This document shows positions 1-63,946 of a stretch of 63,946 nucleotides of DNA, piece by piece. The DNA comes from a virus (lineage: Duplodnaviria; Caudoviricetes). Under the pieces are notes generated by a model. It was not told the origin of the DNA. It worked only from the letters and a program-made list of their open reading frames with translations, and did not search any database. The DNA lies in IMG/VR virus record IMGVR_UViG_3300036851_000534, positions 1 through 63,946 of that record; one strand, given 5' to 3'. The translations under genes were made by a program, and so were the position numbers. The first letter of the stretch is position 1. Each line of letters starts with the position of its first letter.

Positions 1-127
1 CATCCTGCCGCTCCTTTCGCGGCTTCCCGCCGCTCTTTCTCCGCCTTGATGCGTTTCCGCAGTTCCATGCCATAGCTATAGAGAGCGGCGTTGGTCTCCT
101 CCTCCGGCACGATCGGCGCGAGCACTG
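1..127. repeat. Terminal direct repeat (circular assembly overlap), copy 1
   Basis: Identical to 63820-63946; 127 bp is a typical assembler k-mer overlap. Confidence 0.95.
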
Positions 128-683
128 GCATCCCCCATTCCTCGGCAACGGAGAGATCCGTCCGACACGTCGAGATCAGGGAGAGCCGCTGGTAGCGTTT
201 GCCGCCGATCTCATACCAGGGCTCGAAACCGGGCGGCGGGTCCGGCGTGTTAACCTGCGCCGCGACGGTGCTGGTCTCGGCCGCCTTGACCGCCTCACGG
301 GCGCGCGCCTTGCCGTTGGCCGGCGGGGCGCTGGCGGCGACCTCCTGCTCGGAAAGCTCCTCGAGCATGGTCTGGCCGACGTTGACCGCATCGCGCAGCG
401 CCCGGCCCTTAGCGCGAGTACTCGCCATTCGGAGCAAGGCCGTCGCCACCCGCGAAGCCGTGTTCCTGGGGCTGGCGTCACCGTAATCGGTAAAGCTCTC
501 GCCGTCCTTCAGGATGACGGTGGCCCGCATGATGGCCGTCTGCTCGTTGGCCTGGCTCGGAGCCTGGATGAGTTCGACCTCGATCGCCTTCAGGCCGCGC
601 TCATGCGCCTCGGCCAAGAGACCGGCGTACAAAATGAAATCCTTGCCTCCAAGGTTGATTACGTGCTCCGGCTTCAGCGCCAT
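1..683 (-). CDS. Putative Rad52/Rad22-like ssDNA-annealing protein (crosses the origin)
   Basis: Hand translation MALKPEHVINLGGKDFILYAGLLAEAHERGL...YGDASPRN...RMASTRAKGRALRDAVNVG; the stop TGA spans the join (63821-63819) and overlaps the ATG at 63822. Absent from the ORF track because it crosses the end. Confidence 0.55.
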   Translation of the reverse strand, partial: MALKPEHVINLGGKDFILYAGLLAEAHERGLKAIEVELIQAPSQANEQTAIMRATVILKDGESFTDYGDASPRNTASRVATALLRMASTRAKGRALRDAVNVGQTMLEELSEQEVAASAPPANGKARAREAVKAAETSTVAAQVNTPDPPPGFEPWYEIGGKRYQRLSLISTCRTDLSVAEEWGMPVLAPIVPEEETNAALYSYGMELRKRIKAEKERREAAKGAAG

Positions 684-892
684 CGACAGATCCCTCCTCC
701 TATTTGCTCCAGCCTGCTGCTCGCCTCGGTCCCCAGCCGTTCATAGCAGGCATCGCAGAGACGAATGACGCTCCCGCCCAAGCTCCAGAGATTGCAGAAC
801 CAGCAGAGGGTCTTCGCCTCCATGGGCTGCCGGCACTCCGTGCAGGCCCACTCCTTGCGCGTGGTCATCCGACGGAACGGTGATTTCGGCAT
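674..892 (-). CDS. Small Cys-rich hypothetical protein
   Basis: Three CxxC motifs; coupled start, SD upstream. Confidence 0.6.
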   Translation of the reverse strand: MPKSPFRRMTTRKEWACTECRQPMEAKTLCWFCNLWSLGGSVIRLCDACYERLGTEASSRLEQIGGGICRWR

Positions 893-1164
893 CAGATCCC
901 CCCCTCCCTCACGAAGACGGTCGCTCCGGTTGTTCGGAGCCGCGCGGCGTACGCTTCCGGGTCCAAGCTGCCATCCTCGAAGCCGGTAAGCAGCACGACG
1001 CGGTTTCCGGGCTGGATCTCATCGAGCCACTGTTCCCGGCCATTGGCGTCTCGATACGACGAGAGCCGATGCACCTGCTGCGCATACGGCGTCGGCTGCG
1101 CGCGCTTGATCCAGGACCCCGATCCCGTGCTCTCGCCGCCTTTGGCTCGCCGTGGTCGCGGCAT
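892..1164 (-). CDS. Hypothetical protein
   Basis: ATG 1164 after an SD-like GGAAGGG; TGATG coupling; ends VFVREGGI. Confidence 0.55.
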   Translation of the reverse strand: MPRPRRAKGGESTGSGSWIKRAQPTPYAQQVHRLSSYRDANGREQWLDEIQPGNRVVLLTGFEDGSLDPEAYAARLRTTGATVFVREGGI

Positions 1165-1165
1165 G

Positions 1166-1384
1166 TTAGATCCCTTCCTGGAGAGACTTCCATTCCTTCG
1201 CCTGCTGTTTATGCCATCGCTCCAGGCATCGCTCACAATATATGGTGCGGGGTGCCTTCCGAGCCCAGCGCCGGTAAACCATGTGCCCGCAGGTTAAAAA
1301 GACGCGCCACGTATAGCTGCGATGCCCTTTCAGCGGAAAGAATGCTATTTCTGTCCGTTCTACCTCCTGGCGGAATCTTCTCAT
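1166..1384 (-). CDS. Small Zn-ribbon hypothetical protein
   Basis: LTCGH...CERC; TGATG coupling. Confidence 0.55.
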   Translation of the reverse strand: MRRFRQEVERTEIAFFPLKGHRSYTWRVFLTCGHMVYRRWARKAPRTIYCERCLERWHKQQAKEWKSLQEGI

Positions 1385-1620
1385 CAGATCCCTCCCTCCC
1401 TCACGAACAGCGGCTCGCCCCGCTTCCATGACCATAGTTTCCCGGTCCCCTCGACCATTACCTGCGCCAGGTAATACCCCTCGGCGCGCCAGATCGGCCC
1501 GGTGAAGCACACCGGGACCTGCACTGAGGAGAGGAGCCGGCAGGAGGCGGCGAGCGCCTCCCAGAGGCCGTCCGGCATTTCCTCGGCGGAGAGGAGGGGC
1601 AGGGCGATGGTGGCGCTCAT
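1384..1620 (-). CDS. Hypothetical protein
   Basis: ATGA overlap with the upstream gene; ends LFVREGGI. Confidence 0.55.
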   Translation of the reverse strand: MSATIALPLLSAEEMPDGLWEALAASCRLLSSVQVPVCFTGPIWRAEGYYLAQVMVEGTGKLWSWKRGEPLFVREGGI

Positions 1621-2132
1621 CGGCGGCAGCGCCGGCAGTAGCCATTGAAGAGCAGCCCCTCGCATTCAGCGCAGAGCGCCGGCCCCTCCTCCCCCTCGGG
1701 ACGGAAGGGATCATCAAAGGGCGCGGTCACGACGGTTTCGCTCTCCTTCGCCGCGAGCCAGGCCAGGATGTCGCGCCGCGACATTTGCCAGGCCTCGCCG
1801 AATGTTTCGCGCTCGAGGCCGGCAATACGCTCCCGCTTGAACGCCTGATACCAGCGGAGCGCCTTCCGATCGCTCTTCGTGGCGTGGGCCAGGAGTGCGA
1901 GTGCGAGCTGCGCCGGACCACTGCCGCCAAATCCCCACTCAACGCCATCGGGCGAATGATTGAACAGGTCGGTTCGGAGGGGCAGCTCGACCGGATAGCG
2001 CCAGGCCCGGGTGATCCAGACCTGACAACCTCCCGCCGCCGCATGCCGTGTGCCGATGTACACGATCCCCTCGCGGGCGGGTGGCCCTGGGTTCATTGCC
2101 TCGCGCTGTTGTTTGCGTTCCTGGGCGTTCAT
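1617..2132 (-). CDS. DUF6166-like protein
   Basis: Motif NHSPDGVEWGFGGSGPAQLALALL; SD before ATG 2132. Confidence 0.7.
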   Translation of the reverse strand: MNAQERKQQREAMNPGPPAREGIVYIGTRHAAAGGCQVWITRAWRYPVELPLRTDLFNHSPDGVEWGFGGSGPAQLALALLAHATKSDRKALRWYQAFKRERIAGLERETFGEAWQMSRRDILAWLAAKESETVVTAPFDDPFRPEGEEGPALCAECEGLLFNGYCRRCRR

Positions 2133-2194
2133 CGCCTTCCTCTCCCTCCCGGCCCTCTCCCCTTTTTGGGGGAGAGGGCCAGCCTTGCCGCTGC

Positions 2195-2407
2195 CTACCG
2201 CACCGGATGCGGGATGCTCATCTTCGCGAGTGTCTTCTGCCACTGGGCCGCTGCCTGCTCTGCCTCGATGCAGTACTGCATCCCGAACGGCTTCGCCTGG
2301 TAGAACGCAAGCTTGTCCCGGGCCTCCTCCTCCGTCAGGTTCCGCGCGACCACGCTCTCCCGTCCTCCGTAGAATGCGACGATTCGGTAAAGTTTCTGCT
2401 GTTCCAT
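2195..2407 (-). CDS. Hypothetical early protein
   Basis: AAGGAG SD; directly downstream of promoter 2451-2480. Confidence 0.6.
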   Translation of the reverse strand: MEQQKLYRIVAFYGGRESVVARNLTEEEARDKLAFYQAKPFGMQYCIEAEQAAAQWQKTLAKMSIPHPVR

Positions 2408-2450
2408 CTCGCTCTCCTTGCGGCTGTCCGTGTGATTGTTTACTGATAAT

Positions 2451-2480
2451 ATTATACCGCACTGGAGAGGGTATCGGCAA
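2451..2480 (-). promoter_or_regulatory. Early promoter TTGCCG-N18-TATAAT
   Basis: Same architecture at four AT-rich loci. Confidence 0.75.
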
Positions 2481-2526
2481 GTAAAAGATGGGCAGGGACG
2501 GGATTATTTTCCCGGGGGTCCCGGGA

Positions 2527-2865
2527 CTATTCGGGCCCGTGGTCGGCGCAACGGAACTCCTCATCCCGCAGGTTGCCAAGGTACTTCCCGCCGCGGCTCC
2601 AGGCATAGCACCAGGCGCCGGAGTGCATGCCGCCGGAGAGGTAAACGGTTTGCCGGCGCGGCCGGCGCTTTTCCCGCCGGCACGCCTCGCAGAGAAGGGT
2701 CAGGCGGATCGCAACGCCAACGGTGCCATCCTGGCTACGCCCATGAGCGACGATTGGGTAGAGCCGATCATCGTGGTAGCGGCAGAGAGCGCCGATGATT
2801 GCCTCCTCACCTTCCTCCTCGATGACGATATCGAGTTCTTCCACGTCGATGATGCGGGACATCAA
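2527..2865 (-). CDS. Hypothetical protein
   Basis: 112 aa, overlapping operon arrangement. Confidence 0.5.
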   Translation of the reverse strand: MMSRIIDVEELDIVIEEEGEEAIIGALCRYHDDRLYPIVAHGRSQDGTVGVAIRLTLLCEACRREKRRPRRQTVYLSGGMHSGAWCYAWSRGGKYLGNLRDEEFRCADHGPE

Positions 2866-3230
2866 CTCAGCCTTTCTTCAGCCTCTCCCGGGAGTTCCGG
2901 CTCCCATGCCTCCAGTGCGCCGTCCCAGCAGTCGCAAGGCTCCAGGATGGGGAGGCCGTCGTCGTAGTTCCAGCCACACAGGACGCAGGGGCCGTCGCCG
3001 TCTTCGGGAGTGAGACCGGCACAGCCGCAGCGAGGGCAGCGTCCCGTGAGCGTGCAGTCGCAGGGATAGGCGCGCGGCGGCTCTTCCCAACCCCCACTCG
3101 TGCCCGTCTGGCCCCAGCCGTCGCAGCGGGGGCAGTAGTGCGGCCACCGGAGGAGCCAGACGGTGTATTCGACGTATCGATGCCCGAAGGAATCCAGGCA
3201 GGCTTTGGTATGCAAGTTAGGAACGCTCAC
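2862..3230 (-). CDS. Cys-rich (multiple CxxC) hypothetical protein
   Basis: CPRCDGWG, CDC, CPRC, CVLC; GTGA overlap start. Confidence 0.6.
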   Translation of the reverse strand: MSVPNLHTKACLDSFGHRYVEYTVWLLRWPHYCPRCDGWGQTGTSGGWEEPPRAYPCDCTLTGRCPRCGCAGLTPEDGDGPCVLCGWNYDDGLPILEPCDCWDGALEAWEPELPGEAEERLS

Positions 3231-3487
3231 AGTAGCCCTTTCTGGACCAGGTGAAGAGCCAAGGCAATGGCGTGCTTGCACTTTCGGTTCGTTCCGGCAC
3301 AGCGGTAAACGTGATCGGGGCAGGAGCAGCCCTGCCCACTGACCTCATAGCGACCGCCGCTCGCTGTCTCCACGCGCCAGCCGGCCGCTGTCTTCGTCCA
3401 CTGCATCGCCTCGCCTTCCGCGAGCGCCCGGGAGACCCGGGCCTCACGGGCGCGCCGGAGCGTCTCTTCGGGGGTGGGTGGGGTCAT
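3227..3487 (-). CDS. SWIM zinc-finger protein
   Basis: YEV...CSCPD...CKHAIA (CxC...CxH). Confidence 0.75.
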   Translation of the reverse strand: MTPPTPEETLRRAREARVSRALAEGEAMQWTKTAAGWRVETASGGRYEVSGQGCSCPDHVYRCAGTNRKCKHAIALALHLVQKGLL

Positions 3488-3488
3488 G

Positions 3489-3740
3489 TCAGTCTCCCGA
3501 TTCTGTCGTAGCAACCGGCGTTCGCAGTGGCCGCAGAGGGTCAATCTGGCGCCGGGCGATGTTGACCACATATTCAAGCGCTTTCAGTTCGTCTTCTGTC
3601 CGTTGGTCGAGCCGCAACGCCTCATGGCACCACTTAATCTCGGCTCGGCGGCCGGGTTGTTCGTGCTTCCAATCCTCGAATGCTTTCTCAGTGTAGTACA
3701 GAGCGTCTTGCTTGCTTCGCCGAGCGCCATAACGTCTCAT
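3489..3740 (-). CDS. Hypothetical protein
   Basis: GAGGAG SD, 83 aa. Confidence 0.55.
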   Translation of the reverse strand: MRRYGARRSKQDALYYTEKAFEDWKHEQPGRRAEIKWCHEALRLDQRTEDELKALEYVVNIARRQIDPLRPLRTPVATTESGD

Positions 3741-3803
3741 CGTCTTCTCTCCTCGCGTCTTCGTTGGGGAAGGAGCGGGCAGGCTCCTCCCGGAAGTGAT
3801 AGG

Positions 3804-4013
3804 TTAGACGAAGATGCCTCGGGCGGTGCTGGAGGCTATCCAGCGATCAAGCGCCTCGTCAGCAGCGCGTTCGTCCGCGGCCATGGCGGCGCGCTGCGCC
3901 TCGGGTGTAAGAGCATTCCAGTAGGCCATGAAGGTCGCCTCCAACTCATCGAGTGTAGCCCGGGGCTCGCTCCCTCCCTCGTCTTCAAAAGGATCGTTCC
4001 AGGTTGTTGCCAT
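3804..4013 (-). CDS. Hypothetical early protein
   Basis: AAGGAG SD; downstream of promoter 4062-4091. Confidence 0.6.
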   Translation of the reverse strand: MATTWNDPFEDEGGSEPRATLDELEATFMAYWNALTPEAQRAAMAADERAADEALDRWIASSTARGIFV

Positions 4014-4061
4014 CTCCCTCTCCTTATTCCCTCGTCGTCCGGCCGTGTGTCTGTCTCCTAT

Positions 4062-4091
4062 ATATTACCATATATAAGAATAGAACGGCAA
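4062..4091 (-). promoter_or_regulatory. Early promoter TTGCCG-N18-TAATAT
   Basis: Member of the four-copy promoter family. Confidence 0.65.
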
Positions 4092-4332
4092 CATTTTCCG
4101 GGTAAATCTTGGATAATATTTCGAGCAGCAGCAGCAGAAGGCCGGTGAGTATCGAGACCCCTCCCGGGAGGAGCGGGAGGCGGGTAGGACACGCGGCCAG
4201 CGAAAGCCGCCGCGCCGGGTAGACGCACTGGGGCGAAGAGGTTCCAGGCGGGGTGATGGTCGGGACGGGGGAGCCTACCGAGGCGCTGCGGATGGGACAG
4301 TCGGCGCTGCCGTTGGGAGTGTGATCCACACA

Positions 4333-4360
4333 ACCTCCGATAATGGTTACTATGTCAGCC
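4333..4360 (+). other. dif-like XerC/D recombination site
   Basis: ACCTCCGATAA-TGGTTA-CTATGTCAGCC, 11-6-11 layout resembling bacterial dif; intergenic. Confidence 0.6.
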
Positions 4361-4388
4361 TGTGCTTGTCCACCGGTGTCCTCATCTG

Positions 4389-4417
4389 TTGACCCTCCCG
4401 GGATCTCCCGCTATACT
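4389..4417 (+). promoter_or_regulatory. Sigma70-type promoter TTGACC-N17-TATACT
   Basis: Near-consensus; reads into a hairpin leader and the tRNA-like RNA. Confidence 0.7.
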
Positions 4418-4494
4418 GACCGCAACGGCGCGAGGTGCCGGGCTGGGTTACTTCGCTTCAAATGAAACGCCCGCCCAACCTTCCCTCGCTCCTT

Positions 4495-4575
4495 GCAGTC
4501 CGTGGCGGCGCCCGGCGTTTCACGCGGTTGCACTGGTCGCGCCGGGCGTGGCAGGTTCGACTCCTGCCGGCTGCA
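4495..4575 (+). ncRNA. tRNA-like RNA lacking canonical D and anticodon arms
   Basis: Acceptor GCAGTC/GGCTGC plus discriminator A; T-arm GCAGG-TTCGACT-CCTGC; 9-bp central helix 4509-4517/4540-4548. Confidence 0.6.
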
Positions 4576-4618
4576 CTGGGCAATGGTCGCCTGCCTGTGC
4601 TATACTCGTCCTAATGTG

Positions 4619-5104
4619 ATGCGCTTTGTCGCCGACCAAGCTCCACCGCATTGGCGCGGGTCCGAATGGCTGGCGGCAGTATGCGAGGGGGCGGGACTGA
4701 CGCTCGAGCAGGCAGAGGCAGCCCATCTCGTCGTGGCGGGCTGTCCCTGGGCCCGGCTGGCCGGCGCGCTCTCCCAGGTCATGGGAGAGCGGATGGGCGC
4801 CCGGCGCGCCCGGCGGAGAGCCTGGCAGGCTGGTGTGGAACTCCGCCGCTATCGGGCGGATCTGCATGCAGAGCACTGGGCCGAGGCTCGGGATCTGCTC
4901 TCCTGCCTGCGGAATACGACGCCCTGTCGCCCCCCCTTGCAGGTCTACGCAGAGAAATGGGGCGTGATCGACCGCGATGCCGTCCGCTTCCGGAGCCGCC
5001 TCGACGGTGAGCATCCGGAGGACCTGGCCCGGCATCCCCTGCGCTTCCTGCGGGACCTCGGCCGTCTGCGCAAGCGCCTTGCCGAACGCGCCTCCGGCGA
5101 GTAG
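4619..5104 (+). CDS. Hypothetical protein, possible late transcription regulator
   Basis: Extended -10 TGcTATACT at 4598-4606; lies just before the packaging module; helical, HTH-like N-half. Confidence 0.45.
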   Translation: MRFVADQAPPHWRGSEWLAAVCEGAGLTLEQAEAAHLVVAGCPWARLAGALSQVMGERMGARRARRRAWQAGVELRRYRADLHAEHWAEARDLLSCLRNTTPCRPPLQVYAEKWGVIDRDAVRFRSRLDGEHPEDLARHPLRFLRDLGRLRKRLAERASGE

Positions 5105-5229
5105 CCGGGTATGAGCTGCGCGCCCTCTCGGTTATCCCACGCGCCTTCGCGGCAAGCAAGCAACAGCCGTCTTCCTCCGTTTTCTGCGGTGTCCGGTTCG
5201 GATGTATTCCACATGTCTCCTTTCGGGTT

Positions 5230-5262
5230 AGCCCTCGCCCTGTCGGCGGGGGCTATTTCTTT
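5230..5262 (+). terminator. Intrinsic terminator-like hairpin
   Basis: AGCCCTCGCC-ctgtc-GGCGGGGGCT followed by ATTTCTTT. Confidence 0.5.
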
Positions 5263-5265
5263 GGT

Positions 5266-5324
5266 ATGAGCGAAGCGCGCGCCGTTCCCATTACCAGCAT
5301 CGAGTTCGATGCGGCGAACGCGAA
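5266..5324 (+). pseudogene. Orphaned original 5' end of the ParB-MTase gene
   Basis: MSEARAVPITSIEFDAANA aligns with MGKPTEITALPIDRIFFDAKNA at 6142. Confidence 0.7.
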
Positions 5325-5363
5325 AGAGAAGGAACAAGCGGAGCGGGTGTTGAACTTAAGTGC

Positions 5364-6179
5364 ATGGAAACAACCTTCATCTATGCACTTGCGGACCCTC
5401 GGGATGGAGCGTTGCGCTATGTCGGGAAGTCAAACGCCCCTAAGGTCCGCTATCGCCGCCATGTGACTGAGGTCAACACGACGCATCGTGTCTGCTGGAT
5501 TAAGGGCCTGCGGCTCCTGGGATTGCGTCCGACCCTGATTATCCTTCAGGAAGTGCCTCGTGAGACCTGGGAAGAGTTTGAACGTGCTTGGATACAGCGG
5601 CTCAAGACAGAGGGGTGCGCCCTCACCAACCTGACAGATGGCGGTGGGCATTGTGAGCTTGGCCCAGAAGCGCGGGCGAAAATGCGGGCCGCGAAGGTCG
5701 GGAAGCCGCCTCACAATAAGGGCAAGCAGACTTCTATAGAGGCGCGGCAGAAACAGAGCGAGTCTGCAAAGCGGCGTTGGGAGCGGATGACTGCGGAGGA
5801 GAAGCAGCAGGGGGTGGCTCATTTGCGAGGGATCCCCCAGAAGGGCCGGCCTGGGCATCCACAGACGCCCGCGACTCGAGCGAAGATTTCGGCAGCAGGG
5901 ATTGGCCGGCGGCACTCTGAGGAAACCCTCAGGAAGCTGTCGGCCGCATCGAGAGGCCGTCCGCACAAGGCGACCGGGCCGTGTTCTCCCGAGCGCAGGG
6001 AAAAGATTAGCAGGACACTGCGTGCATTGTCTGACGAGCAGGTCACCGAAATACGCTTGTTGCTCGCGGAAGGTCGGTTGACGGGCAAAGAGATTGCCGC
6101 GCGAGTTGGGGTGGCGCCGCAGAAAATCTCAACGATCAAGAATGGGAAAACCTACCGAGATTACCGCGCTCCCCATTGA
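5364..6179 (+). CDS. GIY-YIG homing endonuclease with NUMOD3-like repeats
   Basis: FIYAL...YVGKS...RYRRH...E...NLTDGG; repeated (T/S)xE(T/A)RxK(I/L/M)S units; C-terminal HTH. Confidence 0.85.
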   Translation: METTFIYALADPRDGALRYVGKSNAPKVRYRRHVTEVNTTHRVCWIKGLRLLGLRPTLIILQEVPRETWEEFERAWIQRLKTEGCALTNLTDGGGHCELGPEARAKMRAAKVGKPPHNKGKQTSIEARQKQSESAKRRWERMTAEEKQQGVAHLRGIPQKGRPGHPQTPATRAKISAAGIGRRHSEETLRKLSAASRGRPHKATGPCSPERREKISRTLRALSDEQVTEIRLLLAEGRLTGKEIAARVGVAPQKISTIKNGKTYRDYRAPH

Positions 6180-7476
6180 CCGCATCTTTTTCGATGCGAA
6201 AAATGCCAACGTCGGCACTGAGCGGGGCCGGCAGGTCCTCGCCCATTCCCTGGCGACCTATGGCGCCGGCCGGTCGATCCTGGTAGACCGTCAGGATCGG
6301 GTGATCGCCGGGAACAAAAGCCTGGCAGAGGCGGTCGCCGCCGGCATCGCTACGGTGCGCGTGGTGGAGACGGACGGCTCCGAGCTGGTAGCGGTGCGGC
6401 GCACCGACCTGGACCTCGACGAACCAAAGGCCCGCTTGTTAGCGTTTGCGGATAATCGCAGCTCGGAACTTGATCTCGCTTGGAATGTGGAGCAGATCGC
6501 GGCCGACCTCGATGCCGGCCTCGACCTCTCGGCGCTCTGGACCGGGGATGAGCTAGAGGAACTGCTGCGGGGTCTTCAGGAGCCGGGCGGTGGCCTCGTG
6601 GAGGGCGTCGATCCCGACGTCATCCCAGAGAGCGTGCCCTCCCGCTGCCAGCCGGGCGACCTCTGGCAACTGGGCCGGCACCGGCTGCTCTGTGGCGATA
6701 GCACGAAGGCGGAGGACGTGGCGCGGCTGATGGAAGGCGAGGAGGCGGATCTCTGTTTCACCTCGCCGCCCTACGATCAGCAGCGGCAATATACCGGCGG
6801 GATCGGCGACTGGCTGACGCTCATGCAGGGCGTCTTCGGCAACCTGCCGATGGTGGAGAAGGGGCAGGTGCTCGTCAACCTGGGGCTCGTTCACCGCGAC
6901 GGGGAATGGCGGCCCTACTGGGACCCGTGGATCGCCTGGATGCGGGAACAGGGCTGGCGCGCTTTCGGCTGGTATGTCTGGGATCAGGGGCCGGGACTCT
7001 GTGGTGATTGGAACGGCCGGCTGGCACCCGCGCACGAGTTCATTTTTCACTTCAACCAGATCGCAGAGAAAGCGCGTAAGTCGAAGGCAACTGCCTCGCC
7101 GGGCTGCTATCAGCACGGCCCCGGCTTTAAGCGGCGGGACGGCTCTGCGGCAGCGAAGAAGACCGGACACGGCCAGCCGGTGCAACCTAAGAAGATCCCT
7201 GATAGCGTGATTCGGGTCATGCGCCAGAAGGTCGGCGGCCTTCCAACCCAACATCCCGCCATCTTCCCTGTCGCCCTCGTTGCGGAGATCATGCAAGCCT
7301 TCTCCGACCCAGGCGATCTCTGCTTCGAGCCCTTTGCCGGTAGCGGGACCGCCTTGATCGCCGGGCATGAGCATGGCCGGCGTGTCTGTGCGCTGGAGCA
7401 GGAAGCAACTTACTGTGATATCGCGATTGCCCGCTTCGAGCAGGCCACCGGCCTCTCGGCCAGGCGGCTCGACTGA
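6142..7476 (+). CDS. ParB-like N-domain fused to an N4/N6 DNA methyltransferase
   Basis: ILVD...IAGN...ADNR; HRLLCGDS; FTSPPY; HPAIFP; FEPFAGSGT. Confidence 0.88.
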   Translation: MGKPTEITALPIDRIFFDAKNANVGTERGRQVLAHSLATYGAGRSILVDRQDRVIAGNKSLAEAVAAGIATVRVVETDGSELVAVRRTDLDLDEPKARLLAFADNRSSELDLAWNVEQIAADLDAGLDLSALWTGDELEELLRGLQEPGGGLVEGVDPDVIPESVPSRCQPGDLWQLGRHRLLCGDSTKAEDVARLMEGEEADLCFTSPPYDQQRQYTGGIGDWLTLMQGVFGNLPMVEKGQVLVNLGLVHRDGEWRPYWDPWIAWMREQGWRAFGWYVWDQGPGLCGDWNGRLAPAHEFIFHFNQIAEKARKSKATASPGCYQHGPGFKRRDGSAAAKKTGHGQPVQPKKIPDSVIRVMRQKVGGLPTQHPAIFPVALVAEIMQAFSDPGDLCFEPFAGSGTALIAGHEHGRRVCALEQEATYCDIAIARFEQATGLSARRLD

Positions 7477-7877
7477 TGCTTCAGCGTATCTATATCGCCG
7501 GCCCCTACACGGCCCCGACCCCGAAGGGCGTGCAGGTCAACCTTGACGCCGCCTTCCGCGCCGCCATTTGCCTTATCCGGCTCGGCCACGTCCCGTACTG
7601 CCCGCACCTCACCCATTACCTGGATGCGGCGGCCCTCGCCCTGGGCGTCAATATCGAATACGAGGAGTGGCTCGGCCAGGACCGCGAATGGCTCGCTCTC
7701 TGTGACGCGCTGCTCTACCTGGCGCCCTCACCCGGCGCCGACCGGGAACGGGACTGGGCGGCGGCGCTCGGGCTCGTGATCTACCACCGGCTCGACGAGA
7801 TCCCTCCCGCCGAGCAGAAGCGGCTCCCTGCTCCTTTGTTGAAAGAGCAGCAGCAGCAGTGGGACGTAGGGGCATAG
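7476..7877 (+). CDS. DUF4406/nucleoside-deoxyribosyltransferase-like protein
   Basis: RIYIAGPYT...GHVPYCPH...LCDALL...SPGADRE. Confidence 0.7.
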   Translation: MLQRIYIAGPYTAPTPKGVQVNLDAAFRAAICLIRLGHVPYCPHLTHYLDAAALALGVNIEYEEWLGQDREWLALCDALLYLAPSPGADRERDWAAALGLVIYHRLDEIPPAEQKRLPAPLLKEQQQQWDVGA

Positions 7878-7896
7878 ACCCCGATAGGATTGACAA

Positions 7897-8355
7897 ATGG
7901 CAGGACAGACGCGAGGAGCGGCTCCGAAGATTACCCCGGCCGTGGAAGCGCGCCTCCTGCAATTGCTCCAGGCCGGCGCGACGAAACGAGACGCCTCGCA
8001 AGCCTGTGGGATTAACGAAGATACGCTTTACCGGCACCTGAAAAAATCCGCGGATTTTGCGGAACGCTTGACAAAAGCGCAGGCAGAAGCGGCCTGCGCC
8101 AATGTCCTCGTCGTGCGGAAAGCTGCCCAGGCCGGGACCTGGCAGGCGGCGGCGTGGTGGCTCGAGCGCCGGCGGCCGGAGGACTGGGGCCGGATCGATC
8201 GTCTGGAACTGACCGGCAAGGATCGCAAACCCATCGAGATCAATGTTAGCAGCTACTCTACCGAGCAGTTGGGCCAGATCCGTGACCTCCTCCGGCAACC
8301 TGCCCAGGCTGCTCGAAACGGTCGAAACGGAACTCGCGAGGAGGAGTCTCCATGA
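7897..8355 (+). CDS. terS: Terminase small subunit
   Basis: N-terminal HTH, WQAAAWWLERRRPEDWG motif, directly upstream of terL. Confidence 0.8.
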   Translation: MAGQTRGAAPKITPAVEARLLQLLQAGATKRDASQACGINEDTLYRHLKKSADFAERLTKAQAEAACANVLVVRKAAQAGTWQAAAWWLERRRPEDWGRIDRLELTGKDRKPIEINVSSYSTEQLGQIRDLLRQPAQAARNGRNGTREEESP

Positions 8356-9712
8356 GTTCGTGCGGCAAGCTTGGCCTCACGTCGATCCCGATCCCTTTAT
8401 CGACGGCTGGCACCTGGAGGCGATCTGCGCGCACCTGGAGGCCGTGAGCCGGGGTGAGATCCGCAACCTCGTCGTCAACATCCCGCCCCGAACCGGGAAA
8501 TCGACCCTGGTCTCGGTCCTCTGGCCCTGCTGGGAATGGATCGATCACCCGGAGGTCCGCTGGCTCAATTCCTCGTATGCCCAGAACCTCTCCATCCGTG
8601 ACAGCGTGAAGTGCCGGCGCCTCCTGCTCTCGTCCTGGTATCAGGAGCGATGGGGCGACCGCTTTACTCTGATGGGCGATCAGAATGCCAAGGTCCGCTT
8701 CGATAACTCCGAAGGCGGCTACCGCCTCGCGACCTCCGTCGGCGGTCAGATTACCGGAGAAGGCGGCGACCGCCTGGTGGTGGACGATCCCCACAACGTG
8801 ATGGAGGCCGAGTCGGACGTGCAGCGCAAGGAGGTCCTCGACTGGTGGGATGCCGCGATGAGCACGCGCGGCAACAATCCCCGTACCGTCGCCCGGGTGA
8901 TCGTCGCGCAGCGGGTTCATGAGGCCGATCTCTGCGGCCACGTCCTCGCCAAGGGGACCTATGAGCACCTCTGCTTGCCGGCCGAGTATGAGCCGGAGCA
9001 TCCGTTCCGGCGCGTAACCTGTATCGGCTATGAAGATCCCCGCCGCAGCGAGGGGGAACTGCTCTGCCCGGAGCGGTTCGGGCCGGCGGAGATCGAGCGC
9101 ATTCGCCTGGACCTGACCCCGCTTCGAGCGGCCGGACAACTCCAACAGAGGCCGGCGCCGCGCGAAGGCGCGATGTTCAAACTGGAATGGATGCGGTCCA
9201 TTCCGGCCCTGCCCGCCGAAGCGCAACGGGTCCGAGCGTGGGACCTGGCCGCCGCAGACGGGCAGAAGAACGATTTTACCGCTGGCGTCAAGATGGCGAA
9301 GACGCCGGAGGGGCTCTATGTGATCGAAGATCTGGTGCTGGGCCGGTGGACGCCGGATGCCCGTGATCGGATCATTGTCAATACTGCCGAGAAGGATGGC
9401 CTCGATTGCGCGGTCTGGATCGAGCAGGAACCCGGCTCCGGCGGCATCGCCCAGGTGGCGGCGCTCGTGCAGCGTCTCGCGCCGGCCGCCGGCCGCGGGG
9501 AGCGGACGACGGGCGAGAAAACGACGCGCGCCGATCCGCTGGCGGCGCAATTTGAAGCCGGTAACGTCCGGATCTTCAAAGATATGCAGAACCGTGAGGC
9601 TCTCGAAGGCCAACTCTCCCAGTTCCCTGCCGGCGCCCATGATGATGCCGTTGATGCCTGTGCCCTCGCGTTCCTGAAACTCGCCGGGAAGCGGGAGATG
9701 ACGGTTTACTGA
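8282..9712 (+). CDS. terL: Terminase large subunit (start approximate)
   Basis: Walker A PPRTGKS, Walker B LVVDDPH, nuclease WDLA...D...HDDAVDA. Confidence 0.93.
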   Translation: MTSSGNLPRLLETVETELARRSLHEFVRQAWPHVDPDPFIDGWHLEAICAHLEAVSRGEIRNLVVNIPPRTGKSTLVSVLWPCWEWIDHPEVRWLNSSYAQNLSIRDSVKCRRLLLSSWYQERWGDRFTLMGDQNAKVRFDNSEGGYRLATSVGGQITGEGGDRLVVDDPHNVMEAESDVQRKEVLDWWDAAMSTRGNNPRTVARVIVAQRVHEADLCGHVLAKGTYEHLCLPAEYEPEHPFRRVTCIGYEDPRRSEGELLCPERFGPAEIERIRLDLTPLRAAGQLQQRPAPREGAMFKLEWMRSIPALPAEAQRVRAWDLAAADGQKNDFTAGVKMAKTPEGLYVIEDLVLGRWTPDARDRIIVNTAEKDGLDCAVWIEQEPGSGGIAQVAALVQRLAPAAGRGERTTGEKTTRADPLAAQFEAGNVRIFKDMQNREALEGQLSQFPAGAHDDAVDACALAFLKLAGKREMTVY

Positions 9713-9924
9713 TGCCTGCCCGTGAAGGCTGGATCATCGGCGGGGCGCTCCTCTTCCTGCTCTTTGTCGGCGGTCTCCTGCTGCCAGTCGTGTTTTCGCC
9801 CATGAGCCCGATGGAACTGCTGCTCTATGGCCTCGCTTTTGCCGGCGGCGCGTTCGCGTTTGGCCTGGGATTGCTGTTCCTGTGCGCGGCCTGGCTCTGG
9901 CTGCTTGGCAGCCGGTCGTCCTAA
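9712..9924 (+). CDS. Small two-TM membrane protein
   Basis: Two hydrophobic stretches; TGATG coupling. Confidence 0.6.
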   Translation: MPAREGWIIGGALLFLLFVGGLLLPVVFSPMSPMELLLYGLAFAGGAFAFGLGLLFLCAAWLWLLGSRSS

Positions 9925-10004
9925 TGGGCCTCGTGGACGCGGTAACGCTCGCGTTCTTTCTCCTTGCGGTTGCTTATCTCGCCTGGGTCCACTTTCACCA
10001 ATGA
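9924..10004 (+). CDS. 26-aa hydrophobic peptide
   Basis: MGLVDAVTLAFFLLAVAYLAWVHFHQ; TAATG coupling. Confidence 0.45.
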   Translation: MGLVDAVTLAFFLLAVAYLAWVHFHQ

Positions 10005-10056
10005 TGGAGTTCTGTCTCGTTGCCGCGCTCCTCCTGATCTGCAAGGGGATCTCGCT

Positions 10057-11424
10057 GTGCCGGTGATCAGCCGCATCCGCGAGGGCTGGAAAGCCTTTCG
10101 CTTCCCCGGCTCTTCCGGCGGTGGCCAGCCATGGGGCAGTGCGACATGGTTCGGCGGCCTCTTTCCGATCCTGCCGAGCACCCGGTACGACTACCGGCGC
10201 GAGGCCGGCGCGCTTTACCTCAACGGCACCGTCTGGTCGGCGATTCAGTGGCTCTGTCGCACCTGGCATGAGGCGCCCAGCACCGTCTATCGGCCGGCCG
10301 CCGGCGGCGAGGAGGAAGCGATCCGGCCGCATCCGCTAACCGAACTCCTGGCGAATCCGAATCGCTGGTATGATGCGAGCGTGCTCTGGATGGGGACGCT
10401 CCTTTCCTTCGAGACGGACGGCAACGCCTATTGGTACATCGAGACCTCCGGCGCCGGGGTCCCGGTCGAGCTGATTTACCTGCCCCATTACCTGATCGAG
10501 CCGCTCTGGCCGAAGGACGGCAGCGCCTACCGCTCCGGTTACGCCTATCGCGTCGATGGCAAGACGACAATCCTTAAGCCCGAGCAAGTGCTCCATTTCC
10601 AGAATGGCTTCGATCCGGCGAATCTCCGCAAGGGTCTCTCGCCGTTGGCCGCCGAGCTGCGCTCGATCTGCACCGACAACGAGGCGCAGAGCTATTCCGC
10701 CGCGCTGCTGCGGAATATGGGCGTGCCGGGCGTGGTGATCACGCCGAAGGATCCCAACGTCAGCATCCCGCCGGCGGTCGCCGAGCAGATGAAGGCGCTC
10801 TTCCGCGAGCGTGTGCAGGGAGACAACCGAGGCGAGCCGCTTATCCCATCGATGGCGGTCGAGATTACCAATCCGGGGTTTTCCCCCGAGCAGCTCGCCC
10901 TCGACAAGATCTCCCGCCTGCCGGTGCCGCGGATCTGCGCGGCGCTTGGAATCGATCCGATGGTCCTGGGACTGCCGGCGGAGAACAAGACGTACGCGAA
11001 TCTGGACGCGGCGATGGAGGGGACCTATGAACGGACCCTCATGCCGCTCCAGCGGCTCTTCGACAGCCAACTCAATCGGCAACTGCTGCCCCGGATGCCG
11101 GGGGCGCGGTTCGGAGATCGGCTCGGACGGGATTACTCGAAAGTCCGCGCGCTCCAGGAAGATGCCGATAAGCTCCACGCCCGGCTGACCCGGGCGGTAG
11201 GCGGGCCCTGGATGACGCCCGATGAGGCCCGGGCGCAGCTTGGGCTTGATCCTATCCCCGGCGGCGATACCCTCTATCCACAAAGCAGCAGCAGGACGCC
11301 CGGAGGGGAAACAGACTCCGGGGGCGTAACGCTGCGCGCGGCATCACTGGCGAAGGCGCAGCTCGTCGAGCGTTGGCGGGAGCGGCGGCTGCTGGCGGAG
11401 CGAAATGGGCATGGGGAGGGGTAG
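10057..11424 (+). CDS. Portal protein (HK97 family; start approximate)
   Basis: HPL..LL.NPN, DGNAYW, VLHF, GLSPL, ICAALGIDP, TYAN, MTPDEAR. Confidence 0.92.
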   Translation: MPVISRIREGWKAFRFPGSSGGGQPWGSATWFGGLFPILPSTRYDYRREAGALYLNGTVWSAIQWLCRTWHEAPSTVYRPAAGGEEEAIRPHPLTELLANPNRWYDASVLWMGTLLSFETDGNAYWYIETSGAGVPVELIYLPHYLIEPLWPKDGSAYRSGYAYRVDGKTTILKPEQVLHFQNGFDPANLRKGLSPLAAELRSICTDNEAQSYSAALLRNMGVPGVVITPKDPNVSIPPAVAEQMKALFRERVQGDNRGEPLIPSMAVEITNPGFSPEQLALDKISRLPVPRICAALGIDPMVLGLPAENKTYANLDAAMEGTYERTLMPLQRLFDSQLNRQLLPRMPGARFGDRLGRDYSKVRALQEDADKLHARLTRAVGGPWMTPDEARAQLGLDPIPGGDTLYPQSSSRTPGGETDSGGVTLRAASLAKAQLVERWRERRLLAERNGHGEG

Positions 11425-11456
11425 GGAAGGCCCGGGAGGCCGGCAAACCTGACAGT

Positions 11457-12671
11457 ATGCGATCCCCTGCTTCGCCCAGACTCCCCCTTGAGTTTCCCGG
11501 TGGCCCGCAGCTCACCCTCTTGCAGGGCGATTGCCGGGAAGTGCTGGCCGGATTGCCCGAGCAGAGCGTTCATTGCGTGATCACCTCGCCTCCCTACTGG
11601 GGGCTAAGGGACTATGGGGTGGACGGGCAGATCGGACTGGAGGCGTCTCTGGAGACGTTCATCGAGGAGATGGTCGGGGTTTTCAGGAAGGTGTGGCGGG
11701 TGCTGCGCGATGACGGAACGTGCTGGATGAACCTGGGCGATGCGTATGCGGGCAGCACGCACTCAGGTGGAAGTCCGGCAGGGCGCTGTGACGGTGGCAC
11801 GCGCCGGCTTGAGGCACAGCGCGAAGCTAATCGCCACATTCGCATGACGACGCCGGCCGGCCTCAAGGCGAAGGACCTCTGCGGTGTGCCGTGGCGGGTG
11901 GCGCTGGCGCTTCAGGCGGATGGCTGGTATCTGCGGAGTGACATTATCTGGTCGAAGCCGAACCCGATGCCGGAGAGTGTGACGGATCGGCCTACGAAGA
12001 GCCACGAGTATCTTTTTCTCCTCTCCAAGCAAGCGCGCTACTACTACGATGCTGACGCGGTGCGGGAGGCGCATACAGCACCCGAGAGGCAAGGGAAGCC
12101 GAACAGCGGCTGGGACTTCGGGGCCGACCGCCGCCAGGATACCCACCTCCTGCAATACCACCCCCTCGGCCGTAACCGCCGCACGGTCTGGACGATCACG
12201 CCCCAGCCGTTCCCCGGCGCCCACTTCGCCACCTTCCCCGAGGCCCTCGTGCGCCCCTGCCTGCTGGCGGGAACGAGCGCCAGGGGGGTTTGTGGCCGGT
12301 GCGGCAGTCCCTACCGGCGGGTGGTGGAGCGGGGGGAGCCGGTGCGAATCGGGGGCAACGCCGGCGTCTCCGTAGGACATGCCGATGGGCCGATGGATCG
12401 CAACGGCAACGGCCAGTGGGATGAGGGGCACATGCCGATGGTGCGGCCGACGACGACCACCGGCTGGCAGCCCTCCTGCACCTGCGAGGCCGGCGAGCCG
12501 GTCCCTGCCACTTGCCTGGATCCATTTGCCGGCGCGGGGACTGTCTCCCTCGTCGCGGCCAAGCATGGTCGCTCCTCCATCGCCATCGAGCTGAACCCGG
12601 ATTACCTGGACCTGGCCCGCGAGCGCCTGGAGCCGTGGCTGGGGATACCGGAACCTGTAAACGGTGCATGA
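11457..12671 (+). CDS. N4/N6 DNA methyltransferase
   Basis: ITSPPYWGLRDY, IIWSKPNPMPES, HFATFP, DPFAGAGT. Confidence 0.92.
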   Translation: MRSPASPRLPLEFPGGPQLTLLQGDCREVLAGLPEQSVHCVITSPPYWGLRDYGVDGQIGLEASLETFIEEMVGVFRKVWRVLRDDGTCWMNLGDAYAGSTHSGGSPAGRCDGGTRRLEAQREANRHIRMTTPAGLKAKDLCGVPWRVALALQADGWYLRSDIIWSKPNPMPESVTDRPTKSHEYLFLLSKQARYYYDADAVREAHTAPERQGKPNSGWDFGADRRQDTHLLQYHPLGRNRRTVWTITPQPFPGAHFATFPEALVRPCLLAGTSARGVCGRCGSPYRRVVERGEPVRIGGNAGVSVGHADGPMDRNGNGQWDEGHMPMVRPTTTTGWQPSCTCEAGEPVPATCLDPFAGAGTVSLVAAKHGRSSIAIELNPDYLDLARERLEPWLGIPEPVNGA

Positions 12672-13260
12672 CGCCTTCCTCGCGCTCCATGCCGACACCT
12701 CCGCCGAGGCCCGCGCCCTCGTCGCGCAGGTCGCTGCCGGGGAGATCGGCCCCCGGCAGTTCGGAGAGCTGTTCGCGGCGCTCCTGGAGGAAGCGCACAC
12801 CGAGGCGGTCGTCCTCGGCCGGAGTCACGCCGGCGACACCGCGCCTCTCGAGGCCGATGATCGCCGCTTCGCTGCCGCCGTGATGGATCATGAGGCAGCG
12901 TTCTTGGCCGGGTTCGTCCGCGATCTGGAGGATGACCGCTACCTGGACGCGGAGGGCAGCTTCCGGATCGAGGCGGCAGCGCAACGAGCCGGCATGTACG
13001 TCGGCCGGCTGACCGGCACCGCCAATGAGGCATGGGGGCTGACCCTGCCGCCGGAGACGACGTTGCTCTACTGGACGCTCGGCGCCAATGACGACCGCAA
13101 CTGCCCGGACTGTCCGGCGCTCGAGAGCCGTAGTCCCTACCGGCCGGAGGAGATGCCCACCTGGCCGGGACGCAGCGAGACGCAGTGCCTGAGCCGGTGC
13201 CGATGTTCGGTGCATACGGCTGCCGGCCAGACAGGCTTTAGTGTTCCTGAAGGAGTGTGA
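12664..13260 (+). CDS. Head morphogenesis (MuF/gp7-like) protein
   Basis: Position after the portal; C-terminal W...CPDC...PY...PG...CxxxCRC. Confidence 0.6.
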   Translation: MHDAFLALHADTSAEARALVAQVAAGEIGPRQFGELFAALLEEAHTEAVVLGRSHAGDTAPLEADDRRFAAAVMDHEAAFLAGFVRDLEDDRYLDAEGSFRIEAAAQRAGMYVGRLTGTANEAWGLTLPPETTLLYWTLGANDDRNCPDCPALESRSPYRPEEMPTWPGRSETQCLSRCRCSVHTAAGQTGFSVPEGV

Positions 13261-13263
13261 CGG

Positions 13264-13515
13264 ATGGGGCAGCGCGTCAAAGTCTTGCGAGTTACGCCGG
13301 AGTTCATCGCCGACCTCTTTCGTCCCGGGATCCATCGCTTCGAGGTGCGGGCCGAGGGCGTCCCGGAGAACGCGGCCATCGTGAGCTGCGACTGGGATGG
13401 CAAGCGAAACGTCTTCCTGATCATGATCTCGCATCCGAGCTTTCCGGAGACGGAGAACACCGACATCTTGCCCCAGATCGCTCCCGTCTGCTTCGCTCTT
13501 CCGAGAGGAGCCTGA
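13264..13515 (+). CDS. Hypothetical protein
   Basis: 83 aa with AAGGAG SD, fills the gap. Confidence 0.55.
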   Translation: MGQRVKVLRVTPEFIADLFRPGIHRFEVRAEGVPENAAIVSCDWDGKRNVFLIMISHPSFPETENTDILPQIAPVCFALPRGA

Positions 13516-13517
13516 TC

Positions 13518-14549
13518 GTGGACCTCCAACGCAAAACCTGCGATCTCGCGCAGTTCAAGCTCTCCGAGGAGGGTACAGGTTCCTTTGCCGGCCATGCCTC
13601 GGTCTTCAACGTCCTGGATCGGCAGGGAGAAATCGTGCAGCCGGGCGCCTTCGCCGGCACGCTCGAGCAGTTCGAGGCGACGGGTTTCGTCGCCATCGCG
13701 CATGATTGGGACGCCCTCCCGGTCGCCTCGATCAAACGCTGTCGGGAGGATGAGAAGGGACTCTGGATCGAAGCGGAGTTCCATTCGACCCCGGAAGCGC
13801 AGGGTTGCCGGACCTACGTCCGGGAGCGCCTGGGTCGCGGCAAGACAGTGCCGCTCTCAATCGGCTACTGGGTGCGGGACAGCCAGCCGACGAAGGAGGG
13901 GTTACTCCTCAAGCAGTTGGATCTCGCGGAGGTAAGTATCGTGACCGTTCCCGCCAATCCGCAGGCCGGCGCGGCGCGCGCCAAGACCGCCGGGACGAAA
14001 GCCCAATACCTCGGCGAGTATGCCGAGATGGACATGACCTGGCAGGTGCTCCACTCGCTCGGCTATAGCCTCCAGGACGCCCTTTATGCCTGCCTGTTCG
14101 GCGCCGAAGGCATGCGCGAGGAGAAGCTCGCCCGCGTGGATGATTGCTTGGCCGAATATCATCAACTCGTTTTGAAGGCGATTACCGCTCTTTATCCTGA
14201 AGACGGCGCGGAGACCGAGGCGCTGGCCGCCGAGGTAAAAGCCGCCTGGAACCTGTCCGATTCCTCCGACCCGCCGGCCGGGAAGGAGTTCGACCGCCAG
14301 ATTGACGAGGCGCATGCCGCGCTCGTCGATCTCATCACGCGCAGCCGCGAGATTGCCGTCATGCGCGCCAAATCGGGGAGGACGCTCTCCGCCGCGCGCC
14401 GCGAGGATCTCGCCGCGCTTCATACGGCCCTGGGCCTCCTCCTCGTGGAAGTCGCGCCCCGGGCCTCGGAAGCGGAGCGGCGCGCCGCCGAACTCGACTT
14501 CCTGCGCCGGAAGCACCGGCTCAGGGCAGGAGATTCCCCATGGACCTGA
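13518..14549 (+). CDS. HK97-type prohead protease with C-terminal extension
   Basis: FAGHASVFN..D...E...PGAF, AHDW, GLWIEA, LSIGY, EVSIVTVPAN. Confidence 0.88.
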   Translation: MDLQRKTCDLAQFKLSEEGTGSFAGHASVFNVLDRQGEIVQPGAFAGTLEQFEATGFVAIAHDWDALPVASIKRCREDEKGLWIEAEFHSTPEAQGCRTYVRERLGRGKTVPLSIGYWVRDSQPTKEGLLLKQLDLAEVSIVTVPANPQAGAARAKTAGTKAQYLGEYAEMDMTWQVLHSLGYSLQDALYACLFGAEGMREEKLARVDDCLAEYHQLVLKAITALYPEDGAETEALAAEVKAAWNLSDSSDPPAGKEFDRQIDEAHAALVDLITRSREIAVMRAKSGRTLSAARREDLAALHTALGLLLVEVAPRASEAERRAAELDFLRRKHRLRAGDSPWT

Positions 14550-15943
14550 AAGCCTTGCTCGAACAGTTCGAGCAGAAGCAGAATGAACAGAAGGCCCTCC
14601 TGGAGAAAAAGGAGGGCCTTTCCGCGGAAGAGATTTCCACCGTTAAAGCCCTCGACGGCGAACTCGACGTGCTCGAGGGTCAAATCAAGGAACTCAAAAG
14701 CGTCGCTGACCTCCAGGCCAAATCGACCCGGCGCGAGCAGTGGTTGACGACGCCCGGAAACGCGCTGCCGCTGCCTTCGGGCTCCGGGGTGCCAGAGAAC
14801 AAGGGCGGCAGCCTCGCCCCCAGCTTCGCGATCCCTCGCCGGGGCAAGGCGAAGTTCTTCAAAGCCTATGACGACGGCCAGGGCACGAGGCGGAGCGCCG
14901 AGGAGATGGCGTTTCGCTTCGGGATGTGGGCGCTCGGTTTCGCCTCCGCCCGGCCCAACTCGCACTGCATGAAGTGGTGCGAGGAACATGGCGTCAAGGT
15001 CATGTATGAGGGCTGGAACGAGTCGGGCGGCGCGCTTGTCCCCGAGGAGTTTGAACAGACCCTCATCGACCTCCGCGAGCAATATGGCGTCTTCCGCCAG
15101 TACGCGGATATCGTGCCGATGGGCCGCGATACCAAGCTCATCCCGCGCCGGACGGGCGGCGTTACCGTCTATGCGGTGGCGGAAGGAGCCGCGATCACGG
15201 CGAGCGACCTGGCGTTTGATTTCGTGCAGCTCGTCGCCAAGAAGTTCGCGGCGCTCGGCAAGCTCTCTTCCGAGCTGAATGAAGACTCGATCCTCGACTT
15301 CGGCGACCGTCTCGCTCAAGAGATGGCCTACGGATTCGCCAAGAAGGAGGACGAGTGCGGATTTATTGGCGACGGGACGCAGACCTATCACAATATCGTG
15401 GGGGTTACCCGCGCCCTTACGGCCCTCTCCGGCACGATTGCCAACATCGCCGGCCTCGTCGTCGCCGCCGGGAACGTCTTTAGCGCCTTTACCCTCGCGA
15501 ACCACGAGAGTGTGGTTGCCCGGCTCCCCCAGTATGCGGACACCGCGAACGCCCGCTGGTACTGCCACCGGACCTACTACTTCGAGACGATGATGCGCCT
15601 GGCGCTCGCGGCCGGCGGCACCACCGCGGCGGAGGTTATTGCCGGCACCCGGGAGTTCCGCTTCCTGGGCTATCCGGTCACGATCACCCAGACCATGCCC
15701 AAAACGGATGCGAACTCGCAGGTGGCCTGTCTCCTCGGAGATCTCCGCCTGGCGGCGGCTCTTGGCGATCGGCGCGAGAACCGGATCGCGATGAGTGAGC
15801 ACAGCGATTTCGCCAACGATCTCATCGCGGTGCGCGGCACGACGCGGCTCGATATCAACGTGCATGACGTGGGCAACGCTTCCGCCACGGCCGCAGATCG
15901 GGAAGCCGGCCCGATCGTCGGTTTGATCTCTGCGGCGGCGTAA
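14540..15943 (+). CDS. Major capsid protein (HK97 fold)
   Basis: Coiled-coil delta domain, GGALVPEE, VAEG, SSELxEDS, GDG, LGYPV, LLGDL. Confidence 0.92.
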   Translation: MDLKALLEQFEQKQNEQKALLEKKEGLSAEEISTVKALDGELDVLEGQIKELKSVADLQAKSTRREQWLTTPGNALPLPSGSGVPENKGGSLAPSFAIPRRGKAKFFKAYDDGQGTRRSAEEMAFRFGMWALGFASARPNSHCMKWCEEHGVKVMYEGWNESGGALVPEEFEQTLIDLREQYGVFRQYADIVPMGRDTKLIPRRTGGVTVYAVAEGAAITASDLAFDFVQLVAKKFAALGKLSSELNEDSILDFGDRLAQEMAYGFAKKEDECGFIGDGTQTYHNIVGVTRALTALSGTIANIAGLVVAAGNVFSAFTLANHESVVARLPQYADTANARWYCHRTYYFETMMRLALAAGGTTAAEVIAGTREFRFLGYPVTITQTMPKTDANSQVACLLGDLRLAAALGDRRENRIAMSEHSDFANDLIAVRGTTRLDINVHDVGNASATAADREAGPIVGLISAAA

Positions 15944-15950
15944 GGAGGAC

Positions 15951-16397
15951 ATGATGCAGAAACAGCTTGCTGAAAAACTGGTCTGGATCATCAACGTTCC
16001 GGCCGCGGCGGTCAATGCAGCGGCGTTCACGACTGCCTCGGTCGATCTCCGGGGCTGGGGTCACTGCTCGGTCTATTTCCGACTGGGTGCGATTGGCGCC
16101 GCCGCGATGACGGTCCTAAGGATCCAGGAATCGGACGACGATTCGAGCTACGCGACCGTTACCGGCCTGGACTGTTCCGGCTCGACGGGCGAGGGGCGCC
16201 TCCCCCAGGCGACCGACGACGACAAGACCTTCGCCTTCCACTTCCCGACCACGGGAAGGAAGCGTTACATCGATCTGAACGCGACGGCTGGCGCCGCCGA
16301 TACCTGGGCCGTCGCCTATGCGGTGCTCTCGCGCGGCAAGGAGGCGCCGAACACCTCTGCCGAGCGAGGCGTCGACTCGGCCCTGCATCTGCCGTAA
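15951..16397 (+). CDS. Probable capsid-associated/decoration protein
   Basis: Follows the MCP, AAGGAGG SD, terminator downstream; beta-rich with KRYI. Confidence 0.55.
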   Translation: MMQKQLAEKLVWIINVPAAAVNAAAFTTASVDLRGWGHCSVYFRLGAIGAAAMTVLRIQESDDDSSYATVTGLDCSGSTGEGRLPQATDDDKTFAFHFPTTGRKRYIDLNATAGAADTWAVAYAVLSRGKEAPNTSAERGVDSALHLP

Positions 16398-16413
16398 GGA
16401 GTACTCACTGATG

Positions 16414-16444
16414 AGGGGGCCGGCAAGCGTGCCGGCCCCCTTTT
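16414..16444 (+). terminator. Intrinsic terminator
   Basis: GGGGGCCGGCA-agcg-TGCCGGCCCCC-TTTT. Confidence 0.8.
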
Positions 16445-16464
16445 GCTCTCTACGGGAGTTCCCC

Positions 16465-17433
16465 ATGCCGATTTTCGAGGATCCCCTGGTCGTCAAGCAG
16501 GCATATATGGAGCTATCGGGCTCCAATATCGAGGCTCCGGCGCCGCTTCGCAAGGCGAGGATCTGGTACGACGACGCGAACGCGGTCCTGAAGTTTTCGG
16601 TCAACGGCGGCGCCTTTAGCGAGAACCCGGGGGCGCTGTCGCTTCAGGATCTCACGGCGCATGTGCTGACCACCGCGCCAACGGCTTCGGGGGCGGCGGC
16701 GGTGCTGCGTCTCGATACCGGCACGTTCGCGGGCTCGGCGAACGGCACGATGCTCGGGATCAACCTGCATACGGGCACGGCGGATCTCCTCAACCTCCAG
16801 AAGGCGGGCGCGGATCGCTTCAAGGTCTCCGAGACCGGCATCGCCACCGTGATCAAGGCGGTGATCGGCGGTACGACGGCGGTGGGTCAGGCGACCATCA
16901 CCTCGACGGATGCGGCCATCGTCCCGCTCATCGTCCGCGCGGCAACCGCAAGCCCTACGGCGAACTGGTTCGAGATCCAGAACTCCGCCGGGACGCAAAC
17001 GCTCGTCAGCTTCGGCGGCTCCTCGCCCTTCTTCAACGTGGGCATTAACGCCTACGGATTTTTCTATGGCGGCCAGATTTCTACGCTCGTCCGGATGGGG
17101 GCCACCGCCGACACGACGACGGCCATTCCGATCTGCGCGAAAGGGATCGCCGGCCAGACCGCCGACCTGTTCCAGGCGCGCGCCTCGACGGATGCGGTGC
17201 TCTTTGCCATCGCGGCTGCCGGCCATCCGACGCTCGGCGAGGGAATCAACATCATTGCGGGCACTACCACCGGCACGAAGATCGGCACGGCGACCTCGCA
17301 GAAGCTCGGATTCTTCAACGCCACCCCGGTGATCCAGCAAACGCTTGCGGCCGCGGCGACTGACGCGGCCACCACGCAGACCCTCGCAAACTCGCTCCGC
17401 ACTGCGCTGATTAACCTGGGACTGGGAGCCTGA
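16465..17433 (+). CDS. Virion structural/fibre-like protein
   Basis: Ala/Gly/Thr-rich; GTKIGTATSQKLGFFNATPV. Confidence 0.55.
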   Translation: MPIFEDPLVVKQAYMELSGSNIEAPAPLRKARIWYDDANAVLKFSVNGGAFSENPGALSLQDLTAHVLTTAPTASGAAAVLRLDTGTFAGSANGTMLGINLHTGTADLLNLQKAGADRFKVSETGIATVIKAVIGGTTAVGQATITSTDAAIVPLIVRAATASPTANWFEIQNSAGTQTLVSFGGSSPFFNVGINAYGFFYGGQISTLVRMGATADTTTAIPICAKGIAGQTADLFQARASTDAVLFAIAAAGHPTLGEGINIIAGTTTGTKIGTATSQKLGFFNATPVIQQTLAAAATDAATTQTLANSLRTALINLGLGA

Positions 17434-17437
17434 TAGC

Positions 17438-18025
17438 ATGGCGGACAGCTACCTCGAAATCAACGGCCGGCTCGTAAAACTCATCGATCTGGGCGGAGAC
17501 CGGTTTGCCTGGGCGACGAGCGCGGCGGGTGGGGTCGGCAGCGCGGCGAGCCTGGTCGCCATCACGAGTAATGCCGTCGTCCAGGCGGCGGCCTATGCCC
17601 AGGAAGATCTCGTCGGCGGCAAACAGAGTTTCCTCAACGTCGTCGAGGCGGCCACCGGTCCCGGCATCATCCGGGGCATTTTGATCGGCGATCAGGCGAA
17701 GAACACCGCGGATAACTCGAAATACAACATCGTCTTCTTTGATGCCGATCCTACCGGCACGACGTTTACCGAGAATGCCCAGCTCGATGTGGCGGACGCG
17801 GACCTCTCGAAGATCTGCGGCGTCGCTTTCTTCGACGCGAGCAATGGGATTGGCCGGCAGTGCAACTTTGCCGACAACACCGTCTTTTACGGCGCCGTAA
17901 CGATTCCGTTTCAACTCCAGTCCGGCACGACCCTCTTCATGGCGATGATCGTCGAGGGCGCGACCGGGCCGACTTTTGTGGCAACGACCGATCTCTTCGT
18001 TCGGCTTCTCATCGAGCGGCTGTGA
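17438..18025 (+). CDS. Putative structural protein
   Basis: Operon position and composition. Confidence 0.5.
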   Translation: MADSYLEINGRLVKLIDLGGDRFAWATSAAGGVGSAASLVAITSNAVVQAAAYAQEDLVGGKQSFLNVVEAATGPGIIRGILIGDQAKNTADNSKYNIVFFDADPTGTTFTENAQLDVADADLSKICGVAFFDASNGIGRQCNFADNTVFYGAVTIPFQLQSGTTLFMAMIVEGATGPTFVATTDLFVRLLIERL

Positions 18026-18033
18026 GGGATTAG

Positions 18034-19122
18034 ATGCCTACAAACACGAGCCGAACCGTTCCGATCGGCCATGACGTTGGCCCCACGGAATACCGCCACG
18101 CGCTCCTGCGTTACGGGGATCGCCCCTCGGAATCGTGGGCGCCGGCAACGGGGAATGAACACGCGACGCTCGCGACGGCGGGCGCGTTCACGACAACCCG
18201 AACGTGGCTGCCGGCGCTGCCGAACTACAGCGCCGTTGGGGTCGAGATCATCGTCAACGTGACGACCGCGCCGGGTGGGGGTCAGACCCTCGCCGCCTAT
18301 CTCGATCATTACTCCCTCCAGACGGCCACCTATGTCGAGGCGGAGAGTTTGGGGACGATTGCGGGCACCGGCGCGGCATTCTTCCGCAACCGGGAGCCGC
18401 TCCCGCAGCTCTGGCAACTGCGCCTCGTCCCCTCCGGCGCCGGCACCTGGAACGCCGGCGCCGGCTACAACTATTGCCAGAGCCGCGCGCAGTCGGCCCT
18501 TCCAGCGGGGACGAACAACATTGGCGATGTCGATGTCCTGACCCTGCCGGCCCTGGCGGCCGGGACCAACAACATCGGCGATGTCGATGTCCTGACCTTG
18601 CCCGGGGTGGCGGGCGATGTGGCGCACAGCGTGGCCGACAGTGGCAATCCGCTCAAGCTCGGCGCGAAAGCGATCGCCTTCGGCGCGAACCCGACCGAAG
18701 TGGACGCGGACGAGCGCACCAATCTCTACGCCCAGCGGAACGGCGTTCCCTGGGTGATCGGCGGCCATCCCAACGTCCAGAGTTTCCGCGCCACCTACAC
18801 CAGCGCCCAGACGGACGCGGCCATCATTACCGTCGGCGCCGGGGTCAAGATCGTCGTGACCCGGGTCCTCGTGACCTTGCACAAGGCGACGACGGTCAAC
18901 GTTGCGGTGATCATCGGCTTCGGGGCGACGATCACGCCGACCGGCGCCGGCGTGGTCGCCAGCCATCCGGGCATTGAGGCCGGCAGCGGCTTCGCCACCG
19001 GCGACGGCTCCGGCATCCTCGGGGTCGGCGCCGCTAACGAGGATCTGCGGATCACGAGCGGGGTGCCGACGACCGGGGCCCTCGACGTGAATATCTCCTA
19101 CTACACGATCGCAGAGGCGTAA
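18034..19122 (+). CDS. Putative structural protein with a tandem AGTNNIGDVDVLTLP repeat
   Basis: 54-bp tandem duplication at about 18505-18603. Confidence 0.55.
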   Translation: MPTNTSRTVPIGHDVGPTEYRHALLRYGDRPSESWAPATGNEHATLATAGAFTTTRTWLPALPNYSAVGVEIIVNVTTAPGGGQTLAAYLDHYSLQTATYVEAESLGTIAGTGAAFFRNREPLPQLWQLRLVPSGAGTWNAGAGYNYCQSRAQSALPAGTNNIGDVDVLTLPALAAGTNNIGDVDVLTLPGVAGDVAHSVADSGNPLKLGAKAIAFGANPTEVDADERTNLYAQRNGVPWVIGGHPNVQSFRATYTSAQTDAAIITVGAGVKIVVTRVLVTLHKATTVNVAVIIGFGATITPTGAGVVASHPGIEAGSGFATGDGSGILGVGAANEDLRITSGVPTTGALDVNISYYTIAEA

Positions 19123-19140
19123 GGCAAAGCGAGGTAAGCC

Positions 19141-19626
19141 ATGGCCGGTGGCCCGATCTTTCCTCACAGCGCAGTCCCAGTTACCTCCGGCAACGTGTTC
19201 CCCAACATCCACGTCGGCGCGGGCGCCAACTCGAAACACGATCAGGGGCTCGGGGTCGCGGCGTCAATCGCGGCGGACTCCATCTGGGATCTACGCTTCT
19301 GGATGCCGCCGACCCTGCCGACCGGCACGGGGAAGCTGAAGCTTTGGGCACTGGCGAACGCCACCTCCGGCAACGCCAAGGTAAACCCAAAGTGGGTCTC
19401 GGTGGCTGCCGAAGAGGATCCGAGCGCCGCGACGCCGGTCGCCGAGACGGTGCAGACCGTTACCTGGGGGGCGGGGGACAACGACCAGTATAAGGAACTG
19501 AAGGTTACGCTCGACGCCGATACCCTGGTCGGCGGGGAGATGGTGGTGATGCGGCTCGTCTTCGAGACGGCCTCATGGACACTAGCCCAGGTAAGTACGT
19601 GGTCGGCCGCGGTGATTTGGGAGTAG
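19141..19626 (+). CDS. Putative structural protein
   Basis: GAGGT SD, operon position. Confidence 0.5.
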   Translation: MAGGPIFPHSAVPVTSGNVFPNIHVGAGANSKHDQGLGVAASIAADSIWDLRFWMPPTLPTGTGKLKLWALANATSGNAKVNPKWVSVAAEEDPSAATPVAETVQTVTWGAGDNDQYKELKVTLDADTLVGGEMVVMRLVFETASWTLAQVSTWSAAVIWE

Positions 19627-19662
19627 GGCGGAACACGGTTCTGTGGGAAGAGGAGCAAGAAG

Positions 19663-19920
19663 GTGGCACTGCTGGATAGCGCGGCGCGGGCGGATGCCAC
19701 GCGAAAGTTCGTGGAGGCATTCTTCGTGGGACTCGCGCGGGTCGCGGATTTGGATAGTGACGAGGTGCGGACCCTGGTGAACGATCTGGATGCGTGGCTT
19801 GACGCGAACCAGACGGCGGCGAACAATGCGATTACGACAAGTGTGCGGAACAAGGCCAGCACCACCACGAAGTTCGCGGCGCTGGCTTACGTCGCCCTTA
19901 AAAGAGGGAACGTCATTTAG
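19663..19920 (+). CDS. Hypothetical protein with a recoded C-terminus
   Basis: GAGGAG SD; ends ALKRGNVI, with the orphan copy ALKRGGVI at 20580-20606. Confidence 0.6.
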   Translation: MALLDSAARADATRKFVEAFFVGLARVADLDSDEVRTLVNDLDAWLDANQTAANNAITTSVRNKASTTTKFAALAYVALKRGNVI

Positions 19921-20560
19921 CGACAGGGGTGCTGAACGCCTTGTCGATTGACCACCCGGCTTTGAGGCGATGCGCCAGGGTTCGTCGGTCGATGCCGAGG
20001 AGTTTCCCCCAGTCATTGAGGAGACGAGTTTCCCCGCGCCATTCAAGCGGGCGACTGCTGCGGCGATTCTCATTCTGTTCAATCCGGGATGCCCAGCGGC
20101 AGTTTCCCGGTTCATAGTTGCCGTTGTTGTCGATGCGCTCGATCGTATAATCTGGCCCCGGTTTCTTGCCCACGTCAGCAAGAAATGCCGAGAAGTCCAT
20201 CCAGCGTTCGCAGATCGTAATGCCGCGTCCGCCATAGTCGGCATAGCGAGGGTGAGCCGGGTTTAGGCACCGGCGCTTCATGTGCTGCCAGGAGTTGTAT
20301 TCAGGCGTTGGCTTTTGCCTCCGGGTGTTCCCGTGGGAGGTGAACTGCGCGCGGCATCGTTGCACAGAGAGTTCGCGGTTGAGACATCCGCAGGAGCGTG
20401 ATGCTCCACCCCGGAGGATATCGCCGCGAACGACCACGGTGCCGCCGCAATCGCAGTGGCAAAGCCAGAAGCCGCCTCTGCCACGAACTACGTGGGAGAG
20501 AGACATGACGGTGAGGCGCCCGAAACAGAGGCCAGACATGTTGATGATGGGTCTGCTCAT
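19913..20560 (-). CDS. HNH-type homing endonuclease
   Basis: FGRLTV..WLCHCDCG..SCGC; W..MK.RC; YGGRGITIC.RW; IERIDNNGNYEPGNCRWA; own TGcTATAAT promoter. Confidence 0.85.
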   Translation of the reverse strand: MSRPIINMSGLCFGRLTVMSLSHVVRGRGGFWLCHCDCGGTVVVRGDILRGGASRSCGCLNRELSVQRCRAQFTSHGNTRRQKPTPEYNSWQHMKRRCLNPAHPRYADYGGRGITICERWMDFSAFLADVGKKPGPDYTIERIDNNGNYEPGNCRWASRIEQNENRRSSRPLEWRGETRLLNDWGKLLGIDRRTLAHRLKAGWSIDKAFSTPVAK

Positions 20561-20579
20561 ACCTTATTATAGCACAAGG

Positions 20580-20606
20580 GCGCTCAAGCGCGGCGGAGTG
20601 ATCTAG
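20580..20606 (+). pseudogene. Orphaned original 3' end of gene 19663
   Basis: GCG CTC AAG CGC GGC GGA GTG ATC TAG, still TAGTG-coupled to the next gene. Confidence 0.7.
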
Positions 20607-21361
20607 TGGCGCGGAACTTCGATGCCGTCAACGATAAGGTGGCGCTTTCGACGCCGACATCGAGCAACTTTATCACCGCCTCCGCCGGTACGCTGGCGCT
20701 CTGGTTGCGGGCGACGAGCGCCGGCGCCGCCGCCGGGAACGTTTACACGGGCTCTGTAGCAATCGCAGATGCGGGCGCGTTTTTTGGCATCTTTCAGGCT
20801 GTTGTTGGCGGTCTTGATCGGATCTGGGCCTACAACTATGACGGCAGTGAAGATACAGCCGGGGCGACGTATACCGTCGGGACCTGGCATCATATCGTCT
20901 GGCGGCACAGCGGTGGCACCCTCTACCTTTACAAGGATGGCGCCGAAGCAGCCACCGCGACCAGCGGCAACACGACGGATCTCACCAATGCCATGTCGAT
21001 CGGCGGCGGGGGTTTTGCAGGATCGGAGAGCTGGGGCGGGGATCTGGCGGAAGTCGCGGCGTGGAACGTGGCGCTGACGGTCAGTGAAATCGCGGCGCTG
21101 GCGCGCGGGGTCTCGCCGCTCTCGCTCCGTTATGGCGCGGCCGGCTCGCTTACCGCCTACCTGCCGCTCTGGGGCATCCACTCGCCCGAGCCGGATTTCT
21201 CCCACAACCGGCGCACCGGAACTCTGACGGATACCACGCGCGCCAATCACCCGCCGGTCAGCCCGTTCTGGCTGCCGCCGCTGGTCACGCAGACGCAGGA
21301 CATTGCGGCGGCCGCGGCGGCATCAAGCGCGCGCCGCCTGGCGCTCCTGGGCGTCGGATAG
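20606..21361 (+). CDS. LamG/ConA-like domain protein
   Basis: TLALW...WHHIV...LYLYKDG...IG...GDLAEVAAWNVALT.SEI. Confidence 0.8.
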   Translation: MARNFDAVNDKVALSTPTSSNFITASAGTLALWLRATSAGAAAGNVYTGSVAIADAGAFFGIFQAVVGGLDRIWAYNYDGSEDTAGATYTVGTWHHIVWRHSGGTLYLYKDGAEAATATSGNTTDLTNAMSIGGGGFAGSESWGGDLAEVAAWNVALTVSEIAALARGVSPLSLRYGAAGSLTAYLPLWGIHSPEPDFSHNRRTGTLTDTTRANHPPVSPFWLPPLVTQTQDIAAAAAASSARRLALLGVG

Positions 21362-21364
21362 GAG

Positions 21365-21658
21365 TTGAAGCCGATGGAAGTCTCCACAAACGGCGCGTTG
21401 GCGCCGGTCGAAAGCTTGCCGGAGCCGGACCTCTCTTACTACCTGAGCCTGCGGGCGCAGTATCACGCGGCGCAGGTCAGCTTCCATACCTGGCAGCAGG
21501 CGCTCCAGGTCATGACGGTAGACATCATGCAGCGGTATGGCCTCCGGCCGGAGGATGGGATCGACCCGCGCGGCCGGTTCATCCGCGCGCCCCGGGAAGA
21601 GGCAACCGCGGAAGGGGAGATCACGGACCTCCGCTTCCCGGTGGAGCGGCAGCCATGA
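21365..21658 (+). CDS. Hypothetical protein
   Basis: 97 aa, ATGA-coupled to the next gene. Confidence 0.5.
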   Translation: MKPMEVSTNGALAPVESLPEPDLSYYLSLRAQYHAAQVSFHTWQQALQVMTVDIMQRYGLRPEDGIDPRGRFIRAPREEATAEGEITDLRFPVERQP

Positions 21659-21876
21659 AGACCAGTTATGCCGTCGGCGATCGCTGCCGGGTAGCCGGCG
21701 CCGAGGGGACGATCAAGGCGGTCGTGCCCGAACGGAATGGCTACCGCGTCCAGATGGACGACGGCCGGAGCGTCTCGGTGGATGAGAAGCACCTCCAGGG
21801 GCCGGCGCCGGCCCGGCCGACGCATAAGATGGTCGAGGGACCGCGGCGGCGCGGACGCGCGGGCGACGAGGGTTAG
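21655..21876 (+). CDS. Small SH3/KOW-like protein
   Basis: VGDRCRV..GTI..V...YRVQMDDG. Confidence 0.5.
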   Translation: MKTSYAVGDRCRVAGAEGTIKAVVPERNGYRVQMDDGRSVSVDEKHLQGPAPARPTHKMVEGPRRRGRAGDEG

Positions 21877-22368
21877 ATGCCGATCCCGAACGGGGCCGAG
21901 ATCTTCTACGCGGGCGTGCCCGTTAACGGCGTCTCCGAGGTGCAGCGTCTTACCATCACCGGCACGCCCACCGGGGGCACCTTCACCCTGACGTGGTCCG
22001 GCCAGACGACGGCGGCGATTGCCTACAACGCGACGGCCGCCGTCGTCCAGGCAGCCCTCGAAGCCCTCTCCAACATCGATGTTGGAGAGGTCGCCTGTTC
22101 CGGCGGGCCCCTGCCCGGCACCGCCGTTGACATTACCTTTCAAAACGGGCTCGGCGGCAAGAACCAGCCGGCCGCGACGACGACAGACAGCCTGACCGGC
22201 GGCTCGAGCCCGGCGAGCGCGATTACCACGCCGACGCCGGGCGTTCAGGGCACCTACCGCGGCGCGGCCTTTGGCGCGATCCTCCTTGACACGGTGAATG
22301 GCGTCATCTACGAGCAGACCAACACAAGTCCTGCGACGCCGACGTGGAGCGCGGTGGAGATCGACTGA
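21877..22368 (+). CDS. Putative structural protein
   Basis: EVQ.L.I.G.PTGGTFTL..G.TT.AIAYNA..VQ.ALEAL motif. Confidence 0.6.
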   Translation: MPIPNGAEIFYAGVPVNGVSEVQRLTITGTPTGGTFTLTWSGQTTAAIAYNATAAVVQAALEALSNIDVGEVACSGGPLPGTAVDITFQNGLGGKNQPAATTTDSLTGGSSPASAITTPTPGVQGTYRGAAFGAILLDTVNGVIYEQTNTSPATPTWSAVEID

Positions 22369-22442
22369 TGGGCGCTGATCTCGCCCTGATTGCGGCGCTC
22401 ATCTTTCTCCTGGGCGCGGCGGCCGGCTGGCTGGGAGCCTAG
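22368..22442 (+). CDS. 24-aa single-TM peptide
   Basis: MGADLALIAALIFLLGAAAGWLGA; TGATG coupling. Confidence 0.45.
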   Translation: MGADLALIAALIFLLGAAAGWLGA

Positions 22443-22466
22443 TTGTCCCGGCCCAGCCGCTAACCG

Positions 22467-22556
22467 ATGGACCCGCTGGCGCTGACGGCCCTACTCGCGG
22501 CGTCTTTCGTTCTGGGGCTGCTGATAGGATACGCTATCGGCCGGCAGAACCGCTGA
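22467..22556 (+). CDS. 29-aa single-TM peptide
   Basis: MDPLALTALLAASFVLGLLIGYAIGRQNR. Confidence 0.45.
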   Translation: MDPLALTALLAASFVLGLLIGYAIGRQNR

Positions 22557-22656
22557 GGGAGCGAGATCGTGATCGCTGGAGGAAAAACCGAGGCGCCCTC
22601 TGGAGGTAATGACCGGGGTCCTCATCGGCATCTTCGCGATCGGGCTGCCCTTGTTC

Positions 22657-22888
22657 TACTTCTCCGCCAGTCGGCGCAACTCGTTTGCCTCCGAACTCTC
22701 GGCCGGCAAGTCAAGGGCTTTGGCATATCGGGAGAGCATGGCGAAATTCGATGGGGGAACGGCGGCGCCGCGCTCGTCGCGCTATGTACGCCCGGATCGA
22801 CCTGCGCCGCTTCGCAGAAGGCCCGCATGGTGATCCGCTTCTCCATCCGCAGCCGGTAGACGAACTGTCCGAATGTTTCTTGTTCCAT
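22657..22888 (-). pseudogene. Frameshifted XRE-family HTH regulator
   Basis: MEQETFGQFVYRLRMEKRITMRAFCEAAQVDPGVHS, then the -1 frame RDERGAAVPPSNFAMLSRYAKALDL...RRLAEK*. Confidence 0.7.
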
Positions 22889-22931
22889 ATAACTAGATTC
22901 GTCGGCAGCCCGCTCGCTTCCTTCTATCCCC

Positions 22932-23624
22932 ATGGCACACTCCGCCTATCCTACCGCGGCGCAAATCGAGAGCTTCATTCGCGCGCTGGGCATCCTCGAG
23001 GATGACGACGTAACGGCGCTGCTGGAAAACCTCGACCTCTCAAGCATCGCCGACGCGGCCAAAGCGGCATGGGAAGCCGATACCGGCTGGAAGCCCTTTC
23101 TGCGGGACGCGACCCCAGTCAGCCGGCGGTTCGACGCGCCCGGCCCGAACCGGGGCCGGATGACGCGCGGCGGCGCGCAGCGGCTCGAGCTGGACGCCGG
23201 CCTGCTCCAGATCACGGCCTTTGTGACGGGCTACTCCGCCTCCCTCGTCGAGCCGGATGCGGGGGATGCGCTCGTGGTTGAAGATGACTACTGGCTCTGG
23301 CCGCCGAATGCCGCGCTCGAGGACCGGCCCTATACCGCGATCGAGTTCGCCGGCTACCAGTGGGGCATCCCGCAGAGCGTCCGGGTGACCGGCTATTGGG
23401 GTTACTCGGCGAACATCCCTCATGATGCCTGGGAGGCGATCCTGCGCCAGGCCGGGCTCCTGGCCTACTCCGAGCTTACACTTCAGGTAACGGGCGCCAT
23501 GGCAGGCTGGAGCGAGGCGGACGTGAAGGAGCAATATGATCTCTCCCCGCTGGAGCTGCATCGGAAGGCATGGGAGATGCAATGGGACCGAGCGGTGAAC
23601 CGCTATCGCCGGCCCTACTTGTAG
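22932..23624 (+). CDS. Head-to-tail adaptor
   Basis: YPT...RRFDA...V.VTG.WGY...P pattern; position. Confidence 0.65.
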   Translation: MAHSAYPTAAQIESFIRALGILEDDDVTALLENLDLSSIADAAKAAWEADTGWKPFLRDATPVSRRFDAPGPNRGRMTRGGAQRLELDAGLLQITAFVTGYSASLVEPDAGDALVVEDDYWLWPPNAALEDRPYTAIEFAGYQWGIPQSVRVTGYWGYSANIPHDAWEAILRQAGLLAYSELTLQVTGAMAGWSEADVKEQYDLSPLELHRKAWEMQWDRAVNRYRRPYL

Positions 23625-23748
23625 TGGCGCCTCTGCGAGCGAGCGAGGATCTCCGTCCGCCCGCGCTGCCGATCGCGCCGCCGCAGCCTCGGAAACTGAA
23701 CGCAGGAAGAGAACGCTAACAGGGCGAACGGTTCCGCGTAACCACTGT
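23621..23748 (+). ncRNA. Predicted pseudoknotted non-coding RNA
   Basis: Four nested helices plus a 9/10-bp crossing helix, followed by a terminator. Confidence 0.45.
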
Positions 23749-23763
23749 ATCCCTCTGAACAGC

Positions 23764-23800
23764 CGGCCGGTCCTCCTACTCCTGGGGCCGGCCGTTTTTT
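23764..23800 (+). terminator. Intrinsic terminator
   Basis: CGGCCGG...GCCGGCCG-TTTTTT. Confidence 0.65.
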
Positions 23801-23809
23801 CATGCTCCC

Positions 23810-24265
23810 ATGGCACTAACCTTTCTGACGCCGCGACAGCGCCGCCTGTACACCGATCGCTGCGTATTGTACGAGCCGGTCTTGACGAAGGATCCGACGA
23901 CCGGGCGGCTGACGCAGAAGGTGTTTCATCGCCGCGCGAGCGCCGTCCCGTGCTATTTCCAGATCAGCGCCCACAGCACGGAAGCGCCGAGCTTCCTCGG
24001 CGCGATCGAGGGGGACAACCTGTTCTCGAGGGATCAGATCCATCTCGACGGCGCGCAGGTCGTCGATTCCGGCTGGATCCTCAAGAACGTAACGCGCGAG
24101 CCGAACGGGGCGCCCTCGAAGAACTTTGGCCGCTACTGGGTGGTGAGCGGACAGCCCAAGAGCGTTAGCAACCGGGGCCGGCGGCGGGCGTACAAGCGTC
24201 AGGTGGAAGCGATCCAGTTTCAACGGCCGCCAGAAGGGGTCGATCCGAACGGATTGGATGAATGA
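23810..24265 (+). CDS. Head-closure/joining protein
   Basis: Position and size; VPCY motif. Confidence 0.5.
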   Translation: MALTFLTPRQRRLYTDRCVLYEPVLTKDPTTGRLTQKVFHRRASAVPCYFQISAHSTEAPSFLGAIEGDNLFSRDQIHLDGAQVVDSGWILKNVTREPNGAPSKNFGRYWVVSGQPKSVSNRGRRRAYKRQVEAIQFQRPPEGVDPNGLDE

Positions 24266-24279
24266 GCGAGGAACGACGA

Positions 24280-24423
24280 ATGAACGTGCAGTTCAACTGG
24301 GGCCTGGGCGCGGTACTCGCGCTCGTGGCTCTCATTCTGATCATTGTCTTTGCCGCGATGGGCAAGCTGGCGCTCATTCTGGCGGCGATCCTGGCGCTGC
24401 TCGCGATTTCGCGGCTTTGCTGA
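24280..24423 (+). CDS. 47-aa two-TM membrane protein
   Basis: MNVQFNWGLGAVLALVALILIIVFAAMGKLALILAAILALLAISRLC; GAGG SD. Confidence 0.55.
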   Translation: MNVQFNWGLGAVLALVALILIIVFAAMGKLALILAAILALLAISRLC

Positions 24424-24424
24424 C

Positions 24425-24901
24425 ATGGCCTACGATTGGCTCGCGTTCCGCGCCGACGCCATGACGGCCCTGCGCGTCGGGATGCCGACGGCCGTTCCGG
24501 GGGGTCTGTACACAAGCCAGGCTTTAGCACGCACGAGCTGGGAAGTGCCGACCGCCTACCCCTACCTGGTGCTGCATCAGGGAGTGGCCCCCGCCGGTGA
24601 CTGGGGGATCACCAACGACGCCTTTGAACCCGTCGTGGATGTTTATCTGATCGTCGCCGAGACCGTCGCCCAGGAACAGGACCCCGACTCGGCTGAGAAC
24701 CAGATCCACGAGGGGCTAGAGGCGATCAAGAACGCGATGCGGGCCGCGACCTTCACGAACTCGCAGGCGAGCCTTCTGGAGGTCTCCGAGATCGACTGGG
24801 GGCCCTTGTTGGACGTGAATGCCATCCTCCTCGGCAAAAACGTGCCGGTGCTCGGCGGCCGGATCTCCTTCCGCTTCACCCTCGGCGAAACGGCTTCCTG
24901 A
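24425..24901 (+). CDS. Putative tail terminator
   Basis: Acidic; YPYLV; position. Confidence 0.5.
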   Translation: MAYDWLAFRADAMTALRVGMPTAVPGGLYTSQALARTSWEVPTAYPYLVLHQGVAPAGDWGITNDAFEPVVDVYLIVAETVAQEQDPDSAENQIHEGLEAIKNAMRAATFTNSQASLLEVSEIDWGPLLDVNAILLGKNVPVLGGRISFRFTLGETAS

Positions 24902-25347
24902 TGCCCTCCGGTTCCCCCCAGCAGATCGCGCTCCTGCTACGGCGCAAGGCGCTCCAGTTCGAGCAGGCGGTGCGGCAGGCGGAGAAAGAGGCGGCGGCCG
25001 AGGCGCTCCGGATCGCGCGCGAACTTTCCTCGGGCCCCTACTCCTCGGCGGCGCTCCGGCGGATGGGCCACCCCTACGCCAGGCGGAGGCCGCGCCCTCC
25101 CGGGGATGTGGCGATTGTGAACGTCCAGACCGGGCGCTTCCTGGCGGCGTGGCGGGTGAGCGGCCCCCGAAAGACGGGCAGCGGGCTCTCGACGCGGCTG
25201 GTAAACAACAGCCCACAGGCGCGGCTCCTCCTCGGCGGGACAAAGGTTATGATTGCCCGCCCGATCATCAAGCGGATTGGAGAGCGGGTGGCGGCGAAGC
25301 GCCGGCGGCTGCACCAGCAGGCGATGCGGCGAGCGCTGAAAGGATAG
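24901..25347 (+). CDS. HK97 gp10-like neck/tail-completion protein
   Basis: Basic; VQTGRF..AW...N.SP.A..L..GT..M.ARP. Confidence 0.65.
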   Translation: MPSGSPQQIALLLRRKALQFEQAVRQAEKEAAAEALRIARELSSGPYSSAALRRMGHPYARRRPRPPGDVAIVNVQTGRFLAAWRVSGPRKTGSGLSTRLVNNSPQARLLLGGTKVMIARPIIKRIGERVAAKRRRLHQQAMRRALKG

Positions 25348-25351
25348 ACGC

Positions 25352-25846
25352 ATGGCAACAGTCGGCACGATTCCCCTTTGGATGCTCGGCAGCGGCACCG
25401 GCGCTGTGGTGCTGACGGTCCTCTCGCTCAATACCACGACCGGGGCGCTCGATGACGGCACGCCTGGCAACAACGACCTCGCGACTCTCACCGGGCTTTT
25501 GGATGGCCTGCAGATCATGCCCCGGAAGAACACACAGAATCTTTCCCCCCTCAATCGGACGAACGCCCATCACTACCCGATCACGATCGGCTATGACATC
25601 GTGCTCTCCGAGATCATGGGCTATGGACACCTGACCGTTTCGACCTCCTACACGAAGTGTTTTCTTGGCAACGCATGGTTTGCGGGCCGCTCGGCGTACG
25701 TGCGCGTAGTAGCAACCAGGCAAGGCCGGTCTTTTTCGATGTTAGGAATCATGACGGCCTACGAGGAGACCCTCGTCCGGGGGAAAAATGTCGCCCGCCT
25801 GACGGTGCAGATGATCGACAGCGGCACCGCGCCGACCCTGGCATAA
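25352..25846 (+). CDS. Tail tube-like protein A
   Basis: Position; paralogous to 25856-26359. Confidence 0.5.
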   Translation: MATVGTIPLWMLGSGTGAVVLTVLSLNTTTGALDDGTPGNNDLATLTGLLDGLQIMPRKNTQNLSPLNRTNAHHYPITIGYDIVLSEIMGYGHLTVSTSYTKCFLGNAWFAGRSAYVRVVATRQGRSFSMLGIMTAYEETLVRGKNVARLTVQMIDSGTAPTLA

Positions 25847-25855
25847 GGAACCCGC

Positions 25856-26359
25856 ATGGCTGCAACCCTTCGCCAACCCCTCCGCGGCCGGGATGTCTAC
25901 TCCTTGACGGCGCGCGGGCAAATCGCTGACGCGGCTGGGGCGATCACCAATTCCGGCTCATCACAAAACTTTCACGCCATTGTCGATTCCGTGGAATATC
26001 GAGGCCGCGCGATTACAGAGGACATCGCCCCGATCACCTCTCCGTACGAGAACAACGTCGTCGTGGAGAAGGACGATCAGGTGGTGCTGCGGGAGATCCT
26101 CCGCACCGGCACCGACAGCCAGCTTCTCGCCTTGACCTTCTTCCTCGCCAATACCGACTTCATCCTGTTCACTCTCCAGCGGGGCTATCCGGCGACGTTT
26201 GGGGCGGGCGGGCAGGTCGCCACGATTACCTTCTATGGGACCCAGGCGCAATATAGGGAGGTCTGGCAGAAGGGCAAAGTCGTCGGCGAGCTGACGATCG
26301 CCATGATAGACATCACCGACCAGAACAACCCGCTGTATGCGATGGCAGCCACCTCTTAA
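25856..26359 (+). CDS. Tail tube-like protein B
   Basis: Shares D.....R.....P and Y.E....GK....LT..MID with A. Confidence 0.5.
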   Translation: MAATLRQPLRGRDVYSLTARGQIADAAGAITNSGSSQNFHAIVDSVEYRGRAITEDIAPITSPYENNVVVEKDDQVVLREILRTGTDSQLLALTFFLANTDFILFTLQRGYPATFGAGGQVATITFYGTQAQYREVWQKGKVVGELTIAMIDITDQNNPLYAMAATS

Positions 26360-26363
26360 GTCT

Positions 26364-26792
26364 ATGCCAAAAGTCAACGTCTACGCATTGGAGCGGCCGG
26401 CACGCCGTGTCGAAACGCGCACCTTTGAGGAGAACGGGCAAAGCCTCACCCTGGCCTTCCACAAGCCGGACGCCGCCGACCTGGCGATGGCGGCCGAGCG
26501 GGCACAGAAGCTCATCGAGGATTGGATTACCGGCTCCGAGATTCGCGGGCCGGCGCCCTTCCCTTATCCCGAGGTCAAGCTCTCAAAGCTCCTCTGCAAC
26601 AACGTGGCGGTGGCGGTGGAGTGCCAGGAGGCCGAGGATCCGGCGGAGCGGTATGAGGCGATCGAGTTCCTCGTGATGTCGGCTCGGCTGCCGGAGACCT
26701 GGATGCAGGTACAACGACTGTTGCAGGAGTTGACCGCGAGCCCCCCGGTGGCCAGCCCGAACGGAGCATCGCCCGCAGTGCCTATGGGCTGA
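26364..26792 (+). CDS. Tail assembly chaperone
   Basis: Before the tape measure; an open -1 frame continues to 27052. Confidence 0.6.
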   Translation: MPKVNVYALERPARRVETRTFEENGQSLTLAFHKPDAADLAMAAERAQKLIEDWITGSEIRGPAPFPYPEVKLSKLLCNNVAVAVECQEAEDPAERYEAIEFLVMSARLPETWMQVQRLLQELTASPPVASPNGASPAVPMG

Positions 26793-26833
26793 TCGTTCGG
26801 GCTGCTCTAACCCTCACCGGGGAGCATCCTCTC

Positions 26834-27052
26834 GTGACCTTCCAGCGGGATGCCCTCCTGCGGTCCATCAACGATCGGCTGGGCGGGAGCGCCGGCCAGG
26901 AGATCCCGCCGCTCTCTCGGGAGTATCTCGGCGAGCTGCTGGAGTTCGCAGTGGCGAACCACGAAGACCTTGAGGCCGATTACGAAGAACGGGTTCAGGA
27001 GATCCGGCAGGAAGGGGATAGCGATCTCTGGGAGCGGTTGAGTAGTGGCTGA
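26834..27052 (+). CDS. Tail assembly chaperone frameshift extension (gpGT-like)
   Basis: -1 frame open from inside the upstream gene. Confidence 0.5.
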   Translation: MTFQRDALLRSINDRLGGSAGQEIPPLSREYLGELLEFAVANHEDLEADYEERVQEIRQEGDSDLWERLSSG

Positions 27053-28061
27053 CGAGAAACACGTCATCGAGTTCGACCTCCGCGGCCACGCGGAGGTGGT
27101 GGCCGGGCTCCAGCAGGTGGCGGCAGTCTTGGGCGGCTTCGGCACCTCTGGAGGTGGCGGCGGCGCCGGTCTGGGCAGTATTATGCTCGGCGTCGGCAAG
27201 CTGAACGTGGCCCTCGCTGTGGCAACCGCCGGCTTCGCGGGCCTCTCAACCGCCGTCAACCGCGTCGGACAAACGCTCCAGGAACTCGCCCAGACGCGCT
27301 TCGGCCTCGGCTCCTCCGGCTCTACGTCCCTGCTCGCCGATCTCCTCGGCCAGGCGGTGGGGATCAACAACATCAGCGGTGTGGCCGCTGGCATCCACGC
27401 CGGCACCCTCTCCGGATTTGGCATCGGCATCGCCGGCCAGTTTGGGATCCCCTATCGTCCCTACGAGATTGGTGGCGCCACTGATCGCGGCGAGATGCTC
27501 CTCAAGGTAATCGAGGGCCTCCGGCAGACCCGCTTAAACGAGGGGATGGGCGCCGCCATCGGTAAAGCCCGTACCCTGGGCAGCGGCGCCGAGCAGCTTC
27601 TTCCCCTGACGTTCCTCTCCCCGGAAGAGATCCAGAACGCGGCCAAGCTGGCACAGCTCAACGCCGAAATCTACAGCCCCGAACGGATCGTAGCGGGCAC
27701 CCGACTCAACCTCGCTCTGGCCGAGTTGAAACTCTCCTTCACCGAACTCGAAACCCTCATCGTGACCGCCCTCATTCCCGGCGTCAAACTCCTCGATTAC
27801 ACCTTTAAGGCGTCTACCATGTTCGCACCAGGCATCATGCTGGCGCGCTGGTGGGCGAATCGCCAGGCCCCCCTCGATCAAAATACAGAAGCCCTGAACC
27901 GAAACTCAGCAGAAATGCAGAAGCTCAACGGCACGTACGGAGGCGGCACGCGCACGCGCGGGGCGATGCCGTCCGCCTTCGGCGTCGGCGCCGGCTTCGA
28001 GCTGGGGCAGGCACTCCGCTCCGGACACGTCCGCTTCGGCGCCTACTCCGTGAATTTCTAA
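27045..28061 (+). CDS. Tape measure protein (short, 338 aa)
   Basis: Ala/Gly/Leu-rich and helical; follows the chaperones. Confidence 0.65.
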   Translation: MADEKHVIEFDLRGHAEVVAGLQQVAAVLGGFGTSGGGGGAGLGSIMLGVGKLNVALAVATAGFAGLSTAVNRVGQTLQELAQTRFGLGSSGSTSLLADLLGQAVGINNISGVAAGIHAGTLSGFGIGIAGQFGIPYRPYEIGGATDRGEMLLKVIEGLRQTRLNEGMGAAIGKARTLGSGAEQLLPLTFLSPEEIQNAAKLAQLNAEIYSPERIVAGTRLNLALAELKLSFTELETLIVTALIPGVKLLDYTFKASTMFAPGIMLARWWANRQAPLDQNTEALNRNSAEMQKLNGTYGGGTRTRGAMPSAFGVGAGFELGQALRSGHVRFGAYSVNF

Positions 28062-28067
28062 TCCCCT

Positions 28068-30680
28068 ATGCGAACCGAACAGGTTCAAACAACCCACCTC
28101 ACCCGCGGCCGCGAAACGACGATCTCCTTCGACTACACGGAGACGATTCTCACGCAGCCCTGGTACATTCACAGGCGGCGCGGTGAGCAAATGGAACCGA
28201 GCGCCACCTCCGGCGTGATCCGCCTCTCCTCCGGCGCCTGGATCTTGCGTCCCCTCAACGATCCGCTGACAGGCGACACGACCGTTGAGAACCAGTACGC
28301 GATGCGCCTGACGGATTTCTACGCCTCGGGTATCGTGAAGGAGATCACCAGAGGGAGACGGTTGTCAGAGCTAACCGGAGTCAGTCCCCACGCGGATGTG
28401 GCAACCACGGGCGATTACTACTTCATCAAGCGGATCGGGGCCGGCGCGACGTGGAGCAATGCCATCGTAGTCGGCGACCCCAAGCCCACGCTTCCGACCG
28501 CCCTGTACCCCCTGGACCGGCTTGCTTTTGGTAACCCTCTCCACGATGCAGATACTGGTTACTTGCTAAAGCTCATCATCCCCGGCAATCAGCTCGCGAT
28601 CCCAGACTACTTTTTCGGCTTTTCTTGGGGAGGGATCCTCACCGAAGCCGGTTACGGGAAGTGGTATCTCGCGCTCTCCGGCGACGGGCACGCGAAGCTC
28701 TTTGAGCGCGTAGAAGGCGCTTGGGTCGAGAAGGCAGACTGGCGCTGGGTGCCCCCCGCGCAGGTCCCTGGCGGCGCCTTAATTTTGAGAATTTTGCCTC
28801 ACCTTCCGCGATTTTTGGAGCTGACCGCCCTCTCACCGGGCATCGTGCCGAACCTCTTGCACACGCAGACGGAGGATCTGTTGGCGGCGATCCGCGCCGG
28901 CCGACGCGACCCGGGCAGTCGCTCCACCTACCTCCACGAGATCACCGACCGACCGGACGGGAATCTTACGCCCGAACAGTTCTACTATCCGATCAGCGGC
29001 AACGGCCACGTAACGGTGGACGTGCGTCGGGACGTGCGGATGGAATGGGCGATAAGCAGACTGGCGTATGGTTCTTCCGGCACGATTCAGGACCGTGGAT
29101 TTAACCTCCCTTACGGCGTGACCGATGAGCATGTCGTTCGAGCGGAGGTCAACGCCTGGGTGACCTATGTCAACGGGACGCAGGTGGTTTCGGTGACGCC
29201 GACCATCAAGGAGGCAGACGGGACCGCCCTGGTCGCCGACACGGAGAGCTTCACTTTCAACGGCGTCGCGCGGACTCTGAGCGGTTGGAATCCTCCGGGA
29301 GGGCTCAATCAACTACGCTGTGACTTCCTCCTGGAGAACACGGGGGAGACGACAAACAACAAGTGGCACACGCCAGTTTTTCTCGGCTACCACATCCTCC
29401 GGAACGGGCACACCCAGACCCATTCGCCCACCCTCAGGGTAGGGTTCGGGAAGTGCCAGGAAGTCTCGATCACCGGCCCCGGCTTTCGAGCCGATGAGGA
29501 GAGCGCCAGCCTTCGGATCGAGGATCTGAGCAATGACCTTGCCATCCTGCGCGTGCGGGGCGGCGTCGGTATCCAGATCAGCGTCACCCCGGCGAGCGGC
29601 GACATCCCCATCATTGCCTTCGAAGGGTACACCGGCCGGGTCACCGCGAGCCAACGCGGCAAGTCAGGGAAGACCTTTCCCTCTCCGAACTGGCACAGCC
29701 TGGACATCGAGTGCGCCGGCAAGTGGGACCGGCTCCAGGGCCTCTTCTTCTCCCAACAGTTCGACTTCCAGGACAGCATCACGTCGCCGGAGGGGCGGGA
29801 AACCGGTCTGCGCGAACCGTGGCGCGTGACCTCGGCGCTGCGTTATATCTTGATGATGTGTGGCTTCCCCGACAGCCAGATTCTCATTACGGACGAGCCG
29901 ATGCGGCTCTTTGCCAACCCGGCGACGGCCCCCGAAACGAACCTCATGCCAAACCCAAGCGTCAATGTCAGCGACTGGATTGGCAACCTGGCAAGTTCAT
30001 ACTTGAATGCCGCGGTCTATTTCGACGCCAACGCCCTGACAACGGGGGCATGGAGGCTCAAGAAGGCGCCGGTCTCCACAGATACCCCCGTCTGGAATTT
30101 CGTGACGACGCGTCCGACCGCCGGCCGCATCACCCACATCGATGCCGCGTACGCAGCGAATACCAGCCCTATCCTCTCTCGGCTCGACAGAATTCCCATT
30201 CGCCCTGAGTTCAATGTCATCGTAGTTCGGGGTGTGGCGAAGGCCAAGCCAGGCGGTGCCGTCGAGACTCTCCAGGCCGTCCGGGTCAACAAGAAGTCGT
30301 TCAACAGCCCGCTTCATCCGGCGACCGCAGATCCGAATTCTGCGGACTACATAGGCCGTATGGTCGGCATGGAACTCCACGATACGACCCTCGACACGCA
30401 GGAAGCAGTGAACTTCGCCTGCAACCGGCGGTATAATCTCGCGGGGAGGGGGCGGGCGCTGCGGAGCTTCATTTCGGCCTACACGCTGATCCCCGCCGCC
30501 ACCCTGGAGCCAGGCGTCTATACCTTCCGCCTGAAGCGGCCCCTGCTGCCGCTGGATCTCATCACGATCGATACGGACCGCTACGTGGTCCGGTCATGTA
30601 ATCCCCACTGGGAAAAATCAGGCATCATGCGACAGATGCTCGAAGCCGAGAAGATCGAAGAGGATCTTGTTTACGGGTAA
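28068..30680 (+). CDS. Large tail-tip/baseplate protein
   Basis: 870 aa after the TMP; hub-like C-terminus. Confidence 0.55.
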   Translation: MRTEQVQTTHLTRGRETTISFDYTETILTQPWYIHRRRGEQMEPSATSGVIRLSSGAWILRPLNDPLTGDTTVENQYAMRLTDFYASGIVKEITRGRRLSELTGVSPHADVATTGDYYFIKRIGAGATWSNAIVVGDPKPTLPTALYPLDRLAFGNPLHDADTGYLLKLIIPGNQLAIPDYFFGFSWGGILTEAGYGKWYLALSGDGHAKLFERVEGAWVEKADWRWVPPAQVPGGALILRILPHLPRFLELTALSPGIVPNLLHTQTEDLLAAIRAGRRDPGSRSTYLHEITDRPDGNLTPEQFYYPISGNGHVTVDVRRDVRMEWAISRLAYGSSGTIQDRGFNLPYGVTDEHVVRAEVNAWVTYVNGTQVVSVTPTIKEADGTALVADTESFTFNGVARTLSGWNPPGGLNQLRCDFLLENTGETTNNKWHTPVFLGYHILRNGHTQTHSPTLRVGFGKCQEVSITGPGFRADEESASLRIEDLSNDLAILRVRGGVGIQISVTPASGDIPIIAFEGYTGRVTASQRGKSGKTFPSPNWHSLDIECAGKWDRLQGLFFSQQFDFQDSITSPEGRETGLREPWRVTSALRYILMMCGFPDSQILITDEPMRLFANPATAPETNLMPNPSVNVSDWIGNLASSYLNAAVYFDANALTTGAWRLKKAPVSTDTPVWNFVTTRPTAGRITHIDAAYAANTSPILSRLDRIPIRPEFNVIVVRGVAKAKPGGAVETLQAVRVNKKSFNSPLHPATADPNSADYIGRMVGMELHDTTLDTQEAVNFACNRRYNLAGRGRALRSFISAYTLIPAATLEPGVYTFRLKRPLLPLDLITIDTDRYVVRSCNPHWEKSGIMRQMLEAEKIEEDLVYG

Positions 30681-30685
30681 AAACG

Positions 30686-30922
30686 ATGCGCGACCTGAAC
30701 AACTTCCGCGAAGTCGTCAGCCGGGAGAGCCGGCGCGCGTTGGGAACCAGTCCCTACAGCCCCCGAACAACCGTGGGCGGGACGACCGGCACCTTTATGC
30801 TGCCGGAGTTGCTCGCGCTCCCCGTTGACTTCACCGATCAGACTGACCTGATGGACGCCGCCCTGGAGCAGGTCTTTATGTTCGACATGAGCGCCTTCGA
30901 CGGCCCGAACCCCTGGGCATAG
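30686..30922 (+). CDS. Hypothetical tail-associated protein
   Basis: 78 aa, in operon. Confidence 0.45.
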   Translation: MRDLNNFREVVSRESRRALGTSPYSPRTTVGGTTGTFMLPELLALPVDFTDQTDLMDAALEQVFMFDMSAFDGPNPWA

Positions 30923-30990
30923 GAGGAAGCAGGCGTCTCGGCGGCGAAGATAGCAGGATAACTGCTGTCTTCTCGCTGAAAGAGGGCGCC

Positions 30991-31359
30991 ATGTCGCGGA
31001 GAGGCTACGATCGGGCAGTAGTCGCCATCGCCATCGTCATCATCGGGTTCTTCTTTGGAAGGGCGTTTCGGCCGGCGGAAGCGGTGGCCCGCTGGATGCT
31101 GAACAATGCCCGCCCGCAGGTCTTCCGGGTTCACCATTCCGATGTGCGAGACTGGAACCTCGCCAACGAGCCGAAGCGGATCCGCTGCCCGGAGTGCGGG
31201 GGAACGCCACCCGGCCTGCAAGGGATCGACAAGTGGACCGGCCAGCCGATCTTCTGTCGAAGCTGTGGCGTTTACGGCACGGTAGACGTGCGGAGCCTCT
31301 TGCTGCCGGTGGTCATCGTGGCCGATGGAGAGCTGACAGACTACCAAACTGTTCGATAG
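30991..31359 (+). CDS. Membrane-anchored Zn-ribbon protein
   Basis: N-terminal TM; CPEC...CRSC. Confidence 0.5.
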   Translation: MSRRGYDRAVVAIAIVIIGFFFGRAFRPAEAVARWMLNNARPQVFRVHHSDVRDWNLANEPKRIRCPECGGTPPGLQGIDKWTGQPIFCRSCGVYGTVDVRSLLLPVVIVADGELTDYQTVR

Positions 31360-31511
31360 TTTGTGCCTGAAAAATAGTTGAACTTTTTCTTCAACATCGG
31401 GAGGAGCCGCCGCCGGCAGCGTTGAACCTACAGCCATAATAGGAAACGCCCGCGCGCTTGTTGATCGCAAGCCGCGGGCATGGTCAAGCGCCTGGTTAGG
31501 AGGCCCATGAC

Positions 31512-31826
31512 ATGGAAAGAGTTCCGCACGTCCCCACCGTTCTCCTCCCCGTGGAGCACCCGCGCCCCGAGCCATCCGCCTACCACTGGCAGCCCTGGCA
31601 CGAAGACCGCTGGCTCTGCGAGACCCAATCCGGCTCCCTGTACATCGTCGGCGCCGATGGCTGCTCCTGCGCGGAATGGCACCAGCACTGCCAGGGAACC
31701 GACCGCCGCTGCTGTCATCAGAGCGCCCTGGGGTACAGCCTCATCAGCCAAGGCTCGGCGCTGACCCTGCTCGGCCTGGAGTTGCTCGAAGAAGAGCCGG
31801 CGACGGGAGGGCATCATGGATGCTGA
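31512..31826 (+). CDS. SWIM zinc-finger protein
   Basis: YIV...CSC...CCH; resembles 3227-3487. Confidence 0.65.
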   Translation: MERVPHVPTVLLPVEHPRPEPSAYHWQPWHEDRWLCETQSGSLYIVGADGCSCAEWHQHCQGTDRRCCHQSALGYSLISQGSALTLLGLELLEEEPATGGHHGC

Positions 31827-32985
31827 GGCCCGCTTCGCCCGCCGCGGCTCCCTGACCCATCTTGGGTCGTTGAAGCACCTCCGTCCTCGGCAAACGTGGC
31901 AGGCGCCGCCCTTTGACATGCGCCCCGCCTGGGATACCTTCGAGGCGGAGACCCGCGAGGCGCTGAAGCAGCATGAGGCCGAAGAGTCGGACGCCCCGCC
32001 CCCCTCGGGGGGCGGGGCCGATCGGCTGCCCGATCCACAATCCGGATTCATCTTCATCTACGCGCTCACGCATCCAGAGACCAATGCAGTCAGCTATATC
32101 GGACGCACAAATCAGCCACACGTCCGATGGCGAAGGCATTGTCGCACGGAGGACCGAGGCCGGGCATTAGGCCGCTGGATTATCGCTCTGCGGGATCAGA
32201 ACCAGAAACCACAGATGCGGGTTTTGGAGATGGTTCCGGAGAGCGAATGGCAAGAGGCGGAACGGCGGTGGGTTGCTCACTATCGCTCGCAAGACGCACC
32301 CTTGATGAATGGCACGGATGGCGGGAACGGGAGTAGACACGGACTTCAGTTCTCGCCGACGCACTGCAAGCGGATTAGCGAGGGACGCAGGGGCATAGCG
32401 TACACGCCACAGGCCCTAGAAAATCTGCGCCAAGCCGCCAAGGAACGAGCGCAGCGTTACCGGGCCAGCGGACAGAAGCGCACCATGTCCGCCGAACAGC
32501 GCGCCGAACTCAGCGAGCGCACGAAACGGCAAATGTTAGCCGCCTATCCCTTGACAATAGCCGGGGTGACAAAGACGCGGGCGCAATGGGCGAGGGAGAA
32601 TGGCATCCAGCCAGCGACGATAAAATCGCGTTTGGAGCGTGGGTGGGATCCCGTCGCAGCAGTCACGACCCCCGCTCGCATCGGCTGCCCTCTCGGCCGT
32701 CCTGTGAGTGCAGAAACTCGGGCCAAAATCGGGCAGTCCAACCGGGGCAAAAAGCATGCCAAGGGCTGGAACCACTCCGAGGAGGCGCGAGAAAAGATGC
32801 GCGCTCGATCACTCGCACATTCTGGTCGGCTCTGGGAAGGTTTTCAACGCCCGGACGGATCGCCCATCGAAGCATTCCCGAACTTGCATGCCTTCTGTGC
32901 TGAACATGGACTTCTGGTTTCATCCATGCATGCCGTCTATCATGGTCGCTGCCGCCAGCATCGCGGCTGGACCTGCCGCCGCTAG
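31816..32985 (+). CDS. GIY-YIG endonuclease fused in frame to a host-gene N-terminus
   Basis: FIYAL...YIGRT...RW.RH...NGTDGG from about aa 78; NUMOD-like repeats. Confidence 0.8.
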   Translation: MDAEARFARRGSLTHLGSLKHLRPRQTWQAPPFDMRPAWDTFEAETREALKQHEAEESDAPPPSGGGADRLPDPQSGFIFIYALTHPETNAVSYIGRTNQPHVRWRRHCRTEDRGRALGRWIIALRDQNQKPQMRVLEMVPESEWQEAERRWVAHYRSQDAPLMNGTDGGNGSRHGLQFSPTHCKRISEGRRGIAYTPQALENLRQAAKERAQRYRASGQKRTMSAEQRAELSERTKRQMLAAYPLTIAGVTKTRAQWARENGIQPATIKSRLERGWDPVAAVTTPARIGCPLGRPVSAETRAKIGQSNRGKKHAKGWNHSEEAREKMRARSLAHSGRLWEGFQRPDGSPIEAFPNLHAFCAEHGLLVSSMHAVYHGRCRQHRGWTCRR

Positions 32986-33112
32986 TCCCGGCCCCTCCCG
33001 GGAGGAACTTCCCCGCCTGCCGCCGAACCCTATCCCGCCTGTAACCAGCCGGCGCCGCGAGCGGTTCCCCTCACGAACTGCGAGGACCGGCGCCGGCCCT
33101 TGAGGAGCGATC

Positions 33113-33307
33113 ATGGCTGCCAGTCTGACCGCGAAAACACCCTTCGATCCGCGCCCGGAGCCGGAGCGCCGGGAGGACCAGCTCCAGCGCGCCCGCGCCA
33201 TCGCCCGGGCGTGCTATGCCGTCCTGAAGCATCGGATGAGTTTCGACCGGAAGACGATGCAATGGCTGGCCGAACTCAAGGCAGGAAACGAATGGCTGGA
33301 GGAATAA
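33113..33307 (+). CDS. Hypothetical protein
   Basis: GAGGAG SD. Confidence 0.5.
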   Translation: MAASLTAKTPFDPRPEPERREDQLQRARAIARACYAVLKHRMSFDRKTMQWLAELKAGNEWLEE

Positions 33308-33317
33308 GAGGCGCGAG

Positions 33318-33584
33318 GTGATGGTCCCCCATCAGACGCTCCAGGAGCAAGAGAGTATCCGCCTCGGTTTCCACCCCGGCGGGGCATATCGGATTGACTG
33401 CCTCCACGAGACATGCAGCCACAAAGGTTACCTCGTCGCGGCAACCGGGGCAGGAATCTGGTTAACGGGCGCCTGCTGGTGGCGCACCCCGGCGTGGCAG
33501 AAGCATGCCACGGATATCTTCCTTCCTTGGGGCATCATCCGCGTTATCGCGGTGCTGAAGCCGGACGAGATGGCTGATGCGTGA
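33318..33584 (+). CDS. Hypothetical protein
   Basis: GAGGTG SD; overlaps the next gene. Confidence 0.45.
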   Translation: MMVPHQTLQEQESIRLGFHPGGAYRIDCLHETCSHKGYLVAATGAGIWLTGACWWRTPAWQKHATDIFLPWGIIRVIAVLKPDEMADA

Positions 33585-34521
33585 CCTCTGCCTCTCGCTC
33601 TTCTTGTGCCTGCTCCTCCCCGCATGGCTCATGGAGCGCCAGACGCCGCCGCATGGCGTCCCGGGCCTCGGTCCGAACGCCTCCCTCCACGGTCGCCGCC
33701 CCTTCCCGGCCGACAACCCCTGGAATCAGGTCATCGACGATGACCCGGTCGATCCGAACTCCGCCCGGCTCATCGCCTCGATCGGCGCCAACACCGGCCT
33801 CCATCCCGACTTCGGGACGACCTGGGAGGGAAAGCCCAACGGCATCCCCTATGTAGTTGTGGCCGGCCCGCAGACGACCGTCCCCGTAAAGTTTACTGCT
33901 TGGCCGCAGGAGAGCGATCCCGGCCCTTATCCGATCCCGGCCCACGCGCCGGTGGAGGCCGGCGCGGACGCTCACGTGCTCGTGGTGGACCGGGACAACT
34001 GGAAACTCTTCGAGCTGGCCGTCGCAAAGAAGCGCGGCAACGGCTGGGCGGCGGCCTGCGGCGCGAAGTTCGATCTGAACTCCAACCGCCTCCGCCCGGC
34101 CGGATGGACCTCCGCCGACGCCGCCGGCCTCCCGATCTTCCCGGGCCTGGTTCGGTACGATGAAGTGGTCGAGGAGCAGGAGATCCGGCACGCCCTGCGG
34201 TTTACGGTGAGCCGGAGCCGGCGGGCTTACGTGGCGCCCGCGCGGCACTTCGCGAGCCGCCGGACCTCTCCGAACCTGCCGCCGATGGGGATGCGCGTGC
34301 GCCTGCGGAGCAGCTTCGAGACGGCGAGCTTTCCGCCGCGCGTCCAGGTGATCCTCCGGGCCCTGAAGCTCTACGGAATGTTCGTCGCCGACAACGGGAG
34401 CGATTGGTATATCTCGGGAGCCCCGGATCCACGCTGGAACGATGACGAGCTGCGGACGCTCAACCGCGTGCGGGGCCGGGATTTCGAGGTGGTCCAGATG
34501 GGGCAGGTAGTCACGCGATGA
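33577..34521 (+). CDS. Secreted protein of a conserved bacterial-looking family, function unknown
   Basis: Signal-like N-terminus; FPADNPWN...GIPY...SADAAGLP...HALRFT...YGM.VADNGS. Confidence 0.65.
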   Translation: MRDLCLSLFLCLLLPAWLMERQTPPHGVPGLGPNASLHGRRPFPADNPWNQVIDDDPVDPNSARLIASIGANTGLHPDFGTTWEGKPNGIPYVVVAGPQTTVPVKFTAWPQESDPGPYPIPAHAPVEAGADAHVLVVDRDNWKLFELAVAKKRGNGWAAACGAKFDLNSNRLRPAGWTSADAAGLPIFPGLVRYDEVVEEQEIRHALRFTVSRSRRAYVAPARHFASRRTSPNLPPMGMRVRLRSSFETASFPPRVQVILRALKLYGMFVADNGSDWYISGAPDPRWNDDELRTLNRVRGRDFEVVQMGQVVTR

Positions 34522-34757
34522 GCGGCGACGTGATCCTTGTTGAAGGACTGGGCATGGTCCATGCGACGGAGTTGAGAGAGCGATACTACGAGGCGATAAG
34601 GCAGCGGGAACAGGCGCGGCGCACGGCGGAGCGCCTCTGGATTGGTGCCCACCGGAAGGGCGAATACCCGAAGCGGATCCTCCCCTGGAAGCCCGAGATT
34701 GACCCGGAGACACTGCGGCTGCTGGGACAACACCGGGAGTTCTACGGCGAGTGGTAA
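34518..34757 (+). CDS. Hypothetical protein
   Basis: ATGA coupling. Confidence 0.5.
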   Translation: MSGDVILVEGLGMVHATELRERYYEAIRQREQARRTAERLWIGAHRKGEYPKRILPWKPEIDPETLRLLGQHREFYGEW

Positions 34758-34844
34758 CGCATGACAGGCGCGCTAACCGCAGGCTGCGGACACTCAACCG
34801 GGTGCGGGGATAGGATTTCGCGGTGGTGCGGATGGGGACGGTGG

Positions 34845-35285
34845 TCACGCGGTAGGAGTGCCGGCGGGAAGATGCCGGCAGAGTAGACACCGCAGGATAC
34901 GACCGTCGCGATAGAACTCGTGGCCGGCGCACTTTTCACAGGTCAAGGAGCGCTCGCGCAGAATGAACTCCAGCGCGCCGACCTCCGCTTGGTCCATGAT
35001 CATCGTCAGCATCTCCTCCGCAGGCGGCCAGAGTTCGCGGCTGACAACAACGGTGACGCCGATCCCCTCGCGCTTGAGGCGGCGCTGAAAGTAATCAGGC
35101 TCCCGATCCGGCAGGACACGCATGAGGGGAATGGTGACTCCGAGCGGCTTCGGGTGCAGAAAGCGGGCGCCGCGCTCAAAGAACAGCGCCCCCGAGCCAT
35201 CCGCGGCCAGATAGAGCGACACGCGGATGGCGAGATACACTTCTCCATGCGTCTCCTTCAGCACTCGGTATGGATAGGCAGGCAT
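34845..35285 (-). CDS. Hypothetical protein with a C-terminal Zn ribbon
   Basis: CEKC...CLLC. Confidence 0.45.
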   Translation of the reverse strand: MPAYPYRVLKETHGEVYLAIRVSLYLAADGSGALFFERGARFLHPKPLGVTIPLMRVLPDREPDYFQRRLKREGIGVTVVVSRELWPPAEEMLTMIMDQAEVGALEFILRERSLTCEKCAGHEFYRDGRILRCLLCRHLPAGTPTA

Positions 35286-35303
35286 AGCCTCAGGTTCTAA
35301 CGT

Positions 35304-35375
35304 ATGGCCGCGCTCTCCTCCGGGAGGTAATGCATGGCGGCGCTCTCCTCCGGGAGGTAATGCATGGCGGCGCTC
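35304..35375 (+). repeat. 30-bp tandem repeat (about 2.4 copies) encoding MAALSSGR* mini-ORFs
   Basis: ATGs at 35304, 35334 and 35364. Confidence 0.9.
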
Positions 35376-37577
35376 GGAAGCGGCACGCTGGACACCGGCA
35401 TTCTCCGTACGCACACGTTGACGGTAGACGTAGAACTCCGGCAGATGGTCGGCGCCGGCGCGGTACTGATCGACGGCTCCGGCAGCGCCGAGGCCCGGAT
35501 CGTGGTGGAAGCGGCGGCCGGCGCGACGGATCTGCTCTGCACCGGCCTTGGTCCCGGGGTCACTTCTTATGACAACCTGGAGCTAGCCCTCTACGTCAAC
35601 GGCGTGCGAACCCTCCTTGACACTGGCACCGGCTCCTGTACCCCCGGTTGGTTTCCGGCCGTCACCATCACGAAGGTGATCGGAAACTTGCGGCTCGGGG
35701 TGGCCTACTCGGGCGCCAACGTCCTCGGCTATTCCTGGTGGACGGATAGCGCCACGACCATCGCGATCGACGTTGAGGGAACGGTCGTTCGCAATGACAC
35801 GCTTACCGAACCTCCCCTGGTCATCGGTGCCGGCGAGATCATGACCATGGGCGGTGCTACTTTCAACCCCCCCACGCTCACCTATGCCCGCTTCTCCAAC
35901 TTCACCTCCAACGGGGTCGCCCTCACGCATGGCCCTTATGAGATCATCAACTCCGATCAAAAATACTTCGGCCCCACCTGGCGGTATACCGTCGATCTGG
36001 CGCTGATCGGCCCGGATGGCGTGGCGGTGACCGGGGCGGATGCGACCTATAACGGCGCGAGGAGCGTCCCCTCTAGCTTCACCCAGACCGCCGATATGTT
36101 CGCCGAAGACGGCGCCGACCTCCCCTTTGTGCGCGCGGTCGGGGCGGCGACCCTCGCAAACCCCTGGCTCGCGGCCCAGACGATCCGGCCCTATGAGGCG
36201 GATCGGACGTTTGTCTTCGAGGGCAATGATCCGAAAGACCCGACGAAGAGCGCGGTGACAACCTGGAACGTCGGGACGGTGCGGATCAACTCGCCGCTGA
36301 CCATGCTCCTCTCCCCCAACGTCTGGGTGGCTTCCTCGGGAGATATCATCGTTTCGGGCGCGGGAGGTTCGACCTGGACAGTGGGGGCGACCGGGAGTCA
36401 CGTCACCCGCACCCTCGCCGAAAGCTGGCGGGATTGGAACACCCCAGCCCATCCGGATGAGGAGACGGACGATAACTATACGACCACGAAGCACAACTAC
36501 TATGCGAGTGGGGCCACCGATGACGTGTGGGGTTGGAGCCTCTACGCCTATCTCGACGTGAACCTGACCGTGCCGAGCGCGTCGGTCTTGACGCTCCGGG
36601 TCAGCTGGGCGGTCATTCTGGAGGACGAAAGTATCGTCACGGTGAACCGGAGTTACACGAAGACGTGGACTGTCTCAGGCACGCAGCGGATTGATCTGCT
36701 CTACCCGGACGAGGGAGAGAAGCCTTTCTACGGAGAGCGGGTGGACTCAATTCGCATCTCCGGGTTCAACATCGGCGCCTATACGCTCAACAGCATGGAA
36801 CTGGTCGCCGATCAGGATGCCTATCTAAAGCACGGCTTCCGTAGTTTCACCGATACCGGCGGGGTGATGCTGGCCCAGGACGGGGAGTTCGTCTTCTCAC
36901 AGTGGAACGGAGACAGTATCATCGACGGGACGGATGCCGACCTCGACGGCCTGATCGATCGGACGAAGGATCACCAGAACGGGGTCTTCGACTACGCACC
37001 CGATGAGAGCGATCCCGTCGATACTCAGAGCCTTGGCGGAGCGGCGGGTCTGGCCCTGGTCCCGGGGGTGACCCTTCAGCAGATGTTCACGGAGTTGCAC
37101 CGGCTGGAGGGGCTGACGGCGACCTATGACGATACCGCCTTCGCGCCGGATGCCGGCGATGCCCTCACCGACAGCTTCGGAAACACGATCACGGCTCGGC
37201 GGGCGGAATGGCTGCGGCTCAATCTCCCCCACACCCGGGTGGCGAAGAACACGAACGTGAGCCTGGTCGCCCGCCTCGTTGCCGCCGATGTTCACCTTGT
37301 CGGCGGCCTCCTTCCGGCCGAGCAGGTGATCTTCCAGCGTAATCGGCTCGGGATGGCCCTCGAAGCCCAGACGCGGACCGCGGCCAACGCCCGGGGCGGC
37401 GCCGGCCAGACGGTGACGGCGCGCGCCTTCTTCGGCGGGGCGCCGGTCGGCAATGACCCGTCGCTCGGAAGCGGCACGACGGACGCGAGCGGGTTCGTGA
37501 CGGTGCCGATCCGGACGGGAGAGTACCTGGATGGCTCGACCTATCGAGAGTTCAGTTGTCTGCTCGAAGGTTCGTGA
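35364..37577 (+). CDS. Large putative tail/structural protein
   Basis: 737 aa, Thr/Gly/Asp-rich; GGGAGG SD. Confidence 0.6.
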   Translation: MAALGSGTLDTGILRTHTLTVDVELRQMVGAGAVLIDGSGSAEARIVVEAAAGATDLLCTGLGPGVTSYDNLELALYVNGVRTLLDTGTGSCTPGWFPAVTITKVIGNLRLGVAYSGANVLGYSWWTDSATTIAIDVEGTVVRNDTLTEPPLVIGAGEIMTMGGATFNPPTLTYARFSNFTSNGVALTHGPYEIINSDQKYFGPTWRYTVDLALIGPDGVAVTGADATYNGARSVPSSFTQTADMFAEDGADLPFVRAVGAATLANPWLAAQTIRPYEADRTFVFEGNDPKDPTKSAVTTWNVGTVRINSPLTMLLSPNVWVASSGDIIVSGAGGSTWTVGATGSHVTRTLAESWRDWNTPAHPDEETDDNYTTTKHNYYASGATDDVWGWSLYAYLDVNLTVPSASVLTLRVSWAVILEDESIVTVNRSYTKTWTVSGTQRIDLLYPDEGEKPFYGERVDSIRISGFNIGAYTLNSMELVADQDAYLKHGFRSFTDTGGVMLAQDGEFVFSQWNGDSIIDGTDADLDGLIDRTKDHQNGVFDYAPDESDPVDTQSLGGAAGLALVPGVTLQQMFTELHRLEGLTATYDDTAFAPDAGDALTDSFGNTITARRAEWLRLNLPHTRVAKNTNVSLVARLVAADVHLVGGLLPAEQVIFQRNRLGMALEAQTRTAANARGGAGQTVTARAFFGGAPVGNDPSLGSGTTDASGFVTVPIRTGEYLDGSTYREFSCLLEGS

Positions 37578-37770
37578 GTTACAAGCGGCGAGTATCTGCT
37601 TGCGCCGGACTGACGGCGAAGAGTTGTGGATCGACCGGGAAGAGGGCAGTCGTGTCGCGATCCGCTGGGAGGATCGCGAAGCGGGTTTCTATTCCTCGCT
37701 GACTCTTCAGCCGCATGAGGCCCGCCAACTCCTCGCCTGGCTGAAGGAGCAGTTCCCGGAGGACGCATGA
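37531..37770 (+). CDS. Small protein 1 of a paralog array (start uncertain)
   Basis: Ends LLAWLKEQFPEDA. Confidence 0.5.
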   Translation: MARPIESSVVCSKVRELQAASICLRRTDGEELWIDREEGSRVAIRWEDREAGFYSSLTLQPHEARQLLAWLKEQFPEDA

Positions 37771-37958
37771 GCGAGCCCAAGCACTATATCGCCTCCGATG
37801 TCGATCTGCTGTGCCGGAAGATCATCACCCGGCATGGCAGCCATTGCCTGATGATCCGTCTTGGTCGGGAGCCATCAGAGCAGGCGGCCATCCTTGACAC
37901 GCAGGAGACGCGCAACCTCCTCGCCTGGCTGAAGGAGCAGTTCCCGGAGGACGCATGA
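37767..37958 (+). CDS. Small protein 2 of the paralog array
   Basis: Ends LLAWLKEQFPEDA; ATGA coupling. Confidence 0.6.
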   Translation: MSEPKHYIASDVDLLCRKIITRHGSHCLMIRLGREPSEQAAILDTQETRNLLAWLKEQFPEDA

Positions 37959-38167
37959 GCGATGGCTTCTCGAAGGCGCCTACTCCTTCCGCGCGTCGGC
38001 TGATCTGGTGGACCCCAGAAGGGAGCCTGGAAGTGTCCGTTACCGCTGACGGTGTGGCAGTGTTCCGGGTGGATATCGGGCCGGAGCACTGCTGTTTCGC
38101 GCTGACCGAGGCGGATCGGCATTCTCTCCTCGCCTGGCTCAAGGCGCAGTTCCCGGAGGAAGGATGA
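37955..38167 (+). CDS. Small protein 3 of the paralog array
   Basis: Ends LLAWLKAQFPEEG. Confidence 0.6.
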   Translation: MSDGFSKAPTPSARRLIWWTPEGSLEVSVTADGVAVFRVDIGPEHCCFALTEADRHSLLAWLKAQFPEEG

Positions 38168-38373
38168 GCGAGCGGTACATCCTCGACCTGCGCGAGGAGC
38201 CGATCCTCCATTTCGATGTGCGGCGGCAGCGGCGCTTACCCTGGACGCCGTCTCACATCTCCGTGGAGGTGCGACCGGAAGGGGGCGGGGATAGCCTCAC
38301 CCTGCGACTCGCCGAGGGGCAGGCCGAGGCGCTGCTGATCCTGCTTGAGCGCGAGGTCGGTCGGAAGGAATAG
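38164..38373 (+). CDS. Small protein 4 of the array
   Basis: Similar beta-rich plus helix layout, diverged end. Confidence 0.55.
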   Translation: MSERYILDLREEPILHFDVRRQRRLPWTPSHISVEVRPEGGGDSLTLRLAEGQAEALLILLEREVGRKE

Positions 38374-38376
38374 TTC

Positions 38377-39360
38377 GTGCCCGCCGTCCTCCGCTATGTC
38401 CGCTCCACCATCCGCAAACCCCGCACCGGCCAGCGAGTCCGGCTCCAGGCCACCGTCCCGGCCGTCAGCGATGAGGTCTTCAATCTGACCTCCAGTTTCG
38501 GCAACTACGCCCGCGTATCCACGATCAACGGGAACATCCGCTTCGCTTACAGTCACGACCCGGTTCCGTTCAGTTATGAGTTCGAGGTCACGGCCACGAA
38601 CACCGGAGACTGCGCCACGGGAAGGTTCTGCTGGACGCCCCGACAGCGGCTCCACCTCACCTATTACTGCCCGACCGAGACCCTGGAGCGCACCTCTGAC
38701 GATGATGGACGCACCTGGAGTGGTGAAACCACGATCTTTGCCAATGCGCGACATCCGGACATCGCGTGCTCGACGGAGGGCACGATTCTACGGGCTGCCC
38801 ACGAAACGGCGACGAATAAGATTACCTGTACGCGCCAGTATACCGGCGAGGCGGCCGCTGGTTCTCCGTTCTACCTGAAGAACGCGGCCGGGGCGGATAT
38901 CACGATCGAAGATGACAGCTTCCGGCTCTGTCCGGATCTGCGGGGCTGGTGGTGGCTGCACGTTCGGCTCGCGGGAGGGAGTGCGACCTCGCTGCTCTTT
39001 TCGACGGACGACGGCGAAACGTTCGCCGCCACCGCCGGCGCTGTCACTGGAATCAGTTCCGGGACGCACCCGGGATTCGCGGCCGGTCACGACGGCACGC
39101 TGTGGGCGTGGGCCTACCTGGGAGGCGAGGTCGCCATGACACGCCGCTATCCGGGTGAGGTGGACTGGAGCAGTCCGGTGAGCGTGCAGGACAACCTGGG
39201 AGCGGATCTCGCGGTGAAGGACATCCCCTCGAGTATGGCGCTGGCCTGGGAAGGACCGAAGCGGCTCATCCTGGCGACGATCTACTCGACGCACGTCGGG
39301 CCGTCAGACTGGTGGTCAAGCGACGATGCAACGAGCTTCAAGCGGTTCCTCGGGACATGA
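38377..39360 (+). CDS. BNR/Asp-box repeat (beta-propeller) protein
   Basis: SDDDGRTWS, STDDGETF, SSDDATSF. Confidence 0.7.
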   Translation: MPAVLRYVRSTIRKPRTGQRVRLQATVPAVSDEVFNLTSSFGNYARVSTINGNIRFAYSHDPVPFSYEFEVTATNTGDCATGRFCWTPRQRLHLTYYCPTETLERTSDDDGRTWSGETTIFANARHPDIACSTEGTILRAAHETATNKITCTRQYTGEAAAGSPFYLKNAAGADITIEDDSFRLCPDLRGWWWLHVRLAGGSATSLLFSTDDGETFAATAGAVTGISSGTHPGFAAGHDGTLWAWAYLGGEVAMTRRYPGEVDWSSPVSVQDNLGADLAVKDIPSSMALAWEGPKRLILATIYSTHVGPSDWWSSDDATSFKRFLGT

Positions 39361-39803
39361 AACCTCGGCTGATCAGCGAAGCGCAGCATCGCCTCGAGCG
39401 TCTCAACGCGACGATCGCCCACCAGCGCGCGGAGGCCGAGAAGCGGGCCGAGGAGTTGCAGGAACTCGAGCGCCAGCAGTTCGCGGCCCGGGAGCAGCTA
39501 CAGGCGGAAGCCGCCGCCGATCCGCAGCCCGGCGATCTCTGGAGCGAAATGTGTTCTTACTGGCTCCATGTCGTGGCCCGGGAGGGGGATCAGGTGACCT
39601 GCCTCCACGCGGGCGGGCCCTGCACTTTCCCGCAGGATGGGAAACTCTGGGAGGGGACGGTCGCGGCGTTCGCGGCAGAGTGGAGTACCTACAGCCTCTA
39701 TGAGCGGGGCATCGACGTTAGCGGGTGGCTTTCTCGGTGGCGGGCGCCTCGATTAACCCCGCCTCCTCCTTCGCCTTCTGAATTCCTGCGTCGGCGTGCT
39801 TGA
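39357..39803 (+). CDS. Hypothetical protein
   Basis: Coiled-coil N-terminus; ATGA coupling. Confidence 0.5.
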   Translation: MKPRLISEAQHRLERLNATIAHQRAEAEKRAEELQELERQQFAAREQLQAEAAADPQPGDLWSEMCSYWLHVVAREGDQVTCLHAGGPCTFPQDGKLWEGTVAAFAAEWSTYSLYERGIDVSGWLSRWRAPRLTPPPPSPSEFLRRRA

Positions 39804-39963
39804 GCCAGCGAAGGCAATCGTTCTTCAGATAGGGCGCGAGGCCCCGCAGCCGACGCGAGAGGAGCCCTGCCGCGAGGTTGGCGACGGTCTCGAAGCATTG
39901 TTCGTGCGACAGATCCAGGCGTTCGTCCCAGCCGCAGATCGGACAGCGCCAGGGTTCAGCCAT
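39718..39963 (-). CDS. Hypothetical protein
   Basis: CPICG; SD. Confidence 0.45.
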   Translation of the reverse strand: MAEPWRCPICGWDERLDLSHEQCFETVANLAAGLLSRRLRGLAPYLKNDCLRWLKHADAGIQKAKEEAGLIEAPATEKATR

Positions 39964-40375
39964 TCCACTTCCCTCTCCCCAAACCCGTAAGCCGGCGCAG
40001 CTCTGCGCAGGTCTTACAGGCGCACATGCCGCCGACCACCTCCGCGTGGCCCGGCATGTCTCGCCCGCCGCGCGTGGCCTGGCGGAGCAGATCGCGGGCC
40101 GCCGCCAGGTCCCCATGGTACTGGTCGCGCTGGGTGATCAACTGCTCTCGCTGTGCGGTTAGTCCGGCGACTTCCTCACGGGCCGCCGCGAGGTCGATCT
40201 GCATCTGCTCCCACTGCCGAAAGGTCGGCCAGGCTGCGGGATCAGAAGGACCGGAGAGCATGACCGCGAGGCTCTTGGGATCGACGTCGGCCAGATCGGC
40301 GTCCGCGAACGGCTCCCAGGCAAACTGTTCCGGCAGCGCGCGGTAAAGCCTGGCGCGCGATTCCGAGTCACTCAT
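39956..40375 (-). CDS. Hypothetical protein
   Basis: Coupled operon. Confidence 0.5.
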   Translation of the reverse strand: MSDSESRARLYRALPEQFAWEPFADADLADVDPKSLAVMLSGPSDPAAWPTFRQWEQMQIDLAAAREEVAGLTAQREQLITQRDQYHGDLAAARDLLRQATRGGRDMPGHAEVVGGMCACKTCAELRRLTGLGRGKWNG

Positions 40376-40692
40376 TCGACGCCCTCCGCGCCCCGCGCCA
40401 GCGCCTCCACCGGCTCATGCCCGGACAGGCAGAACGTCACCGGGCGAAACCCGCGCCGCAGGAGCATGCCGGCGAGCTTCATGCTCAGCACGACTGTGAA
40501 GACCACGTTCTTATCGTGCGGAAGCGCGTCCAAATAACGCGAGACGCTGCCTTCGCCCGGCGGGATCCCGATCACCAGCGGGATCAGCAGCCAACCTGGA
40601 ACCGGCTCGGCGCAGATGCCGTAGACGCCGGGAGCCAGCTCGTCCAGGTCCTCGGGGATCCGATCGATCCGCAGCTCCTTCGTGAGAGTCAT
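40372..40692 (-). CDS. Hypothetical protein (possibly GNAT-like)
   Basis: G.G...YL...V....LAGML.RRGF. Confidence 0.45.
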   Translation of the reverse strand: MTLTKELRIDRIPEDLDELAPGVYGICAEPVPGWLLIPLVIGIPPGEGSVSRYLDALPHDKNVVFTVVLSMKLAGMLLRRGFRPVTFCLSGHEPVEALARGAEGVE

Positions 40693-40961
40693 GGCCGCTT
40701 CAAATCCAGGCGCGCCTCGCGGAAGGCGCGAAACTCCCGTAGCATCGTGGCGATCTCCGGATCCGTCATGGCAAGCTTTTCCCGCATCACCATGACGAGA
40801 AACGCATCCTGTTCGGCTGCCTCGGCGGCTTCGATCACGACGGCGGCATGATGACGCGCCTCTTCCGGCGACAACTGTCCGCGCTCGGAGCCCCAGGAGA
40901 GCACCAAAAAGGGCTTGCCTACCAGGGTGACCGAGGACTCGACTTCGATCCTTTTGCCCAT
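40689..40961 (-). CDS. Hypothetical protein
   Basis: EAR..A....EAAEAAEQDAFL; SD. Confidence 0.55.
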   Translation of the reverse strand: MGKRIEVESSVTLVGKPFLVLSWGSERGQLSPEEARHHAAVVIEAAEAAEQDAFLVMVMREKLAMTDPEIATMLREFRAFREARLDLKRP

Positions 40962-41034
40962 CGCTGCTCCCTTCCCTAAGGTTCCGGCTCTTCCCGCCCG
41001 ACTCCTGCTGCTGGTGTTTGGATCGAGGTAGCGG

Positions 41035-41787
41035 TCACTCATCCTGGGGATTTGTAAGGATTCGCTCAACAGGCCAGCCTCGATCCAGGCGGCGCCCGAG
41101 CGTTCGGTGATTGCATCCGAGCCGCTTTGCCCATTGTGTGAGAGAGAGGGTTTCTCCCTGATAGACTATCAAGCGCGGCTTCCTTTCGGGGCGAGGAGGT
41201 TCCGTCAGGGCTTTTTCGATCGGCCACCCCTGTGCCAGACGGTAACGGAGAGTTGTCGGATCGAGATTGAAACGAGCGGCCCAATCTTCCCGGGTTAGCC
41301 GTTCTCCTTGATACTCAATAAAACGGTTCGTTCTTTTGTTCCGTTGCTGCTCTGCCGTTGTCGCCCAGCGAACGTTGCCAGGTTCGTAGTGGCCGTCATT
41401 GTCGATCCGCTCCAGGGAGTGATTCGCGCCGGGGCGCCAGCCCATATCTTCGATAAACGCCGCAAAGTCGTGCCAGCGTTCGCAAACCCGGATCCCTCGT
41501 CCCCCGTAGAGCGGCCAGACCTTCAGATTGGGATTTCGACAGCGCGCGAGCATCGACTGCCAGACCTTGTATTCCGGTGTCTGCCAGCCGCCATGTTTGG
41601 CGAGTCTTTTCCCCATGCACGCGCGGCAACTGGAAGTTTTCCCGGTGCGAAGATTGAGGGCATAAATGGGTTTTTCGACCCCACAGGCACAGCGACAAAG
41701 GACGTGACGCCGCGCTTCATATCGGGGCAACTCTGCCAGGACGGTCCATTGTCCGTACGTCTTTCCGATCATCGGTATCTTTTCCAT
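41035..41787 (-). CDS. HNH-type homing endonuclease
   Basis: CRCACG; W..M..RC; YGGRGIRVCERW; LERIDNDGHYEPGNVRWAT; duplicated C-terminal DNA-binding unit. Confidence 0.85.
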   Translation of the reverse strand: MEKIPMIGKTYGQWTVLAELPRYEARRHVLCRCACGVEKPIYALNLRTGKTSSCRACMGKRLAKHGGWQTPEYKVWQSMLARCRNPNLKVWPLYGGRGIRVCERWHDFAAFIEDMGWRPGANHSLERIDNDGHYEPGNVRWATTAEQQRNKRTNRFIEYQGERLTREDWAARFNLDPTTLRYRLAQGWPIEKALTEPPRPERKPRLIVYQGETLSLTQWAKRLGCNHRTLGRRLDRGWPVERILTNPQDE

Positions 41788-41837
41788 AATGCTTTATTGT
41801 ATCGCGGTTCATAGGTGTCTACGCATAGGATAAGCCC

Positions 41838-43934
41838 ATGCCAACGATCTTGACTGCCGTCAACTGCCCTCAGAACCCTACATTTTCCGGTGTTTACCTG
41901 CCCAGCTCCGCGCCGCTCACGTCTCCCACCATCCTCCAGGGCGAGACCACCAACGCCAGGCCGAAGGTCAACGAGGGGCACACGCGCGCCGACCTGACCG
42001 CCCGGTTCGGCGGCGGGGCTTATGCGCTCGTCCACGGCTGCGCGCTCTCGGCGGGCGCCGGGCTGACGCTCAATATCGCCACCGGGCAGGCGCAGATCAA
42101 CGGGACGGTGACGGTCGGCTCCGGGGTGACGGCGAGCCTGACCGACGGCGGCCGGAACTGGATCTGGCTCAGCCAGGCGGGGGCCATCACGGTCGTCTTC
42201 AACTCCCTCACTCCACCGGCCGGCGCCCAATGCCTCCTCGGCTCGGCGCTGACCTCGGGCGGCAGCATTTCAAGCGTGGACACGAGCGGCGTTCTCTTGC
42301 TCATCGGCGGCATGCTGAAGCGACATACCGCCGACACGACGACGCCGGGGGATACACCCCCCTCGCAGCTCCAGTTCTGGGCGTTCGGCGGCAGTTCCAA
42401 AGTCTGGTACTGGAATGGGCTCGTCTATACCGACCTCTCGACGGTCGCCACGCCCGTCTCCATTGCCAACGGCGGCACCGGGGCGACGACGGCGGCCGGG
42501 GCGCGGGCGAACCTGGCGGTAAGCCGCGAAGGCCAGGTGATCAAGACCGTCAATGCGAACGTGACGCTTACCGGCGATGAGACCACCTACTCGCAGATCG
42601 AACTCGCGCAGGGAACGATCGCCGCCGCCTGGGATCTGACGTTTCCGAGCGCGGCCACCATGATCGCGGCGGGGACGGTGGCCGGTCACCAGTGGATCAT
42701 CCGCAACGACACCAACTACGCCGTGCGGATCATCAATCCGGGCACCGACCGCTTCCTGCCGGAACAGAGCCAGGGCGTCTTCTTTTTCGATGGGGTGGAG
42801 ATTTTCGAGCTGGCGCAAAACTATCCGCAGTATGCTAGCCTGACCGCGCCGGCGGCCGATCACAGCTTTGCCACCATCGGCAGCCAGATGAAGGCGCTCA
42901 TCGACATCGAGGTGGACGGCGCGAACCGCAACTTGAACTTCGTCGGCTCCACCGGCAGCCAGCGCGGCCGGCTCTGGGCGGTCCGGAGCAATCAGGACTC
43001 GAGCACGATGCTGACCGCCAAGACCTCGGGGGCGGCTGCTGAGTTCGATACGGTGCTGATGCCGGGCGAAGTCCAGCTCGTGACCATGAAGGGGGACGGC
43101 AACCTGGTGCCGGCGCCTTCGCGCCCCTATACCCGCCGGGTCGCGATTACGCATGACGACGCGGCATCCTACACCGTCCCGCAGGGCGATACCCTGGCGG
43201 TTTACCTCTCGGTTGGCGGCACTTTGACGGCAGCGCGGAACCTCGTCCTTCCGACCTGCAATCACAAGCTGTTCTTCATTGCCAATGCTGCCGCGGGCGG
43301 CTTCGCCATCACGGCAAAGACTTCCGGCGGGACGGGCGTACGGATCCCCAGTGGAAAGGGAGCCTGGGTCTTCTGTGACGGCACGAACTACGTGCGCGCC
43401 GATACCCTCGCCTCGCCCACCGGCGGCGGCTCTCTGGAGGCGCAGGCAACCCAGATTGCCACGGGCACCGTCGCGAACACCGTCACCGAAACAACCCTCA
43501 TCAGCACCCTCATCGGAACGGCGACCTTCGATGCGAACCTGCTCAAGATCGGCCGGACGGTGCGCGTCACCGCCTGGGGCCTGCTAGGGACGACCGGGAC
43601 GCCGACCCTGCGGATCCGGACAAAGATCGGTTCAGTTACCAACGGCGATACGGGCGCGGTGACCATGGCCTCGGTGACGGCGCGCGTCTGGAAACTCGAG
43701 CTGGAGATCGCCTGTCGGGCCATCGGCGCTTCCGGCACGATCCAGAGCACCGGCCGGTTCTTCTACATGCCGGCGGCCACGACGACGGCGCCGAACTTCT
43801 GGGAACTGGGCGCCGGGAGCAACACGCTCGATACGACGGCAACGGCCTTGATAAACATCACCGCCGAATGGTCGGCTGCCGATGCGGCGAACACCATCTC
43901 GCTGACGAATATGACTCTCGAGGTGTTGAACTAG
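41838..43934 (+). CDS. Tail fibre-like protein
   Basis: 698 aa; SIANGGTGATTAAGARANL and V.CDGTN motifs. Confidence 0.7.
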   Translation: MPTILTAVNCPQNPTFSGVYLPSSAPLTSPTILQGETTNARPKVNEGHTRADLTARFGGGAYALVHGCALSAGAGLTLNIATGQAQINGTVTVGSGVTASLTDGGRNWIWLSQAGAITVVFNSLTPPAGAQCLLGSALTSGGSISSVDTSGVLLLIGGMLKRHTADTTTPGDTPPSQLQFWAFGGSSKVWYWNGLVYTDLSTVATPVSIANGGTGATTAAGARANLAVSREGQVIKTVNANVTLTGDETTYSQIELAQGTIAAAWDLTFPSAATMIAAGTVAGHQWIIRNDTNYAVRIINPGTDRFLPEQSQGVFFFDGVEIFELAQNYPQYASLTAPAADHSFATIGSQMKALIDIEVDGANRNLNFVGSTGSQRGRLWAVRSNQDSSTMLTAKTSGAAAEFDTVLMPGEVQLVTMKGDGNLVPAPSRPYTRRVAITHDDAASYTVPQGDTLAVYLSVGGTLTAARNLVLPTCNHKLFFIANAAAGGFAITAKTSGGTGVRIPSGKGAWVFCDGTNYVRADTLASPTGGGSLEAQATQIATGTVANTVTETTLISTLIGTATFDANLLKIGRTVRVTAWGLLGTTGTPTLRIRTKIGSVTNGDTGAVTMASVTARVWKLELEIACRAIGASGTIQSTGRFFYMPAATTTAPNFWELGAGSNTLDTTATALINITAEWSAADAANTISLTNMTLEVLN

Positions 43935-43945
43935 AGATCGATCCG

Positions 43946-44194
43946 CTACCGATCTTCCCTGCTCATTTTCCGGCGCTTCCTGACACCCTCGGCCAACCAC
44001 TCAAGAGTCCGGGTGCGCCGGAAGAACGCCTCTGACGCCTCGAAGACCTCCCGCTCCTGCACGACCGCGCATTGGTCGAGCCAGTCGACCGCCTCGCAGG
44101 CAATCTCGCGTGCTTCATCCCGTTCTTTGAGGGCATCATCGCGCTCTTTGAGGGCGCTGTCTCTCTCATCCAGGACTCGGTGATAGTCGCTCAT
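43946..44194 (-). CDS. Hypothetical protein
   Basis: ERD.AL heptad repeats. Confidence 0.5.
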   Translation of the reverse strand: MSDYHRVLDERDSALKERDDALKERDEAREIACEAVDWLDQCAVVQEREVFEASEAFFRRTRTLEWLAEGVRKRRKMSREDR

Positions 44195-44213
44195 CGCTCG
44201 TCCTCTCCCTCCG

Positions 44214-44405
44214 TCAGCCCCGCCGCCATTCCTTCGATCGCCGCACCGCCGCCGCCATCGCCTGCCGCTCCTCCGCCGTCAGTTCGCGATCCGTCGGCCG
44301 CGGCCCCTTCGGCGGGACCATGGGACGGTGCCAGAGCAGTTGTTCCTCCAGCCGCTTCAGCCGCGCCTCGATCGCCGCGAGCCGCTCCTCCATCTCCTCG
44401 CTCAT
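44214..44405 (-). CDS. Hypothetical protein
   Basis: ATGA coupling. Confidence 0.45.
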   Translation of the reverse strand: MSEEMEERLAAIEARLKRLEEQLLWHRPMVPPKGPRPTDRELTAEERQAMAAAVRRSKEWRRG

Positions 44406-44641
44406 CGCACTTCCTCCTCAACCGCTTCATTACTCTCCCAGCACCAGGGAGGCGTATTCGGCTGCCCATGCTCAGGAGGCCGCTCGGGAATAGAGATCCA
44501 CCCATAGGACCCGCCCTCTGCCGCGGTAGTTTTGGCGAGGATCTGCTCTGCGACCCATTGAAGGTCCGTGAAGTCGCCGCAAACCTCGAAGGAGCCACAC
44601 AACGCGCGCTTCACCGTGCCATGCGCGAGAATGATTCGCAT
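44402..44641 (-). CDS. Hypothetical protein
   Basis: GGGAGG SD. Confidence 0.5.
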   Translation of the reverse strand: MRIILAHGTVKRALCGSFEVCGDFTDLQWVAEQILAKTTAAEGGSYGWISIPERPPEHGQPNTPPWCWESNEAVEEEVR

Positions 44642-44660
44642 CGCCTCCCTTTCTTTTGTC

Positions 44661-45008
44661 TCAATCCCAATCCAGGATCACGAGCTGCTCCGGCGGCAGG
44701 CGAAAGAGGAAAGCGAACACGGCAAACGTCCACTCCATGCACCCTTCCCAGGGCCGGGGGCGCTGCTGGATCTCCGCCGCGTGCGTCCAGGTAAGCGGAT
44801 CGCCATAGCTGTCCGTGTGCGTCGTCTCCAAGCCGGTCTCCTCGGTATATCGCTGTAGTCCTCCCGGCAGCCCCCAGACCGTCCAGGCCTCGACGAACTC
44901 CCGGGCGCCGTCGTCGAGCGTCAGGTGGAGCCGATCGGCGGCGAAGACCGGCCGCCCGGCCGACAGTTCATTGCGGATCGGGAAATAGAGCGTCACCGAG
45001 ACTCCCAT
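44661..45008 (-). CDS. Hypothetical protein
   Basis: TGATG coupling. Confidence 0.5.
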   Translation of the reverse strand: MGVSVTLYFPIRNELSAGRPVFAADRLHLTLDDGAREFVEAWTVWGLPGGLQRYTEETGLETTHTDSYGDPLTWTHAAEIQQRPRPWEGCMEWTFAVFAFLFRLPPEQLVILDWD

Positions 45009-45286
45009 CACTCCTCCTCCGTCAGCCACGCCGGCACCCCGATGCCTGCCGCGCGCAGGCTCGCCAGGATCTCCTCCCGCGTCTCCGGGTCGGTCCACTC
45101 CCGCAGCAGGTAGCGAGAGATTGCCTGGGCCTCATCCCGACCCCGCAGCAGGTAGCGAGAAGTCGCCCGGGCCTTATCCCGCTGCGCCTGGATTCGGCGC
45201 CGGCAATCGCCCAACGCATGCCGCAGATGCATGTCGCAGTGAGCTTCATAGTTCTCCCCACACTCGGGACAGATCCATTTACTCAC
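45008..45286 (-). CDS. Hypothetical protein with a 14-aa internal duplication
   Basis: RDKARATSRYLLRG / RDEAQAISRYLLRE. Confidence 0.5.
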   Translation of the reverse strand: MSKWICPECGENYEAHCDMHLRHALGDCRRRIQAQRDKARATSRYLLRGRDEAQAISRYLLREWTDPETREEILASLRAAGIGVPAWLTEEE

Positions 45287-45347
45287 GCCTTCCCCCAGTC
45301 CCGGCAGCAGGTCCGGTGATAATACACCCAGCCGGCCTCATTGCGCC
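45283..45347 (-). pseudogene. Orphaned original 3' end of gene 45687-45941
   Basis: RNEAGWVYYHRTCCRDWGKA*, GTGA-coupled to the next gene. Confidence 0.75.
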
Positions 45348-45373
45348 TGAGGAGGATCGCCGCCGCGGCGCAT

Positions 45374-45682
45374 TGAACCATTACCGGGAGATCACGGTTA
45401 TTAAGGCACTCCCTCCGCGCACCTTGAAGACTGAGCGTCGGGAGTTGCGCCAGGGAAAACGGCTGGCGCATAAAACGTTCACCGAATCCGAGTGTGCTCA
45501 CGCTGCGGGTCCTTGTGGCCCGTAGGGGCGACCGCCTTGAGCGGGTCCCGGCTTGCCGGGATCGTAAGCCGTCCAGACAGCTCGCCGGGGTTCCCCCTGG
45601 AAAGGGAACCGCCTTCCGGTAGGGCTAAATGCTCACCAGCTTTAGTGGTGGGATGCTTACTCCGCCCCGTCCGTATCCGCTC
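45374..45682 (-). ncRNA. Structured omegaRNA/HEARO-like RNA with a 22-nt 5' guide-like segment
   Basis: Starts GTAAGC-ATCCCACCA-CTAAAG-CTGGTGAG; closing GCTTAC; at least five further hairpins; the 5' flank copies the insertion site. Confidence 0.55.
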
Positions 45683-45686
45683 CCAC

Positions 45687-45941
45687 CTAACCCTTCCCAT
45701 CCCGACAACATGTCCGGTGATAATATAGCCATCCTTGATCGTTGCGCCCCGTCCGCATTCCCTCCTTTCCCAGGATCGGCGTGCCGCAGCCGACGCAGGT
45801 CGGGGCGACCAACTCCGCCATGCACAACTCCAGGTCGGCCAGTTCCTCGGTGAAGGTCCGCGCGTCCAGACCATCTCGCTCGACAACGGCCACGAACTGC
45901 CGGGCCGCCTCGACGACGCTGTTCAGCCGCTCGCGATTCAT
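45687..45941 (-). CDS. Hypothetical Cys/His protein with a recoded C-terminus
   Basis: CVGC...RNDQGWLYYHRTCCRDGKG. Confidence 0.6.
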   Translation of the reverse strand: MNRERLNSVVEAARQFVAVVERDGLDARTFTEELADLELCMAELVAPTCVGCGTPILGKEGMRTGRNDQGWLYYHRTCCRDGKG

Positions 45942-46171
45942 CCTTCCTCTTTCCTCTCGTTCCTCTCCCGGATCATCCCCACCATCTGCTGATTGAGCAG
46001 CGCCACCTGCTCCCCCAGGTTCCGCACCTGCTGCCGCAGATCTTTGATCTCCCGTTCCTGCGCCTCGTTCTCTGCGTGCGCCTGAAGCAGCCGGTCGCGG
46101 AACGCCTGCGTGGCTCGGGCCACCTCGCAGTGGTGGCAGGTGCAGCCAGGATGGGGGAAGGTCAGGGTCAT
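45938..46171 (-). CDS. Hypothetical coiled-coil protein
   Basis: ATGA coupling at both ends. Confidence 0.5.
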   Translation of the reverse strand: MTLTFPHPGCTCHHCEVARATQAFRDRLLQAHAENEAQEREIKDLRQQVRNLGEQVALLNQQMVGMIRERNERKEEG

Positions 46172-46563
46172 GGATCTTCTCCCGCCGCAGTTACCACGAT
46201 GACCACTTCCTCCCGCTGCTTCCAGCGGTCTCCGGTCTCTTGCTGCACCGGCGCCCACTCGACATAGCGGGCGCTGTCGTCCGGCGTGATCCCGAATCCC
46301 TGGCGGCGCCGGCAGAACAGCGCGTTGATGATCGGCTCCGCCGCGGCCAGCAAGTGGTCCGGATCGATGGTGCGGCCGCGGCGCACCAGGAGCGTCACGC
46401 GCGCACGTCCTTCGACCTGCGGCGCGCCGGCGGCGAAGTAGGCGAGCTGGGCCGCGGCCTGCGCGGTCTTCTCTCGCCGCCGGCGTTCCTGGAGATGGAG
46501 CCGCTGATTGGACGTGAGCCGACCCAGATCATAGCAGACGCGCAGGATGAGCTTGTCGCTCAT
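46168..46563 (-). CDS. RusA-like Holliday junction resolvase (atypical motif)
   Basis: SNQRLH...RVTL...IDPDH...INAL...GITPDDS. Confidence 0.6.
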   Translation of the reverse strand: MSDKLILRVCYDLGRLTSNQRLHLQERRRREKTAQAAAQLAYFAAGAPQVEGRARVTLLVRRGRTIDPDHLLAAAEPIINALFCRRRQGFGITPDDSARYVEWAPVQQETGDRWKQREEVVIVVTAAGEDP

Positions 46564-47723
46564 GGTCGAGCCTCCCGGCGGATCTTGCCGAGGATGTTGG
46601 CGACCGTTTTCAGCGCGATTCCGAGCTGCGCCGCGATCTGTGCCTGTGAATGGCCCTCCCTCTGAAGCTGGAGGATGGCCGCGGCGCGCTCTTGCCGCGA
46701 CGGCCGGGGCTCCCGGAGCGGAAGGCGTCCCTCGAGCTGCGCGCGCCGGATGAGGCGGCCGACCTGCTGGTGGGAAAGCGACAGCGCCGCGGCGATCTCC
46801 GCATAGGAGCGTCCTTCGGCATGGAGTCTCAGGACGGGGTCCGGATCCGCGGCGCGCGCCGCGCCTGCGATCGGCGGCAGCAGGCCGAGGCGCCGGGCCT
46901 CCCAGATCCAGGTATAGACAGTGGGCCGAGGGGCGGCAAGCTGCGCGGCGATCTCGGTCGGCGAGAGACCGGCGGCCATGAGGGCGCTCACCTCCCGGTG
47001 GCGGACGGTCTCTCGCCGGGGACGGCCGGCATAATCGGGCGTCAACGGAAGTGCCGGCGGCTCCGGAGTCACCCCAAGGATTTGGCGGAGCGCGAGGACT
47101 GCCTCCTGGTAGCGCTGGAAAGCGCCGGATTCAGAAATCCCGCTCCGCCGGCCGAGGGCGAGAAACGTTTCCCCCTCCATCCGGCCAGAGAGAACGTCTC
47201 GCTGCTCCTGGGTGAGCCTTCGCAGCGCCGACCGGAGCGCGAGCTGCGTTACGACCTGCTCTTCGGACCAGCCATCGGCGAGTGCCAGGTGCTCAGCGCG
47301 GTCAAAGACGTGGCTTACGCCGTCCTCATTCTCGATCAGCAGTTCCTCGAGGGAGAGGATCCGCTCGCGCAGGGGAGGCGGCTCCTCCGGCGGCTCGGGC
47401 CGCTGCCCCGCTGCATAGGCCGCCTGCTGCTCCTCATAGTCGCGCCAGCGTTGCCGCGCCGTCCGTCCCGCCGGATCCCAGTCTCGCAGCGCGTCTTTGA
47501 GGGCCCACCGGATTTTATTGATGATCCAGGTCCGCCGCGCCCACCCCAGTTCGGGTCGATAGCTGCGAGTCGCCCTCAGGGCGGCCTGGAGGGCAATCGC
47601 TTTCCAGTCGTCCTCATCCGCCTCCGGCAGCACTGGCAGGGCCAGCCGCGCCACCGTCTGCGCCGCCAGGGCGAAGAGGTGACTGATCTCTGCCGTTTCA
47701 GGGCAGGGAAGGCAGGGTTTCAT
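46560..47723 (-). CDS. Sigma-70-family factor with three extra C-terminal HTHs
   Basis: Region-2-like ALRATRSYRPELG...TW...IRWALKDALRDWD; ILSLEE; region 4; then LSPTEIA, RSYAEIA and HSQAQIA HTHs. Confidence 0.7.
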   Translation of the reverse strand: MKPCLPCPETAEISHLFALAAQTVARLALPVLPEADEDDWKAIALQAALRATRSYRPELGWARRTWIINKIRWALKDALRDWDPAGRTARQRWRDYEEQQAAYAAGQRPEPPEEPPPLRERILSLEELLIENEDGVSHVFDRAEHLALADGWSEEQVVTQLALRSALRRLTQEQRDVLSGRMEGETFLALGRRSGISESGAFQRYQEAVLALRQILGVTPEPPALPLTPDYAGRPRRETVRHREVSALMAAGLSPTEIAAQLAAPRPTVYTWIWEARRLGLLPPIAGAARAADPDPVLRLHAEGRSYAEIAAALSLSHQQVGRLIRRAQLEGRLPLREPRPSRQERAAAILQLQREGHSQAQIAAQLGIALKTVANILGKIRREARP

Positions 47724-48058
47724 GGTCGCTTCGCTCTGGCTCTCAGCTCGGGGCTCTCGGCTCTTGGCGGGACGGGGAAGGGGAGGGACAGGTTCCCGTC
47801 CTCACGCGAAGCCGAGAGCCGAGAGCCGAGAGCCGCCCTTCTCCCCGGCCCGATGAGCGCCCGCGCTTCCAGGCACCATACCCGGTACGGATAGCCTTTT
47901 CGCTCGCCCCAGGGATAGTAAGCGCGGAGTTCCCGGCGGGTAATCCCGGGCTGTCCCTGCTTGAGCGTCCAGATCAGCTCCGCCGCCCGCTCGCGCCAGG
48001 TCTGGGGGCGCTGGTCCGCGAGGGATTTGATGAGGGCGGAGCGGTTGCCGCGTTTCAT
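47720..48058 (-). CDS. Hypothetical protein
   Basis: YPWGER..YPYRVW motif. Confidence 0.55.
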   Translation of the reverse strand: MKRGNRSALIKSLADQRPQTWRERAAELIWTLKQGQPGITRRELRAYYPWGERKGYPYRVWCLEARALIGPGRRAALGSRLSASREDGNLSLPFPVPPRAESPELRARAKRP

Positions 48059-48066
48059 GGCGGTCC

Positions 48067-48468
48067 TTACCTCTCCAGAACGCCCATCCTCGCGCCGGAA
48101 ACCGCGCTGAGGCGTTCTTGGTCGTTTTCGCCGCTCGGTGCGTCAGAATCGCATCGTGGCGCGTTGACGCGCAATCTAGGCTGCCAGCGTCCGACGGTCA
48201 CATGACACCGCCCGACGCGCGCCCCGATCTCCCGTTGGGTCAGTCCCGCGTCGGTAAGGGCCGCGATGGCGGCGAGCAGGGCGGCGTCGGTGCGGAGATG
48301 CCGGCCCTTCTCCCGGGGGATCCCGGCCCGGTCGAGATGCTTCCTAACCGTGGCCGGATGCATCGTCAGCCGCCGGCCGATCTCCCGGCAGGAGAGCCGC
48401 TCCTCGACGTAGAGTTTGGCGCAGCGGCGCGCCTCGCGGGCCTCGCGTGGGGTGAGCGGCAGGTTCAT
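48067..48468 (-). CDS. Tandem-HTH DNA-binding protein
   Basis: LSCREIGRRL...TVRKHL; LTQREIGARVG...TVGRW. Confidence 0.65.
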   Translation of the reverse strand: MNLPLTPREAREARRCAKLYVEERLSCREIGRRLTMHPATVRKHLDRAGIPREKGRHLRTDAALLAAIAALTDAGLTQREIGARVGRCHVTVGRWQPRLRVNAPRCDSDAPSGENDQERLSAVSGARMGVLER

Positions 48469-49058
48469 CTTCCTGCTCTCCCGACCTCGATCAGCACCTC
48501 CTCGGGCAGTAGCGTTCCAGGGCGCGGACGGCGTCCCGGCAGCGCATAAGGGATCTCTGGCTGCTGGCGCCATTGCTCCCACGCTCGGATTACCGCTCCC
48601 GATCCCGGAAACAGATCATGGAACTCGTCGTTAGCTCTTAATCCAAGCACGCCGAACAACCAATAACAGAAGGCGTCGGGCTTGGCCCCGATGACCGGGC
48701 GCCGCAGCGTAATGTTCGCAGCGCACCAATCCCGTACCGTCAACTGGCGGCGAGTCCGCCGCCGGCCGCCGCACACGAGGAGCGGCTCCCATGCATAGGC
48801 CACCCCGACTCCAGGTTTGAAGGAACAGAATGGCTTCACCCATGCCATGACACGCGTTACGTCGGGAACAAGCGCCAATAGGATTCGGAGACTTGGCGAA
48901 TGACATGAGAGCGCCCAACCATCCGGAAACTCTTCCACGAGCCGGGCGATGAGTGCCGCGTGATCTATCTCTTGCTTCTCTGGATAACGGTGACCACAGC
49001 CGAGGTAAGGAGGATCGGCATAGGCAAATCTGCCCGGCCGGTCTTTGAGGTCCCTCAT
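48465..49058 (-). CDS. Compact DNA adenine methyltransferase
   Basis: AYADPPY...AWVKP...AWEP...DLFPGSG. Confidence 0.75.
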   Translation of the reverse strand: MRDLKDRPGRFAYADPPYLGCGHRYPEKQEIDHAALIARLVEEFPDGWALSCHSPSLRILLALVPDVTRVMAWVKPFCSFKPGVGVAYAWEPLLVCGGRRRTRRQLTVRDWCAANITLRRPVIGAKPDAFCYWLFGVLGLRANDEFHDLFPGSGAVIRAWEQWRQQPEIPYALPGRRPRPGTLLPEEVLIEVGRAGR

Positions 49059-49390
49059 CCCTCTCCCCTCCCGGCCCCTACGGGAACGTCCCACGTAAGC
49101 GCCTGGCTCGCGTCCTCCGGGTGCGTGGCCCGCCAGTGCAGACCGAATAGGCTCACGCCCTCGGGGCGGAACGAAAGGTACGCGATGGCCTCGACGAACG
49201 AGGTCCACTCGGGCGCGGTCGTCACCTGATCGGCGGCGAAGAGGGTCAGCGCCGCTGCTTCTAGCCGCTCGCAGTGCAGCAGGCACCGCTCCTGCACGGC
49301 CACCAGCGGCCACCGGGAGAACTCCCGGATACGGAGCGGCACGGCGAGCGAGAGCGCCTCTTGCAAGAGCGGGAGGCTCAAGGCGTTCAT
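49055..49390 (-). CDS. Hypothetical protein
   Basis: AVPLRI...LSF.P.GV..FG.HW. Confidence 0.55.
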   Translation of the reverse strand: MNALSLPLLQEALSLAVPLRIREFSRWPLVAVQERCLLHCERLEAAALTLFAADQVTTAPEWTSFVEAIAYLSFRPEGVSLFGLHWRATHPEDASQALTWDVPVGAGRGEG

Positions 49391-49947
49391 GGGCGTCGAG
49401 CCTCCACGAGACGCGGCAGGCTATGAGGATAAGTGCCAAGATAGCGCAGTGCGGCGGCCGGCTCCGGAAAGTCGCCCAGATCGGTGCCGCAAGAGCGCAG
49501 GAACCACATATCCTCAACGACGTGCCAGTTCGGATAGGCGATGACGACGGGGATGCCCAGCCCTACGGCAAACCCGAGTTCCACCAGGGTGCCATAAGAG
49601 TCGGGCCGGTGAATCCAGGCGAACACAAGGTCGGAGCGGCGAATGGCGCTGAGACAAAGGGATCGCACGAGTTGCGGATCGGGGGCATCCCCACACATCT
49701 CCGTCGAGAGGCCATGCAGACCGCCTACTGTCGGCCTTCCGAGGTGATCCACCGCCGGCGTATGCGCGCAGCCGTGATCGCAGAAGGTGAAATAGGGGCC
49801 GGTGTAATCGAAGCCGCCCACGACGGCCTCGGAGAGGATCGGCCACGGCTCCCCTGGCTGATGCTCGGCGGTCTCCCAGTGGATGCCTTGGACCACACTA
49901 TGCCGCCAGCAGTTCTTCTCGATCTTGCCTGCCAGGTAGATTTTCAT
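49387..49947 (-). CDS. Nucleoside 2-deoxyribosyltransferase-like protein
   Basis: KIYLAG...AI..SD.VFAW...GTLVELGFA...G.PV. Confidence 0.75.
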   Translation of the reverse strand: MKIYLAGKIEKNCWRHSVVQGIHWETAEHQPGEPWPILSEAVVGGFDYTGPYFTFCDHGCAHTPAVDHLGRPTVGGLHGLSTEMCGDAPDPQLVRSLCLSAIRRSDLVFAWIHRPDSYGTLVELGFAVGLGIPVVIAYPNWHVVEDMWFLRSCGTDLGDFPEPAAALRYLGTYPHSLPRLVEARRP

Positions 49948-50408
49948 GCGCGTCCCGCCCCCTCCCGGGCCTTCTTCGTCGCCTTGATTAGCTCGCTGGC
50001 GGCGGCCATGTCCGTTGGGATTTCCGCTTCCGTGTAGCCCCAGGCGAGCAGCAGGTTACGTTGGTTCTGGCTCACCGGCTTGTCTTTCATCACCACAAGC
50101 GCGTGCTGCTCGCCTTTCTCCCATTTGCGCCGGCGTTTCTCCTCATCCGACAGGGCAAGATAGGCGAACTTTCCCTCGGCATAAGCCAGTGCCTCTTCCT
50201 CAAACTCTCCGATAAGGGCAATGGTCAACTCGCCGCGCGAACGGGTATAAGGCTGGCGCAGCCACGCCACCGCCTGATCCAGCACGAGAGTGACGACCTC
50301 GCGGGCGTCTCTGGCCTGATCCCTCCGGATCGCGTCGAGGAAGGCGTTGGAGATCGTGCTTCGGACGGGAACCTCGAAGTGCTGGATGAATGCCTCGTCC
50401 TGTTTCAT
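49944..50408 (-). CDS. Hypothetical protein
   Basis: AGGAG SD; ATGA coupling. Confidence 0.55.
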   Translation of the reverse strand: MKQDEAFIQHFEVPVRSTISNAFLDAIRRDQARDAREVVTLVLDQAVAWLRQPYTRSRGELTIALIGEFEEEALAYAEGKFAYLALSDEEKRRRKWEKGEQHALVVMKDKPVSQNQRNLLLAWGYTEAEIPTDMAAASELIKATKKAREGAGRA

Positions 50409-50740
50409 GGCGCAACTCCTGCCTTTCGGATCCGGACCCGGAAGCACCAGTTCACCTCGCCGGCAGTACCGGGTGTGGGCTGATAGCCGGCGGCGAGCAT
50501 GGCGCCTTTGAACTGGCCGTTGGTGACATAGAAACCCACGGCCTCGAAGTCATGCTTCAGTCCGTAGCTAGTCCGAGAGTTCGCTCGCGAGGTCGGCGTG
50601 AACGTCCGGGCGATCCACTGCTGCAATTCCATCTGCTGCGCCGCCGTCAATTCGGCATAGTGCTCCGGCGCATTGAACCGCGCCTCGTCGGCTTCCCTCT
50701 CCGGCTGTCGCTGCTTTCTGCTCGCTTTCGTCGCTTCCAT
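50405..50740 (-). CDS. Small conserved protein downstream of the primase
   Basis: TSYGLKH..E...YVTNG.F..AM..AGY. Confidence 0.6.
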   Translation of the reverse strand: MEATKASRKQRQPEREADEARFNAPEHYAELTAAQQMELQQWIARTFTPTSRANSRTSYGLKHDFEAVGFYVTNGQFKGAMLAAGYQPTPGTAGEVNWCFRVRIRKAGVAP

Positions 50741-50794
50741 GGGCCCTCCTATCCTCACAGGTAAAGAGCCTGACCGCTGCCGTCTTCTCAAAGC

Positions 50795-50978
50795 GTGACG
50801 GGTTTCAGGCACCGTGACGGGTTGTGACGGGTTTTCCTATATGTTTTCTGTACAGTTCCGTCTGTTTGCCGGAGCCGCAAACCCGTCACAACCCGTCACG
50901 GGTTTTTCATGCGCGTGCAATTGGAGAAACCCGTCACAACCCGTCACCAGGCATAAAACCCGTCACGAAACCCGTCAC
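50795..50978. repeat. Iteron cluster, putative replication origin
   Basis: Nine exact AACCCGTCAC copies (3 reverse, 6 forward). Confidence 0.8.
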
Positions 50979-53374
50979 GCTCCCGCAAGGCGAGGATCAT
51001 CCCTCGTGTCTTCATCCAAGAGGCCGATGCCGCTGCGAAGTCGGCCGAGGTTGCGGTCGCGCACTTCCACGAAGCCCCGCTCGGTGAGCGCCCTCCCGAA
51101 GGCGGTTTGTGTCGCTGCTTGTTCCCCACTCGCCTGACACCATGCCTGATAAGCCGCGTAGAGGGCGCCGCTCCTGGCTCGCAGAGTAGGCTGCTGAACG
51201 CAGCGATCGGCGAGAAACCCGCCGAGGATGTCCATCTCCTGGCGATAGCTCTGCGTTGCCTCCAGCACGGCCGCCGGCCGTGCCAGCCCGATCTGTTGCC
51301 ATTGCAGACAGCCACGAACGGCCCAGGCGAGGATACCGGGCAGCTCGGCGAGCAGTTTGGTGAGCAGTAGTGGATCCTTGAGCGGTTGGCCGGGCAGCGC
51401 CCGGTCGGGATCGTAGAACGTGGCCGTAAAAGGGACGGTATGGATGCGTCGCCAAATGCCCTCGTCCGTTCCCTTGATTACCGGCTTGTGATTCGCCATG
51501 ATCCACAGCTTGTATTCAGGCAGGAACTCGACGAAATCCCGATGCATCTTGCGCCCCTTAAGGCGAACATCGCCCGTCATGCGTTTGACCAACTCCTCGG
51601 CGAGGCGCTTGCCTTCACCGACCTCCGAGCTGATGACGACCCGGCGTCCGGTAAGATCAGCGATGGCCGTAGGATGCTGGTCATGCTTCTGCTCCAACAG
51701 CAAACCGGGCGCTGCGGTCGTGGCGTACTCGCCGAGAAGCCGTTGGACCACCTCCAGAAACGTGCCCTTACCGTTCGCCCCCAATCCGTAGAGGAAGAAG
51801 AGACACTGCTCGCGCACGTCGCCGGCCAGGCTGTAGCCAACCGCACGCTGAAGATAGGCCGCCAGTGCCTCGTCGCCCTGGGTGATCTCGGCGAGGAACT
51901 GCTCCCAGCGGGGGCAGGTCGCCGTTGCGTCATAGTTGATCGGGATCTTGCGGGTGATGAAATCCTCGCGGCGATGCTGGCGCAGGGTGCCGGAGGTCAA
52001 TTCGAGGGTGCCATTTTCGAGGTTGAGCAGGAACGGGTGCGCGTCGAACTGTTCTGGAAGCAGGCAGATGCCGGGTTCGCTTTGGGCCAGCTCGATCATC
52101 GCTGCGAGCCGCCCGGCGCTTTCCGACTTCAAGCCCCACAGAGCGAGGGCTTTGCGTTCATCCGCCGAGTCGGCCTCACCCGCTTCGCTATAGATCGCGG
52201 CGACGGTCGCCTTGGCCCGTCGCATGATCGCGCGCGTCCGATCCTCGCACCAATGAGTCCCGCGCCAGATCAACCAGCCGTGAGCAAGCGTCGAGCGCAG
52301 ATTCTCTCCGTGTCGAGCCACCAGGCGCCGGGCGTTGCCCAGGTCCGTGTTGTGGATCGGCGCCGGCAGATCGACAGGCGGATCGGTCGGGGTGGTTACC
52401 TGGGGAGGGGCCGGCGAGTTCGGCAGAGAGGTGGCCGTGCGGTTGAAGGTGAACGCGCCGCTGCTGCCGTTGGCGGAGGGCTCATAGACGACGCCCCCGA
52501 GCGAGAGGGCCTTGTCGAGCGTCAGATCACCATAGGTTCGCTCACCCCGGCGTTCGTCCCACTTCTCGCGCATCAGCCCCGACTGACGGAAGAGCCGATC
52601 CATGCGCGGGCGGTCGCCCCGCGTCCAGAAGTAAAGCTCGGCGCAGAGCGCCAGGTCGGCCCGGCTGTCGTCGCCGCCGTAGTCGCCGGTATCGCCGCGC
52701 CAGAGCCGGCCGAACTTGAGGCCGTTCGCGGCCCGGTGGGCGCGGTCGAGGAGTTCCTGATCCGAGAGATCGAGCGGAGCGGCGGGGGCTGCCGGGGAGG
52801 AACGGGGGAGCATGAGGGCGTCGGGGAAACATTCGGCCAGCAGCGTGTCCAACTCCGCCTGGCGGGCCGCGATGATGGCCGGCGAGCCGGGCCAGTGCCG
52901 GCCGGTCACCGTCAGATAGCGGGCGCGATCGTAGACCTCGATCGCCCCGCCGTCGGCGAAGCTCTTCTTCCGGCCGTTGCCTGGCAGCCGGCCCTGGATC
53001 CAGACGCGGAGACCCTCCCCCGAAGGCGTAATCTCCGTATAGCTGTTGAGGAGGGCGATGGCGCGTGCTGACCAGGGAACGAGCCCCCCAGAGGAGAGGA
53101 TGCAATGGTCGAGATCGATGCCGACGTACGGATCGTCCGGGCTGATGACGAAACCGGGGCCGTTGAACTGATCCAGTCGCGCCGTTACCGCCTCGAAGGT
53201 GCTCCAGGTGGAGGCGTCCGTCGTGGAAGCGAGCCGGCCGTCAGGCCGAAACGGCGGCTTCGTGGGCCGGTCCTCATCCGCGCGGGTCACCCATTTCCAG
53301 CAAACCCACTGCGGCCGACCAGCCAGCTCCGAGAGGACGGGCAGCGAGGATTGAGTCGGATCAAACGTGTTCAT
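50975..53374 (-). CDS. Primase-polymerase (NrS-1-like) / D5-type SF3 helicase
   Basis: QWVCW, GIDLDHC, YTEITPSG.G, IEVYD..RY.TVTG; MDRLFRQSGLMR.KWD; GLGANGKGT Walker A; GIWRRI. Confidence 0.9.
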   Translation of the reverse strand: MNTFDPTQSSLPVLSELAGRPQWVCWKWVTRADEDRPTKPPFRPDGRLASTTDASTWSTFEAVTARLDQFNGPGFVISPDDPYVGIDLDHCILSSGGLVPWSARAIALLNSYTEITPSGEGLRVWIQGRLPGNGRKKSFADGGAIEVYDRARYLTVTGRHWPGSPAIIAARQAELDTLLAECFPDALMLPRSSPAAPAAPLDLSDQELLDRAHRAANGLKFGRLWRGDTGDYGGDDSRADLALCAELYFWTRGDRPRMDRLFRQSGLMREKWDERRGERTYGDLTLDKALSLGGVVYEPSANGSSGAFTFNRTATSLPNSPAPPQVTTPTDPPVDLPAPIHNTDLGNARRLVARHGENLRSTLAHGWLIWRGTHWCEDRTRAIMRRAKATVAAIYSEAGEADSADERKALALWGLKSESAGRLAAMIELAQSEPGICLLPEQFDAHPFLLNLENGTLELTSGTLRQHRREDFITRKIPINYDATATCPRWEQFLAEITQGDEALAAYLQRAVGYSLAGDVREQCLFFLYGLGANGKGTFLEVVQRLLGEYATTAAPGLLLEQKHDQHPTAIADLTGRRVVISSEVGEGKRLAEELVKRMTGDVRLKGRKMHRDFVEFLPEYKLWIMANHKPVIKGTDEGIWRRIHTVPFTATFYDPDRALPGQPLKDPLLLTKLLAELPGILAWAVRGCLQWQQIGLARPAAVLEATQSYRQEMDILGGFLADRCVQQPTLRARSGALYAAYQAWCQASGEQAATQTAFGRALTERGFVEVRDRNLGRLRSGIGLLDEDTRDDPRLAGA

Positions 53375-53390
53375 CACGCTCCTCGCGCGG

Positions 53391-53684
53391 TCACTTCTCC
53401 GCCGACTGCGCCTGCCAGCCCTGCGCCGTGAGCTTCCAGCCGAGGAGCGGACTCCCCTCGAGCAGTCCCCAGTCATGGAGCCGCTCCAGGTGACCCAGCA
53501 CCTCCGGGATGCTAAAGCCGGTCGCGCGGGCATACCAGCCCAGGGGCAAAAAAACGACGGTACTCTCGGCGGAATGTTCCGCGATACAACGGAGGATTGT
53601 TCGCTCGCGGGGAGGAACAATCGGGTATCTGGTCCCTGCCAACGTGCAGGAACCAGGTTCGACGCGAGACGCGCCGGTATCCAT
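53391..53684 (-). CDS. Winged-helix protein
   Basis: AAGGAG SD; YARATGFS...V...L.RL...GLL. Confidence 0.55.
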   Translation of the reverse strand: MDTGASRVEPGSCTLAGTRYPIVPPRERTILRCIAEHSAESTVVFLPLGWYARATGFSIPEVLGHLERLHDWGLLEGSPLLGWKLTAQGWQAQSAEK

Positions 53685-53942
53685 GATCCACTCCTTGTTT
53701 CGTGGGTTGCTTGCGAACAGCGAATCGCGAGCCGGTGTTGACGCGAGATGCGCCCGTATGCAGGTGTCGCTCCTTGTGTCGTTTCGTGTTCGGATCAGCC
53801 CTACCAGTTCCAGCCGTCAAACTGGACGGGGTGGGTTTTGACCCTACGGGTCCCAGGCGTCAGACTGGACGGGTCAAACTGGTTCGGCTATAATGAGGGA
53901 GAGTGATGGATGGTTCTGACCTTGCCGGGTTGCGGAACCAAC

Positions 53943-54398
53943 CTAATGGCCCGGAGAGTCGCCAAGCTCTCCGGGCCACTTTCTTGTGCCGGCGCCGCGC
54001 GCCGCTTCCTCCAGTTCGCGAAATAATGCTGCCGCGAGCAATTCGTCCTCCGTTTCGCGGTCGCGCCGCACCGCATGGATTCGCCTCTTTACGAGTGCCG
54101 GCGCATACTCATCGCCGCCCTCTCCTGGTTCCACGCGCCCCCGGACCGGGCGCCGGCAAAACCATGCTTCTTGGCGCACGAGGATATCGAGCGCTGTCCG
54201 GGTACGGCCGCGGGAGAGGTGGCTGAGGTCCTGGATTTGGGCCAGGGAGGCGCGCCACCAGTGCCTCCCCGCCCCTACGGTTTTGCCATAGAGCACGCCG
54301 CCGACCGCGCGTACGTCCGGATTTGGATGCTGGGTGATGCGGAAACAGAGTTCAGACAGGTCGGCCGGGCCGCGTCGCTCTCTATGCTCATCCGCCAT
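53943..54398 (-). CDS. Winged-helix replication-initiator-like protein
   Basis: KTVG...SL.QI...S.LSR...AL..L; repeats immediately downstream. Confidence 0.5.
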   Translation of the reverse strand: MADEHRERRGPADLSELCFRITQHPNPDVRAVGGVLYGKTVGAGRHWWRASLAQIQDLSHLSRGRTRTALDILVRQEAWFCRRPVRGRVEPGEGGDEYAPALVKRRIHAVRRDRETEDELLAAALFRELEEAARGAGTRKWPGELGDSPGH

Positions 54399-54401
54399 CG
54401 C

Positions 54402-54740
54402 CTATCGCTCCTGAGAGCCTCGCGCCGGACCGGCCATGCCGGGCGGCGGCTCCCACAGGATGTGAAAAACGTCGGCGCTCGCCTCGGCGACCCAGTTGAC
54501 CTCAGCGAGTCGCATCGCCGCCAGTCGGGTCCGCGCGAGGTTCAGGCCGCACTTCTCTGCCAGTTCGCCAACCGCAACGGTAGTTCCTGGTATGCCCGTC
54601 CGATTTTCCTCCATGAGGAGCCCGAGGAGCACGCGGAGCCCCTCGTCGGTAATGACATCGAGCTGCTCGAGCAGCTCGCGGGGGATCGCCACATACTCTG
54701 CCGCCCCGCCCTCGCTGTCTGTCGGTTTGCTGCTTGCCAT
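54402..54740 (-). CDS. Winged-helix protein
   Basis: ELAEKCGL...T..A..RL....WV. Confidence 0.55.
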   Translation of the reverse strand: MASSKPTDSEGGAAEYVAIPRELLEQLDVITDEGLRVLLGLLMEENRTGIPGTTVAVGELAEKCGLNLARTRLAAMRLAEVNWVAEASADVFHILWEPPPGMAGPARGSQER

Positions 54741-54814
54741 GATGTCCTCTCGTCGTCGTGATTGCGCTTAGGGCGCTGTTACTGCGTCTCATGGCTGCTT
54801 TCTTTCCTCTGGTC

Positions 54815-54852
54815 AAAAAAGGAGGCGCCCCCGGACGGGGCCGGTCGCTTCC
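54815..54852 (-). terminator. Intrinsic terminator-like hairpin
   Basis: GGAAGCG...CGCCTCC-TTTTTT on the minus strand. Confidence 0.5.
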
Positions 54853-54956
54853 GACGCCGCTACTAGACTGCCGGCCGGTATTATGCTAAAATGGAAACGT
54901 TACGCGATGTCGCTCTACGTTCGTCGCCCGGCAGACGCCCTGCCGGGCGGCCTTAT

Positions 54957-55532
54957 TCAGGCGGCCGCTTCCTCCCGTCCCTTGACGGCCTCGATGCGGG
55001 CGCGCAGCTCTCGGACCCTCTCCTCGTTCCAGGCGCTCGCCGGCTCCATCAACGCGAGCAGGGGTTTCAGCACCTCCGGATCGAAGTGCCGCCGCTTGAT
55101 CCACGGTCCGGTTTCGAGGCGCGCTTCGAGCCAGTCCGAGAGATCCCCAAGGCTAAAATGCCACAAAATCGCTCCGTCTCTCGGCACGGCCAGGGCGCGG
55201 AGCCGGCCGTCAAGGATCTCCTGGCGCAGATGCTGCTTGCTCTTCCCGACGAGCCGGCGGGCGACGACCATCGGGACGATGACATGGCGCATCGCCTTCG
55301 GCAGCCCCGTCGTGGGACTGCGTTCCGCCTGCCACCGAGCCAGGGCCGCGCGGTCGATCAGAATCGCCGGCTTGCCGACTTTGCCGGATTGTCGAAACCG
55401 ATACGGCACGCCCGCCGCCTGGAGCGTGCGCCAGAGATAACGCCGCTCAAGCCCCGTCTCTGCGACCGCCTCCGGCAACGTCAGCCACTCCGCCTGCGGC
55501 TCCGGAACCTGCCCTTGTATCTCCATCGGCAT
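54957..55532 (-). CDS. MerR/excisionase-like (HTH_17) DNA-binding protein
   Basis: WLTLPEAVAETGL; second unit ARRLVGKS...I.DGRL.A; AAAGGAGG SD. Confidence 0.6.
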   Translation of the reverse strand: MPMEIQGQVPEPQAEWLTLPEAVAETGLERRYLWRTLQAAGVPYRFRQSGKVGKPAILIDRAALARWQAERSPTTGLPKAMRHVIVPMVVARRLVGKSKQHLRQEILDGRLRALAVPRDGAILWHFSLGDLSDWLEARLETGPWIKRRHFDPEVLKPLLALMEPASAWNEERVRELRARIEAVKGREEAAA

Positions 55533-55549
55533 CCGCCTCCTTTGTTTAT

Positions 55550-55579
55550 ATTATACTTCACAAGGAACTCAAACGGCAA
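55550..55579 (-). promoter_or_regulatory. Early promoter TTGCCG-N18-TATAAT
   Basis: Member of the four-copy family. Confidence 0.75.
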
Positions 55580-55628
55580 GATGATGTTCCGGGGAGGAGT
55601 TTGCGCCTGCTGTGGCGTAGAGTGACCC

Positions 55629-56162
55629 ATGCCACGCTTGATACCGGTGGACTGGACCCCCGAGTGTCGTATGTCGCGTCTGGTAATCCACTGGACGGCC
55701 GGAGCCGGGGCTCCTTCGGCAGAGGACCTCGAGAGTTACCATATTCTCATCGATCGGGTGGGCCTCCCCCATCGCGGCGACCACAGCATCCGCGACAACC
55801 TCAACACCATTGACGACGACTACGCCGCCCACACGCGCGCCCTGAATACCGGCAGCATTGGCCTGGCGCTTTGCGGAATGGCCGGCGCAAACCGGGCGCC
55901 GTTTGCTCCCGGGAGGTTCCCGCTGACCCGCCCGCAGTGGAATAACGCGCTCTTGGCCGCGGCGGATCTCTGCGAGCGGTATGGGATCGCGCCGGAGCGG
56001 AACACGCTCCTGATGCATTGCGAGGTGCCGCAGGCGCTTGGGGTGGCGCAGCGGGGAAAGTGGGACGTAACCGTTCGTACGTGGGCTGGGCCGCCGGAGT
56101 ATGCCTCGCTCACTCCAGGGGAAGAGTTAAGGGTTCGGGTGAAGAAACTTCTGGAGGGGTAG
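55629..56162 (+). CDS. N-acetylmuramoyl-L-alanine amidase (endolysin)
   Basis: VIHWTAG, YHILI, AAHT..LN..SIG...C, Q, H.EV...KWD. Confidence 0.85.
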   Translation: MPRLIPVDWTPECRMSRLVIHWTAGAGAPSAEDLESYHILIDRVGLPHRGDHSIRDNLNTIDDDYAAHTRALNTGSIGLALCGMAGANRAPFAPGRFPLTRPQWNNALLAAADLCERYGIAPERNTLLMHCEVPQALGVAQRGKWDVTVRTWAGPPEYASLTPGEELRVRVKKLLEG

Positions 56163-56811
56163 TCTTTTGCGGACGACTACGAATGGGGGCTGTGAGGGCT
56201 TTCTCGATATCCCAACCGGCCTTTAGCCGGCCGTGAAGTCGCTCCGGTTCGAGTCCGAGTTCGTGTGCCCATTGGGAGACGGTCTGCCGCCGGCCGTCCC
56301 ACTCGATCCAGACGTTTCGGCGCGTGTTGTTGGTGTTCTCGCGTTGAGTGGTCCATCGGCAGTTACCGGGGGCGTAGGGGCCGGCGCTGTCGATCCGATC
56401 CAGTACGGCCTTCGGGAAGGGTTTGGGTCCCATGGCGCGCAGGAAGTTGGCGAAGTCATGCCACTCTTCGGCTACGGTGATCCCTTGGCCGCCGTAGAAG
56501 CGATAGCGATCATGGTTTGGATTGTAGCAACGGCGCATCATACGCGCCCACGTCTGGTACTCTACGCTGGGGGTATGCTGGCGAGTGTGGCCGTGGGTAA
56601 CGCTTCTCTCACAGCCGCAACTCTTGCTTTCTCCCTTGAGGAGGGAGAAGAGGAAGACTGCATGCTCCGTTCCGCAGGAGCAGCGACAAGGGATGAACCA
56701 GTGAAGCCGCTTTCCGCGCAACTCTCGAAAGGGCGTGCCGATGATTTCCCAAAGTCCGACGTGCGCCCCGATCTCGGGGGCTTTCTCATGCATTCGCAGG
56801 CGTCTTCCCAT
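56110..56811 (-). CDS. HNH-type homing endonuclease
   Basis: CRCSCG..SCGC; W..M..RC; YGGQGI.V..EW; LDRID..G.Y.PGNCRWT. Confidence 0.85.
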   Translation of the reverse strand: MGRRLRMHEKAPEIGAHVGLWEIIGTPFRELRGKRLHWFIPCRCSCGTEHAVFLFSLLKGESKSCGCERSVTHGHTRQHTPSVEYQTWARMMRRCYNPNHDRYRFYGGQGITVAEEWHDFANFLRAMGPKPFPKAVLDRIDSAGPYAPGNCRWTTQRENTNNTRRNVWIEWDGRRQTVSQWAHELGLEPERLHGRLKAGWDIEKALTAPIRSRPQKTTPPEVSSPEPLTLPLE

Positions 56812-56888
56812 CGCACTATCCTCCAATGGTAAGTTCGACGTATCCCCCAAGACTTCCTGTGTTTTACCGAGGAAAGTACAACGCCGGG

Positions 56889-56939
56889 ACTCCCGGCGAG
56901 GATCTGCGCCAGCGGGTAGAGTTGTTGCTGGAGGGGTGA
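56889..56939 (+). pseudogene. Orphaned original 3' end of the endolysin
   Basis: TPGEDLRQRVELLLEG* versus the current TPGEELRVRVKKLLEG*. Confidence 0.8.
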
Positions 56940-56950
56940 GGAGTAGATAC

Positions 56951-57184
56951 ATGCCGAAGATCACGAAAGCCAACGCCTTATGGCATGCGGAGCGCGTCGA
57001 GGTGGCGATTGACGGTCCCGGCCCCGGTGGCATCTCGGTGACGCTCGCGCGGCCCGGGGATTGGTGCGCCTATCTGGAGACGAGTGACGGTGAACTGGTC
57101 TTCAAGGCGTTTCTGACGGACCAGGAGTATCGGGAAAAGTTTGTGCGTGTCGCGGGCGGTAGCCTGGCGGCGGAGCGTCGTTAG
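56951..57184 (+). CDS. Hypothetical protein
   Basis: GAGGAG SD overlapping the orphan stop. Confidence 0.55.
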   Translation: MPKITKANALWHAERVEVAIDGPGPGGISVTLARPGDWCAYLETSDGELVFKAFLTDQEYREKFVRVAGGSLAAERR

Positions 57185-57438
57185 GGCGTGCCGCTCGTCT
57201 TCGCCTTGTGCTTGCGCCAGAAGTAGAGCCCCGCGCCGGCGGCTACCAGGAGCGCCGGGCCCCACGGGCCGGTGAGTGCCGCGAGTGCCATGCCGCTCGC
57301 GGCCGCGAGCACGTCTCGGACCTCCGGCTGTACCGTCACATCCACGGAGCCCTTCACCCCACTCGGGGAGGCACCGACTTCAACCTCCGCGTCGGCGAGC
57401 CCCGTCTTTAGCCCGCCCTTGAAATCTGCCCCGCTCAT
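57181..57438 (-). CDS. Small membrane protein
   Basis: Hydrophobic C-half, basic tail; AAAGGAG SD. Confidence 0.55.
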   Translation of the reverse strand: MSGADFKGGLKTGLADAEVEVGASPSGVKGSVDVTVQPEVRDVLAAASGMALAALTGPWGPALLVAAGAGLYFWRKHKAKTSGTP

Positions 57439-57485
57439 GTTAACAGTCTCCTTTCACCCAGCGCAGCGAAACGCCGCTCCCGACC

Positions 57486-57584
57486 CTACCGGGCCGGGAT
57501 CAACTGCAAATAGACCAGCAGCAGCAGGAGCGCCAAGCCGAGCAGCAGCCACGTCCCGCATGATAAGTTGCCCGGCAGCCGCAT
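57486..57584 (-). CDS. 32-aa single-TM peptide
   Basis: MRLPGNLSCGTWLLLGLALLLLLVYLQLIPAR; TAATG coupling. Confidence 0.45.
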   Translation of the reverse strand: MRLPGNLSCGTWLLLGLALLLLLVYLQLIPAR

Positions 57585-57679
57585 TATCCCCTCCCGTCGC
57601 GCAGACAGTAGAGGAACCAGAAGAGGAAGGCGAGCACCAGCCCCAGCGCCAGATAGCCGGCAAACGTTATCCAATCCAT
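57584..57679 (-). CDS. 31-aa single-TM peptide
   Basis: MDWITFAGYLALGLVLAFLFWFLYCLRDGRG; AAGGAG SD. Confidence 0.5.
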   Translation of the reverse strand: MDWITFAGYLALGLVLAFLFWFLYCLRDGRG

Positions 57680-57690
57680 CCCAGGCTCCT

Positions 57691-58389
57691 TTACAAGCGC
57701 AAGACGGTCATGAGCTTGAAACCGCGGTTCCCGACCCGACGAATGCCGACCCGCAGCATGGAGGAGCTGGTGCCCGCCGTCAGCCCGCCACCGACATAGA
57801 TTTCCTGGTGGCCGAGCCGGTTGCCGCGCTTGTGAAAAAACAAAAAATCCCCGGGTTTATACCACTGGTAGTAAGGCGCATAGCGCGTCGAGACGCGAGA
57901 GGCGACGATTTTTCCGCCCCGCCGGCGGAGCTGTGGATAGGCGACGTTGACCGCATAGGAGTGGCGTTTGCCGCCCGATTTCACCAGGATGTAGGAGGTG
58001 AAGGCGGCGCAGGCGACCCGGGGCGCGGACGGCAGAAACCGGGAGTTTCGCGGCATGGACGACGCCACGCGGCGGGCGGTCAAGCCGACGCGCGTGCCGA
58101 GCCGGGAATGCCTTGCCCGGGGATTGACCAGGCGCAGCGCTTCCACGGGCGCGAAGATGTCCGGCCGGCCCGGGACGAGCGACTTCAGCCGCATGGTTGT
58201 CTTGCCCTGCCAGGTGCGGAGGATCTGCTGTGGCGGCTCGAAAAACTCCCCGACCGGATAGCCCGGCACGGTCATGACCGGCTCTTTGGGTCGGGGAGCG
58301 GCTGCCGCCCCGATGGCCCGCAGCCCGTTCCCGCGCCCGCCGCACAGGAGTAGGAGGCCAACGAGACAGAGCCGGGGACAGTTGTTCAT
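57691..58389 (-). CDS. Secreted NlpC/P60-like (C40/CHAP superfamily) peptidase
   Basis: Signal-like N-terminus; CAAFTS...PGDFLFF...GH..IYVG.G. Confidence 0.65.
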   Translation of the reverse strand: MNNCPRLCLVGLLLLCGGRGNGLRAIGAAAAPRPKEPVMTVPGYPVGEFFEPPQQILRTWQGKTTMRLKSLVPGRPDIFAPVEALRLVNPRARHSRLGTRVGLTARRVASSMPRNSRFLPSAPRVACAAFTSYILVKSGGKRHSYAVNVAYPQLRRRGGKIVASRVSTRYAPYYQWYKPGDFLFFHKRGNRLGHQEIYVGGGLTAGTSSSMLRVGIRRVGNRGFKLMTVLRL

Positions 58390-60200
58390 CGTGCGGCCCA
58401 TACGGCGCACCAATAGGCGCCGTCCTGCGCGATTCCGACCTCCCGGTACTGGCTCCCCAGGATGATTGCCTTGTGGCCGGGGGAGTTCATCCACGCTTGC
58501 GTCACGGCGGCGGGCGTCGGATACCCCATCGCGACGATCTCTCCGTAGGTGCGCCAGGGATAGCCGGCGCGGGTGAGTCGCGCGCCGGGGTTGCTGCCGT
58601 CCCCTCCCGTGTGGCTCATCATCTGGCGCTTTCGCATGTCAGCAGCGTGGGCGATGGCCGCCGCCGTGAGCTGCGGATGGATCACTACCGCCGTGAGGCC
58701 CGCCTGCACCCGCGCGGCGTTGAAGAGGGAGAGCACCTCGGCTGCGATCGTCTCCGTTCCCGGATCGATCACCGGCGGCGTTACCGGCGGCGGAACCGGG
58801 GTGGGGAGCGGGCCGGGGGCGGGCGGCGTAGGCGGCGTCGGCAGGCCCGGCGGCGCGCCTTGCTTTGCCTGCTGGCAGGCGCCGGCCGCGTTTAGGAGCC
58901 CGGCGCCAAAACTCTCATCCCAGCCGGGCGCCCCCAGGTCGCGCGCCGTGCTCGTCAGGAGTGCCCGCACCTGCTCCATCGAGAGGTTCGGGTTGATCGA
59001 GAGGATGGCCGTCGCGGCCCCGCTTACGTGCGGCGTTGCCATGCTCGTGCCGGAGAAGTAAAAATAGCCGCTCTGCTGGTTGCTCTGGCCGAACGTCTGC
59101 TGGAGGATCTGGCTCCCGGGAGCCGTCAGCGTCAGCCCTGGCCCATACTGCGAGAACGACGCCCGCGCCCCGCGCGCCGTCGTGGCGCCCACGGAGATGG
59201 TCTGCGGATAGGCGGCCGGATAGGTGATCCCCCGCTTGCCGGAGTTGCCGGCGGCGGCGCAGATGACCGCGCCCTTCTGCCGGGCATACTCGATGGCATC
59301 CTTGAGGGTCTGGCTCCCGACCCCACCAATCGAGAGGTTCAGGACCCGGGCGCCCTTATCCACCGCGTACCGGATCCCCACGCCAATGGAGTAGTTGCTG
59401 CCCCGGCCCGCCTTGTCCAGCACCTTGACCGGCAGGATGGTGCTTCCCGGGGCGAGGCCGGCGCAGCCCCGGAGGTTGTTGGTGGTCTGGGCGATGGTGC
59501 CGCAAACATGGGTCCCGTGGCCGTTGTCGTCATTCGTGTTCGTGTTGTTGGCGATGACGTTCAGGCCCGACATGAACTTCGTCCCGGTCAGGTCCGTGCT
59601 CGTCTGCCGCACGCCCGTATCCAGAATCGCACAAATGATGCCGGTCCCCTGCGTCAGCGCCCGCACGGTGGGCAGACCGACGCCATAGAGCCCATCGGCA
59701 AAGCCCCACTGAAACCGCAGATAGGGGTCGTTCGGCGTCTCCCGGGCGTCCAGGGCTTTGGAGAGCGGCAGCGGCAGTTTCTCGGGCAGGCGGTATCGCT
59801 GCACGATCGGGAGCAGCGCCATCCGCACTTCCGGCTCGATATATTCAATCGGCAGGTTGACCTCGGCGAGGGCGACGAATCCCTTCCGGGCGATCGGTTT
59901 CACCAGCAAGTACGGCCCCGGCTTGAGCTTGCCGACGACGGTGACGCCGAGTACCCGGCTCACCTGCTGGATGAGGGCGGCGGTGCTGTTCTGGTTGAGC
60001 TTGACAATCATCCGGCCGGTGACGAGCGGGGTCTCGACCATGATCTTAGTCGGGGCCACCGGCATGCCCATGCGGATCATCGGCAAGGTCACCGGTGCCG
60101 GCCGTCGGCCGATGTAGGGCGGGACGAGCTGCTGGGCAGACGCCAGGCGAAAGAAGCCGGACGCCAGGAGCAGGGCGAGAATGGTCCCCCTAACGAGCAT
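58386..60200 (-). CDS. Secreted S8 subtilisin fused to a CAP/SCP domain
   Basis: ILDTG, NGHGTHV, AAAGN, SGTSMATPH; Pro-rich linker; H..DM...SH...WMNSPGH. Confidence 0.9.
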   Translation of the reverse strand: MLVRGTILALLLASGFFRLASAQQLVPPYIGRRPAPVTLPMIRMGMPVAPTKIMVETPLVTGRMIVKLNQNSTAALIQQVSRVLGVTVVGKLKPGPYLLVKPIARKGFVALAEVNLPIEYIEPEVRMALLPIVQRYRLPEKLPLPLSKALDARETPNDPYLRFQWGFADGLYGVGLPTVRALTQGTGIICAILDTGVRQTSTDLTGTKFMSGLNVIANNTNTNDDNGHGTHVCGTIAQTTNNLRGCAGLAPGSTILPVKVLDKAGRGSNYSIGVGIRYAVDKGARVLNLSIGGVGSQTLKDAIEYARQKGAVICAAAGNSGKRGITYPAAYPQTISVGATTARGARASFSQYGPGLTLTAPGSQILQQTFGQSNQQSGYFYFSGTSMATPHVSGAATAILSINPNLSMEQVRALLTSTARDLGAPGWDESFGAGLLNAAGACQQAKQGAPPGLPTPPTPPAPGPLPTPVPPPVTPPVIDPGTETIAAEVLSLFNAARVQAGLTAVVIHPQLTAAAIAHAADMRKRQMMSHTGGDGSNPGARLTRAGYPWRTYGEIVAMGYPTPAAVTQAWMNSPGHKAIILGSQYREVGIAQDGAYWCAVWAAR

Positions 60201-60517
60201 GAAAAACCCTTTGCTGGAGGCGGCGACTGGGAGCAACTGGCGGGGCCAGGGAGCCTCTCCCTCGCACTCACCGCCTCCAGCCGTAAGCATTATCCGTAAC
60301 TAACCCGCTACAGCAAGCCGTCGCCATCTGCCTTCCCGAGCGATTGACAGTACTGATTATTTAGTGATATGCCAGCGTACTGTCAGTGCGTCGAGGGACT
60401 ATCTGCCTGTCTAGACAGACACGGACGGCTCGCTAGGTGATTGTAGCATGGAGGCGAACAAAAGACGCAAACGCTTTTGGGGGGAGGGGAAGGGGCCGGG
60501 AGGGACCGGCCCCTTTA

Positions 60518-61042
60518 TCACGCGTCGGCGAGGAGCCAGGTAGCAGCGAAGCAGGTCGCGAAGTCGGCCGCGACGGTCACGACTTTCAGATCGAGGCCGG
60601 CGAGGGGCAGAAGCGCCGTCTCCAGGAGCGGGCGCTCGTGGTAGAGCGGGGCGACGGTCTCCTCCAGACTGTGGGCGGTCAGTCCCTCCGGCCGCTCGCC
60701 GCCGAAGGAAATCGCCAGCGCCGTCGTCAGTCCCCAGAGCCCCGGCCCCGGGTCGGTGTGGTGATGAATGACGACGTTGTATTGAAACGCCTCTTGATTG
60801 CGCCCGCCCACGCAGAAGAACAGCTCATACCCGAGCGCCTCCGGGAACTGTTTCGAGAGCCCCAGGCCCACCCAGAAGGGCGGCAGCCCCTCCTGGCCGT
60901 GCTCGACCTGCGCTTCTCCGGCGCGCAGGCGCTCGAGGAGACCGGCGCAGACGTCGAGCGCCTCCGGAGACAGCGCGCGGGTATCCCAGCGGCGCCGGGA
61001 ATGGACCCGGCCGGCCATGAGGGTATAGTCGTGGAAGATCAT
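60518..61042 (-). CDS. Hypothetical protein
   Basis: 174 aa; GGAGG SD. Confidence 0.55.
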   Translation of the reverse strand: MIFHDYTLMAGRVHSRRRWDTRALSPEALDVCAGLLERLRAGEAQVEHGQEGLPPFWVGLGLSKQFPEALGYELFFCVGGRNQEAFQYNVVIHHHTDPGPGLWGLTTALAISFGGERPEGLTAHSLEETVAPLYHERPLLETALLPLAGLDLKVVTVAADFATCFAATWLLADA

Positions 61043-61127
61043 GGGTCGATCCCTCCGTTGGTAGGGAAGGGAGGCCGGGACCGTCCCGGCATCGAGGGGC
61101 CGGGAGAATCCGGCCCCAGGGGCGGGA

Positions 61128-61343
61128 TCAGCGGGAAGGCTTTTGGACTTCCTCCGCCGCGTCGGCCATGTTTTCGATCAGTTTTTGGAGGCGAATCAGT
61201 CCTAAGGCACTGAGTTCCCGCTCCAGGTCGGCGAGATAAACGCGGCTTGACGGTGCCCATATGTGCCCTGTTGCCGTCTCAAAGCGATCCATCGCTTTCC
61301 ACAGCGCTGCGGCGCTGTTCTCTCGTTGGTTGATCTCGCTCAT
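61128..61343 (-). CDS. Hypothetical protein
   Basis: GAGGAG SD. Confidence 0.5.
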   Translation of the reverse strand: MSEINQRENSAAALWKAMDRFETATGHIWAPSSRVYLADLERELSALGLIRLQKLIENMADAAEEVQKPSR

Positions 61344-61400
61344 CGCTCGCTCTCCTCTCGGGAGGAAGGGAGGCCAGGAGCGTCCCGGCCTCGGGTGGGT

Positions 61401-61616
61401 TCAGGCAGGAAAGAGCTGGCTGCGTCGGCGCGCCTCGCGTTTGTCAGCGCGGAACAGGATGCGTCGGATACGATGCAGTCGGGTGTAGTCCCCTCCGCGC
61501 TCGTTCTCGTAACGCCATTCCGCAAGACGATCTCGCTCCGCATTCCGTGCATCCACCAGTCGGTCGCACAGCCCCATAGCCTGATCCAGAAGCCTTCCCA
61601 TCGTCGTCGTGGTCAT
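61401..61616 (-). CDS. Hypothetical early protein
   Basis: First gene after promoter 61665-61694. Confidence 0.55.
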   Translation of the reverse strand: MTTTTMGRLLDQAMGLCDRLVDARNAERDRLAEWRYENERGGDYTRLHRIRRILFRADKREARRRSQLFPA

Positions 61617-61664
61617 TGCTCGCTCTCCTCTTGAATGGTCGTCCGCTCTGTTTCTACTAAGTAT

Positions 61665-61694
61665 ATTATACCTCATTACCTTATGTGTCGGCAA
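61665..61694 (-). promoter_or_regulatory. Early promoter TTGCCG-N18-TATAAT
   Basis: Member of the four-copy family; overlapped by the inverted repeat TTATGT-N7-ACATAA. Confidence 0.75.
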
Positions 61695-61750
61695 CATAAT
61701 GGCGCGACATTTTTGTCCAAAACTGTCGCGGCCCGGCCGACGTTTGTGGT

Positions 61751-62287
61751 ATGGAACGGGAGGAGACGGGAGAGCAAGAGGGCGTCGTCCTTACCTTTCG
61801 CCAAGCGTGTGAGCGGCTGGGCTTGAGTGAGAAGACACTGCGAAAGCGCATCCGCGCCGGCATGGTCGAGGCGTGGCAGGTCGAGGGCGCCTGTGGCAAG
61901 GAATGGCGGCTCCGATTGCCGGCACTGGCCGGGCAGCCCCAGGAGATCCGGGAGCCACCAGCGCCGGAGCCCGAACCTCTTCCTGCCACCGGACAGCTCG
62001 TGGTCACTGACCCTACCGCCGTGCCGCTCTCGCTCTACCAGGACCTCCTGACGCGGCACGAGCAGGCGATGCAGCGGCTCGGGCGGCTGGAGGCGGAGAC
62101 GGCGCGGCTGCCGGCGCTGGAGGCGGGGACGGCGGCGCAGGCAGCGGAGGTCCGAGAGGTCCGGGACCGGGAACTGGCGCTCGTCAAGCAGCAGCAGCAG
62201 AAGGGCCTCTGGGGACTGGTAGGCTGGGGCGTGGCGCTGGCGCTGTTGGTGTCACTGGCCGGCGTGCTGTTACTCTTCCAGCGGTAA
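61751..62287 (+). CDS. MerR-like HTH + coiled coil + C-terminal TM protein
   Basis: LTFRQACERLGLSEKTLRKRIRAG; hydrophobic C-terminus. Confidence 0.7.
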   Translation: MEREETGEQEGVVLTFRQACERLGLSEKTLRKRIRAGMVEAWQVEGACGKEWRLRLPALAGQPQEIREPPAPEPEPLPATGQLVVTDPTAVPLSLYQDLLTRHEQAMQRLGRLEAETARLPALEAGTAAQAAEVREVRDRELALVKQQQQKGLWGLVGWGVALALLVSLAGVLLLFQR

Positions 62288-62524
62288 GGTGGGCGCCCCT
62301 TTCGGCCGGCGCATTTCCTCCATCTGAGCGACGGCATCAATCGCGCCGCGTTGGGCCTCCATATAGGCCTCGGACGGGCATTTGTCGATCTCCTGTCCGG
62401 CGCGGTAGTGGCGCCACACGGCGCGCTTCAGAGGCGCCGGCACGAGGCGCCAGTGCCGCAGACACATGAGCAGACGCGGATCAACTTCGACGTGGCAGCC
62501 CCGTGTGTGGCATTTGTGGCTCAT
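62270..62524 (-). CDS. Small Cys/His phage protein
   Basis: H.CH..GC...V...LLMC..HW..VP. Confidence 0.6.
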   Translation of the reverse strand: MSHKCHTRGCHVEVDPRLLMCLRHWRLVPAPLKRAVWRHYRAGQEIDKCPSEAYMEAQRGAIDAVAQMEEMRRPKGAPTLPLEE

Positions 62525-63108
62525 GACTCCTCCAGCGGCGAGAACACCCCGAGGCGCTCGCCGACCTGGGCGGCGATGCGGGCGTCGGCCAGGGCGCGAT
62601 GCGTGCCGGTCCAGGGGAGATCGAGGGCGGCGCAGGCGCGAAAGAGCGAAAAGTGCTCGCGCTCCGGGGCGAAGCGGTTGGCGGCGGCGCGCATGAGGCA
62701 TGGTCCCCATTGAAACTCCATCCCGGCCTCCTGGATTGCTGCCGGGAGATCGGGGAGGAACCCCTGCTCGAAGTGCAGATTATAGCTCGTCGCGATGATC
62801 TCCGCTGCCTCGTGAAACGTCAGATTGATGGCCAGGCTCCGCATCGCCTGGGCCAGGTCAGGAACCGTTCCCTCGGCGATGCGGCCTTCCTCCGCCGGCG
62901 TCAGTCCCGAGATCCGCCGCGCGAGGGCGCGATGCTCCTCCGTCCAGTGGTGGGCGGCGGGCCGGATGAGCTGCTCCCCGGCGGCAATCTCCCGCGCGTT
63001 GGCCGGCGCCGCTGGATCCCACAGCACCGCCCCGAGCTGCCAGACGCCGGCGGTGGTGGGGTCAAGGCCGGTGGTCTCCACGTCGAGGATCAGCCAGAGG
63101 GCGGACAT
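62521..63108 (-). CDS. DEDDh 3'-5' exonuclease (DnaQ-like)
   Basis: LDVETTGL; YN..FE; HRALADA. Confidence 0.85.
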   Translation of the reverse strand: MSALWLILDVETTGLDPTTAGVWQLGAVLWDPAAPANAREIAAGEQLIRPAAHHWTEEHRALARRISGLTPAEEGRIAEGTVPDLAQAMRSLAINLTFHEAAEIIATSYNLHFEQGFLPDLPAAIQEAGMEFQWGPCLMRAAANRFAPEREHFSLFRACAALDLPWTGTHRALADARIAAQVGERLGVFSPLEES

Positions 63109-63109
63109 T

Positions 63110-63400
63110 TCATGCCTCCTCCCGGGCCAGTCCCGGCCCATAATGACGCGCCCAGGCGGCCAACAGCGCCTCCTCGTCCACCTCATAGTGGCGGGCGACG
63201 TGCGGCAGGAGCCAGAGGAGCCGGCTCTGCCAATCCGGGAACCGGGCCCAGAGCGCGGCCGGCAGGCGGGCCAGACGCAGGCGCGCCAGGGTCGGCAGCG
63301 CGCCGAAGTGGAGGTCTTCCTCCTGACGGTCCTGGGGATCCGGAGCATTACTCCGGGGTTCGCAGGGGAGGGCGTAACCATTGAGGATCAGGGCGCTCAT
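63110..63400 (-). CDS. Hypothetical protein
   Basis: ATGA coupling. Confidence 0.5.
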   Translation of the reverse strand: MSALILNGYALPCEPRSNAPDPQDRQEEDLHFGALPTLARLRLARLPAALWARFPDWQSRLLWLLPHVARHYEVDEEALLAAWARHYGPGLAREEA

Positions 63401-63822
63401 GGCGCGCTTTCCTCTGCCTCGCATGCCGGACACTCCCAGTCCCCGCGCGGCGCCGGGCGCACCGGCCGTCCGCACTGACCGCAGAGGAGCAGCACGCGCA
63501 GCGCCTGCGTCCCCTTCCCTCCGGGCCCGGGGGCGAGCGCCTCCCCGAGCCAGGAATGGGTCTCGCCCACTGCGCCGGCGTAGGCCGCGGCGCCGGCCGG
63601 GTCCGCTTCATGCCAGCCTTCCCAGCACTCCCGCGCGATGGTGGTCGCCTCGACGGCCCGCTCGGCGGCGTCTTGCAGCTCGCGCACGGTCTCGAAGTGC
63701 GCCTGCTGGAGAATGGTGCTCGCTTCGACGGCGCGCTCGGCGGCGTCTTGCATCTGTTCTACGAGGGACTGCAAATCGACGCTGCCGTTCATTAGAAACG
63801 GCGGGTCATCATAGATGCTCAT
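63397..63822 (-). CDS. Hypothetical protein with a 25-aa-period internal repeat and C-terminal Zn ribbon
   Basis: QDAAERAVEA(S/T)TI twice; CGQC...CPAC. Confidence 0.55.
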   Translation of the reverse strand: MSIYDDPPFLMNGSVDLQSLVEQMQDAAERAVEASTILQQAHFETVRELQDAAERAVEATTIARECWEGWHEADPAGAAAYAGAVGETHSWLGEALAPGPGGKGTQALRVLLLCGQCGRPVRPAPRGDWECPACEAEESAP

Positions 63823-63946
63823 CCTGCCGCTCCTTTCGCGGCTTCCCGCCGCTCTTTCTCCGCCTTGATGCGTTTCCGCAGTTCCATGCCATAGCTATAG
63901 AGAGCGGCGTTGGTCTCCTCCTCCGGCACGATCGGCGCGAGCACTG
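63820..63946. repeat. Terminal direct repeat, copy 2
   Basis: Identical to 1-127. Confidence 0.95.

Follow-up and report, generated by a model that had tools for sequence, protein, structure and literature searches.

T4-like phages carry free-standing homing endonucleases of the Seg and Mob types. These genes lie between other genes and undergo 'intronless homing', in which flanking sequence is co-converted; they are not known to leave a gene end duplicated and orphaned. The phage genome described here (the window; a 63,946-nt metagenome assembly, the phage being from soil) shares with them free-standing GIY-YIG and HNH genes that are sporadic among relatives, and a spread thought to proceed via double-strand-break repair dragging flanking markers. 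It differs in that the insertion point is inside the ancestral reading frame. In phage Aeh1, mobE is reportedly located in nrdA ('genes in pieces') and splits that gene into two polypeptides. Both cases have an HNH gene inserted into a coding region without splicing and without loss of function; in the window, however, a replacement terminus keeps the gene whole, and what is displaced is a short orphan.

In ICP1-like phages, nuclease genes are found at genetic exchange boundaries (PMC10448857). The likeness lies in homing endonuclease genes that edge recombined tracts beside essential genes; a term search of that paper gave no description of duplicated or orphaned target termini. A literature search returned no description of gene-end replacement by nuclease cassettes for phages. 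In kind, the arrangement is already known from fungal mitochondria. Mobile ORFs (mORFs) form 'gene hybrids' there in Allomyces macrogynus atp6, Glomus atp6, atp9, cox2 and nad3, Rhizopus atp9 and Mortierella cox2, and an mORF endonuclease is stated to have been shown biochemically to mobilise its element (PMC3630166). C-terminal duplications also occur beside degenerate endonuclease ORFs (PMC6279837).

The fungal and phage arrangements have in common an endonuclease ORF near the gene 3' end (GIY-YIG or LAGLIDADG in fungi), an inserted, diverged C-terminus in frame with the gene body, a native C*-terminus displaced downstream, a divergence between copies that is read as horizontal origin, and no need for splicing. 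The window differs in its phage setting, in HNH-family genes antisense to their targets, in a GIY-YIG gene at a target 5' end (an N-terminal replacement), in nuclease ORFs that are never fused in phase with the target, and in short orphans of 8-31 codons that preserve the coupled translation of the next gene.

Gene ends duplicated around inserts

A reading made from the sequence only had proposed four loci (L1 to L4) at which an insert is accompanied by a diverged working terminus and, on its far side, an orphaned native terminus. The duplicated ends were confirmed at all four. Each working terminus was compared, ungapped, with approximately 127,800 six-frame genome positions. At 4/4 loci the top non-self match was the proposed orphan, on the same strand and across the insert, scoring 35, 28, 91 and 57 for L1 to L4 against 31, 20, 27 and 26 for the next best match. 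A blind flank test used 211 random pseudo-inserts as the null (q95 35, q99 37, maximum 48) and gave 35 for L1 (only the 95th percentile), 40 for L2, 79 for L3, 40 for L4 and 54 for a fifth locus, L5. By score alone L1 is weak, as is L2 with its eight codons; the L1 duplication was rescued because the orphan start and upstream leader align at the nucleotide level with the methyltransferase start of G001, a relative lacking the nuclease. Two of the five nuclease genes in the window exceeded the 99th null percentile and a third lay at the 95th (binomial P(>=2 of 5 at p=0.01) = 1e-3; P(>=3 of 5 at p=0.05) = 1.2e-3). In the Logan assembly of run X1, the possible source sample, one contig of 22,648 nt covers positions 37933-57400 with 0 differences. 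This shows that L3 and L4 are no breaks in the assembly, although the underlying reads may be the same. No empty allele was seen among the contigs of this run, an absence of little weight because contigs drop rare variants.

At L1 (plus strand), the orphan at 5266-5361 is the native 5' end (ATG plus 31 codons) of a ParB-methyltransferase gene and runs out of frame into the start of the insert. Positions 5281-5361 resemble 6166-6249 at the peptide level, the copies being heavily different from each other. The insert at 5364-6179 encodes a GIY-YIG homing endonuclease with GIY-YIG, NUMOD3 and HTH domains (Pfam NUMOD3 E 1.9e-15; GIY-YIG E 2.4e-4, at 21.8 bits just below the cut-off of 22.6; phrog_314 'homing endonuclease' E 9.7e-13; TIGR01453 E 1.4e-6, below cut-off). 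Its end overlaps by 38 nt the replacement 5' end (6142-6249) of the working ParB-like/N6_N4 DNA methyltransferase gene at 6142-7476 (Pfam N6_N4_Mtase E 3.7e-19; phrog_498 E 9.2e-63), which is 61% identical to the G001 homologue.

The L2 target (19663-19920, plus) has no assigned function and encodes 85 aa, the length of 33 of the 37 listed homologues, which end in KR[AGS]G..[IL]-stop. Its working end at 19894-19920 (ALKRGNVI-stop) is repeated in the orphan at 20580-20606 (plus), the native last eight codons and stop (ALKRGGVI-stop), with 8/8 sense codons different. Between them an antisense HNH-family nuclease gene (19913-20560, minus) overlaps the working gene stop to stop by 8 nt. It matches phrog_374 (E 8e-70) and phrog_3377 (E 2.3e-52). 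Its AF2 model (pLDDT 93.4) has the PacI HNH as best fold match (only Z 6.2), and the Foldseek top match is I-HmuI (E 0.78). The next gene (20606-21361, Laminin_G_3) takes its Shine-Dalgarno region and its overlapping GTG start from the orphan.

The L3 target (45687-45941, minus) encodes an 84-aa CxxC...HxxCC protein with one homologue (P0160, 60% identity). The peptide GW[LV]YYHRTCCRD is duplicated between the working end at 45746-45687, which has AT-rich codons, and the segment at 45345-45283. The latter is the orphaned native end (RNEAGWVYYHRTCCRDWGKA-stop; GC3 0.81; minus), and the next gene (45286-45008) starts with a GTG that overlaps the orphan's TGA. GC3 of the target changes after codon 67 from 0.88 to 0.35 (permutation p ~0.0005). 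This change point coincides with the start of the duplication, so that foreign tract and orphan cover the same stretch. The insert of approximately 300-340 nt (45346-45686, minus) has no assigned identity: its long frames gave no PHROG or Pfam match and nothing similar was found among the sequences fetched. A structured RNA, as proposed earlier, is not supported (no Rfam match; MFE z-score -1.0). The orphan's reading frame stays open over 45501-45283, and the part of this ORF within the insert has a low GC3 of 0.63.

At L4 the target is an Amidase_2 endolysin gene (55629-56162, plus; Pfam E 1.4e-11). Its 177 aa fall in the common length range of close homologues, and the tail is TPGEELRARV..LL in the 27 closest aligned homologues. 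The working replacement end spans approximately 56076-56162 and overlaps by 53 nt the 3' tail of an antisense HNH-family gene (56110-56811, minus, ATG at 56811; phrog_374 E 1.2e-53). The encoded protein is a paralogue (phrog_374/3377) of the L2 nuclease at 43% identity. The duplicated peptide TPGE[ED]LR.RV..LLEG-stop occupies 56100-56162 and 56877-56939. The orphan as a whole (approximately 29 codons, 56853-56939, plus; LPVFYRGKYNAGTPGEDLRQRVELLLEG-stop) is of a different endolysin tail type and fits the 'FDRG' type seen, for example, in the family members P0003, P0022 and P0026. Behind it come GGAG and the ATG that starts gene 56954-57184. Among the last 18 residues, 5 differ between the copies, and the tails upstream are of different types. 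The endolysin body is nearest to P0003 (78% over 137 columns, branch support only 81), whose tail is of the orphan type and not that of the working copy.

The fifth duplication, newly found, joins 34449-34521 to 34783-34855. The first segment is the working end of a 314-aa gene (33577-34521, plus); the second (plus) is an orphan copy of its last 23 codons and stop, with an internal TAG. The direct repeat (D2) is 84% identical in nucleotides over 69 nt, and similarity begins sharply at 34449/34783 and stops at the aligned stops. The insert contains a 79-aa ORF (34518-34757, plus) with an ATGA start overlap and a genome-like GC3 of 0.79; it is no nuclease, has no assigned function and matched no PHROG family at E<0.01. 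Elsewhere, four tandem small genes occupy 37531-38373, the first three of which keep a near-identical 3' end.

Two further nuclease genes served as internal controls. A third, free-standing HNH paralogue (41035-41787, minus) lies in a divergent intergenic region, and a second GIY-YIG nuclease is encoded from approximately 32050 within the ORF at 31816-32985 (plus). Neither has a flanking duplication (flank scores 28 and, for ~32050-32985, 30; both null-like). With 2/5 nuclease genes lacking a duplication and 2/5 duplications lacking a nuclease, the arrangement is no rule for this genome. The nuclease types originally assigned to L1 (GIY-YIG), L2 and L4 (HNH-family) were upheld. The HNH label was taken from PHROG families and RefSeq product names; the proteins gave no Pfam, NCBIfam or PDB sequence match, and the first His position of the HNH_3 motif is taken by an invariant Arg.

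The working copies had also been held to be AT-richer and thus the incoming DNA. This was significant at L3 and not at L1, L2 or L4, where the best composition splits fell near the boundaries (6205, 19897 and 56067, respectively; none significant). AT-ending codons unlike the genome were seen in the working ends at L3, L2 and, in another phage, L087. GC3 was 0.61-0.69 in the nuclease genes, lower than the 0.76-0.86 of core genes.

Relatives and recurrence in other phages

Relatives supplied the empty alleles that the sequence-only reading had proposed to look for: G001 for L1 and L4, and L085 and L086 for L2, each with a single undisturbed terminus. Duplications in nuclease-free relatives, which by that reading's own standard would have refuted it, were thus not seen. 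G001 is syntenic with the window from 54.4 kb, through the origin, up to 13.2 kb and lacks both the GIY-YIG gene and the endolysin HNH gene. As the only syntenic relative at L4, it has an endolysin tail closer to the working copy than to the orphan, and the gene downstream of its endolysin is inverted. In L085 and L086, gene 85 abuts the next gene. This native junction, with stop and start overlapping or abutting, survives in the window only at the L2 orphan and is also present in L087. The statement that orphans keep the coupling of the next gene holds at L2, whose orphan has the exact native stop/start overlap and Shine-Dalgarno region of relatives.

L087 itself has a 43%-identical HNH gene, antisense at the neighbouring junction, with a working end ASIIFE-stop and an orphan ASIIWE-stop. 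In an IMG/VR survey of the HNH family (80 loci fetched, 75 with usable flanks), the layout was clear in three (L117, L101 and L118), the targets being an endolysin, a large terminase and a Zn-finger protein. The duplication comprises 31 aa in the amidase endolysin of L117 and 10 aa plus stop in the large terminase of L101; a stop-anchored test gave them scores of 33 and 32, whereas the 600 mismatched pairs of the null reached at most 21. The layout was absent from 15 GIY-YIG loci (0/15) and 8 cultured-phage HNH loci (0/8). It is therefore rare elsewhere. Polarity was constant in 7/7 nuclease cases: the 5' side of the nuclease gene faced the orphan and its 3' side the working terminus.

Possible origin of the duplicated ends

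These arrangements are probably best read as scars of a one-sided gene conversion, driven by nucleases, that gives rise to hybrid genes like those of fungal mORFs (Allomyces atp6). The sequence-only reading, a putative splicing-free intragenic homing in which recoding would restore the protein and destroy the cleavage site, was partly supported. The working genes have the full length of their families (85 aa for gene 19663; 177 aa for the endolysin), and no intron or intein was detected. The divergence is not merely synonymous, as had been stated, since amino acids differ too (5/18 last residues at L4; heavily at L1).

Nuclease genes within coding regions are classically borne by introns or inteins, and the GIY-YIG proteins have a weak, below-cut-off match to TIGR01453 ('group I intron endonuclease'). 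Spliced elements (group I/II introns with endonucleases, or inteins) would make the orphans true downstream exons, but this almost certainly does not hold: no Rfam family reached the gathering score in the whole window, and at L3 nothing except a chance snoRNA appeared at E<=10. The HNH genes run antisense to their targets, and the working ORFs already reach full family length and have a stop of their own. Joining the gene body to the orphan by splicing would remove the terminus or double it. Chance similarity or an assembly artefact, such as strain variants concatenated by the assembler, is very improbable. The metagenomic origin of the record and the short, weak matches at L1 and L2 (35 vs 31; 8 codons) are compatible with it; it is opposed by the same-strand best genome-wide match across the insert at 4/4 loci, the expected single-copy alleles in relatives, the independent assembly of L3 and L4 in the 22.6-kb contig (0 differences, possibly the same reads) and the identical layout in other samples.

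A partial tandem duplication of the gene end in place, followed by divergence, is highly unlikely. The inserts would then be later arrivals or the diverged remainder of the duplicated gene. The tandem small paralogues with a common C-terminus at 37531-38373, the 84% nucleotide identity of the GC-rich L5 copies and the open ORF 45501-45283 in frame with the L3 orphan fit such an origin, whereas the single terminus of insert-free relatives does not; AT-ending codons (L3, L2, L087) and the different L4 tail types point to foreign origin, and the GC3 of the insert part of ORF 45501-45283 is low. It is also unlikely that the duplications are generic mosaic scars, in which illegitimate recombination inserted foreign modules (nuclease or other small genes), the nucleases being passengers and not drivers, and selection kept those products with upstream and coupled downstream genes intact, forcing a duplicated junction. 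L3 and L5 show this same anatomy without any nuclease, the duplication is missing at most loci of the HNH family, and the L2 and L3 orphans hold the Shine-Dalgarno sequence and overlapping start of the next gene, so any viable insertion there needs a duplication. Against this, duplications are enriched at nuclease genes of the window (3/5 vs null 1-5%), and the same nuclease family recurs with fixed polarity in unrelated targets and phages.

Under nuclease-driven gene conversion, a donor phage would carry a free-standing GIY-YIG or HNH-family homing endonuclease gene just outside a gene end. We infer that, during co-infection, its product would cut a relative's allele that lacks the nuclease, at a distance of a few to approximately 30 codons from the gene end. 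The broken end with the gene body would invade the donor and copy the donor terminus, then the nuclease gene. The other broken end, with no homologous partner past the nuclease, would be joined non-homologously and kept whole. The product would be ordered as gene body, donor terminus (working), nuclease, the recipient's own terminus (orphan) and next gene.

The orphan would survive because, in packed operons, it holds the ribosome-binding site and overlapping start of the next gene; the L1 orphan, a native leader and start, may feed translation of the nuclease. Since 2/5 duplications (L3 and L5) carry no nuclease, one is not needed for the anatomy, and these two may be decayed or nuclease-independent versions. 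Divergence between the copies would rid the working copy of the cleavage site and would keep the insert from being lost through recombination of the direct repeats. With homology on both sides, the finished unit could then home without an intron or intein.

Duplicated gene ends and other repeats

The 63,946-bp IMG/VR record is complete, with direct terminal repeats and a GC content of ~65%; its large terminase is ~41% identical to Roseobacter and Rhizobium phage terminases, relatives that suggest a link with alphaproteobacterial phages. Each working terminus (the copy in frame with the gene body) was compared, ungapped, with all six frames of the window (~127,800 positions). For all four termini the best non-self match was the proposed orphan, the displaced terminus, on the same strand and immediately across the insert. 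Scores for the orphan and the next best match were 35 and 31 at L1 (5′ end of the methyltransferase gene), 28 and 20 at L2 (end of the 85-aa gene 19663, here gene 85), 91 and 27 at L3 (end of gene 45941) and 57 and 26 at L4 (end of the endolysin gene). The two flanks of each insert were also compared blind, in all frames, against a null of 211 random pseudo-inserts (95th percentile 35, 99th percentile 37, maximum 48). L3 scored 79, L2 and L4 each 40, and L1 35. The L1 duplication was accepted despite this weak score because the orphan ATG and its upstream leader align at the nucleotide level with the methyltransferase start of G001, a relative without the nuclease. A PHROG scan of the L1 orphan and the working N-terminus alone gave no matches since the peptides are too short. 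The sequence-only reading had described four cassettes, each with a recoded terminus of the gene it disrupts; an insert, an in-frame terminus and a displaced terminus were confirmed at all four positions.

A fifth locus with the same anatomy, L5, came from an unbiased search for peptide repeats lying close together. Gene 33577-34521 has its stop and final 23 codons repeated at 34783-34855, with 84% nucleotide identity and an internal TAG in the repeat. The copies are separated by a 79-aa ORF, the ATG of which overlaps the working stop.

Repeats of other kinds are also present. Four small paralogues lie in tandem at 37531-38373 (79, 63, 70 and 69 aa), each with stop and start overlapping as ATGA. 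A common C-terminus, LLAWLK.QFPE.., is found in the first three, encoded by a near-identical 3′ end, a 70-nt block with identities of 89% and 69% and spacings of 188 and 209 nt. Logan contigs of run X1, a soil metagenome in which the window sequence is present and which may be its source, end at this repeat. At 35298-35387 a 30-nt unit occurs three times in tandem (identities of 100%, 90% and 67% with the reference copy); the array overlaps the ATG (35364) of a 737-aa tail-like gene and is also contained in the 5′-terminal part of ORF 34845-35414 on the minus strand.

Payloads of the inserts

Searching with the window's own nucleases by tblastn raised the number of nuclease genes in the window to five, compared with the three known previously. 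The additions were a third HNH paralogue (41035-41787, minus strand) and a second GIY-YIG gene (domain from about 32050); in the blind flank test neither had a flanking duplication (scores of 28 and 30, respectively). The L1 payload (5364-6179) encodes a GIY-YIG/NUMOD3/HTH protein (phrog_314; NUMOD3 E 1.9e-15, GIY-YIG E 2.4e-4, just under the cut-off). The payloads at L2 and L4, like the third paralogue, matched phrog_374/3377 'HNH endonuclease' (E 8e-70 to 2.4e-64), and pairwise identity among the three is 41-43%. Homologues of this family were found in 1,240 phage records, many of them named 'HNH endonuclease' by RefSeq. Sequence searches of Pfam, NCBIfam and PDB with these proteins were negative. 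An AlphaFold2 model, for which 48 sequences were aligned, was confident (pLDDT 93.4); its core (residues 77-169) best matched the HNH enzyme PacI, with a Z of only 6.2 (rmsd 2.9, 79 aligned), and the top Foldseek row was I-HmuI at E 0.78. The nuclease label of the phrog_374/3377-type genes is less secure than that of the GIY-YIG genes, and less secure than it appears.

Across the 48 aligned proteins of this family, which is very common in phages, an invariant arginine occurs in the motif R-I-D...N...N, together with a Cys-rich N-terminal beta domain. The arginine occupies what we take to be the position of the first histidine in the HNH_3 motif. In the third paralogue the C-terminal helix-turn-helix module is present in two copies (QGWPIEKALTEP / RGWPVERILTNP), and the gene overlaps the start of the one that follows on the same strand. 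A truncated-looking homologue lies upstream of an endolysin gene at L051 2535-2846 (minus strand), one of 80 endolysin-family loci. Promoter and terminator scans of the window returned consensus matches only. At the right-hand edge of the L2 cassette, which is AT-rich, these were promoter-like hexamers on both strands: TTGATG-18-TATTAT (20541-20570, plus strand; consensus match only) is directed toward the L2 orphan and the next gene, and TGTGCTATAAT (20561-20580, minus strand; likewise a consensus match only) lies immediately upstream of the L2 nuclease ATG.

The L3 payload is about 300-340 nt long. It had been read as a structured RNA, which was unsupported: L3 gave no Rfam match at E ≤ 10, and the minimum free energy had a z of -1.0, with 17 of 100 shuffles folding as well. 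No Pfam or PHROG family was found in the four long frames or in ORF 45501-45286, and blastn and tblastn searches against the window and all retrieved loci matched only the payload itself. With gene 45941, the L3 target, a word-index search returned only the gene itself and a full HMMER search returned one homologue and one spurious repeat protein. No Rfam family reached its gathering score anywhere in the 63,946 nt. The working ORFs are full length and reach their stops before the inserts. On both counts the earlier statement that neither intron nor intein is involved was upheld.

Empty alleles, recurrence and origin of the copies

The endolysin-homologue alignment yielded L002, a portion of the 21.7-kb IMG/VR contig G001; synteny between G001 and the window extends, in window positions, from 54.4 kb over the origin to 13.2 kb. 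The G001 methyltransferase gene lies ~150 nt after the upstream gene, with a single N-terminus and no GIY-YIG gene (L1 empty), and its endolysin has a single C-terminus and no HNH gene (L4 empty). The gene after the L4 orphan (56954-57184) is on the plus strand in the window; its G001 homologue (L002 2406-2179) is inverted and convergent with the endolysin gene. Gene 85 has 37 homologues, of which 33 are 85 aa long, with the ending KR[AGS]G..[IL]*. Context for L2 came from three loci found in a metagenome scan; IMG/VR scans with the gene-85 alignment, and with the endolysin and gene 20606 as single proteins, returned no relatives. At two of these metagenome loci, L085 and L086, the gene-85 stop overlaps or abuts the start of a Laminin_G_3 gene and the HNH gene is absent. 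The window has this junction at the L2 orphan only (ALKRGGVI*, TAGTG). Nuclease presence is therefore sporadic among otherwise syntenic relatives at L1 and L4 (G001) and at L2 (L085, L086). The sequence-only reading would have been refuted by nuclease-free relatives with the duplications; none of these three has them.

Among the run X1 contigs (assembled contigs, no reads) none joins across any cassette, and the joints listed, with sides of 21-24 letters, were noise-like. The missing joints are no evidence against empty alleles. A candidate insertion splitting the methyltransferase of Ralstonia phage YO164_3 into two pieces was rejected, the pieces being two tandem ParB-methyltransferase paralogues. 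In this phage (L088) and in Acidithiobacillus phage AcaML1 (L089) the ParB-like DNA methyltransferase gene is present as two tandem paralogues, against a single gene in the window and in G001.

Scanning IMG/VR with a four-protein HNH alignment gave 80 loci, 75 with usable flanks. Terminus duplication was clear in three of the 75, affecting an amidase endolysin (L117, 31 residues), a large terminase (L101, 10 residues and the stop) and a Zn-finger protein (L118). A stop-anchored test scored L117 at 33 and L101 at 32, compared with a null maximum of 21 from 600 mismatched pairs. Loci L130, L121, L123 and L093 (scores of 38-42) were not counted, their matches being Arg/Pro/Gly-rich and off-frame, nor was L139, where the match was a second nuclease motif. 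At L087 a 43%-identical HNH gene lies antisense, one junction upstream of gene 85. This nuclease gene has the end of the preceding gene, ...ASIIFE*, beside its 3′ end and an orphan, ...ASIIWE*, beside its 5′ end, just before gene 85. No clear flank duplication was found in 15 GIY-YIG loci (the best score, 37, only reached the null maximum), nor was duplication found at the HNH loci of eight cultured phages picked from the 1,240 matching records (D3, Cimandef, phiAH14a, RSF1, PdC23, phi297, EFDG1 and Tiff81). The terminus-duplication layout is a minority state among nuclease loci.

GC3 is lower in the nuclease genes (0.61-0.69) than in core genes (0.76-0.86). Within the L3 target, codons up to 67 have a GC3 of 0.88 and those beyond it 0.35 (permutation p about 0.0005), and this switch coincides exactly with the start of the duplication. 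The best splits at L2, L4 and L1 fall near the duplication boundary and are not significant (p 0.34-0.57). The working copy had been described as AT-richer in the three C-terminal cases; of these the shift is significant at L3 only. All eight sense codons differ between the L2 copies, the working copy having CTT, AAA, AGA and ATT, and the L087 working end has a similar codon habit.

Divergence had also been described as synonymous, which does not hold at L4, where the copies differ in five of the last 18 residues. Upstream of these the orphan has an 'L-x-F-[DY]-R-G' tail and the working copy an 'R-[ST]-W' tail, and both types were found among close endolysin homologues. In an endolysin tree (first 143 columns) the window grouped with P0003, a homologue with the orphan's tail type, at a weak SH-aLRT of 81. 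Tail type changed seven times on this tree; shuffling gave 9.4 changes on average, and 35 of 500 shuffles gave seven or fewer. Tail swapping on the tree was unsupported, as the starred branches force only one change. The L2 orphan junction is that of relatives and the L1 orphan leader aligns with G001, which favours native orphans. The G001 tail and the N-terminal motif NAN.GTERGR are more like the working copies than the orphans; the relatives in this comparison are only 60-79% identical.

Proposed mechanism and relation to known systems

As the simplest account of the cassettes we infer, at every step, one-sided double-strand-break repair. The nuclease would cut a naive allele close to the gene end. 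The broken end with the gene body would then copy the donor terminus and nuclease gene, and the other end, having no homology, would be joined unchanged. The recipient's own terminus would be kept from the cut outward as the orphan. Repair of this kind would make the foreign tract and the orphan span the same stretch, as at L3, and would leave orphans native in context. It would also make polarity constant. In all seven nuclease cases (L1, L2 and L4, and outside the window L087, L117, L101 and L118) the nuclease gene is flanked 5′ by the orphan and 3′ by the working terminus. Inserts would be tolerated at overlapping stop/start junctions, where simple insertion would destroy one gene. Divergence of the copies would also shield the insert against loss through recombination of the direct repeats, and could abolish the target site. 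The anatomy is present at L3 and L5 with no nuclease, so it can persist or arise without one. That the nucleases are carried along as passengers and are not the drivers seems to us improbable. The observation of the sequence-only reading is confirmed and extended, and its interpretation is partly supported. Tentatively, and with the odds somewhat against it, we propose that nucleases of the widespread phrog_374/3377 HNH type and at least one GIY-YIG nuclease may travel as 'terminus-replacing cassettes', comprising the nuclease gene and the recoded first or last 8-30 codons of the target.

In the fungal mitochondrial mobile ORFs (mORFs) described in PMC3630166 (see also PMC6279837), an endonuclease ORF stands between an inserted in-frame C-terminus and the native C*-terminus, which is displaced; such gene hybrids are recorded in PMC3630166 first for Allomyces atp6 and later for Glomus, Rhizopus and Mortierella. 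The seven phage cases resemble the atp6 hybrids in having the nuclease ORF between the in-frame inserted terminus and the displaced, putatively native one. The fungal mORFs are on the same strand as the upstream gene and often in phase, whereas the HNH gene is antisense to its target in all six phage cases, and the L1 GIY-YIG gene, although on the same strand, is upstream of the working gene and unfused. The phage setting, the antisense HNH family, the N-terminal case and the lack of in-phase fusion set these cases apart, as do the short phage orphans with translational coupling kept. Like free-standing homing endonuclease genes (intronless homing type), the payloads at L1, L2 and L4 are GIY-YIG or HNH-family genes sporadic among relatives, the HNH part being less secure. 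Unlike intron- or intein-borne endonucleases, those of the window have no self-splicing RNA or protein-splicing domain around them. No phage description of terminus-replacing nuclease cassettes was found in the open-access literature, and a term search of the ICP1 nuclease-boundary paper (PMC10448857) returned none. The architecture is already known from fungal mitochondria, and the phage form is a variant of it.

If the mechanism holds, phage homing endonucleases would enter coding interiors and overlapping gene junctions without splicing, by bringing a replacement, and more sites would be open to selfish nucleases. Terminus-replacing cassettes would be a third route, besides introns and inteins, into essential, translationally coupled genes without harm. 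The recoded end would confer immunity to cleavage and block deletion between the repeats, and the orphan would preserve the start signals of the next gene. The cassettes would concretely explain how genes for endolysins, terminases and methyltransferases come to have mosaic ends, and repeated rounds would account for mosaic tails at the C-termini of phage proteins, endolysins among them. Annotators could use a short orphaned end next to a nuclease gene as a signature that marks where the cut was made and which way gene conversion ran. The orphans give a testable target prediction for each nuclease, by which the specificity of a common, uncharacterised 'HNH' family could be assayed. A connection would thereby be made between phage biology and what has until now been documented in fungal mitochondria.
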